DNA of 64,000 nucleotides from Acidimicrobiaceae bacterium (GCA_027341385.1 DAIEMC010000105.1:1249-65248), one strand, 5' to 3'; positions 1 to 64,000 are shown, counted from the first letter of the stretch. Notes: generated from the letters alone by a model not told the origin. Numbers and translations are program-made.

Positions 1-186
1 CACCCACTTGACCTCGTACCCCTCATCCATCAGCACCCTGGAGAGCAGGTCGAAAGTGAGAAAGACGGCGGCATGGCCGAGGTGTGAGGCGTCGTACGGG
101 GTGATCCCGCAGCTGTACATGGTCACGACGCTGTCCTTGGGTACGAACTCCTTGACAGCGCCGGACGCCGAGTCGTAAAGCCTCAT
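1..186 (-). CDS. mshC: MshC-like cysteine ligase / CysRS-family protein, N-terminal part (runs off window start)
   Basis: Manual translation MRLYDSASGAVKEFVPKDSVVTMYSCGITPYDASHLGHAAVFLTFDLL; the CGITPYD..HLGHAA motif is typical of MshC rather than CysRS (CGPTVY). Not in the ORF track. Confidence 0.7.
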   Translation of the reverse strand, partial: MRLYDSASGAVKEFVPKDSVVTMYSCGITPYDASHLGHAAVFLTFDLLSRVLMDEGYEVKWV

Positions 187-852
187 TCAGGACTCCCTAA
201 TTCCGGACAATTGCAGCGACGTTCTCGTCTTGTAACGGATATTCACGTTAATAAGGACGGCCGTCATAGCCTCAATCGCCGCGGCGGCGGAAAGATTCCC
301 CGCCAGCACTCCCCGCGCGCCTGGTATCTCCGCGACCAGGGCCGCGACCGCGTCCGCCGCCGCGGCGTCGTCCGAGCAGACCAGCACGTCGGAGTGCAAG
401 GGCTCGCCCACCACCCCGAGCTCCTTCGCGGGCACGTGGTGAAAGGCGGCCACAACCCTGGCCTCCGGCACGGCGGAGCGAAGGTGCTCGGCCACCGATC
501 CGCGTGGGAGCATCAGCGCGCCCATATTCCTGCCTTCGCGGTACAGGGCATTGGCCATGGAGATAACCACCTTGCCGGCCAAGGCGGCCGACAGGGGGCG
601 CACGGTGGCCTCTACGCCATCCCAGGGAGTGGCGACAACGATCATGTCGCACGCGGCCGCGGCGGCGTTCTCGGCACCTTCCAGAGTCGGAAGTGCCTCG
701 CCGAGCCGCTCGCGCAGATCGGCCACCACGCCCTCCGCCCTGGCTGCGTCACGCGAGCCGAGCACCACCCGATGCCCCAGGTACGCGTAGCGCGCCGCGA
801 GCGAGGACCCCGCCGGACCGGTCCCGCCTATCACTCCGATGCTCTGTGCCAC
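187..852 (-). CDS. npdG: NADPH-dependent F420 reductase
   Basis: IGVIGGTGPAG Rossmann motif, VVLGSRD, VVAAFHHVPA, AIEAMTAVLINVNIRYK; GTG start at 852 after AGGAG; stop abuts next ATG. Confidence 0.88.
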   Translation of the reverse strand: MAQSIGVIGGTGPAGSSLAARYAYLGHRVVLGSRDAARAEGVVADLRERLGEALPTLEGAENAAAAACDMIVVATPWDGVEATVRPLSAALAGKVVISMANALYREGRNMGALMLPRGSVAEHLRSAVPEARVVAAFHHVPAKELGVVGEPLHSDVLVCSDDAAAADAVAALVAEIPGARGVLAGNLSAAAAIEAMTAVLINVNIRYKTRTSLQLSGIRES

Positions 853-965
853 AAGCTCCTCCAAAATCCGCGACCCATCCGACCAAGCACCCCTGGAGCA
901 GGCATTAGCCTGCATGGAGGTTGCGACGGGCCTGTGCGCACAAGGCTAAATGACGGAGGCGGGAA

Positions 966-1739
966 ATGGGCATTCTGGATGGGAAGAGGATCCTCATCAC
1001 CGGAGTACTCAATGACCAGTCGCTCGCGTTCGCGACAGCGCGGGTTGCCCAGGCAGAGGGTGCGCAGGTGCTGCTCACCGGCTTTGGCCGGGGCATGTCG
1101 ATCACCCAGCGCGTGGCCAGGAAACTAGATCCCGTTCCCGAAGTCCTCGAGCTCGACGTGACCGTGCCCGAGCACTTCGACAACCTCGCCGGCGCCATCG
1201 CCGAGCGCTTCGACGCACTCGATGGCGTCCTGCACTCGATCGGTTTCGCTCCGGCGGCCTGCCTGGACGACGACATCTTCCTGGCCGGCTGGGAGGACGT
1301 GGCAACTGCGCTCCAGGTATCTGCGTATTCCCTGGCGCCACTGGTCAAGTCCCTCCTCCCCTTGCTCGAGCGCGGCAGCCACCCCTCGGTGATCGGCCTC
1401 GACTTCGACGCCACAGTCGCCTGGCCCGGCTACAACTGGATGGGCGTGGCCAAGGCCGCGCTGGAGTCGCTCAGCCGTTACATGGCCCGTGAGGCCGGGA
1501 AGCACGGCGTGAGGGTGAACCTCGTCTCGGCCGGGCCGATGCGCACGATAGCCGCAAAGCCGGTGCCTGGGTTCTCGGACTTCGAGTCGGTATGGGACGT
1601 GCGCGCGCCTCTGGGATGGAGCGCCACCGACCCCGAGCCGGTTGCCCGCTCGGTGGTCGCCCTGCTTTCCGATTTCTTCCCCGCCACTACCGGCGAGCTC
1701 ATCCACGTGGACGGGGGTTTCCACGCGATAGGGGCATAG
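966..1739 (+). CDS. fabI: Enoyl-ACP reductase (InhA/FabI)
   Basis: GKRILITGV, LHSIGFAP, YNWMGVAKAALES (Y-x6-K), VNLVSAGP, TTGELIHVDGG. Confidence 0.93.
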   Translation: MGILDGKRILITGVLNDQSLAFATARVAQAEGAQVLLTGFGRGMSITQRVARKLDPVPEVLELDVTVPEHFDNLAGAIAERFDALDGVLHSIGFAPAACLDDDIFLAGWEDVATALQVSAYSLAPLVKSLLPLLERGSHPSVIGLDFDATVAWPGYNWMGVAKAALESLSRYMAREAGKHGVRVNLVSAGPMRTIAAKPVPGFSDFESVWDVRAPLGWSATDPEPVARSVVALLSDFFPATTGELIHVDGGFHAIGA

Positions 1740-1853
1740 CCCGCCCCGGACACTCGACCCGTCTCTCGGCCCCGATCCCCTGGGGCGCGAAGCCAATGGC
1801 CAGGACACAAGCCGATCATTTCGGCGCGGCACCGCGACAGGCGGCGGCTGCTC

Positions 1854-2375
1854 TCAGGCCCCCGCAGACCGGCCTATTCGCCTCTGGAGCTCGTCCGAGA
1901 CGCCGACAAGGAAGGCGCGCACCGTCGACTCGGCCATGCGATGCATGATCAGTCGGTCGATGCGCTCGCCGAGCGTCCCCAGAGGGGCGCGATAGCTTCC
2001 CCGCAGTTCGATGCGCACGTTTCCAGGCTCCACCTCGGAGAACTCCAGGTCGGCCTCGAGGTGCGGGAAGAGGAACGGGGTCGAGGTGGCGGTCCATGCC
2101 ATCGAGACCAGCACGCACCCCAGAGCGCGGCGGACCTGGCCCAGCTCGATCTTCACCCGCTTGCTCAGCATCCCTCCGGGCCCGACCCTGCTCAGGAAGG
2201 TCTGGTCCGAAATCGCCTGCTCAGCCGCGAATCCAAGCCAGCTGCCGTGGTCCTCCTCGATCTGGGCGGCGACATCCTCGAACGCCGCCTTCAAGTGGAT
2301 GAAGTCCAGGACAAAGGTCGCAGAACCTTCGAACTCCTCATCACCTGACGATCCAGCAATCTCCTCGATTGCCAT
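1854..2375 (-). CDS. Hypothetical protein, SRPBCC/START-like fold possible
   Basis: Coding-like ORF ending ...LFPHLEADLEF...GSYRAPLG..G..IDRLIMHRMAESTVRAFL, resembling actinobacterial cyclase-like proteins. Confidence 0.55.
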   Translation of the reverse strand: MAIEEIAGSSGDEEFEGSATFVLDFIHLKAAFEDVAAQIEEDHGSWLGFAAEQAISDQTFLSRVGPGGMLSKRVKIELGQVRRALGCVLVSMAWTATSTPFLFPHLEADLEFSEVEPGNVRIELRGSYRAPLGTLGERIDRLIMHRMAESTVRAFLVGVSDELQRRIGRSAGA

Positions 2376-2668
2376 CGGGTCTCCCTCGAGTTCCACGCTC
2401 CGAACGCAGCCAGCCCTCCGCAAAGCGATGCTTCACTTCGAATCGCACCCCCAAGCGCGGCGGAGTATTATCGGCAGTGGCACGGAGACGAGCTTTCCGC
2501 GCCGAAGCGCTGCTTCACCTGCTCATCGAGTTTGGCCGAGACCGCCAATATCCGCTTAGGGCATTTGGTCACATTCACCCGTGCCTGCCAGCCCCTCATC
2601 CGCCCGCGAATGGCTCATGCCGACACGTCCTCCCGGACCTCGAAGACACGAGACCTGGAGATGCAGCC

Positions 2669-3514
2669 ATGCCGCCAACCCGCTTTCTAACCACGCTCGT
2701 CGCCTGTGCCCTGGGCACAACACTGGTGATGACGCCCACGCCGGCCGGAGCCTCCGGCAACCCGGCCACCGCCTCCGGGGGAGACGGAAGATACACCATC
2801 ACGCTTTACACGCTCGCCTCGGCGACGGCACCGGGCAATCCCGGATCGGCGAAGGTGCTGATCACTCCCGACGGACGGCGTATCTATCCCGTGATGTTCC
2901 CCACGATCACCACCAATTCCCAATTGTTCGCCAACACTCCCTGCATCGCCGTCTTCTTCGAGTACTACTCGAACGTCAAGCAGGCCTCGGCGGTGAACTT
3001 CTCGCCTCAGCTGCTCTATCTGCTGAGCCGCCGCTATCCACTTTGCCGCTACCGCCCGGTCAAGGTCACGACGAGCCCGACTCCGCCCAGCGACAGCCAG
3101 GAGTTGATCCGCTCCAGCATCACCAGGGTGCTGCCGGTTCCGTCTCCGTCGATGGATCCCGGGTACGGGGTGGCCGGCCTCGCGTCGTTCCTCTCCACGC
3201 AGGCGCGTCTTGAAGATGCGCTGCAAGCGCAGCTCCCCGGCGGTGGCGTCCACGCTCTCGCACAGGGGACCCTCACGGTCGACTGGGGTGACGGATCGCC
3301 ACCCGCCGGGCCGACCACGGCCACAGGAGGCCCATGGCCCCTAGGGGACCTGCGTCACAACTACTCCCCCGGTTGCTACGAGGTGAGCGTGACCGTGAAC
3401 TGGCTGGTGCGCTACCAAGCGGCCGGCCGAAGTGGAACCCTGAGCGGGATCAAGACTTCGGGTGTCATTCCTCGCTACTGCGTCTACCAGGTCGCCTCGG
3501 TCATGCTCCGCTAG
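2669..3514 (+). CDS. Secreted protein with C-terminal PKD-like beta-sandwich
   Basis: Signal peptide (MPPTRFLTTLVACALGTTLVMTPTPAGA), TVDWGDGS motif, H.Y..G.Y.V.VTV.W pattern, Cys pairs. Confidence 0.6.
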   Translation: MPPTRFLTTLVACALGTTLVMTPTPAGASGNPATASGGDGRYTITLYTLASATAPGNPGSAKVLITPDGRRIYPVMFPTITTNSQLFANTPCIAVFFEYYSNVKQASAVNFSPQLLYLLSRRYPLCRYRPVKVTTSPTPPSDSQELIRSSITRVLPVPSPSMDPGYGVAGLASFLSTQARLEDALQAQLPGGGVHALAQGTLTVDWGDGSPPAGPTTATGGPWPLGDLRHNYSPGCYEVSVTVNWLVRYQAAGRSGTLSGIKTSGVIPRYCVYQVASVMLR

Positions 3515-3519
3515 GGGCC

Positions 3520-6500
3520 TCAGGACTCTCCGGCCCGCATTGACCCCAGGTACTCCTCGATCAGGAACTCCAACTCATGCGGGCCGGCGGGCGGGGATTC
3601 GATTTCGCGATATCCCTCCTCGCTCACGAAGAGGAAGGTGGCGCCCGCCACCGGCAGCGGAGCGGCCGCACGGGCCAGGGCCAGCTGATAGACGGCTCCC
3701 TGCACGCCGTATGTCCGCATGCGCTCCTCAGCACGAGCCATGCCGGCAGGGGTGACCACCTTGTAGTCGACGATTCGAAGGCCCTTGGGCGTCTCGTAGG
3801 CCAGGTCGATGACGGCATCCAGCATTGCGCCGGACTCGAGCCGGATGCTGGCGTGAAATTCCCGGAGTGGCTGCGCCGCGGCGCGCACGCACGGCGCTCC
3901 GAGGGCAATCCCCAGGCACGCGATTGCGCGGCGCACGACCTGAGGAGCCGCGGGCTCCCGCGCCAGCCGTGTGCGAGCGCTCGCGATAACCGCCTCGGGG
4001 TCGGAAAGGTCGACTTGGGCGAGCAGGCGGTGCACCAGGCGGCCCACCTCAAGACCCTCCTCACCAGCGCCGCCCGCGTACTCCGCCGCCACCTCGGCAT
4101 CGCCACGCTTGGACGCGAGGTAGGCCATTAGGGCCGTAGCGGTCACCAAAGGCATTGGAGTCGCGGCTTCGACCAACCGGACCCGGCGGGCAAGCCAGTC
4201 CGCCGGTTCAGGAGGCTCGAAGGGCGGGACCCCACTCGCCACAACCACGCCGGCCGGCGCTCCCAAGACGACCGATTCGGGGGCGAGCGGAGAGCGCGCG
4301 GCTATCAGCTGATAGGCGCACTTGGCCTCCGCAGCGGATACACCATCGGCGCCCGAGTCCGCGGGCCCGGGCTCCTCCACCGCTGCGGGAATAGTGACAA
4401 CCAGGTGGTCTCGCGCCCGGGTGGCCCCGACATAGAGCAGGCGCACGGCCTCCTCACGGAGCTCCTGCTGCTCCTGCTTGCGAGCCGCCTCGACTCCTCG
4501 CGTCCTGATGTCGCCTTTGACGTCCACCTCCAGGCCGTCAAGGCCGCGATAGAGGCCAGGGGGCTTGGGCGCTCGGCTGAGCTCGCCATTCATGCCGGTC
4601 AGTATCACCACCGGGAATTCGAGCCCCTTGGCCGCGTGCACGGTCATTATCCTCACCGCGTCCACCTCGAGGTCAGCGCCGTCAGCCTCGGTGACCTTGG
4701 CGTCTTCAGCGCCAATCCGATAGACGAAGTCAACGTATGAGTGCAGGCTCGGCGAGACCTCCACGGCAAAGGAACGTGCCTCCGCCGCCACCTCTTCGAG
4801 CCGTCGCCAAACCGAGTCTCTGTCCTCGTCCAGGGCCGCCCACTCCATCAGGCGCATGCCGTCGATGGCCAACTGGGTCAGCTCTCCACAGTCGAGGCTG
4901 GAGCGCCCGGCCTGCAGCGAAGTGAGCAGGTCGAGCGGCTCTTTGAGTGACGCGGGAACCGACTGATGTCGGCCCGCCCTTGCCGCGGCTGCCGCCTCCC
5001 GTAGGCTCCCGAAGGGTAGCGCGAAGTCATGGAGGTCCTGGGCCGATACGCCAAGCGCCGGCGCCATGAGAGCGTCGAACAGCGCCTTGGCGTCGTGCGG
5101 ACGCGCGGCTGAGCGCAGCACCGCAAGAAGATCCCTAATCAACGGCTCCGCGTAGATCAGGGTGGTGTTCGAATCCGTATAGGGGATCCGCCTGCTCTGC
5201 AGTTCCGTGAGAAGAAGCTTGAGGCCGGTGCGCCTGGGCATCAGTATGGCGATGTCGCCGTAGCGCGCCCTGCGGATGCCATCCTTGTCCTCGACCTCGT
5301 AGGCACCCTCGACCACCTCTTGCGCGGCGGCGGCCAGCTGGGCCTCGGCACGCATCCGCTGCTCGGACCTCCTGAGTTCAACCTCGCCGGCGGGGCTGAC
5401 GAGCCTGACGGCCGGGCCGGCGAGCGTCGGCTCCCGAGCCGCCACTAGCGCCGCGCCGGAAATGGGAAGGTTCTGCTCGAGCAACTCTCCGAATGTCCGG
5501 TTCACCCAAGTGGTGATCTCCCGGCGGGAGCGGAAGTTGACGACCAGCGGCACGCGATTAGCACTCGGGACCGCCTCTGCCGCCGAAAGGTAGGAGCGGA
5601 CATCGGCTCCCCGGAAGCGGTAGATGGACTGCCGAGGGTCGCCGACGAAAAACAGCGGGGCCAGGTCGCCATCGAGGGAGACCAGGGACTCGCCCACTCC
5701 GGTAAGCGCCCTGATCAGACGGACCTGCTGTGGGTCCGTGTCCTGGAACTCGTCAACGAGAATTACCCTGAACCGGCCGCGGATCTCCTCCAGCGTCGCA
5801 GCGTCCGCGTGATCGAGCAGTTCGACCGCCGCCCACAGAAGGTCGTCGTAGGTGACCTCGCCGGAGGCGATCCTTTCAGTCCGTGCGGTGGCGACGAACT
5901 CAGCGGCGAAACGCCCCGCGGAGGCGGCCACCGCTTCGCCGAGTCGCGCGACGAGGTCCTCGATCTCCTCGCGCGCGGACTTGACCTCCGCTCGGGTCGC
6001 CTTGACGTCGGCTCCGGCCTTAGACCACGCCGCCCCGGTTCCAAGGTTCCCGACCTTCATCCTTGCGGCGGTGGAGGCGAGCGCGGTGAGGGTTCCGGCA
6101 ACATCGCCGCTCTTTGCCTGGCTCCTCAGCGTGCGTGCACTCTCAACCAGCTCCGTAAGCCGCTCGGCAAGAGGGTCACCGGCGCCCAGTAGGGCTGCAA
6201 ATGATTCGGCCGGCGGCAGGGGGGCCACCCGCTCAGCCACAGCGATGACCTCGCTGAGCACCTGCTGTTCGGACGGCAATTGGTGGTCGGGAAACTCTTC
6301 TCCGGCGGAGAGGGTGCCGGCTGCGCCGTCGATGGCCTCCACCAGCTTGGCAATGTGATTGGGACCGCCATCCAGATCGGCGAGCCACCCGAACAGTATT
6401 CGAGTCTCCTCTTCCTCCAACGCCGCCTCGATGTATGAGGCCCACGAGCGTTGGAGTTGCACCGCCGATGCAACGGGTTCAAGCACCCTGAATACCATGG

Positions 6501-6864
6501 GCAGACCGACCACGGCACCCCAGCCCTCGAGCAAGGTCTGCGCGAAGCCGTGGATTGTCCCGATACTGGCGGAGGCGAGTTGCTCGATGGCAGCCCGATA
6601 AAGCCCGGAGCGTGGCTCCTCGGTGTCGTTTGCCTTTGGCTCGAGTTCGCCGCGGATGCGAACCCTCAACTCGTTGGCGGCCCGGCGGGTAAAGGTTATG
6701 GCCGCGATGGAATCCATCGGGACTCCTGACTCCACCAGCGAGATGATCCTGGATACCAGAGAGGTCGTCTTGCCGGTACCCGCCCCGGCCATGACGAAGA
6801 GCGTGCTGGCGACGTCGGTGGCGATTCTTGCGCGATGCCCGCGATCCTCAGGCTCCGGCACCAT
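3520..6864 (-). CDS. addA: AddA-type UvrD helicase with C-terminal RecB-like nuclease
   Basis: Walker A AGAGTGKT, ILVDEFQDT, FFVGDPRQSIYRFRGAD, NFRS, MTVHAAKGLEFP, LLYVGATRARD; nuclease IDL...VDYK...Q..VY. Confidence 0.85.
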   Translation of the reverse strand: MVPEPEDRGHRARIATDVASTLFVMAGAGTGKTTSLVSRIISLVESGVPMDSIAAITFTRRAANELRVRIRGELEPKANDTEEPRSGLYRAAIEQLASASIGTIHGFAQTLLEGWGAVVGLPMVFRVLEPVASAVQLQRSWASYIEAALEEEETRILFGWLADLDGGPNHIAKLVEAIDGAAGTLSAGEEFPDHQLPSEQQVLSEVIAVAERVAPLPPAESFAALLGAGDPLAERLTELVESARTLRSQAKSGDVAGTLTALASTAARMKVGNLGTGAAWSKAGADVKATRAEVKSAREEIEDLVARLGEAVAASAGRFAAEFVATARTERIASGEVTYDDLLWAAVELLDHADAATLEEIRGRFRVILVDEFQDTDPQQVRLIRALTGVGESLVSLDGDLAPLFFVGDPRQSIYRFRGADVRSYLSAAEAVPSANRVPLVVNFRSRREITTWVNRTFGELLEQNLPISGAALVAAREPTLAGPAVRLVSPAGEVELRRSEQRMRAEAQLAAAAQEVVEGAYEVEDKDGIRRARYGDIAILMPRRTGLKLLLTELQSRRIPYTDSNTTLIYAEPLIRDLLAVLRSAARPHDAKALFDALMAPALGVSAQDLHDFALPFGSLREAAAAARAGRHQSVPASLKEPLDLLTSLQAGRSSLDCGELTQLAIDGMRLMEWAALDEDRDSVWRRLEEVAAEARSFAVEVSPSLHSYVDFVYRIGAEDAKVTEADGADLEVDAVRIMTVHAAKGLEFPVVILTGMNGELSRAPKPPGLYRGLDGLEVDVKGDIRTRGVEAARKQEQQELREEAVRLLYVGATRARDHLVVTIPAAVEEPGPADSGADGVSAAEAKCAYQLIAARSPLAPESVVLGAPAGVVVASGVPPFEPPEPADWLARRVRLVEAATPMPLVTATALMAYLASKRGDAEVAAEYAGGAGEEGLEVGRLVHRLLAQVDLSDPEAVIASARTRLAREPAAPQVVRRAIACLGIALGAPCVRAAAQPLREFHASIRLESGAMLDAVIDLAYETPKGLRIVDYKVVTPAGMARAEERMRTYGVQGAVYQLALARAAAPLPVAGATFLFVSEEGYREIESPPAGPHELEFLIEEYLGSMRAGES

Positions 6865-9800
6865 TCCCCCCTTCCGTCACGGTGAAAAAGCGCTGCCAGA
6901 ACTCCCCTTCAATTGGCGCGCCGTGGCCATCGCCCGGTTCGCCGCCTATGAGCGCATCGGCGAGCAGCTTGCGCCTCCACGTGTCCGTGCCCGTCAGAGG
7001 GTCGCAATAGGAGCAGCCGTAGCCTGAGCCGTTGTCGTGCGCCCCCGGCGGGAAGAGGCCTGCCTCCATCGCTCCGATCGCCATCGAGGCCACCTCAGCC
7101 AACTCCGCCAGCTCATCAGGCCCCACCTCCAGCCTCCGATAGCCCTTGCGCTCGGAGATGAACCAGTACCAGCCGGTGATGTGAGAGGCGTCGGCGCCGA
7201 ATTCGGAATCAGCCACCTCTTCGAGCAGCCATGCGTAAAGGGCCAGCTGCACCTTGTGCGGCTCCGGCCGATTGCCCACCCGGTAGCCGTCCCAGGAGCC
7301 GGTCTTATAGTCGATCACCGCCAACCGGCCATCCTTGAGATCAAGGCGGTCGATCTTACCCACCAGGGTGACGGTGGCGTCGCGCCCGTGCGTGGCCGTG
7401 AATTGGTAAGGCTTCTCGAGCTTGCGCTCCAGGCCGACCGTGCCGCCACTTTGCGCCGTGAAATCGGCGTCCATCTCGACGAAGCGCGCGACCTCCCGTT
7501 CTATGCGTGACAGCTCGCGCTCAAGCCAGAATCGCCGGGAGGCTGATGCCGCCCCCATGCGCGCCCGGAGGCGGGCAAGCTCCGTCCGGGCAAGCTCCAC
7601 GGCCGCCGTCTTGGCCGCGGGGACCTCGCCCGGCGTGGCATTGCCATTGCTGCGCACCACCGCCTCGAGAATCCTGTGGATCAAAGTTCCCCGCTGGAGG
7701 GGGTCAAGAGCGTACCTGCTCTCCGGCTCGGCCACCTCCTCGATGCCGAGCACCCGCTCGCCGAAGTACCTGAAAGGACACCCCAGCCAGGTCTCGACGG
7801 CGGTCGTCGACAACCTGTGCGGTGCACCCCGCTGAACCGGTACCGTTCCCGCCGCGCGCACCTGCTCCAGGGGGGAGCGGGATCGCAGCCTCGGCAGGGA
7901 TCGCAGCCGCCGCCCTTCGTCCAGGGCCGCTCCGGGCATCTCGGGCCTGGCAATGGCGAGCGCCCTTCCGAGATCGGAGAGAGTGCCCGTCGCCCCGGCC
8001 GATTCGGCGAGAAACGCGCTGCGAGAGGAGATCGAGCGGCTACTCGTGGCAACGCCCGCACCCTCACACAGCCTCTTGGCGCGCTGAATCCAAGGAGAGG
8101 CGAACAAAGACTCCGCGCGGCGGCTCGCCGAACGCGGCCGGCACAGGATTGCGCGCGACGCCATCCGCAGCTGGGCATGGAAGATCCATTCCGAGAAGGC
8201 CTCGCGATCCGCAAGCGATTGGAGTCCGGCCATCAGGCGCGCGCTCTCCGAAAGCAGCCCGCGCGCCGGCCGGCGCGGATACGACTGCTCGTCCATGCCC
8301 AGCACGACAACCAGCCGGTATGTGGCGGGCAGGAAGGCGTCGATGGCGGCGATGCGGACCCCGGCCGGCTCGGGCTTGGACGCCGAGGGCGGCTCGGCCA
8401 GAAGGTCGAGCGCCATGAAAAGCGCCTCTTCACTGGGCATCTCGCCCAGACCGTCGAGAACGCGCAGCGTGCGAAGAGAATTCACCAGCGCAGAGGAGTG
8501 GTCCTCATGCCCATCCTCGGAGAAGAGAAGTGGCAGATCACGCTTCAACTCTCCGTAGAACCTGCGAGCGGCGAATGCGACACTCTCCCAACTCTGGCCC
8601 GCCAAGGCCTCCTCCAGGTTGGAGGCGCTCTCACGCAGCCCAACGAGATAGGAGGCGAGCCGGCGCAGATCGCCACGGTCGGAACGCCGCCTCAGCTCTC
8701 CGAGAAGAGCTGATCCCTCGTCGTCTCCCTCTCCCATTACCGCCGCGGCCCACGTGAACAGGTTCCCGGTCAGGTCGGCGGCTTTGGTCAGCTCCTCGAC
8801 ACGAGCCGATTCGAGACCAAGGCGCGAGTTGCCCAACTCCACCATCGAAGCCAACTCCACCAGGTCTGTCCGCAGGCCTGAACGAGCGAAGGCGAGGGCG
8901 CCGGCGAGCACAAGTACGGCTCTGTCCCGCACCTTGGATCTCGCACGGGTTGCGTTCACGGGGATCAATGCGTCCGCAAAGGCCCTCAGAAGGCGGTCGA
9001 CGTATTCGCCCTCGTCGGAGACGAGGATCGCGATCTCGTCCAAGGCCAGCCCACGCTCGGCCGCCGCAAGAACCTCACCCAGGGCCACCTCGACCTCGCT
9101 CGGGCGGTCGGGGCAATCGACGACCGTGAGCTCGGGCCAGCCGGCCGGACGCGTCACGATCGAATCGGCCAGATCCCAGCGCGAGCGAGCGCGCCGGTCC
9201 AACTCCGGAATCCCGACCTCGAGCTCAATAGTCCTTATTGGCACCATTCCCCCGAGCTTCCTAAAGAAGGCCTCGGCCACGGGGGGAAGGTTGACCAAAT
9301 TGAACAGGACGACCGCCCCAATCTTTGCGACACGTTCAGCCGCGCCCGCTGATTCGAGTCCTCGCAGTGCGGCCGACAGCGTCTCGGTCTCCAGCCCGAC
9401 CCCTCGAGCCGCGGCCTGGCGCCGCACGCCCGAGGCCACGCGAAAGGCCAGGCGAGAGCGCCCGTCGAGAGGACGCATGCTCGTCCAGCGGTCGTCGGGC
9501 GCGGCAGCGAGTTCGAAGATGGAGCGGGCAAGCGCGGTGACGAGGTTCGCGTCCATGCGCGGAGGCGGCCCTTCGGCCTCGGCAGGCCACTCCGCCAGGA
9601 TTCGGCCCAGCTCGCTTCGGATCAGCGATTCCAGCTCGAAGCCGGTGGCCGGGCGCCAGGCGTCCTCGGGAAGGAGGCTCTCGGCGACTCGTCTCGCAAG
9701 ATTGAGGGGCGTGATGAATTCGACCAGCAGCAGGGATCCGGCCGCCTTGGTGAGTCGGCGGCGCAGCACGCTTCCGGCGGCGAGCGACGGCACGACCACC

Positions 9801-9910
9801 GTGACCGGGGTTGCGGGCGCGGCGCCCTTCAGTTCCGCAACTGCGGACGCGAGCGCCCTTAGGCCCGGGTCCACTCCTTCCACCCGCGCATCGCTGGACT
9901 CAGAAGCCAA
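6848..9910 (-). CDS. addB: AddB-type PD-(D/E)XK nuclease subunit
   Basis: No Walker A; C-terminal LSTTAVETWLGCPFRYF, RGTLIHRILE, GKIDRLD, IDYKTG, QLALY, CSYC; overlaps addA start. Confidence 0.8.
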   Translation of the reverse strand: MASESSDARVEGVDPGLRALASAVAELKGAAPATPVTVVVPSLAAGSVLRRRLTKAAGSLLLVEFITPLNLARRVAESLLPEDAWRPATGFELESLIRSELGRILAEWPAEAEGPPPRMDANLVTALARSIFELAAAPDDRWTSMRPLDGRSRLAFRVASGVRRQAAARGVGLETETLSAALRGLESAGAAERVAKIGAVVLFNLVNLPPVAEAFFRKLGGMVPIRTIELEVGIPELDRRARSRWDLADSIVTRPAGWPELTVVDCPDRPSEVEVALGEVLAAAERGLALDEIAILVSDEGEYVDRLLRAFADALIPVNATRARSKVRDRAVLVLAGALAFARSGLRTDLVELASMVELGNSRLGLESARVEELTKAADLTGNLFTWAAAVMGEGDDEGSALLGELRRRSDRGDLRRLASYLVGLRESASNLEEALAGQSWESVAFAARRFYGELKRDLPLLFSEDGHEDHSSALVNSLRTLRVLDGLGEMPSEEALFMALDLLAEPPSASKPEPAGVRIAAIDAFLPATYRLVVVLGMDEQSYPRRPARGLLSESARLMAGLQSLADREAFSEWIFHAQLRMASRAILCRPRSASRRAESLFASPWIQRAKRLCEGAGVATSSRSISSRSAFLAESAGATGTLSDLGRALAIARPEMPGAALDEGRRLRSLPRLRSRSPLEQVRAAGTVPVQRGAPHRLSTTAVETWLGCPFRYFGERVLGIEEVAEPESRYALDPLQRGTLIHRILEAVVRSNGNATPGEVPAAKTAAVELARTELARLRARMGAASASRRFWLERELSRIEREVARFVEMDADFTAQSGGTVGLERKLEKPYQFTATHGRDATVTLVGKIDRLDLKDGRLAVIDYKTGSWDGYRVGNRPEPHKVQLALYAWLLEEVADSEFGADASHITGWYWFISERKGYRRLEVGPDELAELAEVASMAIGAMEAGLFPPGAHDNGSGYGCSYCDPLTGTDTWRRKLLADALIGGEPGDGHGAPIEGEFWQRFFTVTEGGNGAGA

Positions 9911-9983
9911 CCCTCACCCCTCAAGACGCCGCTTCCCGGCCGCGTGGACTCATCCTACGACGGGGGTGCGACGCTCCGGGGCA

Positions 9984-11270
9984 TCAAAAGGCGTACACGG
10001 CTCCGTCGGAGCCGGCGTACCAGTAGCCACCGCCGTCAGGCGTCCTTTGGATGGCCACCACCGGCGCCGGAAGCTGGGCAGCTCCGGTGCTGCCGTAAAA
10101 GCCGGCGTTCCCGAAGGTGAAGATGCCTCCGTCTTTGGCCACCAGCCAATAGCCCTGCCCATTGGGCGTCGAGGCCATGCCCACGACCGGCTGGTTGAGC
10201 TTGGTCCCGCCCATGGAGCCGAAGAAGGGGGCGTTGAAGGAGAAGACTCCGCCGTCGGCGGCGACCATCCAGTAACCACCGGTGGCGGGGTCGGAGGCCA
10301 TCCCAACGATCGGCTGGTTGAGCCTGGTCCCGCCCATGGAGCCGTAGAAAGCTGCGTTGCCAAAGGAGAAGATGCCTCCGTCTTTGGCCACCAGCCAATA
10401 GCCCTGCCCATTGGGCGTCGAGGCCATGCCCACGACCGGCTGGTTGAGCTGATAACCACTCATCGAGCCGTAGAAAGCGGCGTTGCCGGAGCTGGTGAGG
10501 AAGTCGGAGAGCTCCTGATTCCAGGTGAAGACATAGCCGGAGGCGGGCAGCTGAGTGTCCGCGACGATGACCGCACAGTAGGAAGCGAAGTAGCCGGCCG
10601 CGTTGAGGGCAACAGCGCCCCCGGCATCGAGGTTGGAGGCGCTCTGGTAGAGGATGATGTCCCGGTGTTGCCAGCAACCGCTCGTGTTGGATGTCGAGCA
10701 GCTCACGTTGATCGAGGTCCCGTCGGGATTGAGGCCGTCGTAGTACATCCAGTCGTACATGGCGGCCAGCGGGTTCACCTCGTTGCCGGCCCAGATCGAG
10801 GAGCTGTAGCTGTAGCCCGGGGCGACTGAGTCGCTCCCCTGCGCGGCGCCCGTCTCCGCATAGGAATTAAGCGAGGGGGTCATGCCGGTAAGAGGGGCGA
10901 GACCTCTTGCCGTGCGCTCGAGATTCATCAGTACGAACATCTGCTCCGCACCGGTCAATAGCGAGAAGTTCACGGGCAGGACCATCGCCGGCAACGACTC
11001 CTGCGCTCTGGCCTGGTTGATGTCGTAAAGGATCACCGAGACGCAGGAGCCGGACTCGTTGTAGCCACCTGAACCGCAAGCGGACCCCCATGGCTTGGCG
11101 GGCGGAATGTTGTAAGGCGGATTGTAGGTGGTGGTCGTCGAGACCAGCCGGGTCCCTGACAGCTGTCGGTGCGGGTAGGCGCGGAGTGGGGAGACGAACG
11201 CGAGAAGCGCGGCGACCCCTAGTACTGCACCTAGCAGGCGCAACGATCTTTGCAGGGCCTTCAGCGGCAT
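9984..11270 (-). CDS. Secreted protein with CAP/SCP-like domain and four C-terminal ~42-aa beta-propeller-like repeats
   Basis: Signal peptide; NLERTARGLAPL...WMYYDG...CWQHRDIIL; repeats FYGSMGG..LNQPVVGMASTP.G.GYWLVA.DGGIF.FG. Confidence 0.75.
   Translation of the reverse strand: MPLKALQRSLRLLGAVLGVAALLAFVSPLRAYPHRQLSGTRLVSTTTTYNPPYNIPPAKPWGSACGSGGYNESGSCVSVILYDINQARAQESLPAMVLPVNFSLLTGAEQMFVLMNLERTARGLAPLTGMTPSLNSYAETGAAQGSDSVAPGYSYSSSIWAGNEVNPLAAMYDWMYYDGLNPDGTSINVSCSTSNTSGCWQHRDIILYQSASNLDAGGAVALNAAGYFASYCAVIVADTQLPASGYVFTWNQELSDFLTSSGNAAFYGSMSGYQLNQPVVGMASTPNGQGYWLVAKDGGIFSFGNAAFYGSMGGTRLNQPIVGMASDPATGGYWMVAADGGVFSFNAPFFGSMGGTKLNQPVVGMASTPNGQGYWLVAKDGGIFTFGNAGFYGSTGAAQLPAPVVAIQRTPDGGGYWYAGSDGAVYAF
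10119..10450. repeat. Perfect 83-bp direct repeat (10119-10201 and 10368-10450) within the coding repeats
   Basis: gaagatgcctccgtctttgg...ggctggttgagct occurs twice, 249 bp apart. Confidence 0.9.
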
Positions 11271-11431
11271 TCGACCCCCTTGGGACTTGTCCCCGAACGG
11301 ATTTCGATCAGGCTAGCGGCTCGATCCACGACGCCACTGACCACCCTGGCGGCAGCGCCAGGTGCGGTGCGGAAGGAACGAGGGTCGCCGGGAGTAGGTG
11401 ATGGACCCCGAGCACGAGCGAGGTGCCGCGA

Positions 11432-12424
11432 TCAGGAAGGCCGCCCTCGCCGCATCGATCGGTGCCTGCCGGCGGCGCGCTTCCGGCGCCGCTGAAAAAG
11501 CCACATGAAGGCGTCGGCGACCATAAGCAAAAGGGCGAGCAGCACCGCCGCGCGCTCGGCCAATGCCAGTGCGCTCCTGATGTCGGCGGGTCCCGAAGCC
11601 ACCTGAGGCTCGCGGAGACCCTCCGCCTGCCTCTGCCCACGAAGATCGTCCGGACCGACTCCGATTTCCAGGGCCTGAGAGAAAGCGGCCTGCGTGATTG
11701 CGATGTTTGGCGTGGAATGGCCGACGGCGCTCCGGCGAGCCCGCGTGTAGAGGGTGTAGGTGGGGCCCTGAGCGGCAGCGCATACGGCAAGCGCGCCCAC
11801 CCGGGACGGAAGCCAGCCGAACACGGCGCCAAGACGGCCGGGGACGTTCCCGAAGCGCGCCGTCGCCGGACCGGGGACGGCGGCTGTGGCGCTGATGGCG
11901 ACCGCCGCTCGATAGGCGAGCAGCCCGTCGACTCCCGCCGCGTTCAGGTAGAGGAGCGGGCCGCATACATCCTTGGCGAAGCTCGTGGCGATGGCCTCGA
12001 CCGCCGCCCGGACGGGCGCTTCATCACCCGGGGCACCTGGAGCCTCGGCGGCCGCCAATTCGATTGCAGCCGCCGACGCGAGTGCCTGCTCGCGCATGGA
12101 CTGCAGCCCGACGCAGGCGGCGCCCACCGCGATCTCGGACCCGAGATAGCCGAGAACGGCTCGCGCGATCTTGCCTGCAAGAAGCGGCAGCAGACCGCCG
12201 GCGAACACGAACCTTAGGCCGCCGTAATAGGTGTCGGTCCAGAGGATCTCCTCGGCAAAGCCGAGGAAACGCTCGTACCCCCGGGCCGTCGCCTCTCGCG
12301 CCAAATCCCCGCCGACAAGCGAATCGAGGACGAGAGCAACGGGAATCGCGACAGAACGTCCAGCCCATTTTGCCTTCAAGACCGCTCCGAAAATCCAGGC
12401 GCCAATGGAACGCCGCCTCTCCAT
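11432..12424 (-). CDS. cobD: Divergent CobD/CbiB-like membrane protein
   Basis: ALVLD.LVG, AAVEAIA...D...GPLLY...GVDGLLAYRA, RFG...RL..V..WLPSR, TPN...AA.S.ALEI match the CbiB layout, but key motifs are altered. Start uncertain. Confidence 0.6.
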   Translation of the reverse strand: MERRRSIGAWIFGAVLKAKWAGRSVAIPVALVLDSLVGGDLAREATARGYERFLGFAEEILWTDTYYGGLRFVFAGGLLPLLAGKIARAVLGYLGSEIAVGAACVGLQSMREQALASAAAIELAAAEAPGAPGDEAPVRAAVEAIATSFAKDVCGPLLYLNAAGVDGLLAYRAAVAISATAAVPGPATARFGNVPGRLGAVFGWLPSRVGALAVCAAAQGPTYTLYTRARRSAVGHSTPNIAITQAAFSQALEIGVGPDDLRGQRQAEGLREPQVASGPADIRSALALAERAAVLLALLLMVADAFMWLFQRRRKRAAGRHRSMRRGRPS

Positions 12425-12463
12425 TCAGCCGGCCAAGCGGCTGCTCACCGAACCTATTGCCAA

Positions 12464-12477
12464 TGACACTGGTGTCA
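12464..12477. promoter_or_regulatory. Palindrome TGACAC-TG-GTGTCA, candidate operator
   Basis: Perfect 6-bp inverted repeat in the divergent cobD/GGDEF intergenic region. Confidence 0.4.
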
Positions 12478-12495
12478 CAAAATGCGGCGCGAAGC

Positions 12496-12523
12496 TCAAG
12501 ATTGCTGGCACGACCGCCGAAAT
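12496..12523 (+). promoter_or_regulatory. Sigma-28 (FliA/WhiG)-type promoter for the GGDEF gene
   Basis: TCAA(G) at 12496, 16-nt spacer, GCCGAAAT at 12516-12523. Confidence 0.55.
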
Positions 12524-12644
12524 TTCAGGGGAACGTGAGATTTGGAGTCTAGAGGGCAGCACAAGGAGCGTCCGATTGAACGCCTGCCGAGAGGCTCTTC
12601 CGAGCCGCCGGCCCTGCCCTCAGGTGGAAGCGGGTTTCTCAGTA

Positions 12645-13694
12645 ATGACCGACCGAGCACTACGACGTTGGCTGATGCGTGGCGGGGTTACGCGCTGGCT
12701 TTTCGACGCCCCGACCGCACTTCCGCTTTCGACGGGCTCGATGGGAATGTGGGCCGCCAGCCTATGCCTGACGGGTTCACTGCTGGGTCTCGTAGTCACC
12801 CTGCTCCTGCCACACGCCAGCCAGTACGGCCTGAATCTGGTGACGAACGGCCTGCTCAGCGCAGGCGGCATCTTCCTGACCTTCAAGGCCGACAAGATCG
12901 GCCGCGTCGGGGCGAACACGATCATGGCAGTGGGCACCTTCGCGATCACGCTTCAGGTGGCTACCGGCCATGGGATGGATCCGGCCATCCTTGCCTGCAT
13001 GCTCTACGCCTGGATCGCGGTCTATGTCTTCGCCTTCCTGTCGACGGTCGAGGCGATCGCACACATCGGGTTCATCGCGACCTGCTATACGCTGGCACTG
13101 GTGTTCGGCCAGAAGCCGAGCGCCCCCCTCGCGGACTGGGTACTGACCCTGGCGACAGTGCTTGTCACCTCGGGAGCAGTCGGGTATCTGAGCTATCAAC
13201 TGCGCAAGCAAGCCGTAACCGACAGCCTCACCGGCATCCCCAACCGCAAGGGTTGGGAAGTGGCCTTCGAAAGGGAGATGGCCCGCGCCAGGCGCAGCGG
13301 ATCCTCGTTCGTGATCGCAATCTTCGACCTCAACGACTTCAAGCAGATAAACGACCTTTACGGGCACAGCGTGGGAGATCGGGTGCTGGTGGAGACGGGC
13401 AAGGCACTGCGTGCGGCGCTGCGCCCCTACGACCTGGTGGTTCGCTGGGGTGGTGACGAGTTCGTGGTGCTTGCCCTGCTCAAGCATCCCGCGGATGGGG
13501 GCCCTCTGATCGACAGGCTGATGCGAAGCGTGAGAACCAACTCAGCCCTCAGTTGCGGCGCCGTGATCGCTTATCCGGGAACTGCGAACGCTCAGGAGCT
13601 CCTGGCGCGCGCCGACGAGGCTCTCTACCGGGCAAAGGAAAACCCAGAGATCGAATACCTTCTCGAGTCGGTTGGCGCCTCCGGACAGTCCTGA
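12645..13694 (+). CDS. Membrane-bound diguanylate cyclase (multi-TM N-terminus plus GGDEF)
   Basis: About 5-6 TM helices, then TDSLTGIPNR, DLNDFKQINDLYGHSVGD, RPYD I-site and RWGGDEF. Start moved from 12231, where the ORF overlaps cobD antisense. Confidence 0.9.
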   Translation: MTDRALRRWLMRGGVTRWLFDAPTALPLSTGSMGMWAASLCLTGSLLGLVVTLLLPHASQYGLNLVTNGLLSAGGIFLTFKADKIGRVGANTIMAVGTFAITLQVATGHGMDPAILACMLYAWIAVYVFAFLSTVEAIAHIGFIATCYTLALVFGQKPSAPLADWVLTLATVLVTSGAVGYLSYQLRKQAVTDSLTGIPNRKGWEVAFEREMARARRSGSSFVIAIFDLNDFKQINDLYGHSVGDRVLVETGKALRAALRPYDLVVRWGGDEFVVLALLKHPADGGPLIDRLMRSVRTNSALSCGAVIAYPGTANAQELLARADEALYRAKENPEIEYLLESVGASGQS

Positions 13695-14147
13695 AAGCCG
13701 GTTGAGCACCCAGGTCCCCACGCCTGGCAGGCGCCCCGCGCCGGATCCCGACGCGCGAGCCGCGCAAGGTCTTAGATCCCCGTCTTCCGTTGTCGTCATC
13801 GGACGGCGTTGCCTCCTCGGTCGCTTGGGCAGCGCGCGGGATCAACGGGCGCAATACCACTCCAATGCGTAACATGGTCACTTGTGCGAGCCTCCGCCTC
13901 AGACGGGGATCCGACCGCAGGGCCCAAGGCGCCGACGGCCACCGGTGTTTTCGGAGATTCGAGCAGCCATGCGCGAATCGGGCTCGGCCGAGCTGACTGG
14001 CAAGCCGGCCACAGCGCCGAGCCGCCCATTGGGCCGACCGGTGGATCCCGGGCATAGCAGCGACCGGGGCGACACAGGCAATTGCACAAGGGCGGCTTCG
14101 AGGCCGAATCCCCCAAGAGGCAACCGAACAGAGGGAGGAGTGAGGTC

Positions 14148-15041
14148 TTGGGCATCTCTGACGGCGTGGGCTTCGATGACGGCAAGGTGGCCGAATACGC
14201 CCGATCACTTGGACTGCCGGGTTTGATCGATATTCACGTCCACTTCATGCCGGACAACGTGATGCGCAAGGTTTGGGCCTACTTCGAGAGCGCCGGGCCC
14301 CTGATCGGTTCAAGCTGGCCCGTTGCCTACAGGCTTCCCGAAGAAGACCGCTTGGAGCTGCTGGAATCTTTCGGAGTCCTCCGCCACGGCGCCCTCAACT
14401 ACCCTCACAAGCCCGGCATGGCAGAATGGCTCAACCAATGGAGCGCGGGCTTCGCGGAGACACATCCCAAAAGCTTCCGGTGCGCAACGTTCTACCCCGA
14501 ACCCTCGGCGGAACGCTACGTGCGCGATGCGATCGAGCGGGGAGCGCAGCTATTCAAGGCGCACATCCAAGTCGGGGCATACGATCCGCGCGATGCCCGG
14601 CTCAAGCCCGTCTGGGGCATGCTCGCCGAGGCGGGCATCCCGGTGGTGACTCACTGCGGATCCGGGCCAACTCCTGGCGCCTATACCGGTGTTGGGCCAA
14701 TCAGCGAGGTGCTGGCCGCCAATCCGGGGCTGGCGATGATCGTGGCCCACCTGGGCAACCCCGACTACGAGGAGTTCCTAGACCTCGCCGAGCGCCACCC
14801 GAAGGTCCATCTCGACACGACGATGACCTTCACGCCCTTCACCGAAAGCCAGGCCCCCTTTCCGCGCAGGCTCATCCCGCGCCTGGTCGAGCTCGGCGAT
14901 CGAATACTGCTCGGCAGCGACTTCCCGAACATCCCATACCGGTACTCGGTTCAAATCGCATCCCTGGCGGAATTGGGACTTGGCGACGACTGGATGCGTG
15001 GGGTTTTGTACTCGAACGCCGCGCGCCTAATGGGCCTGTAG
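14148..15041 (+). CDS. Amidohydrolase_2 family metal-dependent hydrolase
   Basis: IDIHVHF, VTHCGSGP, IVAHLG, LLGSDFP; TTG start after AGGAG. Confidence 0.85.
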   Translation: MGISDGVGFDDGKVAEYARSLGLPGLIDIHVHFMPDNVMRKVWAYFESAGPLIGSSWPVAYRLPEEDRLELLESFGVLRHGALNYPHKPGMAEWLNQWSAGFAETHPKSFRCATFYPEPSAERYVRDAIERGAQLFKAHIQVGAYDPRDARLKPVWGMLAEAGIPVVTHCGSGPTPGAYTGVGPISEVLAANPGLAMIVAHLGNPDYEEFLDLAERHPKVHLDTTMTFTPFTESQAPFPRRLIPRLVELGDRILLGSDFPNIPYRYSVQIASLAELGLGDDWMRGVLYSNAARLMGL

Positions 15042-15144
15042 GCAAGTCGTCCGGCTCCCGGGCGCACGCACCGGGCTTTTCCTGCTGGCTGGGATAAGAT
15101 CTCCTACTGATTTGGTCATATCCCAGCCCGGCCAAGGAGTGAGA

Positions 15145-15912
15145 TTGGATCGCTCAAGCCCGCTTCCGCTGTGGGCACAGCTTCTAGAGGATCTGCGAGA
15201 GCGGATAAACGCCGGCGAGTTCGCAGAGCGATTCCCGACCGATAAGGAAATGATCGAGCAGTATCAGGTCTCCCGCCAGACCGTGCGCGAAGCCGTTCGC
15301 CGTCTCGAGCAGGACGGCGTAGTGGTGCGGCGCCGGGGTCGAGGAACCAACCTCACCGACAAGCGCTTCTACCAGCAGCTGGGAACTGTCTACTCCCTCT
15401 ATCGCGAACTCGAGAAGATGGGGCATGTTCAAGGCTCGAAGATCCTGGCCCAGGGAACCAAGCATGACGGCGCCCTGGCACGCGAGTTCGGGGTTCCGGA
15501 GGACCATCTCTTCTTCCACCTGGAACGAATCCGGTACGCCGATGGCGAGGCGGTTGCCATCGACCGCCTCGTGATGCCGATGAAGTTCGCGGCGGCTCTC
15601 GCAGAAGCGAACTTTGAACACACCGGCCTCTACGACGAACTGGAGCGGCGCGCCGGAATCGTGCCGACGACGGGCGAGGAGCGCCTTACCCCGGTGATCC
15701 TTTCGGCAGAGGAGGCAAGTCTGCTCAACTGCAACGAGCCGACTGCCGGCATGCGCATCCAGCGGACCACCTACTACGGCGGCGAGAAACTGGAAAAGCG
15801 CGAGACCGTCGTCCGAGGCGATCGCTACTGCTTCGTCTCAGTCTTCGACTCGTCAAAGAACGAGCAATCATCGAACATCACCGCCGCCGAGTACGACGCG
15901 CGACAGCCTTGA
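15145..15912 (+). CDS. GntR (HutC/UTRA) family transcriptional regulator
   Basis: PLWAQL...VSRQTVREAVRRL..DG.V.RRRGRGT plus UTRA domain; TTG start after AGGAG. Confidence 0.9.
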   Translation: MDRSSPLPLWAQLLEDLRERINAGEFAERFPTDKEMIEQYQVSRQTVREAVRRLEQDGVVVRRRGRGTNLTDKRFYQQLGTVYSLYRELEKMGHVQGSKILAQGTKHDGALAREFGVPEDHLFFHLERIRYADGEAVAIDRLVMPMKFAAALAEANFEHTGLYDELERRAGIVPTTGEERLTPVILSAEEASLLNCNEPTAGMRIQRTTYYGGEKLEKRETVVRGDRYCFVSVFDSSKNEQSSNITAAEYDARQP

Positions 15913-15924
15913 TCGGTACAGCCG

Positions 15925-16779
15925 TCACAGTTGCCCGAAGGCCTCGGAGTTCTCCACGTATCTTTGCATCCGCGCACGCCCCCGCTGACCCAGTTCGGCT
16001 GTAACCAACGTGATCATCGCCTCGACGATTGCGATGGTTGGCACCATGCTGGAGAACTGGGACGGCCCGCCGATCGAGGCGTGAAAGACAATCTCCGCGT
16101 GCCCCGCGGCCGGCGACAGGTACGGATCGGTCAGGACGATCGCGGTCGAACCTTGCTGAGACGCCATCCTGACGAAGGTGACCGTATCGGCTTGATAGCG
16201 ACGGAAGTCGAACGCCACCACCACGTCCCCTTTCCCCGCGTCGAGGAGGGCGTTGATCCGCTCGGCGATGCCCTCGCTGACGTAGAGGACGTTCGGCCGC
16301 AGCACCTGCAGCGACCAGGCCAAGTGCTTGGCGAGGGCGGAGGAGATTCTCCCCCCGATCACGAAGACCCGTCGCTTGGGATCCGCGAGCAGCCGCACCG
16401 CCTTGGCAAACTCGGCCTGATCCACCGAGGCCAGGGAGCGCATCATCCCTTCAGTCATGGTGTTGGCCATATCCATCAGCCCCGATGACTCCAAGGAGAG
16501 AGGCTGTATCTCCGTAGGCGGCAGAAGGCGTTCCTGCAGCTCTCTTTGCAGAGCAGACTTGAAGGACGCGAAGCCGTCAAAACCCAGCTTGGTGACCAGG
16601 CGGGTGATTGTCGGCTCGGAGACACCGGCCGACCGGGCGATGCTCGATATGTTGCCCAGGCCCGCCACCGGGTAGTTCGAAAGGAGCACCTCGGCGACCT
16701 TGAGCTCGGCCTTGGAGAGGCTGGAGCGCATCCGGTGCAGCGAGGTGGCAACCGTCGTCGGCGCGCTGTCGTCGATCAT
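15925..16779 (-). CDS. MurR/RpiR family regulator (HTH plus SIS)
   Basis: LSKAELKVAE...SSIARSAGVSEPTITRLVTKLGFDGF; SIS domain with VVVAFDFRRY, LTD...SP. Confidence 0.88.
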   Translation of the reverse strand: MIDDSAPTTVATSLHRMRSSLSKAELKVAEVLLSNYPVAGLGNISSIARSAGVSEPTITRLVTKLGFDGFASFKSALQRELQERLLPPTEIQPLSLESSGLMDMANTMTEGMMRSLASVDQAEFAKAVRLLADPKRRVFVIGGRISSALAKHLAWSLQVLRPNVLYVSEGIAERINALLDAGKGDVVVAFDFRRYQADTVTFVRMASQQGSTAIVLTDPYLSPAAGHAEIVFHASIGGPSQFSSMVPTIAIVEAMITLVTAELGQRGRARMQRYVENSEAFGQL

Positions 16780-16968
16780 GTATACCCCCGTCTTTCGCGC
16801 GCGGTCGCGCTCGGTGCCAAACATATTCCCACATGGGAATGGACTCTCCCGCACCGCAGCGCTTCTTGAAGCACTCCGACGCGGAGTACCCTGGGCAACA
16901 GCGGGACCACGAGCCGGATTACCCCGCCCCACGTAAGGACATTTACCATCCCCACTAAGCGTGAAAGC

Positions 16969-16993
16969 GTTGTAACATGGTTATGGCTACAAC
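16969..16993. promoter_or_regulatory. Inverted repeat GTTGTA-N13-TACAAC, candidate operator
   Basis: AT-richer patch in the divergent rpiR/puuD intergenic region. Confidence 0.45.
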
Positions 16994-17190
16994 CTGCCGG
17001 ACGCTTTCCGAAGAAGCCGGGCCCGCGGTGCGCTTGCCGAGCACCGGAGCGGCAGCGCTCAATACAGACTTCGGAGGCGCCGAGTATTGGTGCTGGCCGG
17101 CGCGTGTAGGCCCAAGGCACGGACCGGCCTCTGGGGTGCGACTTGGGCCAGGCGTGCGCGCCGGCTTTGCGGCGCCGACGGGGAGGAATC

Positions 17191-17898
17191 TTGAAGAGGA
17201 TCGGCATTACCTTCGGACTTGCGGTCGACCACAAGTATTCCCTGCATATGGGCTACCCAGGCGCGATTTTGGAGCTTGGCGGCATACCGATGATGTATGT
17301 AAGCGTCACCGCCACACCCACGTTGTCGCATCATTCGGACCTCACTCTCGACGCGCTGGTCAAGGAATTCGTCTCGGAGGTTGACGGGCTCCTGGTCTCC
17401 GGCGGTTGGGATGTCGAACCTGCCCAATACGGACAGGTTCCCCAGCCCGAGTTGGAGGCGACCGAACCGGTCCGGGACTTCTTCGAGGCGGCAATGATAG
17501 ACGAGGCCCGCCGACAAGGAAAAAAAGTCCTTGCAATCTGCCGCGGAATGCAGATCCTGAACGTCTCCATGGGCGGCACCCTGTACCAGGATCTGGTCGC
17601 AGCCGGCTTTGAGCAACACCAAAGGCTCGACCGTGAGTACGAAACCTGCCACAGCGTGATCTTCGAACCCGGTTCGGAGCTTGCCGGGCTGATGGAGGGG
17701 GCCACCGAGGTCAACACGATTCACCATCAGGGAATCGACCGCCTGGCCGACGGGCTTCGCGCGGTTGCGCACTCGCCGGACGGCGTCATCGAAGCCGTCG
17801 AAGGCGATGGCCTGCTCGGGATCCAATGGCATCCGGAGCGCTTGTACGAATCCGATCCGCGGCACCTGGCCGGCTTCCGCTGGCTCATGGCCGACTGA
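17191..17898 (+). CDS. Gamma-glutamyl-gamma-aminobutyrate hydrolase family (peptidase C26, PuuD-like)
   Basis: GLLVSGGWDVEP..YG, VLAICRGMQILNV, VNTIHHQGI, GIQWHPE; TTG start after GGAGG. Confidence 0.88.
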   Translation: MKRIGITFGLAVDHKYSLHMGYPGAILELGGIPMMYVSVTATPTLSHHSDLTLDALVKEFVSEVDGLLVSGGWDVEPAQYGQVPQPELEATEPVRDFFEAAMIDEARRQGKKVLAICRGMQILNVSMGGTLYQDLVAAGFEQHQRLDREYETCHSVIFEPGSELAGLMEGATEVNTIHHQGIDRLADGLRAVAHSPDGVIEAVEGDGLLGIQWHPERLYESDPRHLAGFRWLMAD

Positions 17899-18000
17899 AC
17901 CGGACGCGCCGGCGACAATTCGCCAAAGCGCCCCCAAAAGCACTCGCCGCTAAGCGAAACTTGTAGCCGGGCAGGTGACACCTGTCGAGGAATCTGGCGA

Positions 18001-19617
18001 GTGGCAACGGGGGAACAGATGGCCATCATGGATGCGCAGTTGAACACGTGGCGACTGCTGGCTCACGCCGACAGCCACTTCGGCGACGTGGAAATCGTCA
18101 CCGAGGAGTCTCCCGGTTCCAAGCATCGCTACACCTTTGCCGACTTCGCGCAACGGACGCGCGCGCTGATGAACGTGCTTGATGGTATGAACCTGTCTCC
18201 TGAGGCCAAGGTCGCGACGCTTTCGTTCAACACCTACCGGCATCTCGAGTGCTACTTCGCCATACCCTGCACGGGCCGCGTCCTGCACACCCTCAACGCC
18301 AGGCTTTCGCCGGAAGATCTGTCGTTCATAATCAACGACGCCCAGGACGAGGCGATCTTCGTGGCTCATGACCTGCTGCCGCTGCTGGAGCGCATCGCGG
18401 ATCAAATACCTTCGGTAAAGGCGATCGTGGTCATGGGGGGCGATGCGGTCCAAGATGGCGACGGTCGGCTTGGTTATGAGGCCCTGCTTGCACGGAATCC
18501 CGGACAGTACCCGGAGAGGGCGATAGACGAGAACACCCCCGCCGGCCTCTGCTACACCTCCGGGACCACAGGGCGCCCCAAGGGAGCCGTTTACACCCAT
18601 CGGTCCACCTATCTGCACGCGATCAACTGCGCCTCTCCTTCCGGGATGAGCATCTGCGCGTCGGACTGCGTGCTCCCGGTCGTGACCATGTTCCACGCCT
18701 CCGCCTGGGGTATCGTGCACGCCGCCATTGCCACCGGGGCAAAGATCGTCTTCGCCTATCCGCACCTTGATCCCAAGTCCTTCGTGGATCTGCTCTTCGA
18801 CGAAGGTGTGACCATGGCGGCAGGTGTGCCGACCGTCTGGATAAGCATCGAGGAGGAGCTGCGCTCCCGCGGCGTCCGGCCACCCATGTTGCGCGAGATC
18901 GTGAGCGGGGGTTCGCAGCCGCCAAAGCCGCTGATAGAGCGCTACCAGCGCGATCTCGGCATCTCCATTGCCCAGGCGTGGGGAATGACCGAGACGTCGC
19001 CATTGGCAAGCGTGGCGCGGCCCAAGCACTCGATGCTCAAGCTTTCGGCCGACGAGTTGCTGGACCGCGTCGGGAGCCAGGCCGGCCTTCCGGCCCCGGG
19101 GATCGACGTGAGCCTGCGCGACGACGACGGCAACGAGGTTCCTTGGGACGGTGCGACCATGGGCAACCTTTACGTAAGGGGCCCTTGGGTGATCGACTCC
19201 TACCTGCACGGCCGTGGCGCGGACTCCTTCGAGGGCGGATGGTTCAAGACCGGGGACGTCGCGATCGGCTCGCCCGACGGCTATTTCGTGATCGCCGACC
19301 GCACCAAAGACCTCATCAAGTCCGGTGGGGAATGGATCTCCTCGGTAGACCTCGAAGGCGCGCTGATGGGCATGCCGGGGGTGGTCGAGGCCGCCGTGGT
19401 GGCCATACCTGACGACAAGTGGCAGGAACGGCCCCTCGCTTGCGTAGTCCCGGCGACGGGCAGCGAGATCACCCTCGAGGCTGTGAGGGCGCACCTCGCC
19501 GCGCGCGGCTTCGCCAAGTGGCAGCTTCCGGAGAGGATCGAGATCATCGATCAGGTGCCAAGAACGAGCGTCGGAAAGTTCGACAAGAAGGCGCTTCGGG
19601 CCAAGTTCCCGCAATAG
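18001..19617 (+). CDS. Medium/long-chain fatty acid-CoA ligase (AlkK/DmdB-like)
   Basis: CYTSGTTGRPKG, QAWGMTETSP, WFKTGDV, DRTKDLIKSGGEWISS, GKFDKK. Confidence 0.92.
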   Translation: MATGEQMAIMDAQLNTWRLLAHADSHFGDVEIVTEESPGSKHRYTFADFAQRTRALMNVLDGMNLSPEAKVATLSFNTYRHLECYFAIPCTGRVLHTLNARLSPEDLSFIINDAQDEAIFVAHDLLPLLERIADQIPSVKAIVVMGGDAVQDGDGRLGYEALLARNPGQYPERAIDENTPAGLCYTSGTTGRPKGAVYTHRSTYLHAINCASPSGMSICASDCVLPVVTMFHASAWGIVHAAIATGAKIVFAYPHLDPKSFVDLLFDEGVTMAAGVPTVWISIEEELRSRGVRPPMLREIVSGGSQPPKPLIERYQRDLGISIAQAWGMTETSPLASVARPKHSMLKLSADELLDRVGSQAGLPAPGIDVSLRDDDGNEVPWDGATMGNLYVRGPWVIDSYLHGRGADSFEGGWFKTGDVAIGSPDGYFVIADRTKDLIKSGGEWISSVDLEGALMGMPGVVEAAVVAIPDDKWQERPLACVVPATGSEITLEAVRAHLAARGFAKWQLPERIEIIDQVPRTSVGKFDKKALRAKFPQ

Positions 19618-19662
19618 GGCCGCATCGACGGCGGCCCGCCTCTTCAATTAGCCTGGGAGCCG

Positions 19663-20439
19663 ATGATCGTTCATCCAGCTCTCCTCGAAATCGCCGACGA
19701 CTCCCCTCTTGCCCTGGTTCCCTTTACGGGCGGCAGGATTTACCGCCATCAAAGGACGCTCGGGCTCGCTGACTGCGGCAGCGACGGAATCCTGCGCTTC
19801 GACGCAGCAGCGCGGATCGCTCAGGACATCGCGGCCGCCGACTTGGCGGACTCCGGACTCGAGGACGAGGGGGTGTGGGTCGTTCGCCGCACCCACATCC
19901 GGTTCTTCGGAGCGCCCCGCTATCGCGAGACCCTTGCCGTGTCCACTTTTTGCGCCGGCACCGGGAGGTCATGGGCCCAGAGGCGGACCACCCTGCTCGG
20001 AGAAGTGGGGCGGGTGGAGATCTCCTCCCTGTGGGTCCAAACCGACCCCTCCTCGCGGGCACCAAAGTCGCTCACCTCCCGCTTCCACGAGGTCTTCGGT
20101 CCTTCGGCTCAAAATCGGCGGGTCGGCACCAGACTCGAGCTTTCCGAGGAGAAGGATTTCGTGGTGCTGCCATGGCAGCCCCGGGTGACCGACATAGACA
20201 TCCTCGGGCACACCAACAATGCCGCCTACTTCGAAGCCATAGAAGAAGTGGCGAGGCGCTCGGATATGCCCAGCGCCGCCTCCACAGAGGTCTTCGCGAT
20301 CGCCGAATATCGCGACGGAGTCGAAGACGGTGAAATCGCCGAGGTCCGCTTGGCGTATGCCAGCCCCGATGGGTTCAGGCTCGACTTCCACGCGCGGGAA
20401 AAGCGCCAGTGCTCCCTGGCCTTCGGAACCAAGGCCTAA
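19663..20439 (+). CDS. Acyl-ACP thioesterase (double hot-dog, FatA-like)
   Basis: R.LGLADC, WVVRRT, T.C.GTGRSWA.R, DIDILGHTNNAAY. Confidence 0.82.
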   Translation: MIVHPALLEIADDSPLALVPFTGGRIYRHQRTLGLADCGSDGILRFDAAARIAQDIAAADLADSGLEDEGVWVVRRTHIRFFGAPRYRETLAVSTFCAGTGRSWAQRRTTLLGEVGRVEISSLWVQTDPSSRAPKSLTSRFHEVFGPSAQNRRVGTRLELSEEKDFVVLPWQPRVTDIDILGHTNNAAYFEAIEEVARRSDMPSAASTEVFAIAEYRDGVEDGEIAEVRLAYASPDGFRLDFHAREKRQCSLAFGTKA

Positions 20440-21284
20440 GCCGAACCGACCATCCGCCTGGCCAAGTCCACATCCTCGCGCCGAGGTCCGTTGCCGTCGC
20501 CCGGAGTCTCCAGGATCACGTCCGCCTTGGCCAGAGGCTCCTCGCAGATGAGTGCGGCAAGGGCCTCGATGCCGATACTGCCGGCTCCGAGGTTTTCGTG
20601 CCGGTCCAGGTGCGACCCTGGCTGCACCTTGGAGTCGTTCAAGTGGATCGCCTGCACGATTCCCGTGGGCAGCTCATCGGCTATGCGGGCCGCGGCCGCA
20701 GCCGGTTCATCGCGATAGTCGCAACCGGCCGCGAAGAGGTGCTGCGTATCGAGACAAAGGCCCATCCGGTGCGCTTCGTCCACCTTGCCGATGATCGTGG
20801 CCAGCTCCGCGAATGACGACCCCACCGAATCGCCGGCCCCGGCACTGTTTTCCAGCAGAAGCTTGACGGACCGCGACTCCGCCAGGGCACTGTTGATGGC
20901 GTCACTTATCGCGCCCAGCCTGGTGCCGAAGCCCGCGCCCCGGTGGCTGCCGACGTGCAGAACCGCGGCGCTCACGCCGATCGATCCGCAGAAGGCGAGC
21001 GTCTCGCGCAGAACTCGCACCGACCGCTCGTAGAGCTCGCGGTCGGGGGAGGCGATGTTGACGAGGTAGCTTACATGGCTCACCACTCGGCGAACGCCGC
21101 TGCCGGTCGCGTCCATTGCGTCACCGAACCCGGCAAAGCCCTCCTGCGAGATGGGGGCCGCCTTCCAGGACCGCGGTGAGTTGGAAAATATCTGGATCAC
21201 CGATGCACCGATGGCGTCCCCGCGCTCGACGGCGTGTCTGATCCCACCGGCAGCGGAGACGTGTCCCCCCACGAGGCGTGTCAA
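20436..21284 (-). CDS. nfo: Endonuclease IV
   Basis: GGHVSAAGG, QIFSNSPRSW, HVSYLVNIAS, VLHVGSH, LLENSAG, CLDTQHLFAAG, HLNDSK...DRHENLG, ILETP. Confidence 0.92.
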   Translation of the reverse strand: MTRLVGGHVSAAGGIRHAVERGDAIGASVIQIFSNSPRSWKAAPISQEGFAGFGDAMDATGSGVRRVVSHVSYLVNIASPDRELYERSVRVLRETLAFCGSIGVSAAVLHVGSHRGAGFGTRLGAISDAINSALAESRSVKLLLENSAGAGDSVGSSFAELATIIGKVDEAHRMGLCLDTQHLFAAGCDYRDEPAAAAARIADELPTGIVQAIHLNDSKVQPGSHLDRHENLGAGSIGIEALAALICEEPLAKADVILETPGDGNGPRREDVDLARRMVGSA

Positions 21285-21315
21285 CGCTCGCTCCTCGAAA
21301 GGCGCAGGCTTGCTC

Positions 21316-21789
21316 TCACCCGGCCGCCTCCTCGCCCAGGTCGAGGGACCGCCCGCCAAAGAGCTCCTTCAGCTGCGCCGAGGTCAGCTCGACCACGGAA
21401 TTCGGCGAACCGGCCGAGACCCAAACGGCATCCAGCTCGAACAGCTGGGCATCGACGTATGTCTCGACCCCGTCGGGTAGGACCAGCGGGCTGACACCAC
21501 CCACTGCATATCCCGTGCGCTCGAAAACCGTCTCGGGACCGGCGACCTTGAGCCTGGGGTCACCCGTTGCCTCACGAAGTTTCTGCCTGGAGACGCGCTT
21601 GGCGGCGGAAATCAGCACCACGGCCGTTCGTTCGCTCGACACGAAGACGACCGACTTCCCGATCCGCGCAACGTCCGATCCGACAGCCGCTGCGGCCTGG
21701 TGGCTCGAGGCCGTCGAATCGTCGGAAACGATGATTTGTGCACCCGGCAGCTTCACAGAGACGAAGTCCGCCACATCCTTGTTGAGCAT
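21316..21789 (-). CDS. YbaK/EbsC aminoacyl-tRNA deacylase
   Basis: QAAAAVG..VA.IGKSVVF, TGYAVGGVSP, VWVSAG. Start could be 21822. Confidence 0.85.
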   Translation of the reverse strand: MLNKDVADFVSVKLPGAQIIVSDDSTASSHQAAAAVGSDVARIGKSVVFVSSERTAVVLISAAKRVSRQKLREATGDPRLKVAGPETVFERTGYAVGGVSPLVLPDGVETYVDAQLFELDAVWVSAGSPNSVVELTSAQLKELFGGRSLDLGEEAAG

Positions 21790-21951
21790 GACCTCAGCGA
21801 TACCTTTCGCGGACTCCCGCACGAGCTTCGCGGCTACCCAATAGGGAGCCGGACCGCTTTATGCTAACCCTAGGCGTCCTGTGCCAACCCGTCGCATGCC
21901 ACGGTAAACAGGCGCGCCCATCGCAAGTTCAAATTGGAGATTCGGAAGATA

Positions 21952-23271
21952 ATGTCGCCGCGACTGGAATTGGAGCTGACAAGCGAGAGGCCCGACGGGA
22001 CCTGGACCTGGCGCAAAGCCGGTGCCAGGGAGCCACGGGGTGTCCTGGCGGGCTCGCTGCTCTACGAAGGCGCCAAGGTTGGGGATGTGGTCCGCGCCGA
22101 GGTCAGCTTCGAGATAGACGGCATCAGCGTCGAGGCCGTGCATCCTCCCCAGAAGCGGGAAGAGTCTCGGCATCAGGTTCTGGAGATCGTGCCTGCCCCG
22201 CGGCAGCAGTTCACCAACATCGAGTACGCCAAGCGGCCGCGTGGGCGTGACAGGCGCGAAGAGGGCGGCGAGCGCAAGGGCGGAAAGCGGCGTGAGGGTC
22301 GCGAGCGCAAGGAAGGTACGGGCGGGCGCCCAACCGAGGGTCGCGAGCGCAAGGAAGGTGCCACAGGGCACGCCGAAGCGCGGCGCACCCGGCGCCCTGA
22401 AGAGCGCCGGCCTGCGGCGCCACGTGCCGACCAGAAGACCGCGGCACCACGGTTCGCAAAGCTCAACCCCGGAAGAAAGCACCGCAACGAGTTCTTGGCC
22501 GGAGTCGCCGAGGAGCACAAGGTTATCGCTGAGCAGCTGATGGCGGGTGGGCTGCCTGCCGTCCGGAGCGCCATAGCGGAGCAGAACCGTGAACTGGCCA
22601 AGGAGGGCAAGGTCCCTCAGGCCGCCGAGCCGATTCTTGCCATTGCCGAAGGACTCCTGCCACCGCTCGAGCGCGCCACTTGGCTTGATCGCGCGGAGGC
22701 CGCACTCGCCGTCGCGGATCGGATCGGGCTTCGAGACCTGAAGGCGGTCGTCTCCTTCGGTGAGCGCGTCGCGCGCAGTGACGAAATGAAGGAGACCCTG
22801 GACAAGCTCAAGGAGCTGCTGTCGAGCCGGAGCGGCACCTTGGAGGCCGAATGGGTCGCCTCCATCCAGGAGGCACTGGAGGAGGGCAAGAGCATCAAGG
22901 CCGTGCGCCTCTCCACCAGGCCGCCGGATGTCACCTCCAAGCTCCCAGATGAGGTGCTAGCGAAGCTGGCCTCCGCCGCGAGCACAACCCTTTCTCCCGC
23001 TTCTTCGGCCGACCATTGGACTGCCATGCTCTCGGCGTTGGAAACCTCGCCGGTACGCAAGATGGTCGAGCCAAGCGGCTTTCCGCCGAATGCACCGGCA
23101 GAACTGCATGCACTCGCGCAGCAGATGAGCGGCCGCATCCCCAATCTGGCATCCCTGCTCGGCATCAAGATGCCGCCTCCTCCCCGTCCGCGCCGCAAGG
23201 TAGGCGAGCCCGCCGCAGAGGCGGAGGCCGTGGCTGAGGAGGCACCCGCCGCAGAGGCGGACGAAAGCTAA
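21952..23271 (+). CDS. Hypothetical protein: beta-rich N-terminal domain, R/E/G/K-rich linker, helical C-terminus
   Basis: Coding-like 440-aa ORF; internal 24-bp repeat gagggtcgcgagcgcaaggaaggt at 22294 and 22336. Confidence 0.75.
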   Translation: MSPRLELELTSERPDGTWTWRKAGAREPRGVLAGSLLYEGAKVGDVVRAEVSFEIDGISVEAVHPPQKREESRHQVLEIVPAPRQQFTNIEYAKRPRGRDRREEGGERKGGKRREGRERKEGTGGRPTEGRERKEGATGHAEARRTRRPEERRPAAPRADQKTAAPRFAKLNPGRKHRNEFLAGVAEEHKVIAEQLMAGGLPAVRSAIAEQNRELAKEGKVPQAAEPILAIAEGLLPPLERATWLDRAEAALAVADRIGLRDLKAVVSFGERVARSDEMKETLDKLKELLSSRSGTLEAEWVASIQEALEEGKSIKAVRLSTRPPDVTSKLPDEVLAKLASAASTTLSPASSADHWTAMLSALETSPVRKMVEPSGFPPNAPAELHALAQQMSGRIPNLASLLGIKMPPPPRPRRKVGEPAAEAEAVAEEAPAAEADES

Positions 23272-23300
23272 AAAGCCGACGCCCTGCTTACTGCTTTCCA

Positions 23301-23330
23301 GAACGGCCGGCCAGTGATGGCCGGCCGTTC
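23301..23330. terminator. Strong hairpin, probable terminator
   Basis: GAACGGCCGGCCA-GTGA-TGGCCGGCCGTTC, perfect 13-bp stem 30 nt after a stop codon; no U-tract. Confidence 0.65.
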
Positions 23331-23424
23331 CGCATATTCTCCCTCGTCGCCCTAATGTCCGGGGCTAAGCTTGGCCCCGCAGAGCCGCCGGCTGCGGAAA
23401 GCCGAGCACCGTCAGGAGTATGAG

Positions 23425-24192
23425 ATGGCCGTCATCACCCACCGGATTAGCGACCACATCTTCGGAATCAAGATCGACCGGCCCGATGCCCGCAATGCGG
23501 TCAATGGTGCCGTTGCAGCCGGGATGGAGGCCGCGATCGACGAGTTCGAAGCCGACGCGACTGCCTGGGTCGCCATCCTTTCGGGGAACGGCACCAACTT
23601 CTCCGCCGGAGCCGACCTGAAGGAGATCGCCGCCGGCAATGCGGCCGCCCTCCGCACTGAACGAGGAGGCTTCGCCGGGATCGTCGCACGCGAGCGAACC
23701 AAGCCGATCATCGCCGCCGTTCATGGTTCGGCGCTTGCGGGCGGTTGCGAGATAGCCCTTGCCTGCGATCTCATCGTCGCCTCGCGGGGCGCGAAATTCG
23801 GCCTGCCGGAGGTCAAGCGCTCGCTTGTTGCTGCCGCAGGAGGTCTCTTCCGCCTACCTCATGTACTGCCACGCAATCTCGCCACCGAGGTTATCTTGAC
23901 GGGAGACCCGATCTCGGCCGAGCGGGCCCACGAGTTCGGGATGGTCAACGTTCTTTGCGACGAATCGGAGCTCGAGGAGGCGGCGGTCGTCCTGGCCATG
24001 CGAATCGCCTCCAACGCCCCGCTAGCGGTCCGCGAGGCCCTCGCCATCAGCAAGCAGGCCTTTGCCGCATCCGAGGGCGACCTCTTCGCTCAGAGCGGGG
24101 ACGCGATGGCCCGCCTTGCGTTGACCGAGGACTTCAAGGAAGGGCCGCGGGCTTTCATCGAGAAGCGCGACCCGCGATGGCAGGGCCGCTGA
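23425..24192 (+). CDS. Enoyl-CoA hydratase/crotonase family
   Basis: DRPDARNAVN, FSAGADLKE, KPIIAAVHG.ALAGGCE, FGLPEVKR. Confidence 0.92.
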   Translation: MAVITHRISDHIFGIKIDRPDARNAVNGAVAAGMEAAIDEFEADATAWVAILSGNGTNFSAGADLKEIAAGNAAALRTERGGFAGIVARERTKPIIAAVHGSALAGGCEIALACDLIVASRGAKFGLPEVKRSLVAAAGGLFRLPHVLPRNLATEVILTGDPISAERAHEFGMVNVLCDESELEEAAVVLAMRIASNAPLAVREALAISKQAFAASEGDLFAQSGDAMARLALTEDFKEGPRAFIEKRDPRWQGR

Positions 24193-24201
24193 CCAGGCCG
24201 T

Positions 24202-24726
24202 TCACGAGCCTTCGGGCCGCCTCATCTTGAGCGTCCGGGCTCGATAGCCATTGCGCTCACCCAGATTCTTCGCCTCCCTGGCGCCCGGCGGAACCCGGAA
24301 AAAGACTCCGGGAGATCCCTCGGAACGCGCCCACGAGTCAAGCATCCCCAATAACGCACTGCCGGCTCCCCTGCCTCTTTGGTCGGCGCGGAGGTAGATG
24401 AAGGCTTCAGCCTCTTCATGGGGTGTCGGCTGAAGGTCCAGGATCCCGAGGCCGATGACATCCGGTCCGTGCTTGAATTCGAATGCGACGCTGCGTCTCG
24501 CAGTGCCCGGCCCCGGCCCCGGCGCGGGCCGCGGTCGCCCGTCGGCGAGCGAGGCCATCAGCGAAGCCCACATTGCCAGTGCCAGCTCTTCGCCACCCTT
24601 GAAAGCGCAGAACTCTTCGTAAGCCCCCAGAGCCAGCGCAACAGCGGCATCGCAATCGGGCGCCGTCAGCGCCTTCAGCTGGAATTCGATCGGCGCGCGC
24701 CCGCCCCTCGGCTCCGACGCCGCCAT
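24202..24726 (-). CDS. GNAT family N-acetyltransferase
   Basis: IYLRADQRGRGAGSALL (acetyl-CoA motif A). Confidence 0.75.
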   Translation of the reverse strand: MAASEPRGGRAPIEFQLKALTAPDCDAAVALALGAYEEFCAFKGGEELALAMWASLMASLADGRPRPAPGPGPGTARRSVAFEFKHGPDVIGLGILDLQPTPHEEAEAFIYLRADQRGRGAGSALLGMLDSWARSEGSPGVFFRVPPGAREAKNLGERNGYRARTLKMRRPEGS

Positions 24727-24731
24727 GGTGC

Positions 24732-25286
24732 CTAGAGCAGCTTCTCGGCCTTGGCAAGGATGGTCTTGCGCCCCCTATGACCAAGCTCGTAGCCATAGAC
24801 CAGCTTCAGCTCGCGTTTGGACAGAAGATCAAGTTTCGCGGTTATCTGCGTGGCGGAGAGGGTCGCATAGTTGGGGATCACTGCCTCGACTTCGCCCAGG
24901 TCAACCTCGATCTGAGCCGCTTTGGGAGCGGCGCTCTCAGTCGGCACGGTCGCCACCCGGCCCTCTTCCTGGGCAACGGTGGGCACCGGCTCCTCTCGCT
25001 GATCGCCGAGCACCATGCGGGCCAAGTCGGCCCAAGGCTCCGGAAGCACCAGGTCGATCAGGCCTTCGGCCTGCTTGCGGACCTCGGCCAACTGCTCCTG
25101 CGCCTTGGACTCGGCCATGCCGACCGCCATCTGGCCGATGAAGCGAGCTGTCGCAGCCCGCGACTCGACGACCGATCGGCCCTCCTCGACGGCGCGCGGC
25201 AGGGCCTCGGCGATCGAATGGATGATGCCGACAGGGGCGTAAACCGCATAATCAATGAGCTTCTTCAGATCACCGTCGTCCATCAA
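24732..25286 (-). CDS. Hypothetical protein with small C-terminal helical domain
   Basis: C-terminal IPNYATLSATQI..KLD.LS..EL..V..YE..HRGRKTIL motif seen in actinobacterial proteins. Confidence 0.65.
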   Translation of the reverse strand: MMDDGDLKKLIDYAVYAPVGIIHSIAEALPRAVEEGRSVVESRAATARFIGQMAVGMAESKAQEQLAEVRKQAEGLIDLVLPEPWADLARMVLGDQREEPVPTVAQEEGRVATVPTESAAPKAAQIEVDLGEVEAVIPNYATLSATQITAKLDLLSKRELKLVYGYELGHRGRKTILAKAEKLL

Positions 25287-25331
25287 GCCTCCCGGCGCAC
25301 TCCGGACCTCAGCCCCGATACGGAACGGATA

Positions 25332-25859
25332 TTACACGCAGTCCCTGCAGTAGCTACGCTCCTTGTCGGCGAGCTGGGTCAGCTTTTTGACGAGGAAGCA
25401 GCTTTGGCAGACGAACTCGTCCGGCTGCTTGGGAAGCACCGTCAAGGCGATATCGGAGCGCTCGTCGAGTTCGTCCTCGTCGTAGCTCTCCTCTTCCTCG
25501 TCCATTACGACAAGGCGTTCCTTGAGAATGTCGTCGAGGCTGGCCTCGACTTCTTCGTCGAGCTCCTCCTCTTCCTCTTCGGCTTCCTCTTCGGTTTCAG
25601 CCTCGGCCTCGGCCTCTTCCTCGGCCTCTTCCTCGACCTCGAGGTCCTCGAGGTCCTCCTCCTCGCCGATGTCTTCGAGTTCGTCGAGGTCTTCGAGTTC
25701 GTCTACCTCGAGATCCTCGAGGTCCTCCTCCTCGTCCAGCTCCTCTTCCTCTTCAAAGTCAGCATCCTCAAAGTCCTCGAACGACTCGTCGTCGACGGAC
25801 TCCTCCATATCCTCGGCGCTGACCACATCATCGCCGTCGTTCGCCTTCTTCCTAGGCAT
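25332..25859 (-). CDS. DUF4193 family protein with very long Asp/Glu tract
   Basis: C-terminal VLPKQPDEFVCQSCFLVK...C.DC; central region mostly D/E. Confidence 0.8.
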   Translation of the reverse strand: MPRKKANDGDDVVSAEDMEESVDDESFEDFEDADFEEEEELDEEEDLEDLEVDELEDLDELEDIGEEEDLEDLEVEEEAEEEAEAEAETEEEAEEEEEELDEEVEASLDDILKERLVVMDEEEESYDEDELDERSDIALTVLPKQPDEFVCQSCFLVKKLTQLADKERSYCRDCV

Positions 25860-25972
25860 CAGACATTCCCTTCCGCCGGGGGTATCAACCATCCCCCAGA
25901 CGCACTAAAACCCATTCGCAGCTTGTCGCCCAATTGAATCAACTTCGGGAGCCGCTTTGTTCCCGCAAAACT

Positions 25973-27631
25973 CTAGCGACCGACACCTTGGCTCGCGCCG
26001 CCGTCGTCGGAACCTTCCCCAGTGGTTGACCTCTTGCGCTCCTCCCTCTGGATGGAGGTGAGGCGGCCGGCTTCGCCCGCGCTCAGGTCAACGTGGATCA
26101 TGGCCCCCGCAATGCGCCGATGTCGGACTCGGTCCGCAATGCACCGATACATCAACTGAGCCACCTCCCGATAGCTTTCGTGCCCCTGAGGTGCTGATCG
26201 GAGCTCTATGAGGTGCATCGCTTCGCGCGCGTTCAGCTCGAAGTCGAAGCGGATCCGATATGCCATGGGAACCGCGTACGCGGCCACCTCGGGGCCGTGG
26301 GACCGGCGGAGGTCCCGATGATACTCCGCCGCGCGCTCCAGCGAGGAAGCATACGCATCGGCTTCGCCTTCCGCGAGCTTTGGCGAAGTGAAGTAACCCA
26401 TTTCACATCCCAGGTCCGCCCAGGAGATGGAGAGCATCCTATGTCTCTGCAGATCTCGGAAGGCCCCGTAATCCGCTTCGATGGAGAAGTGATACCTTGT
26501 CCGCTCGAAGGCTCTTCCCGGGCGGTGACGCCGATTCTCCCGGTTGCCGCTATAGGCAGCAAAGAGCTCGTCCACCTCCGTGCCTTCCATCGAGCCCGCG
26601 AGGCCCTCCGCCGTCGCAGCGTCGATGCCCAGTGCCTCGGTCATGATCGCCGCCGCCACCCTGAGCTCCGCGTCGGCATCCCAATCGACAAGGGCGACCG
26701 AGGAGCCCAGCGGCCCCGCGAGGCGCTCCACGCTCACCGGCATCGCATCGGGATGCGCCGCCTCGATCCGCCCGGCAAGGCCGGCCAGCCCGTGCCTGGT
26801 CCGGCGCAGGTACTCGACCCAAGGTTCCCGGCGTTCCGGACGCGAGAGCCGCGTGACCATGGAGGGAATCTCCCGTTCCAACTCGCGCTGGAGTTCACCC
26901 CCCAGCGCGCGCATCTCGGCCAGAGGGTGTGCGGCCAGGTGCAGCACCAGCTGCTCCAGGGCCTGTGCCGATGCGTATACGCCCACGTTGGAAGCTGTCG
27001 CCGCGGGAAGCATTCCGCGGGTGGCGTCGAGCGCGAGGGCCCGGAGAGTGGCGCGCATGGCCGAGGGCAACGCGTCGACTCCGCCGGAGGCGGCGAAAAG
27101 GCGGTCGGTCACCCGTGCCGTCAGGCGGGAGTAGGCGTCGAAGAGACCGTCCATCTCGCTCTCGAAACGGGCGAGGTCGCTCCCCTGCAACTCGGGGGGC
27201 CGGACGTAGCGATAGCGGCCCAGCGCATCCCGGAAGTCGTAAGGAATGTAGCGGGTTGACTGCTCCAGGTAGGCAGCGAGCCTCGGCCTCTCGACCACCT
27301 TGGTGGCCAGATTGGATATCCCCTCCAGCGCGACATGAACGCCCGCGAGCTGGGCAACCGAGTCGTCACCGTAGTCGGCGAGCACTCTGGAAAAGAGGGC
27401 TTCGGAACGGGCCACGCCCTCGCCGGCACTCGCTCGCGGCACGCCTTCCCCGCCTGAGAGGAACTCGTCGAGAAACAGGCGCCGCAACGACTTCGGGGAG
27501 CGTGAATACCGGGCGAAGAGTGCCGCCTTGGTCACGTCCGGTAGGTCGGTCAAGGTGTATACGTGGCTGTCGAGGTTTGAAAAGTGCCGCGAGAGGACCT
27601 CGCGCTCCTCGGCCGTGAATTCAGGGCTCAT
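25973..27631 (-). CDS. thyX: Tandem-domain FAD-dependent thymidylate synthase
   Basis: ALFARYSRS, YGDDSVAQLA, EQSTRY, ARGMLP-like LDATRGMLPAAT, RDLQRHR, NAREAMHLIELRS..QGH.SYR. Confidence 0.8.
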   Translation of the reverse strand: MSPEFTAEEREVLSRHFSNLDSHVYTLTDLPDVTKAALFARYSRSPKSLRRLFLDEFLSGGEGVPRASAGEGVARSEALFSRVLADYGDDSVAQLAGVHVALEGISNLATKVVERPRLAAYLEQSTRYIPYDFRDALGRYRYVRPPELQGSDLARFESEMDGLFDAYSRLTARVTDRLFAASGGVDALPSAMRATLRALALDATRGMLPAATASNVGVYASAQALEQLVLHLAAHPLAEMRALGGELQRELEREIPSMVTRLSRPERREPWVEYLRRTRHGLAGLAGRIEAAHPDAMPVSVERLAGPLGSSVALVDWDADAELRVAAAIMTEALGIDAATAEGLAGSMEGTEVDELFAAYSGNRENRRHRPGRAFERTRYHFSIEADYGAFRDLQRHRMLSISWADLGCEMGYFTSPKLAEGEADAYASSLERAAEYHRDLRRSHGPEVAAYAVPMAYRIRFDFELNAREAMHLIELRSAPQGHESYREVAQLMYRCIADRVRHRRIAGAMIHVDLSAGEAGRLTSIQREERKRSTTGEGSDDGGASQGVGR

Positions 27632-27701
27632 TGGCAAACAAACTACAAGGCTTGCCGATGCCGGTGGCTCTGGGACGGGCCTTTCGGAGACCGAAGCCCT
27701 T

Positions 27702-30395
27702 TCAGCGATTCACGCGGATGGAGGCCTCGACGACACCACGGCACAACAGCTTGTCGACCGCGTGGAATCTTCTGGCCATATCCGGGTCGGACACCACGTT
27801 GCCAAGCTGGCGAGCCAGGTCGATTATCTGCTTCACGTTGCGAACGAAGTCCCCGCCCGGCATGCCCCGGTCTCCCAGGACCGCCTCCAGGTCCCTTCCC
27901 CGGCCCCAGGCGCTGGCATAGACCATGAAGCCGGACTCGACCGGCTTGGTGGCCGGAATCCGCAGCCTCCCCTCGGCCTTGACCAGTTCGATCCGGAGCG
28001 CCGCGATCTCGCGAAAGCGCTCCTCCAGCCGCAGCGACGGAAAGTGGTCCGAGCCGGGCGCGGAGTTGCGCGGCTCGTAGACGAACGCGGAGATCAGTGA
28101 AGCCAGCTCCTCCGGCTCGAGGCCGTCGAAGACGCCGCGCTCGAGGGCCAAGCCCACCAGCAGGTCCGACTCGTGGAAAAGGCCCGCAAGACGCTCTCCG
28201 GAAGGCGTCAGCTCCCAGCCGTCGACGAAGCCGAACTCCGACAGCACCGCCAGCACCCGGTCGAACTGCCGTGCCAGGGACTCCGTCTGGCGCTTCACGG
28301 ATTCCTTGATCTTGGTGCTGGATTCAGCGATCCGCTCCAGGCGCTTGACGGCGTTGAGGTGACGGTTGAAATCGGGGCATTGCCTCAACTTCTCGCGCAA
28401 CTCGGCGACCTCCGCCTTGGAGACGGCAGGGCGGGGCGCCGTCCCCGCCTGGCGACTGAAGCGCGGCTCCTCCGTGGAGCAGTTGGCGATGCGGATCTCC
28501 CGAAGTGCCTCGGCCATGGCGCTCAAGTACGAAGGGTCGCGTGGGTTGTACTCGACGCCCACGTCGAGCCGCGCCGCGGGTTTGGGGATGAAGTCGATTT
28601 GATTGCCGCGCATGGCAAGCTTTTCGCCCGCTGCGGTAACGACCCAGACGACTATCCGCCCACCCTTCTTGCGCGAGGTGGCCACCACCACCACGCGGGT
28701 GGGGATGCCGCTGTCGTTGGCCGCGGGCACGCAAAGGACGTCACCCGGGCGCAGGCGGGCGGCGTGCAGGCGAATATTGCGCTCGCTGGGGGCGGTGGCC
28801 AGCGGGGCGGACCTCTCCCCGTCGCGCTTGGTGAGGGACCACAAGGCTCCGACATCGCCGAACTCGCAGTGTGCCTGGTCCAGCAGTGCCTCCTCCTCGC
28901 TCCGCAGTTTGGCCAGGCGTGCCTCCAGATGCACCACCTCGGCGTCGGAACGGAACTGGGCGAAGGAGAGGTTGAGGAGATTCCGGGCGATTTCTGGATC
29001 GAAGCTCTTCACCAGGTTGGCGGCCATGTTGTAGGTGGGCCGGAAGGACGAGGTGAGTGGATAGGAACGAGTGGCCATCAGATGGGCCACCTGCTCGAAG
29101 GGGACGAAGGGGGACCATAGGGCGAGGCTGTAACCGATGTCGTCGATGCCTCGCCGGCCCGCTCGCCCGGCGAGCTGGGTGTACTCCCCCGGCGTGAGCA
29201 TCTCGTGCGACTCGCCGTTGAACTTCGTCAGCTTCTCGATCACCACGGTGCGGGCGGGCATGTTGATCCCCAGCGAGAGAGTCTCGGTGGCGAAGACCAC
29301 CTTTACCAGCGCTCGCGCAAAGCACTTCTCCACGGCCTCTTTGAGCGGAGGCACCATACCCGCGTGATGCGCTGCCACACCGGCCTCGAGGCCGGCCATG
29401 AACGAGGAGAATCCCAGCGCGTCCAAGTCGCGCGTGGAAAGGCTGGTTATAGTCTCGTCCACTATGGCGCGGATTTCCGCGCGTTCATGGGAACTGGTGA
29501 GGCGCACGCCTGAACGCACCATGTGCTCCACGGCGAGGTCGCAGCCCTGGCGAGAGAAGATGAAGAAGACAGCGGGCAGCATCGAGCCGTCACGGAGATA
29601 GTCGAGGACGTCGAGACGGCGCGGGGTCGCGGCCCTGGCTGCGGCCCGCTTGTGCACGAACGCTCCGGTCGCGCGGGGATCGTCATAGCGCGCGCAATCC
29701 GGATTGGGCCGCTCGTCGACTATCGCCTCGAAGACCCGCAGATCGCGGCCGCGGCCATCGGCCACGCCGTAGAGGTGGACAAGCTCCACCGGGCGCTCGG
29801 TCTCGACGATCACGTCGGTCGGGCCGCGGACGGTGCGGATCCAGTCCCCGAACTCGTCCGAGTTGGAGACGGTCGCTGACAGGCACACAAGTGAGACTGT
29901 CTCGGGCAAGTGGATGATCACCTCTTCCCAGACCGCTCCCCTGTAGGGGTTTTGCAGGTAGTGGACCTCGTCCATGATCACGTACCCAAGGCGGGACAGG
30001 TCCGAGGCACCTTCGTAGAGCATGTTGCGGAGCACTTCGGTGGTCATAACCACCACGTCCGCATCCGGGTTTATCACGTTGTCCCCGGTGAGCAAGCCGA
30101 CGCGCCGCTCGCCATAGAGCTCCGTGAACTCCTGGAACTTCTGGTTGGAAAGGGCTTTCAGCGGCGTGGTGTAGAAGGAGCGCCAACCCAGCGAGAGGGA
30201 GCGGTCCACCGCGTACTGGGCAACCAGGGTCTTCCCGCTTCCTGTCGGCGCCGCCACCAGCACCGAGCGATCCATGTCGATCGCTGCGAAGGCTTTCAGC
30301 TGGAATGGGTCGGGCGAGAGGCCGATCCGCTCGATGAACGACGCGTGGCCTATCTCTTTCAGCTCTGTGTCAGACACGGGTTGGGTTTCCGCCAT
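27702..30395 (-). CDS. helY: Ski2-like DEAD/DEAH RNA helicase
   Basis: APTGSGKT, TTPLKALSNQK, MDEVHY, LSAT, HHAGM, ATETLSLGINMPA, QLAGRAGRRG, DSHCT-like C-terminus. Confidence 0.93.
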   Translation of the reverse strand: MAETQPVSDTELKEIGHASFIERIGLSPDPFQLKAFAAIDMDRSVLVAAPTGSGKTLVAQYAVDRSLSLGWRSFYTTPLKALSNQKFQEFTELYGERRVGLLTGDNVINPDADVVVMTTEVLRNMLYEGASDLSRLGYVIMDEVHYLQNPYRGAVWEEVIIHLPETVSLVCLSATVSNSDEFGDWIRTVRGPTDVIVETERPVELVHLYGVADGRGRDLRVFEAIVDERPNPDCARYDDPRATGAFVHKRAAARAATPRRLDVLDYLRDGSMLPAVFFIFSRQGCDLAVEHMVRSGVRLTSSHERAEIRAIVDETITSLSTRDLDALGFSSFMAGLEAGVAAHHAGMVPPLKEAVEKCFARALVKVVFATETLSLGINMPARTVVIEKLTKFNGESHEMLTPGEYTQLAGRAGRRGIDDIGYSLALWSPFVPFEQVAHLMATRSYPLTSSFRPTYNMAANLVKSFDPEIARNLLNLSFAQFRSDAEVVHLEARLAKLRSEEEALLDQAHCEFGDVGALWSLTKRDGERSAPLATAPSERNIRLHAARLRPGDVLCVPAANDSGIPTRVVVVATSRKKGGRIVVWVVTAAGEKLAMRGNQIDFIPKPAARLDVGVEYNPRDPSYLSAMAEALREIRIANCSTEEPRFSRQAGTAPRPAVSKAEVAELREKLRQCPDFNRHLNAVKRLERIAESSTKIKESVKRQTESLARQFDRVLAVLSEFGFVDGWELTPSGERLAGLFHESDLLVGLALERGVFDGLEPEELASLISAFVYEPRNSAPGSDHFPSLRLEERFREIAALRIELVKAEGRLRIPATKPVESGFMVYASAWGRGRDLEAVLGDRGMPGGDFVRNVKQIIDLARQLGNVVSDPDMARRFHAVDKLLCRGVVEASIRVNR

Positions 30396-30440
30396 CCATC
30401 CTACCTGGCCCCGCCCATCGAGGTAAATGCTGGGCGCGGG

Positions 30441-31226
30441 TTATTGGGCCGCGGCTTCCGCCCGCGCACGCCGCCTCGTGACGACCCGTCCGATCAGTAT
30501 CGAAGCCTCATAGAAGACGACCAGGGGAACAGCCATGGCGAACATGGAGAAGGGGTCGGAGCTCGGTATGAACACCGCGACCACGGTGAAGATGATGACG
30601 ATCGCCCAGCGCCTGAACGAGGAGAGCTTCTTCGGGGTCACCACGCCCGCTATCTCCAGCGCCACGAGCAGCACCGGGAACTCGAACGATACCCCGAATG
30701 CGATCATCAAGAGGAAGATCAGGTTCAAGTAGCTGTTGGGCGTGTAGATGTCGTGCAGCTGGCTTCCCCCGGCCGACTGCAGGAAGTGAAGGGCATGCGG
30801 GAAGGTGATGTACGCCACCAGCGCCCCGCCCAGGAACAGGATCAAGGACGAGAGCACGAAGGGGATCGCGTATCTCTTCTCGCGAGGGTTGAGGCCGGGG
30901 GTGACGAAGCGCCACAGCTGATAGAGGATTACCGGTGAGGCCAGCAGCGCCCCGCCATATCCGGCGATCTTGATTCTCAGCGCGAATCCTTCGAGGGGAC
31001 CGGTGACGTAAAGGGCGCAGTCGGACTTGCCAGAGACCTGGCAATAGGGCGCGGTGAAAAAATTGAGGATGTGGCCGTAGAAGAAGTACGCGGCGATGGC
31101 GCCGATCGTGACGGCGACCGCTGCCTTCACGATCCTGCCACGAAGCTCGGCCAAGTGCTCGAGCAGGGTCATGTTGCCGCTGGTGGCGGCACTCGCTTCC
31201 TTGCGTTGCGACCTGGGCAACTTCAC
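30441..31226 (-). CDS. tatC: Tat translocase subunit TatC
   Basis: MTLLEHLAELR.R, QLWRFVTPGL...E, FG..FEFP, RRWAIV, DPFSM...P...FYE. Confidence 0.95.
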   Translation of the reverse strand: MKLPRSQRKEASAATSGNMTLLEHLAELRGRIVKAAVAVTIGAIAAYFFYGHILNFFTAPYCQVSGKSDCALYVTGPLEGFALRIKIAGYGGALLASPVILYQLWRFVTPGLNPREKRYAIPFVLSSLILFLGGALVAYITFPHALHFLQSAGGSQLHDIYTPNSYLNLIFLLMIAFGVSFEFPVLLVALEIAGVVTPKKLSSFRRWAIVIIFTVVAVFIPSSDPFSMFAMAVPLVVFYEASILIGRVVTRRRARAEAAAQ

Positions 31227-31254
31227 GCCGACCGGTCCTCGTCTGGCTCAGGGG

Positions 31255-31692
31255 TCAATTGAGATACGGATCCGAATCCACGGGCGGATGGACAACCCCA
31301 TCCACGGTCGACCAGGCACCGCCGGCCTCCCAGGATCCGCTTGGCGCCGCCGGCGCCGGGGCGGCCGCATGGCCGGCCTCGGACGGGGGAGCCGCTGCGG
31401 CCTGAGCTCCAAGCGGGTTCTGAGGGGAGCCCGCCAGCATGGAGCCGACAACGCCGATCGGGCCTCTGACCTGGGCCACGCCCATGTTGATGACGTCGCC
31501 GATCGGCCCGACGGCGTCGGAGATGGTGCTGAGAGCGCCGTTCATCTCTGCTTGGAGGCGGCCACGGATCCTCTGGAATTCGTTCCAATACCTTCCGATG
31601 CTCCTCGCGGCGGCGGGAACCTTGTCCGGGCCCAGTACGACGAGGGCCACCGCCACCACAATCAGGAACTTGGTGGGGTCGAGGTTGAACAT
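31255..31692 (-). CDS. tatB: TatB-like translocase subunit
   Basis: MFNLDPTKFLIVVAVALVVLGPDKVP; GP..xP at positions 21-26 as in TatB, amphipathic helix and long Ala/Pro tail. Confidence 0.8.
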   Translation of the reverse strand: MFNLDPTKFLIVVAVALVVLGPDKVPAAARSIGRYWNEFQRIRGRLQAEMNGALSTISDAVGPIGDVINMGVAQVRGPIGVVGSMLAGSPQNPLGAQAAAAPPSEAGHAAAPAPAAPSGSWEAGGAWSTVDGVVHPPVDSDPYLN

Positions 31693-31820
31693 ACCCTCCA
31701 CGATAATTCGCCTTGGGCCTCGCCGCAGAACCCGCCGCGACTGGGGCGCAAAGGGGCAGGTGGCAGCGTTGAAGACCCGGCTAGCCTGGGTCCGGGAATG
31801 CTGCCGAGCATGGAGAAGGT

Positions 31821-32468
31821 ATGCCGACCGTCTATCTGGTACGTCACGGACAGACCGATGCACTGGCAGCCGGCGACCCCGGGATCACCGACCTCGGGAA
31901 GCGGCAAGCAGAGACGGCGGCCGCGGAGTTGGGGCGGCGCGGACTGCGAAGGCCCATATTGATGAGCGGCGCCCTAAGGCGCCAGATGGACACCGCCCGG
32001 GTGATCTCTTTGTCGACAGGAATCCCGCTCAGCACTCCGGCGGAGCCCGGTTTCAACGAATTCGACCACCACGCAATACTGTTGGCCCACTCGGAGTCCG
32101 ACGCACTCGAGCAGGCGGACAACCGCATGGTCCAGGCTGCTCTCGACCGCGCCCTTGCCGCATGGATCTCCAGCCAAGGTGACGAATGGGAGTCCTTCGT
32201 CGCGGGTGCGGCCAAGGCGCTCGATGACGCGCTCGGTCGTGCCGACGGCGGCCAGGACTTGGTGATTGTGACATCGGGTGGCGTGATCGCCGCACTGTGC
32301 ATGCGCGCGCTGGCAGCGACGCCGCACTCGTTCGTCGCCCTCAACCGGATGGCCGTCAATGCTTCGATCACGGTTCTGGTGGCGGGCTCGAGAGGCGTAA
32401 ATCTGCTCAGCTACAACGACCACGCTCACTTGCGGGGCGGAGCGGCGGAACTGCTCACATACCGCTGA
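31821..32468 (+). CDS. Histidine phosphatase family protein
   Basis: YLVRHGQ motif, GALRRQMDTA, FNEFD, VTSGGVI, SYNDHAHL. Confidence 0.85.
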   Translation: MPTVYLVRHGQTDALAAGDPGITDLGKRQAETAAAELGRRGLRRPILMSGALRRQMDTARVISLSTGIPLSTPAEPGFNEFDHHAILLAHSESDALEQADNRMVQAALDRALAAWISSQGDEWESFVAGAAKALDDALGRADGGQDLVIVTSGGVIAALCMRALAATPHSFVALNRMAVNASITVLVAGSRGVNLLSYNDHAHLRGGAAELLTYR

Positions 32469-32480
32469 GGTGCCGAGGCG

Positions 32481-32819
32481 CTACTCTTCGCGCTTGCGCG
32501 CAGACTCGCTGAGCCTTTCGAAGAACGAGCCGTCGGCCAATTCGTAGTGGAACTGCATCAGCTCGTCGTAGGAGATCGGCTCGCCGGCGTGCACTTCCTC
32601 GAGTTCCGCAGGCATTCGCCAGAAGCTGAGGGCGACCCCCGCCGACACCAGGATGTCCACCACCGCCTTCTCGGCCGGCTTGGAGACCCGGACAGCGCAG
32701 CCCGGGCAGCGAAAGTTATAGGAGGCCTGCCCATCGCTCGAGCAGACGAGCACCCGAATCTCTTCCAGAGTCAGCTCGACATCCCCACAGGTCGGGCAGC
32801 TCGCCTTGATCAGCGGCAT
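32481..32819 (-). CDS. Small putative Zn-binding hypothetical protein
   Basis: IKASCPTCGDVEL...Y.FRCPGC (two CxxC). Confidence 0.7.
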   Translation of the reverse strand: MPLIKASCPTCGDVELTLEEIRVLVCSSDGQASYNFRCPGCAVRVSKPAEKAVVDILVSAGVALSFWRMPAELEEVHAGEPISYDELMQFHYELADGSFFERLSESARKREE

Positions 32820-32926
32820 CAGGAGTCCTTTCCATGCCCTGCATCCCAAGAGGCGGTGCAGGCAGCCACTTGCCGTCATTAACTCATCGACACTCTTAGT
32901 GAGCGACTTGAGGACGGTGTGGCGGG

Positions 32927-33505
32927 CTAAAGGACCGCGAAGCGGCTGAATGGATAGAAGCGCAGTACTACCTTGCCGATGAACAGACTGCCAGGAACAG
33001 GGCCGAAGAAGCGGGAATCGTAGGAATCACCGCGGTTGTCACCCATCAGGAAGTAGTCACCCTTGGGAATCGTCTGGCGCTTGATGTGGTAGGTGAGGTC
33101 GCCAGGAGGGAGGTAGGGCTCCGAGAGCATCTTCCCGTTGATGTAAACGTGCCCCTTGCTGGACCAGATGGTCTCCCCGGGGAGCCCGATCACCCGCTTC
33201 ACCAGGTCCTCGATGTTGGGATCCACTTTGTCTGCGGCCGGCCGGCGGAACACGACGATGTCTCCGCGCTGCACTCCCTGGATGGGGAAGGAGATCTTGG
33301 AGACGACGATCCGGTCACCGATCTGCAGCGTTGGGATCATTGATCCCGAAGGGATGAAGAAGGACTGGAATACGAAGAGCCTGATCAGTATGGCGATGGC
33401 GACCGAGACGACCACGGCAACGAGGTTCGGTCCGACGATGCGCCGAAGTCCACGCTTGCGCGCCGTCACGGACCCGGAATCCTGCGCAGTCTCCTCGATG
33501 GTCAA
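32927..33505 (-). CDS. lepB: Signal peptidase I
   Basis: FFIPSGSMIPTL..GDRIVV, LVKRVIGLPGE, FLMGDNR.DS.DSRFFG. Confidence 0.95.
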   Translation of the reverse strand: MTIEETAQDSGSVTARKRGLRRIVGPNLVAVVVSVAIAILIRLFVFQSFFIPSGSMIPTLQIGDRIVVSKISFPIQGVQRGDIVVFRRPAADKVDPNIEDLVKRVIGLPGETIWSSKGHVYINGKMLSEPYLPPGDLTYHIKRQTIPKGDYFLMGDNRGDSYDSRFFGPVPGSLFIGKVVLRFYPFSRFAVL

Positions 33506-33561
33506 GCGGTGACTCCCTCCGCGCCTCCACGCGTCCGGCCGGAGGCGGCTGGAGCGCCCGC

Positions 33562-34926
33562 CTACAGGCTCTCTATCAGCTTATCCACCCGGTCGTCCTC
33601 CGAGCGGAAAGGGTCCTTCAGCAGGACGGTACGCTGCGCCTGGTCATTCAGCTTGAGGTGCACCCAGTCGACCGTGAAGTCCCGGCGCTTCTCCTTGGCC
33701 CGCTTGATGAACTCGCCTCGGAGCCTGGCGCGCGTGGTCTGCGGCGGGACCTCCACCGCCTTGTCGATGGCGCCGTCGTCGACGATCCTCTCCACCAGGT
33801 TGCGCTTCTGCATGCGATAGAAGATTCCGCGCTCGCGGGAGACGTCATGGTACTGGAGGTCGATCAGCGCAATTTGGGGATGGCCCAGGGTCACCTGGTT
33901 CTTGGCCATGTAGGACTCGATCAGGCGATGCTTGATGACCCAATCGACCTCTCGATCCAGGCTGAAGGGGTCCCTCCGCAGGTGGTCCAAGACGTAGGTC
34001 CACATGTCGAGCGCACGGCTCTCCTCGGGGGGAAGCCCCTGTTGCTCACGGTACTTGTGGGCACGGTCGCAGTATTCGGTTTGGATGTCGAGCGCGGACA
34101 GCTCCCGCCCGTTCGCCAAGCGTACCCTGCGCGCGCAGGTCAGATCGTGCGAGATCTCACGGATGGCCCTGATGGGGTTCTCGATGCTGAAGTCCCTCAA
34201 AACCACGGAGGGATCTTCGAGCATCCTCAACATGATCGCGGTGGTGCCGACCTTGAGGAAGGTCGTGTATTCACTCATGTTCGAGTCACCCACGATTACG
34301 TGCAGGCGACGGTAGAGTTCGGCGTCGGCGTGGGGCTCGTCCCTCGAGTTGATGATCGGGCGGCTTCGCGTCGTCGCCGAGGAGACACCCTCCCAGATGT
34401 GCTCGGCGCGCTGGGAGATGGAGAAGACCGGCCCCCTGGCGGTCTGAAGGACCTTGCCGGCTCCGGTGAAGATCTGCCGGGAGACCAGGAAGGGGATGAG
34501 GACCTCGGTGTAGCGGGCGAAGTCGTCAGCCCTTGTGGTCAGGTAATTCTCGTGGCAGCCATAGGAGTTGCCCGCCGAATCCGTGTTGTTCTTGAAGAGA
34601 TAGACGACACCGCGAATGCCCTCTTCGCGCATGCGGGCCTCTGCGGAGAAGACCAGCCCCTCCAGGATCCGCTCGCCGGCCTTGTCATGCGCAACGAGGT
34701 CGGCGAGGGAATCGCACTCGGGGGTGGCGTACTCGGGGTGCGAGCCGACGTCCAAGTAGAGCCGCGCCCCGTTCTCGAGGAAGACGTTTGAGGACCGGCC
34801 CCAGGAGACGACCCGCCGAAACAGGTAGCGCGCCACCTCATCGGGGCTGAGCCGACGCTGACCACGCAAGGTGCATGTCACGCCGTACTCGTTCTCCAGC
34901 CCGAATATTCTCCGCTGAAGTTCCAC
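33562..34926 (-). CDS. pafA: Pup-protein ligase
   Basis: [60 protein letters not shown]. Confidence 0.97.
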
Positions 34927-34991
34927 TTTGCCGCCTTAGACGCTCTCTTAGCCGCAATCTAGCTGACAGGAGACGGCTGGCGGCTGCAGGC

Positions 34992-35675
34992 CTATCCGGC
35001 CAGCAGCTCGGTCAGCTCCGAAGCACCGAGGCGCCTGAAAGTCCGCCGCCCGTTGGAATCCTCCAGCACCGCGGCCTCGACGTCGCTTACAGAGATCGAT
35101 CGATCCGGCCCGGCCAGGGCCGAAACCGCCGCTTTGAGGGCGGCGGAGAGCGACATCTCTTCGGAATAGGCGTCGCCGAACCGCCGTGATATCGCCTCGG
35201 AGTCGCCGCCCAGGACCGTGTATCGGCTCTCGTCCATCACGGTCCCGTCGTAGAGGATGTGAAAGAGCTGGCTGTGGCCATGGTGGTTGCGGCCGAGCTC
35301 GGCAACGAGGATCTCCACCTCGAGCGGCTTCATCTCATGGGTGAAGACCTGGCCCAGATAGGAGGCGTAGACGTTGGCGAGTGACCGCGCGTCCACGTCG
35401 TCGCGGGAGTACGCATACCCCTTGGTGTCGGCATGCCTTACCCCGGCCACGCGCAGCTGGTCGAACTCGTTGTACTTGCCCACCCCGGCAAAGGCGATCC
35501 GGTCGTAGATCTCGGAAATCTTGTGGAGCGACTTCGAGGGATTCTCCGCACAGAGCAGGATCCCGTCTGAGTAGATGCAGCCGATGAGGCTGCGGCCCCG
35601 GGCGATCCCCTTGCGCGCGTAGTCCGCCCGATCCTTCATCACCTGCTCAGGCGCGACATAGAAAGGCATCGACAT
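34992..35675 (-). CDS. prcA: Proteasome alpha subunit
   Basis: MSMPFYVAPEQVMKDRADYARKGIARGRS, KISEIYDRI. Confidence 0.97.
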   Translation of the reverse strand: MSMPFYVAPEQVMKDRADYARKGIARGRSLIGCIYSDGILLCAENPSKSLHKISEIYDRIAFAGVGKYNEFDQLRVAGVRHADTKGYAYSRDDVDARSLANVYASYLGQVFTHEMKPLEVEILVAELGRNHHGHSQLFHILYDGTVMDESRYTVLGGDSEAISRRFGDAYSEEMSLSAALKAAVSALAGPDRSISVSDVEAAVLEDSNGRRTFRRLGASELTELLAG

Positions 35676-36481
35676 TATTGACCTCCTCCGATCCCTTTCC
35701 TGGCCTCAAGCACGTTGCGGGCTATCTCCTCGAGCTCCTCGTCCGGCGCGAGGGCAAAGCCGGCTTCGGTGATGGTGGCCACCACGGGGAAGATTCCCCG
35801 GTGAAGGTCGGGCCCACCGGTGGCCGAGTCCTCTTCTGAGGCCTCCACAAGCGCCGACACGGCAAGCTCCAATGCTTGCCGGCGCTCCAGGGGCGCACCC
35901 TTGAGTCCGGCTTTGACGGTGCCCTTGGCGTCCCGTCCACCCGAGCCGGTGGTCTGGAAGGCCACCTCCTCGTACTTGCCTCCGGTCACGTCGTAGGCGA
36001 AGATCCTTCCGCTGGAGCGGATCTGGTCCCAACCGGCGAAGAGTGGGACCACGGCCAGCCCCTGCATCGCCATGGGCAGGTTCGCCCGGATCATCTGGCC
36101 GAGCTGGTTGGCCTTGCCCTCCAGGGAGAGGACTACGCCCTCGACCTTCTCGTAGTGCTCGAGCTGTGTCTGGAACAGGCGCACCATCTCGACGGCGGGA
36201 CCGGCCGCACCGGCAATGGCCACTCCCGAGTAGCGATCGGCGGCAAAGACCTTCTCGATGCGCCTATGGGCTATGAAGTTCCCCTCGGTGGCTCGGCGGT
36301 CGCCGGCCATCACCACTCCGTCCGCGTACTTGAACGCGAGAATCGTGGTGCCGTGAGGAACGGAAATCGGCTCGGACAGCGACGACTCGAGGCGGGAAAA
36401 CGGCGACATGCCGAGCCGCTCCAGGGTCCCGAAGAAACTTGGCCCCGGATCTTCCACCGGGTTGAAGATTGGCAGGTTCAC
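35675..36481 (-). CDS. prcB: Proteasome beta subunit with propeptide
   Basis: PHG|TTILAF catalytic Thr, AGDRRAT, GSG, DSATGG. Confidence 0.96.
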   Translation of the reverse strand: MNLPIFNPVEDPGPSFFGTLERLGMSPFSRLESSLSEPISVPHGTTILAFKYADGVVMAGDRRATEGNFIAHRRIEKVFAADRYSGVAIAGAAGPAVEMVRLFQTQLEHYEKVEGVVLSLEGKANQLGQMIRANLPMAMQGLAVVPLFAGWDQIRSSGRIFAYDVTGGKYEEVAFQTTGSGGRDAKGTVKAGLKGAPLERRQALELAVSALVEASEEDSATGGPDLHRGIFPVVATITEAGFALAPDEELEEIARNVLEARKGIGGGQ

Positions 36482-36573
36482 TTTCAGCTCTCCTGGCAAC
36501 GCCTGCGAGCGGCGCCGCCCTTGGTTCCGTCACATTGCAGCTTAGATAGGCCTTGAGCACCTGGCAATGCGAA

Positions 36574-36594
36574 CGCCGCCCCACCGGGGCGGCG
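36574..36594. terminator. GC-rich hairpin between pup and prcB
   Basis: CGCCGCCCC-ACC-GGGGCGGCG, 9-bp stem. Confidence 0.4.
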
Positions 36595-36668
36595 CCGCGA
36601 AAGCAGCCTTGGCCGCACACTCTTGCGCTCCCGGCCAGGGGCCCCGGGCCGGAGCGTTAACCGAGGAG

Positions 36669-36869
36669 CTACTGCCCGCCCTTCTGGACGTAGTTGCGCA
36701 CGAACTCCTCTGCGTTGTCTTCCAGGACCTCGTCGATCTCGTCGAGGAGGTCGTCGAGTTCGGCCTTGAGCTTCTCCGACTTCTCCGTCGAAGCGCTCTT
36801 GGACTCCTCCTCCACCGTTTCGGTGGAGCGGCTCGAAGTCGTCTTGCGGACCATCTCACGCTCTGCCAT
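36669..36869 (-). CDS. pup: Prokaryotic ubiquitin-like protein Pup (GGQ type)
   Basis: LDDLLDEIDEVLEDNAEEFVRNYVQKGGQ. Confidence 0.97.
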   Translation of the reverse strand: MAEREMVRKTTSSRSTETVEEESKSASTEKSEKLKAELDDLLDEIDEVLEDNAEEFVRNYVQKGGQ

Positions 36870-36882
36870 AGCAGTCTCCATT

Positions 36883-38376
36883 CTAGGACCCGAGCGCCCG
36901 CAGAAGCTCAGCGGCCGTGTCACAGCCATTGATCAGTTCATCGACGTGATCCGCCGTCCCCCTGAGCGGATCCATCATCGGAACCCGGCGCAACGGGTCC
37001 TCACCCAAATCGAAAATCATCGAGTCCCAGTTCGCCGCAGCCACGTTGGCGGCATACTTCGCCAGGCACTTGCCCCGGAAGTAGGCCCTCGTCCGCCGCG
37101 GCGGTTCGGTGACCGCGATTTCTATCTCGTCGTCGGCCAACAGTCTTTCCTGTCCCAATCTATAGAACAGCGACTTGCCCTTGCGTATGTCGTGGAACTG
37201 CAAATCGATCGCCGCCAGGCGCGGGTCGTCCCAGGCGATGTCGTGGCGCTCCATGTACCCTGTCACCAGTCGGTACTTTGCCACCCAGTCGAGCTTGTCC
37301 GCGAGGCGCATGGGGTCGACCTCCAGGTCGGAGAGCACCTCCTCCCAGAGTCTCAGTATCTCCTTGCCCTCGGCCTCGTCGCCGATGGAGGCGAGGCCCC
37401 CCGCGGCGGCGTACTCCTTGGCCGCCTCGAGATACATCCCTTGAACCTCGAGTGCGGTGGCGGAGCGGCCGTTGGCGAGTGGAAGAGGGCGCTTCAAGGT
37501 CAGGTCGTAGGAGACGGCCCGTAGCGAGGGTACGGGGGTCTCGAGAACGAGTTCGAGACCGTCGAGGAAACCGTCCTCGATCATGGAGAGGACGATCGCC
37601 GTAGTGCCAACCTTGAGGAAGGTGGAGTACTCGCTCATGTTCGCGTCGCCCAGGATCACGTGCAGGCGCCTGAAGCGCGCCGCGTCTGCGTGGGGCTCAT
37701 CTCGGGTGTTGACGATCGGACGCTTGAGAGTGGTCTCCAGCCCGACCTCCTCCTCGAAGAAGTCCGCGCGCTGAGATATCTGGAACGGCACCTGCTCCTT
37801 GGGCAGATAGGCCATCTCCGTTCCCACCTTGCCCGCTCCCGCGAAGATCTGCCTGGTGACGAAGAAGGGCATCACCTGGGAGACGATCTTGGTGAAAGGT
37901 ACCGCCCGATCCATCATGTAGTTCTCGTGGCAACCATAGGAGTTGCCCTTGCGATCCGAGTTGTTCTTGTAGACCACCACCGACTGCCCGGGGCCGAGCA
38001 CATGAGCCGCCGCCTCCATCGAGCGCCGGAGCACCTCCTCGCCGGCCTTGTCGTACAGCAGCGCCTCTCGAGGGGTGTAGCACTCCGGGCTCGAGTACTC
38101 GGGGTGGGCGTGGTCGACGTAGTAGCGGGCGCCGTTGGAGAGGACCGTGTTGATCAGATGGGTCTCGACCTCCGGGGCGAGCTGGAAGTCCCGCGTGAAG
38201 CCGCGGGCGTCCACCATCGGCGATTCGTCGACGAAATCCCAGCCCACCTTCTTGGACACAAGCGAGAGATAGGCGTTTACCAGCAGGGAGGAGGCGGTGA
38301 TCGGATTGGGGTCGGGCACCCCCAGCATCTGGATGCCATACTCCGTTTCGATTCCGCACACCTTGATTATTGCCAC
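36883..38376 (-). CDS. dop: Pup deamidase/depupylase
   Basis: [60 protein letters not shown]. Confidence 0.97.
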   Translation of the reverse strand: MAIIKVCGIETEYGIQMLGVPDPNPITASSLLVNAYLSLVSKKVGWDFVDESPMVDARGFTRDFQLAPEVETHLINTVLSNGARYYVDHAHPEYSSPECYTPREALLYDKAGEEVLRRSMEAAAHVLGPGQSVVVYKNNSDRKGNSYGCHENYMMDRAVPFTKIVSQVMPFFVTRQIFAGAGKVGTEMAYLPKEQVPFQISQRADFFEEEVGLETTLKRPIVNTRDEPHADAARFRRLHVILGDANMSEYSTFLKVGTTAIVLSMIEDGFLDGLELVLETPVPSLRAVSYDLTLKRPLPLANGRSATALEVQGMYLEAAKEYAAAGGLASIGDEAEGKEILRLWEEVLSDLEVDPMRLADKLDWVAKYRLVTGYMERHDIAWDDPRLAAIDLQFHDIRKGKSLFYRLGQERLLADDEIEIAVTEPPRRTRAYFRGKCLAKYAANVAAANWDSMIFDLGEDPLRRVPMMDPLRGTADHVDELINGCDTAAELLRALGS

Positions 38377-38403
38377 TGGCGCTCCTCCCCCGGGTCCGAT
38401 CGG

Positions 38404-40167
38404 CTACAGGTACTGGCCGGTGCCCACCTTCTCGATCGCCCGGCCGCCGGTGGTCTCCTTGCCTTCGGAGACAAGGGTCCGCACATAAACGATGCGCTCG
38501 CCCTTCTTGCCCGAGATCTTGGCCCAGTCATCCGGGTTGGTCGTGTTGGGCAGGTCCTCGTGCTCCTTGTACTCCTTGGCGATGGAGCGAATGAGGTCCT
38601 CGACCCGGATTCCGCCTCCCTGGTTGGCGATGGCCCTCTTGATCGCCAGCTTCTTGGCGCGGCGGACGATGTTCTCGATCATGGCGCCCGAGGCGAAATC
38701 CTTGTAGAAGAGGATCTCCTTATCGCCGTTCTGGTAGGTCACCTCGAGGAAGCGGTTCTCCTCGTCGGTCCGGTACATCTCGGCCACGGTGCTCTCGATC
38801 ATCACGGCCACGGCCTTGGCTGGGTCGCCACCGCCCAGGTCGGACACCTCTTTGGGATCCAGGGGAAGATCCGGGGTCAGATACCGCGAGAAGATCTGGG
38901 CCGCAGCACCCTCGTCGGGCCTCTCGATCTTGATCTTCACGTCGAGCCGCCCGGGGCGCAGGATGGCCGGATCGATCAGATCCTCGCGGTTGGAGGCGCC
39001 GATCACTATCACGTTCTTGAGAGTCTCCACCCCGTCGATCTCGGCGAGAAGCTGGGGGACGATCGTCGATTCCATATCCGAGCTGATGCCGGTGCCGCGG
39101 GTGCGGAAGAGGGAGTCCATCTCATCGAAGAAGACGATGACCGGGAACCCCTCCTCGGACTTCTCTCTAGCACGCTGGAAGATCAGGCGTATCTGGCGCT
39201 CGGTCTCCCCGACGTACTTGTTGAGCAGCTCCGGACCCTTGATATTGAGGAAGTAGCTGCGCCCTTTGTCCTCGCCGTTGAGCGCCGCCACCTTCTTGGC
39301 GAGCGAGTTGGCGACGGCCTTGGCGATGAGGGTCTTGCCGCAGCCGGGCGGGCCGTAGAGCAGGATCCCCTTAGGCGCCGGAAGCTTGTACTCGTGAAAG
39401 AGGGAGCGGTAGAGGAAAGGCAGCTCCACCGCGTCGGTGATCTCCTCGATCTGGGAGTCGAGACCTCCCACATCCTCGTAGGAGACGTCGGGGACCTCCT
39501 CCAAGACCAGCTCCTCCACCTCCGGGCGCGGGAGCTTCTCGAGCACGAGGTTGGTGCGCATGTCGACCAGGATCGAGTCGCCCGCCCTGAGACGTTCGCC
39601 GGCCATTGCGTCGGAGAGTTCGGCCACCCGTTCCTCGTCGCCGCGCCCCACGGTGAGAACCCGTTTGGCGTCGAGCAGGTCCTTCACGGTGACCACCTCG
39701 CCGACCGCGTCGGGCTCGCGGGCCAGGATGATGGCCAACGACTCGTTGAGGGCCACCTCCTGCCCGATGGAGAGGTCAGAAACCTCCATGGCGGGGTGAA
39801 TGGAAACGCGCATCTTGCGGCCGGAGCTGATCACGTCGGCGGTGCCGTCCTCGTTCACCTCGACCAGAATTCCGTAGGCACTGGGAGGCTGGGTCAGCTT
39901 CTCCACTTCCTCCCGCAGCGTGGCGATGTGCTCGCGGGCCTGGCCCAGGGTGACGGTCAGCTTCTCGTTGCGCGAGACGGCTTGTGCGAGCTGGCCGCTT
40001 ACCTCGAGCAGCTTCTCCTCGAGCGCGCGCACCCTCAAGGGTGCGTCCTGAACGGCACGACGCAGCTCCGCGATCTCGGCCTGCATCATCGCCACTCTCT
40101 CCTCGGCACCTGCCTCGGAACCGGTCGGCTGGTCTGAGAACTTGTCGTTGCTAGTCGTAGAGACCAC
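38404..40167 (-). CDS. arc: Proteasome AAA ATPase
   Basis: Coiled coil plus OB domains, [26 protein letters not shown]-terminal GQYL. Confidence 0.97.
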
Positions 40168-40380
40168 CTCCTGACTTCACGCTACACCCGGGCGCAGTCC
40201 AAGCGACGCCTCGCGGAGGAGGGTGAAGAGCGACTCCCAACCCTGAAAATAACAAAGGCGTCCTCTTCTGCGGGGTGCGCCCCTAAGTTTTAAGTGACAT
40301 AGGCCGGATATGCCTGAACCGCCTCGAATGGCTTGGTCAGCGCTGGCGCGAAGAGCCCAGGGATTAAGAAGGAAGCGTAA

Positions 40381-40617
40381 ATGAAAGTCTGGATCGACCA
40401 GGATCTCTGCACTGGGGACGGCCTCTGCGAGGAGATCTGTCCTTCCGTTTTCACGCTCCAAGACGACGGGCTCGCCTACGTGAAGGAAGGCAGCGACGTA
40501 TTCAACAACCCCGGCGGCTCCGCGCAGATGGCAGTCGTTCCCGCCGAGTTCGAAGACGCGGTCGTGGAGGCCTCCGAGGAGTGCCCGGGCGAGTGCATCT
40601 TCGTGGAGAACGACTGA
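40381..40617 (+). CDS. Single-cluster ferredoxin (CxxDxxC type)
   Basis: WIDQDLCTGDGLCEEICPSVF...ECPGECI. Confidence 0.9.
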   Translation: MKVWIDQDLCTGDGLCEEICPSVFTLQDDGLAYVKEGSDVFNNPGGSAQMAVVPAEFEDAVVEASEECPGECIFVEND

Positions 40618-40647
40618 GTCCCAACCGGCGGCGCCCCGCCTGCTGAA

Positions 40648-41493
40648 TCAGACGGCCGGAGGCATCCTGGCCCAGGTCAGAAAGCCGGTGTGCCCCACCA
40701 TGGAATGCTCCGGCCTGAGCGCCTGAGCCGAGTGGAACCAGCTCCGGGTCAGGACCTCGACGGTCCGTGGAAGAACGAAGCCGAGTTCGCGCAAGCGGTT
40801 GCGGAACTGCTCCAGCTGGCCGACGCTCGTCTGGTAGGCCAGAACGATTCCCCCAACGGCGAGGCTGCCCTGCAGGTGGCCGAGCACCTCCCACGGCTCG
40901 GGCAGGTCCAGAAGGACCCGATCGTAGGGCCCGCCGTCGACACCGTCGTAGATATCGCGGATCTGGACCGAATAGCGCGCGAGGGCCGACGCTCCCAGAT
41001 ACGCCCCCACGTTGTTGCGGGCGCGGTTGGCGAAGTCTTCACGCATCTCGAAACCGGTCACGAATGTGCCCGCGTTGAGCAGCGCCATCGAGAGGGCTCC
41101 CGATCCCACCCCCGACTCCAGCACCCGCTGACCGGGCCTGATGTCGGCCGCCATGAGAATTTGGCCAAGGTCCTTGGGATAGATGACCTGTGCGCCGCGC
41201 GGCATGGCCTCGATCGCCTCGGCCAGAGTGGGTCGGACCACGACGAAGTTCTTCTCCTTGCCCGAGCGGATTCTTGAGCCGGGCGGCGCGCCGATTATGT
41301 CGTCGTGGCTGATCGCGCCCAGGTGAGTGGAGGTCTTGGCGCCCGGCACGAGAACGATGAGCTGGGTGCGGCGCCTCTCGTCAAAGGCGAGCACCCGCTC
41401 CCCCGCCCTGAAAGGTGCCTCCGTGGCCGGGAGCCCCTCCAAGGCGTCAGGGACGTCAGAGCCGCCCGGCTCCCCGGTTGACGGCTGGGTCAT
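40648..41493 (-). CDS. trmI: tRNA (adenine-58-N1)-methyltransferase
   Basis: MPRGAQVIYPKD, VLESGVGSGALS, VLLDLPEPW, RPEHSMVGHTGFL. Confidence 0.93.
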   Translation of the reverse strand: MTQPSTGEPGGSDVPDALEGLPATEAPFRAGERVLAFDERRRTQLIVLVPGAKTSTHLGAISHDDIIGAPPGSRIRSGKEKNFVVVRPTLAEAIEAMPRGAQVIYPKDLGQILMAADIRPGQRVLESGVGSGALSMALLNAGTFVTGFEMREDFANRARNNVGAYLGASALARYSVQIRDIYDGVDGGPYDRVLLDLPEPWEVLGHLQGSLAVGGIVLAYQTSVGQLEQFRNRLRELGFVLPRTVEVLTRSWFHSAQALRPEHSMVGHTGFLTWARMPPAV

Positions 41494-41726
41494 TTGCGCA
41501 GCTTGCTGCGTATCTCGAAGGCGTCGCCGGGCTTGAGGGTGATCTTGGCGCTTTGACCCATGGACCGCTTCTTCAGCTTGCGGTAAACCCATAGCCCTAT
41601 TGCGATATAGCGAAGCGCCGGCGAGTAGCGCGCGAGAGTGCCCGAGGCCAGCTTCTGTGCGGTCGGCCCAAGCAGGCCCGCCAGGCGCGAGGCGCGCTTT
41701 TTCTCAGATGCGCTTGATTTCGACAA
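41490..41726 (-). CDS. Small basic membrane-associated hypothetical protein
   Basis: Fills the gap; stop overlaps trmI ATG (ATGA). Start uncertain. Confidence 0.5.
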   Translation of the reverse strand: MSKSSASEKKRASRLAGLLGPTAQKLASGTLARYSPALRYIAIGLWVYRKLKKRSMGQSAKITLKPGDAFEIRSKLRK

Positions 41727-41910
41727 TTGCGCTCCTCTTGCGGCCCATGCGGAAGCCGAGCAGCAGCCCCACCACGAACACGGCGACCCCCAAGCCAACC
41801 GCCACCATCGGCAGCGACGGCGCGGCCGCCTCGCGCGCCTTCCCCAAGCCGCCCTCGAGCTGGGAGAACTTCTCGCGCAGGTCTTCCTTGGTGACCTTGG
41901 TTTCAGCCAT
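41704..41910 (-). CDS. Small single-TM hypothetical protein
   Basis: MAETKVTKEDLREKF...VGLGVAVFVVGLLLGFRMGRKR. Confidence 0.65.
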   Translation of the reverse strand: MAETKVTKEDLREKFSQLEGGLGKAREAAAPSLPMVAVGLGVAVFVVGLLLGFRMGRKRSAIVEIKRI

Positions 41911-41950
41911 CAGAACCCTCTCCAACGCGCGGCCGCATTTCCCGGCCCAC

Positions 41951-42283
41951 TCACTTCATTAGCTCCTTGGCTGACGCCTTGCGCCGCGCCGCGGTGAAGG
42001 ACGTGACGGCGACCAGAGCGCCTGCCACCGCAACCAACAGGTATGGAATCCAGCTCAGATTTCCGGTCATCGCGGTCCCGGTTTCGGTCTGGAGCAGCCT
42101 CAGCAAAGCGAGCAGCAGGAGCGAGACGCCGAGCAGAATCGTGATCGCCCCCGCAACGCCGAAGGCCAGGTAGCGGCCAAGCGCCTTTGCGGGCCCGAGC
42201 GTCTCCTGCTTCACATAGGCGATGACGGTGGATCGCAACTCGTCGAACGGGCTCTTGGTCTTGAACAGGTCCTGGAGTGCCAC
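41951..42283 (-). CDS. Two-TM YqjE/phage-holin-like membrane protein
   Basis: ELR..V..YVKQETL.P...LGR plus two TM helices. Confidence 0.65.
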   Translation of the reverse strand: MALQDLFKTKSPFDELRSTVIAYVKQETLGPAKALGRYLAFGVAGAITILLGVSLLLLALLRLLQTETGTAMTGNLSWIPYLLVAVAGALVAVTSFTAARRKASAKELMK

Positions 42284-42379
42284 GCCACCACGCCCCTTGC
42301 TCCGTAGTCCTTACCCAAAGCACAATAGCCCAGCCACAGGTGGCGGACAGCCCACAACCTGCGCCGATGCGAATGCGGA

Positions 42380-42793
42380 TCAGCGGGAGCGCAGGTAGTA
42401 GGTGGATTGACCCCTCGCCACCAGCCTGCCGCCGTCGTCGACCACCTCGGCCTCCACGAAGAGAATGGTCTGGCCCCCGGATACGACGCGCGCGGTGCAG
42501 ATGAGCTCGGAGCCGACCTTGGCCGCTCGCAGGAAGCTGACCGAGAGGTTGGTGTTGGAGGAGATGATCTTGCGCCCCGCGTAGGTGACCGTGGCGGCGC
42601 CCATCGCCGAATCGACGAAGGCGGCGATGAACCCGCCCTGCATCACACCGGCGGGGTTGGCGAAACGCTCGTGGGCCAGCATCCGCCAGACCGAGACGCC
42701 AGGGGTCGACTTGTCGACACACTCCATGCCGAGGGTGAGATCGCAAGCGGGCGGCACCTGGATGGCGATCGGCTTCCGCTCGGGGTCGGGCAT
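42380..42793 (-). CDS. PaaI family thioesterase
   Basis: FANPAGVMQGGFIAAFVDSAMG, NLSVSFLR. Confidence 0.85.
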   Translation of the reverse strand: MPDPERKPIAIQVPPACDLTLGMECVDKSTPGVSVWRMLAHERFANPAGVMQGGFIAAFVDSAMGAATVTYAGRKIISSNTNLSVSFLRAAKVGSELICTARVVSGGQTILFVEAEVVDDGGRLVARGQSTYYLRSR

Positions 42794-42924
42794 AGGCCAC
42801 ACAATAGCGGCCGCACGTCGGCACCAAAGGGGTGATCGGCGATTGCGCCCCAGCGCAAGGCGGTCAAAACAACCAGGACCGATGGTCGGGGTAGGATGGT
42901 GGGGAGAGCTCAGGAGGAACGCCC

Positions 42925-44040
42925 GTGGCAGAATCCGTCCCCAATCAGACAACCCTGCTCCGGATGGCCGAGCTGGGAACCTCTCCATGGATCGACAACA
43001 TCACCCGTGACTGGTTCGAAAACGGAAAGCTGGCCGAACTCGTCTCCCGGGGCATCGTCGGCCTCACCTCCAATCCGGCCATCTTCGCCGCCGCCATCGC
43101 CTCGACGGAGTTGTACGACGATCAGATCGCGAAGCTGTCCGGGCAGGGGATGAACTCCAGGTCGATCGCCCTAGAGCTGGCGAAATCCGACATCTCCCGT
43201 GCCGCACAGGTCCTGGCACCGGTGTTCGAGACAACCGGCCACAAGGACGGCTGGGCATCCATCGAGGTCGATCCCGACCTCGCATACCAAGCCGGCGAGA
43301 CACTGTCAGCGGTCCGGGCCATGCGCCGGGCGATCTCCGAACCGAACGTCATGATCAAGATCCCCGCAACCCGGGAGGGACTCGGCCCCATCGAGGAGGC
43401 GGTGGCCGAGGGCGTGAGCGTGAACGTCACCCTGATCTTCTCCATCGAGCGCTATCGGGAAGTTTTCGCCGCTTTCCTGCGGGGAGCCGTGCGCTTCCTG
43501 GACGGCGGCGGTGACCCCTCCCGCCTCGGAAGCGTGGCCTCGTTCTTCGTATCCCGGCTCGACACCGCCATAGACCCGCTCCTCGTGCAGGCCGGACGGG
43601 GAGACCTGTCCGGAAAGGCTGCGGTGGCGCAGGCAAAGCTGGCCTACGCGGCCTTCCGGGAGATGGCCTCCGCTCCCGAAGCGCGCGAGGTTTTTTCGCG
43701 CGGGCTACGCCCCCAGCGTCCCCTCTTCGCCTCCACCTCAACCAAGAATCCCGCCTATCCCAAACTTCTCTACGTCGAGAGCCTGCTCGGTCCGGACTCG
43801 GTGAACACCATGCCCCTGGCCACCGTGGACGAGATGCTCTCCTCCGGAGACCCCCGGCGCCCCACAGTCGTCGAGGGGGTCGCCGAGGCCCGCCGCCTGA
43901 TCGATGAGGAGCTCCCCGCGGCGGGCGTGGATCTTTCCGCTGTGACGTACGAACTCGAGGTCGCGGGAGTCGAGGCCTTCTCGAAATCCTGGGCCGGCCT
44001 GATGTCCGAAATCGAGAAGAAGGCGGGCGCGCAGGCTTAG
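42925..44040 (+). CDS. tal: Transaldolase (type II)
   Basis: GLTSNPAIF, MIKIPAT, VNVTLIFS, VASFFVSRLD, ASTSTK, VNTMP. Confidence 0.95.
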   Translation: MAESVPNQTTLLRMAELGTSPWIDNITRDWFENGKLAELVSRGIVGLTSNPAIFAAAIASTELYDDQIAKLSGQGMNSRSIALELAKSDISRAAQVLAPVFETTGHKDGWASIEVDPDLAYQAGETLSAVRAMRRAISEPNVMIKIPATREGLGPIEEAVAEGVSVNVTLIFSIERYREVFAAFLRGAVRFLDGGGDPSRLGSVASFFVSRLDTAIDPLLVQAGRGDLSGKAAVAQAKLAYAAFREMASAPEAREVFSRGLRPQRPLFASTSTKNPAYPKLLYVESLLGPDSVNTMPLATVDEMLSSGDPRRPTVVEGVAEARRLIDEELPAAGVDLSAVTYELEVAGVEAFSKSWAGLMSEIEKKAGAQA

Positions 44041-44088
44041 TCGGTCCGGCGCCCAGCCCACATCCACCGTAGAAGGGAGAGGCCGGCC

Positions 44089-45441
44089 ATGGCCACAAGC
44101 GATATCGCCACACGCATCCTCGAAGGAGACGCAAAGCTCTGGGTGGAGACGAGCGTGGCCCCGAATCGGCTCGGTTGGCTCAGAGCCCCCGAGACGACCC
44201 ATGAGGAGCTGCGCGACCTGACCCGATGGGCGGAATCCGTCGATCAATCGCACATCCTGGTCCTGGGGATGGGCGGCTCCAGCCTGGGCCCGCGCGTTTT
44301 CGCCGAATTTCTCGCCAACCACGGCGGCGCACAGCGCAAGGTCACCATCGTCGACTCAACCGATCCACGCTCGATCGCCGACATTCCCCTGACCGATACT
44401 GCGGTGGTGGTCTCCTCCAAGTCGGGCACCACCGTCAAGACCGAGGCGTACCGGCGCTTCTTCTTCGAACGCCTGCGGCGTCCGGATCGCTTCTACGCCA
44501 TCACGGACCCCGGCACGCCGCTGGCCGAGGTCGCCACCGAACTCGGCTTCAAGCGCGTCTTCGCCGCCCCCGAAGACGTCGGGGGCCGCTTCTCGGCGCT
44601 CACCTACTTCGGAACAGTCCCCGCCGCACTGGCGGGGATGGACATGGTGGCCCTCTTCGAGGCGCTCGCCAAGGTTGACCACGGACGCTGGGCCGACTTG
44701 GGCACGGAGATTGCCGAGGCTGCGTTGGCGGGCAGGATCCCGGTGCAACTGATCAGGAACGAGCGGGATCGCGCCTTGGGAATGTGGACCGAACAGATAC
44801 TGGCCGAGAGCACCGGCAAAGAGGGCAAGGGCCTTCTTCCCGTCCCCGCAGCCGCCCGGGAGGGGGATTATCCTTGCTCCACCGTCCCAGTGGCGGCCGG
44901 AGGAATCGCCGAGCTCGCCTCGCACATCTTCGGGATGGAGCTGGCGACCTCCGCGGCAGGCCACGTGCTGGGAATCGACCCCTTCAACGAGCCAGACGTG
45001 GGTGCATCCAAGGCCATCACCAGGCGCATCCTCTCAGGCGAGAAGTTCGACCCCAAGCTTCCCTCCACAGGCATGGAGGATCTGGCGGCTTATCTGGAGA
45101 GCGAGCTCACCGAGGGCCAGTACGTTGCGATCAGCGCCTATCAACCTCTGGACTGGGAGGACGAGCTGTATCGGCTGCGCGACGGCCTGGCGGCTCGGAT
45201 TCCACTCCACCCGGTGACGGCCGGGCTGGCGCCGAGACACCTGCACTCCACCGGCCAACTTCAAAAGGGCGGGCCGAAACTGGCGCACGTCGTACAGATC
45301 GTCTCGGCGGACTACGGCCCCCGCGTGGCGATTCCGGACATGGACACCGACTTCAACACTTTGATACGGGCCCAGGCCGATGGCGACGCGGTAGCACTCG
45401 GCGAGCGCGGTCAGCGCGTCACCCGCGTGGTGTTGGACTGA
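44089..45441 (+). CDS. pgi: Glucose-6-phosphate isomerase (short, Tal/Pgi-fusion-like type)
   Basis: LGMGGSSLGP, SSKSGTT, ITDPGT, VGGRFSALT, EQILAESTGK, DPFNEPDV.ASK, HLHSTGQL.KGGP. Confidence 0.85.
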   Translation: MATSDIATRILEGDAKLWVETSVAPNRLGWLRAPETTHEELRDLTRWAESVDQSHILVLGMGGSSLGPRVFAEFLANHGGAQRKVTIVDSTDPRSIADIPLTDTAVVVSSKSGTTVKTEAYRRFFFERLRRPDRFYAITDPGTPLAEVATELGFKRVFAAPEDVGGRFSALTYFGTVPAALAGMDMVALFEALAKVDHGRWADLGTEIAEAALAGRIPVQLIRNERDRALGMWTEQILAESTGKEGKGLLPVPAAAREGDYPCSTVPVAAGGIAELASHIFGMELATSAAGHVLGIDPFNEPDVGASKAITRRILSGEKFDPKLPSTGMEDLAAYLESELTEGQYVAISAYQPLDWEDELYRLRDGLAARIPLHPVTAGLAPRHLHSTGQLQKGGPKLAHVVQIVSADYGPRVAIPDMDTDFNTLIRAQADGDAVALGERGQRVTRVVLD

Positions 45442-45449
45442 GGCCCGCC

Positions 45450-46190
45450 GTGGCAGGCGCGCGATTCGACAACTTCGAGCTGATCACCAGCGACGATCCC
45501 GCGGACGAGGTTTTACGCCTGGTCGCAGAGGTTGCAGCCGGGGGTCCGGCCTCGTTCCTGGCCACCGGGGGTTCCCAGGCCAAGCTGGTATACCCGAGGC
45601 TCTTTCCAGCTATCGCGACTGAGCCCGCATTGGCGGGCGTCCGCCTCTACCTGGGAGACGAGAGGGTGGTACCCCTTGGCGACCCAGATTCGAACACCTC
45701 GATGCTGGATTCGATCCCCGGGGCTCCCCGGGGTGAGGGCGCGATCATCTCCCCGGCGCGCTCCTTCGCCGCCGAGCTTCGTGATGCGGCCGCCCAAGGA
45801 GGGGACCCCTCCCGGGAGATTCTCCAGGAGATGCTCGACTGGTGGAGCAAAGAGCTCGTCGAGGCCCCTCGGCCACGTATCGTGCATCTGGGCCTTGGCC
45901 CGGACGGCCATGTCGCCTCGATCTTCCCCCAACCGGTCGATCTCACGATCGCCACACCTGAGTGCCAGGTTTCCCTGGATGCGACCGGGCTGAACCGCCA
46001 TCTGCGCCTCTCGGTGACAATGGGCTACATCGACCAGGCGGAGCTGGTCATCCTGGGCGCCACCGGCGCCGCCAAGGGCAGGGTGCTCAAGGCCGTGCTC
46101 GAGGATCCCGGCGCCTACCCCGCCGGTCGGCTACGGCCTGGGCGTCTGGTCGTGGCGGTGGACCGGGAAGCGCAGGCGGCGCTGGCGTGA
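45450..46190 (+). CDS. pgl: 6-phosphogluconolactonase
   Basis: ATGGS, GDERVVP...DSN, LGLGPDGHVASIFP, ATGAAK. Confidence 0.85.
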   Translation: MAGARFDNFELITSDDPADEVLRLVAEVAAGGPASFLATGGSQAKLVYPRLFPAIATEPALAGVRLYLGDERVVPLGDPDSNTSMLDSIPGAPRGEGAIISPARSFAAELRDAAAQGGDPSREILQEMLDWWSKELVEAPRPRIVHLGLGPDGHVASIFPQPVDLTIATPECQVSLDATGLNRHLRLSVTMGYIDQAELVILGATGAAKGRVLKAVLEDPGAYPAGRLRPGRLVVAVDREAQAALA

Positions 46191-46252
46191 CCGGCCAAGC
46201 CTCGCCGGCGGCGCTTTCGCCCACAAGCCCGCAGGCGGCCTAAAGTTGGCGT

Positions 46253-48568
46253 ATGGCTTCTGATCTCACGGCTTTGTCGACCCCCGAGCTGATGTCCCGG
46301 GCCGCGAAGGCACGCGACTCGCGTGCCGGGCGCTACCTGACCTTCAGCCCGAAGGTCTTCATCCCGCTCACCAGGCTCTGCAACGACGCCTGCGGCTATT
46401 GCACCTTCGTCCGCCGGCCGAGCCAAGTGGAGACCCCCTTCCTCTCCCCCGACGAGGTGCGGGCCATCGCCGAGGCGGGGGTGGACGCCAATTGTCACGA
46501 AGCCCTTTTCACCCTGGGCGAGAGGCCGGAGAGCCGCTGGTCCGAGGCAAAGCGCTGGCTGGAGGCCAATGGCCACTCCTCCACCGTCGACTACCTTGCC
46601 TCGATCGCCGCGCGCACCATGGCCGAGTTCGGACTGCTGCCCCACCTGAACGCGGGGGCGATGACCAAGGACGAGCTGGCGGCGCTGCGTCCGGCGTCGG
46701 TGTCCCAGGGAATGATGCTGGAGAGCATCCGGGCTGATTTGGAGGCGCACCGCGCCGCTCCGGACAAGGCTCCCGAGCGGCGGCTCGCGACCATAAGGGC
46801 CGCCGGAGAGCTATCGATCCCCTTCACCACCGGTCTGCTGGTCGGCATCGGCGACACGGAGGAGGACCGTGTGCGAGCCTTGCGCGAACTGGCGGCCCTG
46901 GCCGAGGAGTACGGCCACATCCAGGAGGTCATAATCCAGAACTTCCTGCCAAAGCCGCGCACGCGTCTCGCCTCGGCGCCGCCGGCCGACACGGAGGCCT
47001 TCCTCCGCACCATCGCGCTCGCGCGACTCATTCTGCCGCCGGCCGTGCACCTGCAGGCGCCACCGAACCTGAGCGACGAAATCGACCAGCTCGTGGCCGC
47101 AGGGATCGACGACCTGGGCGGGATCTCGCCGGTGACCATCGACCACGTGAACCCGGAGCGGCCGTGGCCGCACCTCGACAAACTCGCACGGCAGGTGGAG
47201 GAGCTCGGCTTCAACCTGGTCCCGAGGCTGGCCATCTACCCGGAGTTCGCGACCGACCCCGCCCGATGGCTGGCGCAAGAGGCGCGCTTCCCGGTTCTCG
47301 ACCATTCCGACGCGGCCGGCTTTGCACGGGAGGACCGCTGGGTCTCCGGAGGGGACGCCCCCTCGCCGTCGCTCTTCGAAGACCGCCCCCTCCCCACCAG
47401 CCTGGCCATCTTCCGGCCGCGGACCGACTCCGGATCGGGTGCGCTTGCCGAGCTGCTCGAGGCGGTGGAAGGCGGGCACGAGCCCGACGCCGCCCAGATC
47501 GAGTTGCTCTTCTCCGCACGCGGGAACGATGTGCGGCGCGTTGCCGAGGTGGCGGACGGCCTGCGGGAGCGCATCGTCGGCGACGACGTGACCTTCATCG
47601 TCAACCGGAACATCAACTACACCAACATCTGCACCTTCCGCTGCCGATTCTGCGCCTTCTCCAAGGGGCCGCTGTCGCTCAACCTGAGAGGGGCTCCATA
47701 CACCCTCACCATGGACGACCTGGCCCAGCGGGTCACCGAGGCGGCCGAAGCCGGCGCCACCGAGGTTTGCCTGCAGGGAGGCATCCATCCCGACTTCGAC
47801 GCGGACTACTACCTGGAAGTGGTGCGCACGGTGAAGGCCGCAGTGCCGGCCATGCACGTGCACGCCTTCAGCGCCTTGGAGGTCTACGAAGGTGCGCGCC
47901 GGGCCGGGCTCGGGCTGGAGGAGTACCTCCGCCTCTTGAAGGAGGCGGGCCTGCGCACCCTTCCGGGAACGGCCGCGGAGATCCTCGACGACGAGGTGCG
48001 CGAGGTCCTCTGTCCTGACAAGATCCGCACCGAGACATGGCTCGAGGTGCATCGCGCGGCTCATTCGGTAGGGCTGAACTCAAACGTCACCATCATGTTC
48101 GGCTCGCTGGAGCGCCCAGCCTCCTGGGCCCGCCACTTGACGGTCACGCGTGAGCTGCAGAAGAAGACGGGCGGCTTCACTGAGTTCGTCCCGCTTCCCT
48201 TCGTGCACATGGCCACCCCCATCTACATGCGCAAGCTGGCCCGGCGCGGACCCACCTTCCGCGAAGCGGTGCTGATGCACGCGGTCGGACGCATCGCCTA
48301 CGCCTCGACGATCCCCAACATCCAGGCCTCCTGGGTGAAAATGGGCGTCAACGGCGCTCAAGAGCTGCTGCGCTCGGGAGCCAACGACCTGGGCGGCACC
48401 CTCATGGAGGAGAACATCTCCCGTGCCGCGGGGGCGTCTCACGGCCAGGCGCTGGATGTGGAAGACTTTCTCGCCATCACCGCTCCGCTGGGCCGCAATC
48501 TCGTGCAGCGATCCACGCTCTACGGTCACCTGCGCACCTTCTCCGGCACGAGCCGGGACGCGGGGTGA
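46253..48568 (+). CDS. fbiC: Bifunctional FO synthase CofG/CofH (radical SAM)
   Basis: Two CxxxCxxC motifs (CNDACGYC, CTFRCRFC), QAPPNL, NRNINYTN, GANDLGGTLMEENISRAAGA. Confidence 0.96.
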   Translation: MASDLTALSTPELMSRAAKARDSRAGRYLTFSPKVFIPLTRLCNDACGYCTFVRRPSQVETPFLSPDEVRAIAEAGVDANCHEALFTLGERPESRWSEAKRWLEANGHSSTVDYLASIAARTMAEFGLLPHLNAGAMTKDELAALRPASVSQGMMLESIRADLEAHRAAPDKAPERRLATIRAAGELSIPFTTGLLVGIGDTEEDRVRALRELAALAEEYGHIQEVIIQNFLPKPRTRLASAPPADTEAFLRTIALARLILPPAVHLQAPPNLSDEIDQLVAAGIDDLGGISPVTIDHVNPERPWPHLDKLARQVEELGFNLVPRLAIYPEFATDPARWLAQEARFPVLDHSDAAGFAREDRWVSGGDAPSPSLFEDRPLPTSLAIFRPRTDSGSGALAELLEAVEGGHEPDAAQIELLFSARGNDVRRVAEVADGLRERIVGDDVTFIVNRNINYTNICTFRCRFCAFSKGPLSLNLRGAPYTLTMDDLAQRVTEAAEAGATEVCLQGGIHPDFDADYYLEVVRTVKAAVPAMHVHAFSALEVYEGARRAGLGLEEYLRLLKEAGLRTLPGTAAEILDDEVREVLCPDKIRTETWLEVHRAAHSVGLNSNVTIMFGSLERPASWARHLTVTRELQKKTGGFTEFVPLPFVHMATPIYMRKLARRGPTFREAVLMHAVGRIAYASTIPNIQASWVKMGVNGAQELLRSGANDLGGTLMEENISRAAGASHGQALDVEDFLAITAPLGRNLVQRSTLYGHLRTFSGTSRDAG

Positions 48569-49683
48569 AAGAAGCACGCATGAACGGCGGCACTCGGGCT
48601 TCCAGCAACAACCGGTCCCGATTCGAGGTAAAGCCGCACGAGTCGACCCTTCTGCAGGATGAGTTGGCGGCCCTGATCGAGAAGATGGCCCCGCTTCAAA
48701 ACAAGGACCTTGTCACACAGCTGCTGAACGTCGTCGTCAACTTCGCCAGCGCCGACTTGGACCGGCTGGACCTGAAGATCGCCACCGGCGCGCTCACCGA
48801 GATGCACCAGGCCTTCACCACCTTCCAGCCCTGGGCCGGACGCCGCAAACTGACCATCTTCGGCTCAGCGCGCACGCAGGAAGGCCATCCCGACTACCTG
48901 GCCACCGTGGAAGTGGCCAAGGCGATGCGCGAACGCGGATGGATGATCATCACCGGCGCCGGGCCCGGCATCATGGCGGCGGGCATCGAAGGCGCCGGGC
49001 GCGAAAACTCCTTCGGAGTGAACATAAAGCTGCCCTTCGAGCAACGGCCGAACCTCTTCATCGAAGAGGACCCCAAGCTCGTGGAGATGAAGTACTTCTT
49101 CACCCGCAAGCTGATCTTCACCCGCGAATCGCAGGCCTTCCTGGTACTTCCCGGCGGCTTCGGAACCATGGACGAGGCATTCGAACTGCTCACGCTGATG
49201 CAGACCGGCAAGTCCCAGCCCGCGCCCATCGTGCTCTACTCCGCGCCCGAGAACACCTTCTGGAAAGAGTGGGAGGTTTTCATGCGGGACAGGCTCTTCG
49301 AGGGAGGCTACGTCAGCGGAGAGGACGAAAGCCTCTTTCTCATCACCTCCGATCTCGAGGAGGCCGTGACCGAGTTCGAGAGCTTCTACTCGAACTTCGA
49401 CTCGCTGCGCTGGGTGGGAGATCTGCTGGTGCTGAGGGTGAGGCAAGGCCCCACGGAAGAGGAGCTCGAAATGCTCAACCGGCGCTACGGGCGGATCTGC
49501 TCCTCGGGCACCATCGAGGCGATCCCGATCACCGGCGCCGAGAAGGGCGACAAGGACGGCCTCGACCTCCAACGCGTCGCGCTCCGCTTCGACCGATCCT
49601 CCCACGGCGCCCTGCGTCGGCTCATCGACGACCTCAACAACCTTTCAAGACCGCCCTCGGGGGAGTCGATAACACAGGGGTGA
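48565..49683 (+). CDS. LOG/TIGR00730 family nucleotide phosphoribohydrolase with N- and C-terminal extensions
   Basis: TIFGSART, ITGAGPGIM.AG, KYFFTRK, PGGFGTMDE. Confidence 0.88.
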   Translation: MKEARMNGGTRASSNNRSRFEVKPHESTLLQDELAALIEKMAPLQNKDLVTQLLNVVVNFASADLDRLDLKIATGALTEMHQAFTTFQPWAGRRKLTIFGSARTQEGHPDYLATVEVAKAMRERGWMIITGAGPGIMAAGIEGAGRENSFGVNIKLPFEQRPNLFIEEDPKLVEMKYFFTRKLIFTRESQAFLVLPGGFGTMDEAFELLTLMQTGKSQPAPIVLYSAPENTFWKEWEVFMRDRLFEGGYVSGEDESLFLITSDLEEAVTEFESFYSNFDSLRWVGDLLVLRVRQGPTEEELEMLNRRYGRICSSGTIEAIPITGAEKGDKDGLDLQRVALRFDRSSHGALRRLIDDLNNLSRPPSGESITQG

Positions 49684-50299
49684 GAACCTGTCAGTCCTGC
49701 GGCCTGCCGGCCGCCGCATCCGTGACCCGCTGCGCGTTCTGCGGCAAGGAGCTTCACGGGACCGGAAGCTACGAGCTGATCCCCCGCTCCACGCACTTCG
49801 CTTTCAGCGCACCCGGCGCGGCGCTCGCGGACGCGAGGCTGGAAGGCGGCGTCTGGCGCATCTACGAACGCGGTTCCACCGAGCCTCGCCTCTCCTTGCT
49901 CCCCATGCTCCGTCACGGCCGCTACAGCGTTGCGCTCCTGGACGAGGGGATGGCACGGGCCGCCACGGTGGTAGTGCGCACGCGCGTCGAGCCGGGATCC
50001 CCGGAACGCCTGCTGGCCGCGGTAAACGACGACGTCCGCACTTCTCTCGTGATATACACCGACGGCCCACCGGCCTGCACATGGTGAACCGTCTCGGCGA
50101 CGTCGTCGCGCTTGCATCGCCCAAGCCCGGTGGCGCCATGTCCGGCCTGGACATCGTCTCCATGGGCTCCGACCGCCTGGCCGAGCCGGCCCAGCTGTTC
50201 GGAATCTTCCTCTCCCTGATCCTGGCGCGGGTGGCCCACCCGGGATGTACCTTCAGCGACCTCGACCACATCTGCCTGGACGCATCCAGCGAGAGCTGA
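49680..50299 (+). pseudogene. Zn-ribbon hypothetical protein split by a probable 1-nt frameshift near 50066
   Basis: CQSC..CAFC N-terminus; one extra C in GGCCC gives ...TDGPTGLHMVNRLGDVV..., joining 49680-50087 and 50081-50299. Confidence 0.5.
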
Positions 50300-50365
50300 C
50301 CGGCATTCGCCGGGGCAGGAGCGGAGAGCCTTCACTGTGCTAGCTTTTGCCCAAGGGGGGATGCA

Positions 50366-51460
50366 ATGGGCGTAAAGCGATATGCCGTGCCGGTCGAGCT
50401 GACCGACTGGAAGACCCAGGACAACACCGGCGCCGTGCAGTTCAGCTGGGACTACGACTCCGGGCGTGAGAAGCTGCTCTCGCTGTACGAAAAGGGCAAG
50501 CGCCGCCAATGGGACGCCAAGGTCCGCATCGACTGGGAGCGTGACGTCGATCTCGACAACCCGCTCGGCAACGAGGACTACTACGTCCCCATCTACGGCT
50601 CGCAGGTGTGGGAGCGCATGGACGCCCGGGCACGTGGCGAGCTGAAGCTCCACCTGGCCTCCTGGCAGTTCTCCCAGTTCCTGCACGGGGAGCAGGGCGC
50701 GTTGATCTGTGCCTCCAAGATCGTGCAGAACGTCCCGGACATGGACTCCAAGTTCTATGCGGCAACCCAGGTCATGGATGAGGCTCGGCACGTCGAGGTG
50801 TACTCCACCTTCCTGAACAAGCTGGAACTCGCCTATCCCATCAACCCGAACCTGCGCAGCATCCTGGACCAGGTGCTCAGCGACTCGCGCTGGGATATGA
50901 CCTACCTCGGCATGCAGGTACTGATCGAGGGGTTGGCGCTGGCGGCCTTCGGGATGATCCGCAACCTCACCGGCAACCAGCTTGCCCGCGACCTGACCGC
51001 GTACGTGATGCAGGACGAGGCCAGGCACGTGGCCTTTGGCCGAAACGCGCTGAGCGACTATTACCCCCAGCTCTCCGAGGCCGAGCGGAACGAGCGGGAG
51101 GAGTTCTGTGCGGAGGCCTGCAACCTGATGCGCAGCCGCTTCCTGGCGCACGAAGTCTGGGAGAACCTCGGTCTCGGCACCGACGAGTGCCTGGAATGGG
51201 TGGAGCGCTCGGAGGCGCAACAGGCCTTCCGGAGCCTACTTTTCACCCGCATCGTGCCGGTGCTCCGTGACATAGGGCTCTTCGGCGAGACCATGCGCTC
51301 CGCCTTCGAGAAGATGGGGGTCCTCGGCTTCGCCGACACCGACCTCGACGCGCTGATGGCCGACGACGAACGCGTCGCGACCGAGATCGACCAGGCCCGC
51401 CGGGCGGAGGTGGCCTCCTCCATCCACGCCGGCATGGACGACCAGGAGCCTCTTAGCTGA
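50366..51460 (+). CDS. Ferritin-like diiron protein (AurF-like oxygenase superfamily)
   Basis: HGEQGAL, DEARH, IEGLAL, DEARH: paired ExxH motifs. Confidence 0.85.
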   Translation: MGVKRYAVPVELTDWKTQDNTGAVQFSWDYDSGREKLLSLYEKGKRRQWDAKVRIDWERDVDLDNPLGNEDYYVPIYGSQVWERMDARARGELKLHLASWQFSQFLHGEQGALICASKIVQNVPDMDSKFYAATQVMDEARHVEVYSTFLNKLELAYPINPNLRSILDQVLSDSRWDMTYLGMQVLIEGLALAAFGMIRNLTGNQLARDLTAYVMQDEARHVAFGRNALSDYYPQLSEAERNEREEFCAEACNLMRSRFLAHEVWENLGLGTDECLEWVERSEAQQAFRSLLFTRIVPVLRDIGLFGETMRSAFEKMGVLGFADTDLDALMADDERVATEIDQARRAEVASSIHAGMDDQEPLS

Positions 51461-52145
51461 AGCTCGACGACGGGGGGATGAAGCGGTAGCCGGCGCCGCG
51501 CACGGTCTGGATCAAAGGTTCGTGACCGGCGATGTTGATCTTCTTGCGCAGGTAGCCGACGTAGACGTCGACGATGTTCGATCCCGGGTCGAAGGAATAG
51601 TCCCACACGTGGTTCAGGATCTGGATCCTGGACAGGACCTGGTGCGGGTTGCGCATGAACAGCTCCAGGAGCGACCACTCGCGCTGGGCGAGCTCGATGC
51701 GCTTGCCTCCGCGGAAGGCGACCTTGGAGAGCATGTCGAAGGTGACGTCGGCGACCTCGAGGGTGGTCAACGAGGCGGAATCGTAGGTGCGCAGGGCCGC
51801 ACGGATCCTCGCCAGAAGCTCGTCGAAGGAGAAGGGCTTGGTGACGTAGTCGGTGGCTCCCGCGTTCAGCCCCTTCACCTTCTCGGCCACCTCGTCGCGC
51901 GCGGTGAGGATGATCACGGGCTTGGCGAACTTGTCCGCCCGCCACTGGGCCAGCACCGACTTGCCGTCACGGAGCGGCAGGCCCAGGTCGAGCAGGACCA
52001 GGTCGATGTCCTCCGCCATGGTGGGAACGACGCGGGCCGCCGACTCTCCATCTGAGATGACGCTGGTCGCATAGCCCTCGGCGCGGAGACCGCGCGACAG
52101 GAAGCTGGCGATCTGGGGATCATCCTCCACTATGACGATGTTCAT
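51453..52145 (-). CDS. OmpR-family response regulator
   Basis: IVEDD, VLLDLGLP, DYVTKPF, NIVDVYVGYLRKK, TVRGAGY. Confidence 0.95.
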   Translation of the reverse strand: MNIVIVEDDPQIASFLSRGLRAEGYATSVISDGESAARVVPTMAEDIDLVLLDLGLPLRDGKSVLAQWRADKFAKPVIILTARDEVAEKVKGLNAGATDYVTKPFSFDELLARIRAALRTYDSASLTTLEVADVTFDMLSKVAFRGGKRIELAQREWSLLELFMRNPHQVLSRIQILNHVWDYSFDPGSNIVDVYVGYLRKKINIAGHEPLIQTVRGAGYRFIPPSSSFS

Positions 52146-52194
52146 CTTTCCTCCTTGACCGGCTCAGGACAGCCCATCCACGGCCGCCCGGCGT

Positions 52195-53745
52195 TCATAC
52201 ACGACTCTCGGCCTGGCCGTAGCCATTGGCCAGGCTGAGTGGCAGAACCACGGAAAACTCCGCTCCCCCCAGCCGCGATCGGCCGACCAGGGCCGCGCCG
52301 GAGTGCGCCCTGGCCACCGCGTCCACGATCGACAGTCCCAGGCCCGCCCCCTTGGCATAGGTCCGCGATCCGCGCTCGAAGCGCCTGAATATCGCCGCCT
52401 CCATCCCCGGCGGGACACCTGGGCCGGAATCGCCGACCGAAATCGTCAGCAGGTGCTGGTCGGCACGCGCCGCAACCTCAATCTCGTCCCCTTCGCGGGT
52501 GGCCTTGACCGCATTCTCGACCAGATTGAGAATGGCCCCGCGCAGCTTTGGAGCGTCAATCAGCAGCACCAGGTCGGGAGGTTCGACGTAATCCCAGGCG
52601 CGTGGCGCCATCACGGAAGCCGCCGCGAAGACGTCCGCCATGAAGGCACGCAGGTCCACCGGCTCCGGCTGGAGGAAGTCGCTCTCCATGGTCCTGCCAA
52701 GCATCAGCAGCTGATCGATCAGGCGGCTCATATAGGTGATTTCCTCCAGCGCGTTCTGAAGGCTCTCCTGGTTCTCGGGGCTCAGCGGCCCGCCCAGCCT
52801 CTCGATAAGCTCCAGGTTCCCGCGCACGATCGTCAACGGGGTCTTCAGCTGGTGCGACACGTCGGAAAGAAGCTGGCGCTGCTCCTCCATGGTGGCGTCC
52901 AGGCGGTCGATCATCTGGTCGAAGGTCCTGGCCATGGTGCCCATCTCGTCGTCGGGGCCGCGGTAGTCGAGTCGCCTGCTCAGGTCTCCGTCGGCGATTC
53001 CCGCCGCGGTCCGGGTGATACCGCCGACCATTCCCAGCACCCTCCGCAAGAGGAGATATCCGCTGCCGACCGTAAAGGCCACCGCGATCGCCGCCTCGGC
53101 AATGGCGAGCAGCATCACCTGCCGGCTCTCGGCCAACAGGCTGGTCTCGTCGGCGGCCGCGATGAAGACACCCACCAGTCGCGAACCCTGCCTGATCGGA
53201 GAAGCGAGGACGAGGTACTGCTTCTGCCCGGCAGGCACGCCCTGAATCGTCGTTGCAACCGGGGCGTGGGCCAGCCACGCCTTGACCTGGCTGGACTGCA
53301 GTAGCTGCTGAGAGCCACGGGAGCCCAGCGTGGCGCCCCCGGTTATCCCGACCATTATCGCCCGGGAGGCATCCACCTGGTGGCTTGCCAGGTACCTGGA
53401 AGTGGTGCTGAAGACGGAAGAGCCGGGGGAGGCCGCCAGCGCGCGGCTGTATTCGCCAAGGTCGTCAACGAGAATGCCGCGCGTGATGGCCGTGGCGTGG
53501 GACTTGAAGGTCTGGGCTACCTGGACCGCCACCAGGCCGAAGACAGCCGCGGTAACGATGGAAAGGCCCGCGATCAGCCGCGGCACCGTGCCGATCCTCA
53601 GACGCCCGACCCTACGGGCCAGGCCGAGGCGCCGCCCGCCCCGTGCCTCCTGGCCCGTCACCTCCAGGCGCTCCGGGCCCGGCGGCTCCGGCCCGAGGGC
53701 GGTCAATTCAAGCGGCGCCTCGGCGCCACCCGGCACAGTCGTCAA
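52195..53745 (-). CDS. HAMP-domain sensor histidine kinase
   Basis: Two TMs, HAMP, DVSHQLKTPL (H box), NLVENAVK, DSGPG, GAGLGLSIV. Confidence 0.93.
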   Translation of the reverse strand: MTTVPGGAEAPLELTALGPEPPGPERLEVTGQEARGGRRLGLARRVGRLRIGTVPRLIAGLSIVTAAVFGLVAVQVAQTFKSHATAITRGILVDDLGEYSRALAASPGSSVFSTTSRYLASHQVDASRAIMVGITGGATLGSRGSQQLLQSSQVKAWLAHAPVATTIQGVPAGQKQYLVLASPIRQGSRLVGVFIAAADETSLLAESRQVMLLAIAEAAIAVAFTVGSGYLLLRRVLGMVGGITRTAAGIADGDLSRRLDYRGPDDEMGTMARTFDQMIDRLDATMEEQRQLLSDVSHQLKTPLTIVRGNLELIERLGGPLSPENQESLQNALEEITYMSRLIDQLLMLGRTMESDFLQPEPVDLRAFMADVFAAASVMAPRAWDYVEPPDLVLLIDAPKLRGAILNLVENAVKATREGDEIEVAARADQHLLTISVGDSGPGVPPGMEAAIFRRFERGSRTYAKGAGLGLSIVDAVARAHSGAALVGRSRLGGAEFSVVLPLSLANGYGQAESRV

Positions 53746-54251
53746 TTGTCACCGCCGGAAGAGTCGGACGACTTGGCGGTGGTGGTAGTGGCGGAGCTTG
53801 CGTCGCTGGAGGACTGGTTCGAGTCACTCGAAGTCTGGTTCGAAGTCGCCTGCTCCGCGGTGGTGGTCGTGGCGGCGGAAGTCGTAGCCGTGGAGTCCGA
53901 TCCGGAGGAGGTCTTGTCGCCGCCCTCCGAACTCGCCTCCGGATTGATCTCGACCGGCGACGAGGATCCCGACTCGTAGGCAAGCACAGGATTGGTGGGC
54001 GAAACCACGATCAGCTTTCCCGCGTCGGAAGAGCCCTGAGGTTCGGTAGAGGTCGTATTCCCTGAGGAAGGCCCGGTCGGAAGCGATGTCGACGGGGCGA
54101 CGACCTCCACCGCTTTGGGGATCGTGACAGCGGGCGAGCGAGGCACGCCCAGCTGGAGGTAGGCGGCCGCTATCACAGCACCCACCACCATCGGCACACC
54201 TATGCCCATGACCCTGCCCAAGGTGGCAGAGAGCGACTTGGAGCCTCTCAT
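53742..54251 (-). CDS. Membrane-anchored Ser/Thr-rich protein
   Basis: N-terminal hydrophobic segment then S/T/G low complexity; stop overlaps the kinase start. Confidence 0.65.
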   Translation of the reverse strand: MRGSKSLSATLGRVMGIGVPMVVGAVIAAAYLQLGVPRSPAVTIPKAVEVVAPSTSLPTGPSSGNTTSTEPQGSSDAGKLIVVSPTNPVLAYESGSSSPVEINPEASSEGGDKTSSGSDSTATTSAATTTTAEQATSNQTSSDSNQSSSDASSATTTTAKSSDSSGGDN

Positions 54252-54378
54252 GCTCGCCTCTCCCGCATGCCCGCCTCGGAGCCACGCAACCGTTGCAGGC
54301 TCTCGCGGGCGCATCGGCGAAACGCCGACGAACCCGATCAGCTGACCCGTACAAGAGCCTTCAGGACCCTTGGGAACA

Positions 54379-54411
54379 GAGTATTAAATGAAAATTAGAG
54401 TGTTCTTAGAA
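54379..54411 (-). promoter_or_regulatory. Three 11-bp-phased direct repeats, candidate OmpR-family box
   Basis: Minus strand TTCTAAGAACA/CTCTAATTTTC/ATTTAATACTC, upstream of the Ser-rich/HK/RR operon. Confidence 0.5.
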
Positions 54412-54419
54412 CGAGGGCC

Positions 54420-55415
54420 TCAGAGCTCGACGACCATCTTGCCCAGGTTCGCACCCGAGAAGAGCCCCAGGAAGGCCTCGGGGGCGTTCTCCAGGCCCTT
54501 CACCACCGTCTCGTCGTATTGGATCCGGCCGGCCTTGATCCAGCCGGTCATCTTCTCGGCGAACTCGCCGATCGCGGCACCGTGATCACTGACGATAAAG
54601 CCTCGCAACGTCAGGCGGCGCTGCACGACCCGGAATAGGTTCCAGGGGCCGGGGTCGCGGGCCTTGGAGTTGTATCCCGAGATGGAGCCGCACATCACGA
54701 AGCGCGCGTAGTCGCGGGATGCCTCCAGGGCGGCGACGAGATGGCTGCCGCCGACGTTGTCGAAATAGACGTCGATGCCGTCCGGGGCGGCCTCCGCGAG
54801 GAGGTAGACGATGTCACCGGCGCGATAGTCGATCCCGACGTCGAAGCCGAGCTCGCCCAAACGGGCGGCCTTGGCCGCACCGCCCGCGCTCCCGATGACG
54901 GTGAGGCCCATGATCTTGGCGATCTGCCCGACCGCGGAGCCCACGGCGCCGGCGGCGCCGGAGACGAAGATGGTCTCTCCCGTCTTCGGCTCCCCGAAGC
55001 GCGTCAGGCCTATGTAGGCGGTGAAGCCCGGCATCCCGAGCACCCCCAGATACGCGCTGGGCGAGACTCCCTCAACGGGATCGAGGCGCCGAAGCGAATG
55101 CGCCGGCTTGACCTCGTAGTCGGACCAGCTGGCCATGGAGAGCACCAGGTCGCCCACCGCAACCGAGGGGGAATTGGACTCGAGAACCTCGCCGACGGCG
55201 GAGCCGACCAGTGGCTCGCCCACCTCGAACGGAGGAACGTAGCTCTTCGCGGCGTTCATCCTGCCGCGCATGTAGGGATCCACCGAAAGGAACCGCCAGC
55301 GAACCAGCGCCTCCCCGTCACCCGGCGGGTCAAGCTCCACAACTCGCGAACCGAACGTCGCGGCCGTGGGCATGCCCACGGGCCTGGAAGCGAGCGTTAT
55401 CTGTCTTGCCTGCAT
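54420..55415 (-). CDS. NADP-dependent alkenal/one oxidoreductase (MDR family)
   Basis: LSVDPYMRGRM, LGMPGFTAY.GL, VSGAAGAVGS, YFDNVGG, GKMVV. Confidence 0.92.
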   Translation of the reverse strand: MQARQITLASRPVGMPTAATFGSRVVELDPPGDGEALVRWRFLSVDPYMRGRMNAAKSYVPPFEVGEPLVGSAVGEVLESNSPSVAVGDLVLSMASWSDYEVKPAHSLRRLDPVEGVSPSAYLGVLGMPGFTAYIGLTRFGEPKTGETIFVSGAAGAVGSAVGQIAKIMGLTVIGSAGGAAKAARLGELGFDVGIDYRAGDIVYLLAEAAPDGIDVYFDNVGGSHLVAALEASRDYARFVMCGSISGYNSKARDPGPWNLFRVVQRRLTLRGFIVSDHGAAIGEFAEKMTGWIKAGRIQYDETVVKGLENAPEAFLGLFSGANLGKMVVEL

Positions 55416-55598
55416 GGGGCGGTGACCTCCGATCGAAGAAGCGAAGAGCAGGGGGCCGGCGCCTGCGGCGCACCCTCCGCCTCCATCCTTGCACACCTTC
55501 CCGCTTTCCGGGAGCCCGAAACCTCCCGCCCCTTTGCCCCGGCCGCCGCTGCCCGGATAGGCTCAGCAGTTCATAGACCGCTTCATGGGGAGCACACG

Positions 55599-56597
55599 AT
55601 GCCAAAGCGCCAGATTCCACCGGGCATGCAGTCCCAGCTCGACACGGCCTCCTATCAGGGAATGGCGACCTTCGCTCAACGACCTCTCCTGACCGAGCCG
55701 GAGCAGCTGGATGAGTGGCAGCCCGACGTGGCGGTGGTCGGCGCGCCTTGGGACGACTCGACCACCAACCGCCCCGGGGCACGCTTCGCGCCTCGCGCTC
55801 TGCGGGCGCTGGCCTACGGGCCCGGCACCTACCACATGGATTACGGGATCGAGATCTTCGACGAGCTGGAGGTGGTCGACTTCGGCGACGCCATCTGCAC
55901 CCACGGGATGTGGGAGCCCTCAGCCAAGGCGATCAGGGATCGCGTCGGCGAGGTCGCCAGGAGAGGGATAATCCCGCTCGTCATAGGTGGCGACCACTCG
56001 ATCACATGGCCGTCGGCGAGCGCCGTGGCCGACGCGGTCGGATGGGGCGAGATCGGCATCATCCACTTCGACGCACATGCCGACACTGCGGAGGAGATCG
56101 GCGGCAATTACGCGAGCCATGGCACGCCGATGCGCAGGCTGATCGAATCCGGCGCGGTGAAGGGGCGCCACTTCGTGCAGGTCGGGTTGCGCGGCTACTG
56201 GCCGCCGGCCGAGACCTTCGAGTGGATGGCCGAGCAGGAGATGCGCTGGCACACCATGAACGAAGTCCACGAGCGGGGGCTCTCCGCCGTCGTCGATGAC
56301 GCCATCGAGGAGGCGACGGCCTCGCCCAAGGGTATCTACCTCTCCGTCGACATCGACGTGCTCGATCCCGGCTTCGCCCCCGGCACCGGTACTCCGGAGC
56401 CGGGCGGGATCGCCCCCGTGGACCTCCTCAGGGCGATCCGCAGGATCACGAGACACGTGAAGGTGGTGGCCATCGACATCGTGGAGGTCGCACCGGCCTA
56501 CGACTGGGCCGAACTGACCATCAACAATGCCCATCGCGTGGGCCTGGAGGCCATTGCCGGCCTGGCCATGAGAAAGCTGGACGCAGCCAGGTCCTGA
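55599..56597 (+). CDS. speB: Agmatinase/ureohydrolase
   Basis: GARFAP, GGDHS, HFDAHADT, SHGTP, SVDIDVLDP..APGTGTPEPGG, VEVAP. Exact substrate not determinable. Confidence 0.85.
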   Translation: MPKRQIPPGMQSQLDTASYQGMATFAQRPLLTEPEQLDEWQPDVAVVGAPWDDSTTNRPGARFAPRALRALAYGPGTYHMDYGIEIFDELEVVDFGDAICTHGMWEPSAKAIRDRVGEVARRGIIPLVIGGDHSITWPSASAVADAVGWGEIGIIHFDAHADTAEEIGGNYASHGTPMRRLIESGAVKGRHFVQVGLRGYWPPAETFEWMAEQEMRWHTMNEVHERGLSAVVDDAIEEATASPKGIYLSVDIDVLDPGFAPGTGTPEPGGIAPVDLLRAIRRITRHVKVVAIDIVEVAPAYDWAELTINNAHRVGLEAIAGLAMRKLDAARS

Positions 56598-56601
56598 GGC
56601 C

Positions 56602-57360
56602 TCAGCCGACCAGCTTCTCCACCAAGGTGGCCAGATCGTCCGTGACGTGGGCGACAGCATCCTCGAGAGTCGGCGTGTCCTTGGTGACGCCCGACATCAC
56701 CAGAGCGAAATCGCATCCCAACTGCCGCGCAAAGGCTCCGTCCGTCTCCAGGCGATCGCCGACCATCAGGGTCGGCTCACCGACCAGGTTCCTGACCGCG
56801 GCGGCCATGGGCGCCTCGGGCTTTCCGGCCCAGATGGGCGCGACCCCGCCCGCGGCGATCACCGCCGCGATGATCGAACCGGCGCCGGGCAAGGGACCCT
56901 GCGGGGTCGGGTAGATGGGGTCGGAGTTGGTGGCCACCAGGCGGGCGCCCTTGGTGCGCAGCGCGCGCGTGGCCCGAGCCAGCTTGGAGTAGCTGATCTC
57001 CCGGTCCCAGCCCGCGACCACCACGTCGACGTCGGAGCTGTCCACAACCTCCACGCCGCGTTCGCCGAGGGCCTCGATGACCCCGGCGCCGCCGATCACA
57101 TAGGCACGTTCGCCCGGCTCCAAAAGGCTCGCCGCCGCGCCGGCGGAGCTCACCAGCCTGGTGCGCGCCGAGTCGACGCCGATTCGCTCCAGCTTTGCCG
57201 AGTACTCTGCTCGAGTGAGCAGCCCGTTGTTGGTCGCGAAGGTCACCTCCACGCCGGCCTCAAGGAGACGCGCGACCGCCTCCACCGAACCGCCGATGGG
57301 GTCGTCCATCAGCCACAGGACCCCGTCCAAGTCGATTACCCAGCTTTGACGCGTGCTCAA
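56602..57360 (-). CDS. HAD-IIA (NagD-like) hydrolase
   Basis: IDLDGVLW, ATNN, ATNSD, GKP, MVGDRLETD, VMSGVT. Confidence 0.9.
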   Translation of the reverse strand: MSTRQSWVIDLDGVLWLMDDPIGGSVEAVARLLEAGVEVTFATNNGLLTRAEYSAKLERIGVDSARTRLVSSAGAAASLLEPGERAYVIGGAGVIEALGERGVEVVDSSDVDVVVAGWDREISYSKLARATRALRTKGARLVATNSDPIYPTPQGPLPGAGSIIAAVIAAGGVAPIWAGKPEAPMAAAVRNLVGEPTLMVGDRLETDGAFARQLGCDFALVMSGVTKDTPTLEDAVAHVTDDLATLVEKLVG

Positions 57361-57449
57361 AGATCCTCCCCGGACGCACATAGATGCAAGGTTCAATTCT
57401 ATAGATCGCGCCCGGCCGCACCTGAAGTGCGCCGTAGATTGGGGGTGCG

Positions 57450-58424
57450 ATGCACACTTTCAGGGACTTCCGCGCATTGCGCGTCGACACCGAGGTGGTC
57501 GGCTCGATAGAGGAGTTGCGCGCCGGAAACTTCGGACCGGAACATCTGGTCGAGGACGAGGAGTCCGGCTTCTACCTCTATGAAATGGCCCGCTGGTCCG
57601 AGAGCGGCCAACCCCTCCGCGTCGTCGGCGCGATCGGGGTCCTCTCCCTCGGGTCCGCCGGAGCATCCGGCACGGTCGGCCACGCGGCATGGAGGTCCGC
57701 TGCGGTGGATCCCGGCGGCCGGGCCGCGAGCGAGGCCCCATGGGCAATAGTCGAAACGGACGTCATCGATCAGGTCAACCCCTATCGGATAGGACCCATC
57801 GCGCGGATAAGCGACACCGAAGGGGTGGCTCACCGGATCTACGCCCTGGTGCAGCCGGCCGCCATCGAGATGGTCCGCCGCGCTGTCGAGGAATCCCCGT
57901 CGGCACTTATCGGCCCTGTGCCCGGCCTCCCGGAGGGGAGCGACGCATGGGAGACACTCGTCTTTGTCTGCCAGGCCAAGGATCTCCCGGCCCTCGTGAA
58001 GCCGGTTCACCGTCTCTTCCACGGCCCCGGAGCCGGCCGGGCCTTTGACGAGCTGGCGGCCCGATTCGCGATTCGAACCGAGCCCCCGGCCGAGGCACAC
58101 TTGACCCTGCACTGCGCCGGGCGCCGGGCATTCATGCCGGTAGGCGAAAGCGTCTCGGATGCGGTCGGCAAGGTGGAGGCCCACTTCGGGTGGAGTGGGG
58201 AGATAAGTATGGAGCGCACAACGGACGCCCATCTCATCGAAATCGAGTCAGGATTCCCGGACGTGGTCGGCATGACCTGCCCGGCTCTTCCCGTGGACGA
58301 GCTCCTCGCCTCCGCGCGCCAAGGTCGCCAACCGGAGACTCTGGGCGCCCTCTTCCATCCCCGGCCTCTCACCTCCCTCGTTCTGGGCGAGGCAACCGGG
58401 CCGGACGAAGCTCAGCGGGCGTGA
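57450..58424 (+). CDS. Degenerate DUF1015-like protein
   Basis: F..FRALR.D start, FYLYE, GVLSL, PVHRL, LFHPRPLTSLV C-terminus; shorter than typical and lacks ADGHHR. Confidence 0.5.
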   Translation: MHTFRDFRALRVDTEVVGSIEELRAGNFGPEHLVEDEESGFYLYEMARWSESGQPLRVVGAIGVLSLGSAGASGTVGHAAWRSAAVDPGGRAASEAPWAIVETDVIDQVNPYRIGPIARISDTEGVAHRIYALVQPAAIEMVRRAVEESPSALIGPVPGLPEGSDAWETLVFVCQAKDLPALVKPVHRLFHGPGAGRAFDELAARFAIRTEPPAEAHLTLHCAGRRAFMPVGESVSDAVGKVEAHFGWSGEISMERTTDAHLIEIESGFPDVVGMTCPALPVDELLASARQGRQPETLGALFHPRPLTSLVLGEATGPDEAQRA

Positions 58425-59182
58425 AGGTTCTGGTAAAGAAGAACCAGGCCGATGACGGTGCCATAGCCGATGACCAGCCCGCGCAGCAGGCCGGCCGGCA
58501 TTCGCCTGGCCACCTTGGCGCCGGCAAGCCCGCCAAAGAGGAACCCTCCGGCCATAACCACCACGCTCAGGTAGGAGACGTGCGCGAAGACAATGAAGAC
58601 CAGGTCGCCCGCGGTCGCGATGACCAAGGAGAGCGTCACCTTGACGGCATTGTGCTCCTGGAGGCTGCCCTCGGCAAAGATGGAGAGCAGGGCGAGGAGG
58701 ATGATCCCCAACCCCGCGCCGAAGTACGAGCCGTAGACCGCCGCGATCCCCACCGCCGCGATGAGCCCGACTTCGGACCCCTCCTTTCGGCGCAGCAGGG
58801 CGAAGAAGGCACCCACGTGGCTCCGGAACGCAAGCAGTGCGCAACTGCCCAGCACCAGGAAGGGCACGACGGCCTTGAAGACCGAAGCGGGCGAGAGCAG
58901 CAGCACGGCCGTTCCCACTAGCGAGCCGAAGATGGCCGCGATGCCGGTATGAACGATCTTGGTGCGCTGGTGGCCGAGGAGCTGCCTATAGCCGAGTGTC
59001 CCTCCCAGATAGCCGGGCCAGGATGCCACCGAGTTGGTCACGTTGGCGACAACCGGCGGCAGGCCAACAGCCAAAAGGGCCGGGAAGGAGATGAGCGAGC
59101 CCCCTCCCGCCACGGAGTTGACCGCGCCGGCCAGTATCGCCGCGCCCACCAGAAAGAGCAGCTGGGCCAGGTGAAGACTCAC
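58412..59182 (-). CDS. TauE/SafE family permease
   Basis: AGAVNSVAGGGSLISFPALL, ANVTNS, YGSYFGAGLGI. Confidence 0.9.
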   Translation of the reverse strand: MSLHLAQLLFLVGAAILAGAVNSVAGGGSLISFPALLAVGLPPVVANVTNSVASWPGYLGGTLGYRQLLGHQRTKIVHTGIAAIFGSLVGTAVLLLSPASVFKAVVPFLVLGSCALLAFRSHVGAFFALLRRKEGSEVGLIAAVGIAAVYGSYFGAGLGIILLALLSIFAEGSLQEHNAVKVTLSLVIATAGDLVFIVFAHVSYLSVVVMAGGFLFGGLAGAKVARRMPAGLLRGLVIGYGTVIGLVLLYQNLHAR

Positions 59183-59215
59183 CTGGCCCGCTCGGAATTC
59201 GCAGAGGGCGCCCCG

Positions 59216-60271
59216 CTAGGCAATGTCGATGGCTGAATCGAGGTAGACGTCCTGCACGGCATTCAGCAGAGCCACACCTTCCTCGCGCGGACGCTGGAAC
59301 GCCTTGCGCCCGACTATGAGGCCGGCTCCACCTGCGCGCTTGTTCACCACTGCGGTGCGGACGGCATCGGCCATGTCGCTCGCGCCCTTGGATTCGCCCC
59401 CGGAGTTGATGAGCCCGATGCGGCCCGAGTAGCAGTTGATCACCTGCCAACGGGTCATGTCGATCGGGTGATCGGTGGTGAGCCTCTCGTACACCAACGG
59501 ATCGGTGCGGCCGAAGTTGAGCTTTATGTAGCCGCCGTTGTTCTCGGGAAGCTTCTGCTTGATCACGTCGGCCTCGATGGTCACGCCAAGGTGATTGGCC
59601 TGGCCGGTGAGGTCCGCGGAAACGTGGTAGTCGGCCTCGGCGGTCTTGAAGGCCGGGTTGCGCAGGTAGCACCAGAGGATGGTGAACATTCCCAGGCGGT
59701 GCGCCTCCGCAAAGGCGGCGGACACCTCCTGGATCTGGCGCGTGGCGCCCGCGGAGCCGAAGTAAATTGTCGCCCCGATTCCCGCGGCTCCCAGATCCCA
59801 AGCCTGGCGCACCTGGCCAAACATGATCTGGTCGGCATTGGCCGGGTAGGTGAGAAGCTCGTTGTGGTTGAGCTTGACGATCATCGGGATCCTGTGCGCG
59901 TATTTGCGCGAGATTATCCCGAGGCCGCCAAGGGTGGTCGTAACGCCCGAGCAGCCCGCCTCGACGGCCAGCTCGACGATCTCCTGGGGATCGAAATATG
60001 CGGGGTTCTTGGCGAAGCTGGCTGCGCCGGAATGCTCTATCCCCTGGTCGACCGGGAGAATCGAGAGGTACCCGGTGTCAGCCAGCCTCCCGTGCCCGTA
60101 GAGGGACTGCAGCGAGCGCATCACCTGAGGATTGCGATCCGAGTAGGCGAAGATCTCGTCGACCACCGCCGGACCCGGATGATGCAGGCTCTCCTTGGGT
60201 ATGCCGACGCACCTGTGATTCAACAGCGACTCGGCCTGAGCGCCCAAGAGGGCTTCGATATCGGTTGCCAT
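59216..60271 (-). CDS. fbaB: Class I (DhnA-type) fructose-bisphosphate aldolase
   Basis: [51 protein letters not shown]. Confidence 0.95.
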
Positions 60272-60336
60272 CGCATGCTCCTTCGGGGAAATCGCGCGGT
60301 GGCGCGGCCACGTGCCGCGCCGTTGACGATAAGACC

Positions 60337-61809
60337 CTAGCGCAGATCAGCGAGGCGCTCGGCGACGTCGTAGAGGCTGGGATCCTCTTTGGCGACCAGC
60401 GAAAAGAGCCTGCGGGCATGCTCGATCTCGCCGACCTTCTCGTACAAGTCCCCGAGCATGTACCACTGGCGCAACTCGATGAGGCGCGGCTTGGTGCGGT
60501 TCGGCTTCTCGAAGCGCGACAGCAGTTTGATCGCCTCCGCATACTCCTTCTGGTCCGAGAGCGAGCCGGCGTACACGATGCGAGCCTCGGCCATCACCTC
60601 CGCTGAAGGCGAGAGACGGCCCACTTCCTCGTATATCTCCTTAACCCGGTCATGCCTTCCCAGCGCCCGGTAGCAGTCGGCCATCACCGGCCCCTGGTCG
60701 AGGGATCCGGTGGCTTCGGAGGCGGCTTCGAGATACCCGATGGCGGCGCGCCAGTTGCCCAACCGGTAGTGAGTCAGCCCCAACAGTTCCGTGATGCTCG
60801 GAGAGGTCTCCGCATAACGCATGGCGATGTCGAGGTGGCGCTTTGCATCCCGGTAGCGGTCCGCCTCATAGGCCTGGATCGCCTCGGTCAGCTCACGGCG
60901 CAGCGCCTCGGTCCGGTAGGCGGACAACCCTTTGGGGACTTCGTCACGCAGAATCGAATCCACCGAGTAGCCGGTCCGGTCCCGACGACGGGGCCGCGCC
61001 TTGGCAATCGCTCCTTCGGCCTTGGGCTCGGCCACCCATGCGTCGATGGGCGCCGCGCCGGTATGGCGGCGTTCGTCGTCCTCGCCTTGAACTGGCTTGC
61101 GGGCACCTTCGAAGGGCCGGATCTTAGCGGCGCCTTTGGAGGTGAGTGCTCCCCACCCCTTGCGCTGGACGTTGTGGCGCGGCGTAGGCTGCCCCTTGCC
61201 GCCTTCCCTCCGTGGCTCACCGTCGCGAGGACGCCGTGGCCTCCCCTGTCCGGAGCGAGGGGCAAAGCCGTCTCCCCGGCCGCGCTCGGCCCCGAATCCG
61301 GATCCCGGCACGTAGGGCCGGCGCTTAGGCCCGCGGTCCTCGTAGCGCTCAGCCCCGTAGTCCTCTTCATAACGCCGCTCGCCGCGCTCGTAACCGCCGC
61401 CGCGCTCCTCATGCTGCCCGTATCCGCGTCCTCCGCGGCCCTGGTAGCCACCGGACTCGCGCGGGCGATAGGGGCGCTCGCCGCCTTCGCCACGACGCTC
61501 GAAGTTGCGTCCGCCTCCGGTGCGGGGGCGGAACTCACGATTGGGGCGGTCCTGGTATCCGGACTCGCCTCTGCCACGGCGCTCGCCTTCGTAGCCACCG
61601 GACTCGCGCGGGCGATAGGGGCGTTCGCCGCCTTCACCACGGCGCTCGAAGCTGCGACCCTGCCCACGCTGGGGGCGACCCTGGTAACCGGATTCGCTCC
61701 GGCCACGGCGCTCGCCCTCGTAGCCTCCCGACTCACGGGGGCGATAGGCGCGCTTATCCCCGGGTGCGCGCCCGTGCTCCTGGCTCGACCCTGCTGAAGA
61801 ATCTTCCAC
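60337..61809 (-). CDS. TPR protein with long R/G/E-rich repetitive N-terminus
   Basis: C-terminal TPR helices ([34 protein letters not shown]); GTG start after GGAG. Confidence 0.8.
61444..61750. repeat. Imperfect coding tandem duplications in the TPR N-terminus
   Basis: 61444-61504 vs 61591-61651 (first 33 bp identical, 147 bp apart); 61552-61596 vs 61681-61725 (129 bp apart). Confidence 0.8.
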
Positions 61810-61947
61810 TACCACTCCAAACCTCATTGACCAACGGAGCGGAGCAACGCAATCGCTGCGCCTTGCAGAAAGACTGGACTTCTCTCGCGCCGGGCAAACT
61901 AGGTCATTCTAGTCGCGGGAATGGCGGCCGTCGTTTGACCGGCCTCC

Positions 61948-62442
61948 TTAGGCTCGTATCTCGTCGAGGGCTCCGGTGGTCACGTTGTACATGAAAGCTC
62001 GGATGAGCGTATCCGGCTTCAGGAAAGGACTCTTGCGCAGATGCGCGACGGTGCGCTCAACGTTGGCGCCTCTGTCCTCGAAGCCGACGCCATCCCAGGC
62101 CGGCCTAGATCCGAGCTCCTCATCAAGTTCCAGCACAAAGGACTCCACGTCGAGCTTCATCATGCCACAGTCGGTGTGATGGACAATAAAGATCTTGTCT
62201 GTGCCCATAGCCCTCTGGGAGATCGCGATTGACCTTATCACGTCGTCGGTAGCCGCCCCACCCGCATTCCTCACGACATGCGCATCGCCTTCGCGCAGTC
62301 CGAACAGGCCAAAAACGTCGATCCTGGAATCCATGCATGCCAGAACCACCAGCCCTAGCCTCGGCTCAAGTGCCAGCTTTGACCTGTCGAATGACCCGCA
62401 ATAACCCTGCGCGTTGGCCAACAATTGGTCTATTCCATTCAG
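61948..62442 (-). CDS. Beta-class carbonic anhydrase (small D-clade type)
   Basis: LACMDSRID, RNAGG, HHTDCG. Start ambiguous: TTG at 62424 or CTG at 62442. Confidence 0.9.
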   Translation of the reverse strand: MNGIDQLLANAQGYCGSFDRSKLALEPRLGLVVLACMDSRIDVFGLFGLREGDAHVVRNAGGAATDDVIRSIAISQRAMGTDKIFIVHHTDCGMMKLDVESFVLELDEELGSRPAWDGVGFEDRGANVERTVAHLRKSPFLKPDTLIRAFMYNVTTGALDEIRA

Positions 62443-62727
62443 AGCACACCCCCAGCTGCGACAGAATCGAGGAAAGCGCGCTGCACCACCGTGCCACCGG
62501 ATGACCTCTCCGGCTCAAGCTCACTGGCCTAGCCTGAGCAGCCTAGCAGGCGGCGCGAGTGCGGGGCATGCAGCGCTCCGGGCCAAACCCCTACCAAAAG
62601 CCCACCACTCGGGGGGACTCCATCTGGCCCGGTGCGCTCGGCCTCAGCGCGGAAACTCCGGCACCACAGAAGGAGCAATCGAAAATAGTCCTACAACACA
62701 ATCCATCACCTATAAGCATCCGTTGGC

Positions 62728-62755
62728 TAAACTCCTGCTATCGAGGTGCCGATGA
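62728..62755 (+). promoter_or_regulatory. Sigma-28 (WhiG/FliA)-type promoter
   Basis: (C)TAAA-N16-GCCGATGA upstream of the pilin gene. Confidence 0.65.
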
Positions 62756-62988
62756 CAGACTTAGTTGGTGGAAGGGGCAGTACGGCCGTGTCCACATGGC
62801 AAGGATCATCTGACCGCAATTGCGGCAAGAGATCCCGCTTGGGGGACCGGGACGGGCTGGTCGGAGGCGCGGCGCCTGAAAATGTCGGCCAATCCAGCAC
62901 TTCCCGCGAAAACAACAGGCCGTGAGGCACGCTTGAGCCGTCACCGAGCTTGCGGAATTTGCCAGGCATTGGACCTGGGAGGGATTTG

Positions 62989-64000
62989 ATGCGCACACCC
63001 AGGACGCGCATGAAAGGCGAAGACGGCCTAAGCATCATAGGTGTTGTCATCGCAAGCTTCATCCTGATTTTGGCACTCATTCCGGCAGCCCGATTCATTG
63101 AGAGCACCCTCGGAGTTTCGGGCGGCAATCAGCGCCGTATAGTCGCCGCTAACATAGCCGCGGGCCAGCTTGAGGCCCTCAGGCTGCAGGCGAGCAGGTC
63201 ATTCACCCAACTGGTCGCCGCATCGCTTGGACTGACCAACGGCTCCTCGACTGTCAATGGAGTTCAGTACTCTATTCAGACCCGGCTCGCGTGGACGAGC
63301 GGAACGTTTTCTTCCGGCAGTTGCAACACCCAGGCCGCCTCCAAGACATACAACCAGCCGGTCGTCGAGGCGCAGGTAACGGTCGGATGGCCAAACCAGG
63401 GTGGTCTCCCGTCCGTTGTTGCGACCACCGTTCTCGCACCCCCGGTGGGGGCCTACTCAAATACAAGCGGGAACCTGTTGGTATCGGTGACCAACGCGGC
63501 CAATCAGGGTTCTCAAAATATTGCTGTCACACTCGTCTCTTCTTCGGGAACCACTACCACCTATTTCACGGACGCGGGTGGCTGCGCCTTCTTCCCGTTT
63601 CAGACTCCGGGAACCTACACGGTGGAACTTCAATCCTCACTGAACCCGGGCTATGTCGACAATCACGACAACGCCAGCCCTTCCCAGACGGTTGGAATCG
63701 CCCTCGGGAACACCACCACTGCACAGTTCCAATACGACCAGGCCGCCACCATCCAGCTCTCGGCTGCGGCAACCCAAGTATCCCAGCTCTTCGGGTTCAC
63801 GGCCGCCAATCCCTCCCTTACCCCGGTAGGGACCGCCACCTTCACGGCAACCGGAAGCAGCGGCGCTTCGCTATTCCCGTTCACCGCGGGCTACAGCGTT
63901 TGGCTCGGTACCTGCTTTGAGCTAAGCGGCTCGCCACAGTACCCCACAGGCGATCCGACGACGCCTGTCTCGGTCTCGCCGGCTGGCACGTCTACTGCCG
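62989..64000 (+). CDS. Type IV pilin-like protein with large extracellular beta-rich C-terminus (runs off window end)
   Basis: Manual translation MRTPRTRMKGEDG|LSIIGVVIASFILILALIP...; open to 64000; GGGAGG RBS; TDAGGCAFF...PGTYTV carboxypeptidase-regulatory-like segment. Missing from the ORF track because no stop is in the window. Confidence 0.8.
   Translation, partial: MRTPRTRMKGEDGLSIIGVVIASFILILALIPAARFIESTLGVSGGNQRRIVAANIAAGQLEALRLQASRSFTQLVAASLGLTNGSSTVNGVQYSIQTRLAWTSGTFSSGSCNTQAASKTYNQPVVEAQVTVGWPNQGGLPSVVATTVLAPPVGAYSNTSGNLLVSVTNAANQGSQNIAVTLVSSSGTTTTYFTDAGGCAFFPFQTPGTYTVELQSSLNPGYVDNHDNASPSQTVGIALGNTTTAQFQYDQAATIQLSAAATQVSQLFGFTAANPSLTPVGTATFTATGSSGASLFPFTAGYSVWLGTCFELSGSPQYPTGDPTTPVSVSPAGTSTA

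Follow-up and report, generated by a model that had tools for sequence, protein, structure and literature searches.

The window, a stretch of 64,000 nucleotides whose source is an uncultured species of Acidithrix (Acidimicrobiaceae, Acidimicrobiia), holds two conserved intergenic T[AC]AA-N16-GCCGA motifs, which raise the question of whether they are promoters and, if so, which sigma factor would read them and how c-di-GMP might control it. A sequence-only reading had treated 12496-64000 as a WhiG/c-di-GMP/type IV pilus regulon; as a span this did not hold, as the region is mostly housekeeping DNA. The two motifs themselves were correctly located, and the first does precede a GGDEF gene:

12496..12523, + strand: putative sigma-28/WhiG-type promoter cTCAAG-N15-GCCGAAAT, an exact match (PWM score 21.7) upstream of the GGDEF gene
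12645..13694, + strand: membrane diguanylate cyclase, 349 aa (PF00990, 124.7 bits; TIGR00254, 120.5 bits)

The −35 element TCAA (12496-12499) and the −10 element GCCGAAAT (12516-12523) lie within the divergent intergenic region 12425-12644, and the ATG (12645) is 121 nt downstream, a distance that, like the other start-codon distances given here, is approximate because genes were called with a custom caller. Transcription is expected to start near 12530, giving a leader of ~115 nt. The translation contains an N-terminal multi-pass domain and an intact GGDEF motif with an RxxD I-site (RPYD-LVVRW-GGDEF). Orthologues in four close relatives carry TCAAG-N15-GCCGA[AC]AT at −154 to −174 (−149 here) with differing spacers, and in two relatives at 57% identity the site reads TAAAG-N15-CCCGAAGT. 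The −35 and −10 boxes are kept in 7/12 genomes while the spacer varies, and enrichment upstream of the orthologues was seen at spacer N16 only.

The second motif had been assigned to a type IV pilin. The gene downstream is better called minor-pilin-like than a canonical pilin, because it lacks Glu5 and has no Pfam pilin match:

62728..62755, + strand: putative sigma-28/WhiG-type promoter cTAAAC-N15-GCCGATGA, an exact match upstream of the minor-pilin-like operon
62756..62988, + strand: 233-nt leader, unique to this genome, with a Shine-Dalgarno sequence GGGAGGG at 62977-62983
62989..64284, + strand (the window ends at 64000): pilin-like gene 1, atypical prepilin-like, 431 aa from ATG 62989 or 424 aa from ATG 63010
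64265-64915, + strand: pilin-like gene 2, G|LTLVELLVA (N_methyl 19 bits, short of the 21.2-bit cut-off)
64988-66808, + strand: PilX-like gene 3, followed by 5S and 23S rRNA

In gene 1 the processing site reads G|LSIIG, Gly replacing Glu at +5, and genes 1 and 3 have only an N-terminal hydrophobic segment. The promoter (TAAA at 62728-62731, −10 GCCGATGA at 62748-62755) is intergenic, past a carbonic-anhydrase gene, with a transcription start predicted near 62762. All 11 orthologous loci, from six genera, have T[AC]AA-N16-G/A[CTA]CGA[ATC] upstream of the same pilin-like gene; N16 is the only enriched spacer, with 9/11 loci against one at most for each other length, and the boxes are kept in 12/12 genomes over a varying spacer sequence. 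In the relatives the start codon follows the −10 box by only 5-8 nt, which points to a leaderless mRNA and, with the similar spacing at the Zn-ribbon gene of the relatives (below), lends indirect support to a start just past the box. The 233 nt between promoter and start codon in this genome, against leaderless relatives, counts against the reading of the sites that we prefer below. Rfam gave no hit to the leader at a threshold as loose as E<=1; the leader has no other copy in the genome or in relatives, and its fold z-score is −0.46.

Two further conserved sites in the window had been overlooked, the first because its −10 box is GTCGA. Both lie upstream of genes for small Zn-ribbon proteins:

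32884..32911, − strand: putative sigma-28-type promoter cTCAAG-N15-GTCGATGA, −10 box GTCGA, with a leader of ~58 nt and a Shine-Dalgarno sequence
32481..32819, − strand: Zn-ribbon protein, 112 aa (CxxC...CxxC), from translation, with orthologues across the order
49645..49672, + strand: putative sigma-28-type promoter tTCAAG-N15-GTCGATAA, −10 box GTCGA, with a GTG start 7 nt downstream
49680..50299, + strand: gene whose product (~206 aa) combines an N-terminal Zn ribbon with a beta-rich body

The 32884 promoter is kept as T[AC]AA-N16-G[TC]CGAT in 12/12 Acidithrix genomes with varying spacers, and is also present in genome G012 (N15) and in genome G023, which belongs to another family. Its 112-aa product, which matched no Pfam family above cut-off, is a candidate WhiG target. 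At 49645, where the −35 box and the 3′ end of a LOG-family gene overlap, the arrangement TCAAG-N15-N[CT]CGATA, then 7-8 nt, then GTG recurs in 12/12 Acidithrix genomes with strongly variable spacers, and the GTG only 7 nt past the promoter suggests a leaderless mRNA. In all, the two Zn-ribbon gene promoters are conserved, with variable spacers, in 12/12 and 14/16 genomes. The ~206-aa gene is a single ORF of 206-221 aa in relatives and is split here into 49680-50087 and 50081-50299 by a 1-nt deletion near 50068. No Pfam family was found for its product; the AlphaFold model (pLDDT 62) gave a weak best match in the PDB to the Tubby-like/LURP-one fold of 1zxu (probability 1.00, E 6.6e-3, TM 0.54).

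The frequency of the motif was then measured in the window and across the genome, which is 88% coding. The window has five T[AC]AA-N16-GCCGA matches against 0.73 expected, a number reached by 0/100 shuffles. Genome-wide there are 31 intergenic and 19 promoter-placed matches at the N16 spacer; with spacers of 8 to 25 as control, each other length gave 1-6 promoter-placed matches (Poisson p ~1.6e-9). Positions unused in the search also fit the sigma-28 consensus, with G at +4 in 14/20 (p = 7e-4), A or T right after GCCGA in 17/20 (p = 5e-6) and A as the second base after it in 13/20 (p = 3e-6). At a PWM score of at least 18, 24/25 matches in the whole genome are intergenic. The sequence features of a sigma-28 promoter are all present: a −35 T(A/C)AA, a 16-nt spacer, a −10 GCCGATAA with central CGA, and a gene downstream. 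The window matches at 9681 and 25366 are intragenic, and the fifth is as follows:

17059..17086, + strand: core match TCAAT-N15-GCCGAGTA, exact and intergenic, upstream of a peptidase C26 gene

This match has poor flanks (T at +4, G at +25) and is absent from 11/11 orthologous upstream regions; it is probably a chance or strain-specific occurrence. As judged from sequence, the conserved window motifs are promoters of the sigma-28 (WhiG) type.

The genome contains a matching sigma factor, as had been anticipated. Neither it nor any other sigma gene is on the window's contig, again in agreement with the earlier reading.

C53:6986-7759, strand not given: FliA/WhiG sigma, the sole match above the TIGR02479 cut-off (263.6 bits; cut-off 189.6)

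This protein also passes the WhiG equivalog NF004935 (348.7 bits; cut-off 343) and matches Streptomyces venezuelae WhiG (6PFJ_A) with E 2.6e-85. Its gene is flanked by xerC and by rpsB-tsf-pyrH-frr, a neighbourhood that holds whiG in Streptomyces as well. In a phylogenetic tree it fell in a short-branch group with 6PFJ WhiG, from which a low-scoring clade (157-205 bits) was split off with 99/96 support. The label WhiG1-like for that clade rests on proxies in place of a named WhiG1 reference sequence: one member shares a contig with the flagellin genes, ~14 kb away from them, and in two genomes this clade occurs alone and RsiG is absent. A second sigma-28 clade was not found in our genome, whose assembly is 94.8% complete, so that a gap could hide a second sigma-28 or a FlgM; the family genomes gave no second sigma-28 match at E <= 1e-40.

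A search for the anti-sigma factor RsiG also succeeded:

C140:17207-17791, strand not given: RsiG, 194 aa (PF22802, 58.3 bits; cut-off 27)

It aligns with 6PFJ_T over its full length (E 2.9e-10, residues 17-174 to 19-175). Motif 1, ETMVSYARRVVQGRLD, is exact to ExxxSxxRxxxQxxxD, while motif 2, EGEISRWRKELFVAID, has Phe in place of Gln. In every member of the Acidimicrobiales examined, motif 2 carries Phe or His instead of Gln, and motif 1 is intact throughout; with motif 2 lacking Gln, binding of c-di-GMP by this RsiG is something that we infer. RsiG is retained in 17/19 family genomes, nearly always alongside a high-scoring WhiG. On the sigma side, Lys57 and Arg62 are conserved and Gly61 of S. 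venezuelae is Ser here, a position described in the literature as sterically required to be Gly for c-di-GMP contact; G, S or A alternate at it across the order, among RsiG-bearing relatives. Three of the five sigma-4 contacts (T235, L236, Y239, E240, L242) are identical, the changes being T235A and L242F. FlgM gave no match at E<=0.1 in the genome, and control genomes did give matches.

Which genes follow the promoter bears on what such a sigma would control. GGDEF/EAL genes make up 8/20 downstream targets against ~21 among 2656 genes (Fisher p = 4e-13), and about half of the genome's GGDEF/EAL genes are preceded by the promoter. The proposed enrichment stood for c-di-GMP enzymes, specifically at N16. 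The pilus motor genes pilB, pilC and pilT have no clear site, and the major pilin genes, located elsewhere in the genome, have weak matches only (TACGATTC, ACCGAAGT), which counts against the reading preferred below. Other targets are flhA, fliM, flgB, flgN/K/L, flagellin, cheA and exopolysaccharide-type genes, and the flagellin promoter is conserved in 13/13 family genomes with a variable spacer. Since the genome encodes flagella and the motif also marks the flagellar and chemotaxis operons, the cyclase and the pilin-like operon are better placed in a motility regulon than in one confined to c-di-GMP and pili. Likewise, the suggested negative feedback loop captures half of the wiring: cyclases are targets, and EAL phosphodiesterases are targets as frequently.

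We consider it probable that a WhiG2-type sigma gated by RsiG reads the window promoters together with the motility and c-di-GMP promoters in Acidithrix. WhiG-RNA polymerase would start transcription at cT(C/A)AAG-N15-G(C/T)CGA(A/T)A promoters, the four conserved ones in the window serving the diguanylate cyclase, the minor-pilin-like operon and the two small Zn-ribbon proteins. If the switch works as it does in Streptomyces and Rubrobacter, c-di-GMP-loaded RsiG would sequester WhiG, and a high c-di-GMP level would silence the genes for flagella, chemotaxis and the pilus tip. With cyclases and phosphodiesterases both among the targets, WhiG activity would in turn push the c-di-GMP pool both up and down.

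The strongest competitor, which we think unlikely, accepts the sites as true sigma-28 promoters and makes the sigma an ordinary flagellar FliA, RsiG having lost its c-di-GMP-dependent binding or having another role and the c-di-GMP link being mere co-expression of GGDEF/EAL with motility genes. In other bacteria sigma-28 is known to control c-di-GMP enzymes with no RsiG involved, and a flagellated organism with the motif on flagellar operons would suit such a sigma. The Gly61 to Ser and Gln to Phe changes can be read the same way, but these variants are order-wide (G/S/A and Phe/His) and coexist with an RsiG that is retained with an intact motif 1, nearly always beside a high-scoring WhiG, while FlgM, the alternative anti-sigma, was not found. 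Moreover, our sigma falls in the clade for which RsiG binding has been shown (bioRxiv 10.64898/2026.01.14.699351). Far less probable is that the sites are read by a different protein:

C51 5104-5898, strand not given: divergent FliA/WhiG-like sigma (TIGR02479, 125.9 bits)

Although it ranks next after WhiG, its score reaches none of the curated cut-offs, its branch in the tree is very long (5.4 changes per column) and its gene shares a 7-kb contig with unrelated genes; the sites are conserved in family genomes that gave no second sigma-28 match at E <= 1e-40. Least probable of all is that the two matches arose by chance, the pattern being short and degenerate and intergenic DNA being richer in AT. 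Despite only nine specified bases, two intragenic window matches of five and the unconserved 17059 match, this would leave the N16-only enrichment, the consensus-like unconstrained flanks and the functional enrichment without explanation, as well as the boxes kept over diverged spacers, for each site in between 7 and 12 genomes.

The RsiG-gated WhiG reading has close precedents. In Rubrobacter radiotolerans, also a unicellular actinobacterium, WhiG (consensus TAAA-N16-GCCGATAA) is held in an (RsiG)2-(c-di-GMP)2-WhiG switch (PDB 7LQ2-7LQ4), and its targets include 3 pil promoters along with 5 DGC/PDE genes (Schumacher et al. 2021, PMC8325347). Acidithrix differs in that its RsiG appears to be of the twin-motif monomer type rather than a single-motif dimer, in having, as read from its genome, flagella and promoter-bearing flagellar and chemotaxis operons, and in having a clear pilus site only at the minor-pilin operon and not at the motor cluster. 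It resembles the S. venezuelae RsiG-(c-di-GMP)2-WhiG complex (PDB 6PFJ/6PFV) in an RsiG apparently of the twin-motif type and in WhiG K57 and R62, but its regulon comprises motility, pili and c-di-GMP enzymes instead of the sporulation genes whiH and whiI, and the WhiG Gly61 and RsiG motif 2 Gln of S. venezuelae are replaced. Flagellin, hook-associated and chemotaxis genes lie behind sigma-28 promoters, just as they do under the FliA/FlgM checkpoint known from Salmonella and Bacillus; here FlgM is undetectable and RsiG is the candidate anti-sigma. A phylum-wide prediction of WhiG1 and WhiG2 regulons with the query T(A/C)AA-N16-GCCGA gave the same target classes, DGC/PDE genes being the most widespread alongside pilus, flagellar and chemotaxis genes, and proposed feedback loops (Denis et al. 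2026, bioRxiv 10.64898/2026.01.14.699351). The earlier reading was not aware of such a system being characterised in Acidimicrobiia; the occurrence of RsiG in Acidimicrobiales had already been published, as had DGC/PDE and pilus targets of WhiG (PMC8325347; bioRxiv 10.64898/2026.01.14.699351). The main text of the latter does not name Acidimicrobiia. An actinobacterial switch already described is extended to a new flagellated lineage; the mechanism itself is not new.

One difference from that survey concerns the flagella. Denis et al. tie flagella to WhiG1, whereas the flagellated Acidithrix family has only a WhiG2-type sigma with RsiG. Because neither WhiG1 nor FlgM was found, we suggest tentatively, and leaning slightly against it, that the RsiG-gated WhiG2-type sigma may be the only flagellar sigma-28 in this family, near the ancestral state of the switch, with the Zn-ribbon proteins joining the circuit. 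If so, c-di-GMP would act through an anti-sigma to turn off, directly at transcription, flagella, chemotaxis and pilus-tip proteins, and at once half of the cell's c-di-GMP enzymes. This state would predate the division of work between WhiG1 and WhiG2, and the two Zn-ribbon proteins, which have no known family, would be new members of the motility circuit.

Against an expectation of 0.73, the window contains five matches to T[AC]AA-N16-GCCGA, a count reached in none of 100 shuffles. Spacer dependence was measured over the whole assembly (2.9 Mb, 189 contigs, 65.6% G+C, 94.8% complete) by counting T[AC]AA-Nx-GCCGA at each spacer from 8 to 25. Genes were called with a codon-usage model self-trained on the source genome (2656 genes, 88% coding), and a match was classed as promoter-placed when it was intergenic and at most 300 nt upstream of a same-strand gene. 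Total counts, taken over all positions, track codon periodicity. Promoter-placed matches numbered 19 for N16 and 1–6 for any other spacer (Poisson p ~1.6e-9). Positions left unconstrained in the search agree with the known sigma-28 consensus, against the GC-rich background of the genome: of the 20 sites, 14 have G after the −35 box, 17 have A or T after GCCGA, and 13 have A at the position after that. A two-block weight matrix placed 24 of its 25 matches with scores of 18 or more in intergenic DNA; since the intergenic sites also served as its training set, this result is in part circular. The enrichment anticipated by the sequence-only reading was thus borne out; it is spacer-specific, and eight of the 20 promoter-placed exact matches precede c-di-GMP turnover genes. 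The promoters named below are predictions from these statistics together with conservation.

Candidate promoters and motif matches in the window
12496-12520, plus strand: cTCAAG-N15-GCCGAAAT, extended from the match; upstream of a membrane GGDEF gene (ATG 12645)
62728-62752, plus strand: cTAAAC-N15-GCCGATGA, extended from the match; ATG 62989 lies 233 nt downstream
49645-49672, plus strand: tTCAAG-N15-GTCGATAA; GTG 49680 lies 7 nt downstream
32911-32884, minus strand: cTCAAG-N15-GTCGATGA; ATG 32819 lies ~65 nt downstream
17059: third intergenic match, before a peptidase C26 gene
9681 and 25366: intragenic matches

The two sites from which a WhiG-like regulon had been proposed, before a GGDEF cyclase and a pilin-like gene, were both confirmed. 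The cyclase site is in intergenic DNA from which the GGDEF gene and, on the minus strand, a CobD/CbiB-like gene (11432-12424) diverge, and the pilin site in a long intergenic region 3′ of a beta-carbonic-anhydrase gene. The 17059 match is missing from all orthologous upstream regions and was rejected as a promoter. The regulon had been drawn as a span from 12496 to 64000; the sites within it stand, but otherwise these 51 kb hold housekeeping genes, among them those for transaldolase, PGI, FO synthase, LOG and arginase.

Conservation of the pilin promoter was extensive. T[AC]AA-N16-G/A[CTA]CGA[ATC] stands 62–97 nt before the start of the alignment at each of the 11 orthologous loci, which represent six genera of the family; the spacer sequences are unrelated, and the same upstream regions gave at most one match for any spacer other than N16. 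In all 11 relatives an ATG or GTG follows the −10 octamer by 5–8 nt, and the pilin mRNA is therefore predicted to be leaderless there. The 233-nt leader with a Shine-Dalgarno site (62756-62988) is unique to the source genome. A riboswitch or structured RNA in this leader was rejected, as an Rfam search gave no match at the gathering score or at E<=1, the predicted fold was unremarkable (z-score −0.46), and neither repeat copies nor similarity in relatives was found. A stretch of ~50 nt within the intergenic DNA upstream of the promoter (62577-62632) recurs on three other contigs (C106, C67, C48) at 91–100% identity and may be a small dispersed repeat.

The pilin-like protein has the cleavage site G|LSIIG and lacks Glu5; downstream, past the window end, come a gene whose product has the canonical N-terminal sequence G|LTLVELLVA and then a PilX-like gene. 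The pilin-like first protein of the operon (62989-64000) carries >380 aa of Ser/Thr-rich beta-type sequence with weak SdrD_B and Ig-like matches, and could be a pilus-tip adhesin. Directly after the operon, the minus strand carries 5S rRNA and the 3′ portion of 23S rRNA (67062-68242 in window coordinates, beyond the window end), and contig C82 ends inside this rRNA operon.

The cyclase site is kept as TCAAG-N15-GCCGA[AC]AT in four orthologues of 84–89% identity, with differing spacers, and as TAAAG-N15-CCCGAAGT in two orthologues at 57% identity; more distant orthologues are without it. The sequence-only reading had picked out these two conserved sites but overlooked two further ones. These were found by allowing GTCGA in the −10 box, after the pilin promoters of relatives, and both (49645 and 32911) are kept in 12 of 12 Acidithrix genomes with diverging spacers. 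The genes behind them encode Zn-ribbon proteins, for which Pfam, NCBIfam and PDB sequence searches returned no relatives. A structural model of the 49680 gene product (moderate confidence, pLDDT 62) resembles the Tubby-like LURP-one fold only weakly. The gene (49680-50299) is a single ORF of 206–221 aa in nine relatives and is split in this assembly by a 1-nt deletion near 50068 (GGCCCACCGG, against GGCCC[T/G]ACCGG in relatives), either through an assembly error or as a recent pseudogene.

The WhiG-like sigma factor that the regulon presupposes was found elsewhere in the genome. Only one locus passed the FliA/WhiG cut-off (contig C53, 6986-7759; 263.6 bits). It also passed the NCBI WhiG equivalog model (348.7 bits, cut-off 343) and matched S. 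venezuelae WhiG with E 2.6e-85. The gene lies between xerC and rpsB-tsf-pyrH-frr, presumably the same xerC...rpsB-tsf locus as that of Streptomyces whiG. In a tree of all sigma-28 matches from 30 related genomes it fell in a short-branch group together with S. venezuelae WhiG, apart from a second clade (157–205 bits) separated with 99/96 support. We take this second clade to be of the flagellar-cluster WhiG1 type, a label drawn from proxies: one copy is on the flagellin-bearing contig of a related genome (G029), ~14 kb from the flagellin genes, and others are the sole copies of two genomes without RsiG. C51:5104-5898 encodes a divergent FliA/WhiG-like sigma (125.9 bits; its neighbours on the 7-kb contig are unrelated genes) that was rejected as a second sigma-28 because it falls short of every cut-off and has a very long branch in the tree.

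The rsiG homologue was located as well, with the regular expression ExxxSxxRxxxQxxxD: a 194-aa protein (contig C140, 17207-17791) that scored 58.3 bits against the Pfam RsiG model (cut-off 27) and whose alignment with S. venezuelae RsiG (6PFJ; E 2.9e-10) spans its full length. FlgM, the classical flagellar anti-sigma, was not detectable in the genome; control genomes do match. WhiG retains Lys57 and Arg62 and has Ser in place of S. venezuelae Gly61, which touches the c-di-GMP ribose and has been described as sterically essential for that contact, and motif 2 of RsiG has Phe for Gln. Among the Acidimicrobiales compared, all of which have RsiG, the Gly61 position alternates between G, S and A, and the motif-2 position is Phe or His. 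Judged from these alignments, both residues are typical of the lineage, and both are caveats on the predicted c-di-GMP step.

The eight c-di-GMP genes behind exact matches were all Pfam-confirmed and, with ~21 GGDEF/EAL-type genes in the genome (jackhmmer), amount to a strong enrichment among the 20 targets (Fisher p = 4e-13). Near-matches precede two more GGDEF genes (on C99 and C6).

Predicted targets in the genome
c-di-GMP turnover: the window GGDEF protein; GAF-GAF-GGDEF; degenerate GGDEF; GGDEF-EAL; two GAF-EAL; EAL-HDOD; glycosyltransferase-2 fused to EAL
Flagellar: flhA; fliM-fliR operon (spacer N15); flgN-flgK-flgL
Flagellar, with a TCCGA −10 box: flgB, flagellin
Chemotaxis: cheA (spacer N15)
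Other: UDP-glucose dehydrogenase, CBM2 protein, SpoIID-domain protein

The flagellar genes among the targets mark the organism as flagellated; both flagellin and FlgL were detected, and contigs C118 and C52 carry flagellar clusters. This evidence is outside the window and so was not visible from the window alone. No T[ACT]AA-N15-17-NNCGA match was found before the genes of the pilus motor, pilB (after aroE, C94), pilB/pilC (C26) and pilT (C61); pilB had nothing beyond an isolated TCCGATAA. Pilus genes are predicted members of the regulon, as proposed, but its scope is motility (flagella, chemotaxis, pilus tip) plus c-di-GMP enzymes, not pili alone. Autoregulation was rejected, there being no site before whiG or rsiG (best PWM scores <1). 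On C151 (1-4698), two divergent sigma-28-type promoters face a CBM2 protein one way and the 1012-aa glycosyltransferase-2/EAL fusion the other, a pair that possibly links exopolysaccharide synthesis with c-di-GMP degradation. Negative feedback through the cyclase had also been proposed. The cyclase does lie behind a predicted promoter, but phosphodiesterases are predicted targets too, and the wiring therefore does not fix the net sign of the feedback.

Across the family (n=19 genomes), exactly one high-scoring WhiG was present in 16, RsiG in 17 and flagellin in 14, and T[ACT]AAG-N15/16-NNCGA lies 100–137 nt upstream of flagellin in 13 of 13 flagellated genomes. Among named genomes, the best WhiG matches were in acid-mine-type MAGs (96–97% identity), followed by Acidithrix ferrooxidans PY-F3 (79%) and Ferrithrix thermotolerans (65%), and the window is accordingly assigned to an Acidithrix species, in class Acidimicrobiia as the sequence-only reading had it. 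WhiG and RsiG are also kept in other families of the order, which lack flagellin; G029 is the exception, with low-scoring paralogues in addition.

The proposal of a WhiG-like regulon was essentially right, with corrections to its motility scope, to the sign of feedback and for prior publication. The general design is already published. In Rubrobacter, WhiG was shown to act at TAAA-N16-GCCGATAA promoters that control three pil transcription units together with five DGC/PDE genes, and twin-motif RsiG was reported in 3/4 Acidimicrobiales (Schumacher 2021, PMC8325347). A phylum-wide search with T(A/C)AA-N16-GCCGA found no targets as widespread as DGC/PDE genes, and its authors put forward feedback loops; Acidimicrobiia are absent from its main text (Denis 2026, bioRxiv 10.64898/2026.01.14.699351). 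That study tied flagella to the WhiG1 clade, which does not bind RsiG, whereas here an RsiG-paired sigma of the WhiG2 type (the RsiG-regulated clade) appears to run the flagellar regulon. What is new is that, in a flagellated lineage, such a sigma seems to be the sole sigma-28; the two conserved predicted targets without a known family add to this.

Acidithrix are acidophilic iron oxidisers with filamentous growth and 'iron snow' aggregates (PMC5437920), and cultured relatives exist (A. ferrooxidans PY-F3, Acidithrix sp. C25). The outcome is a concrete, testable list of promoters that includes the two conserved targets without a known family and the GT2-EAL fusion. Control of the flagellar regulon by a WhiG2-type rather than a WhiG1 sigma would bear on how late flagellar genes are controlled in FlgM-less actinobacteria, the question left by the Denis 2026 preprint.
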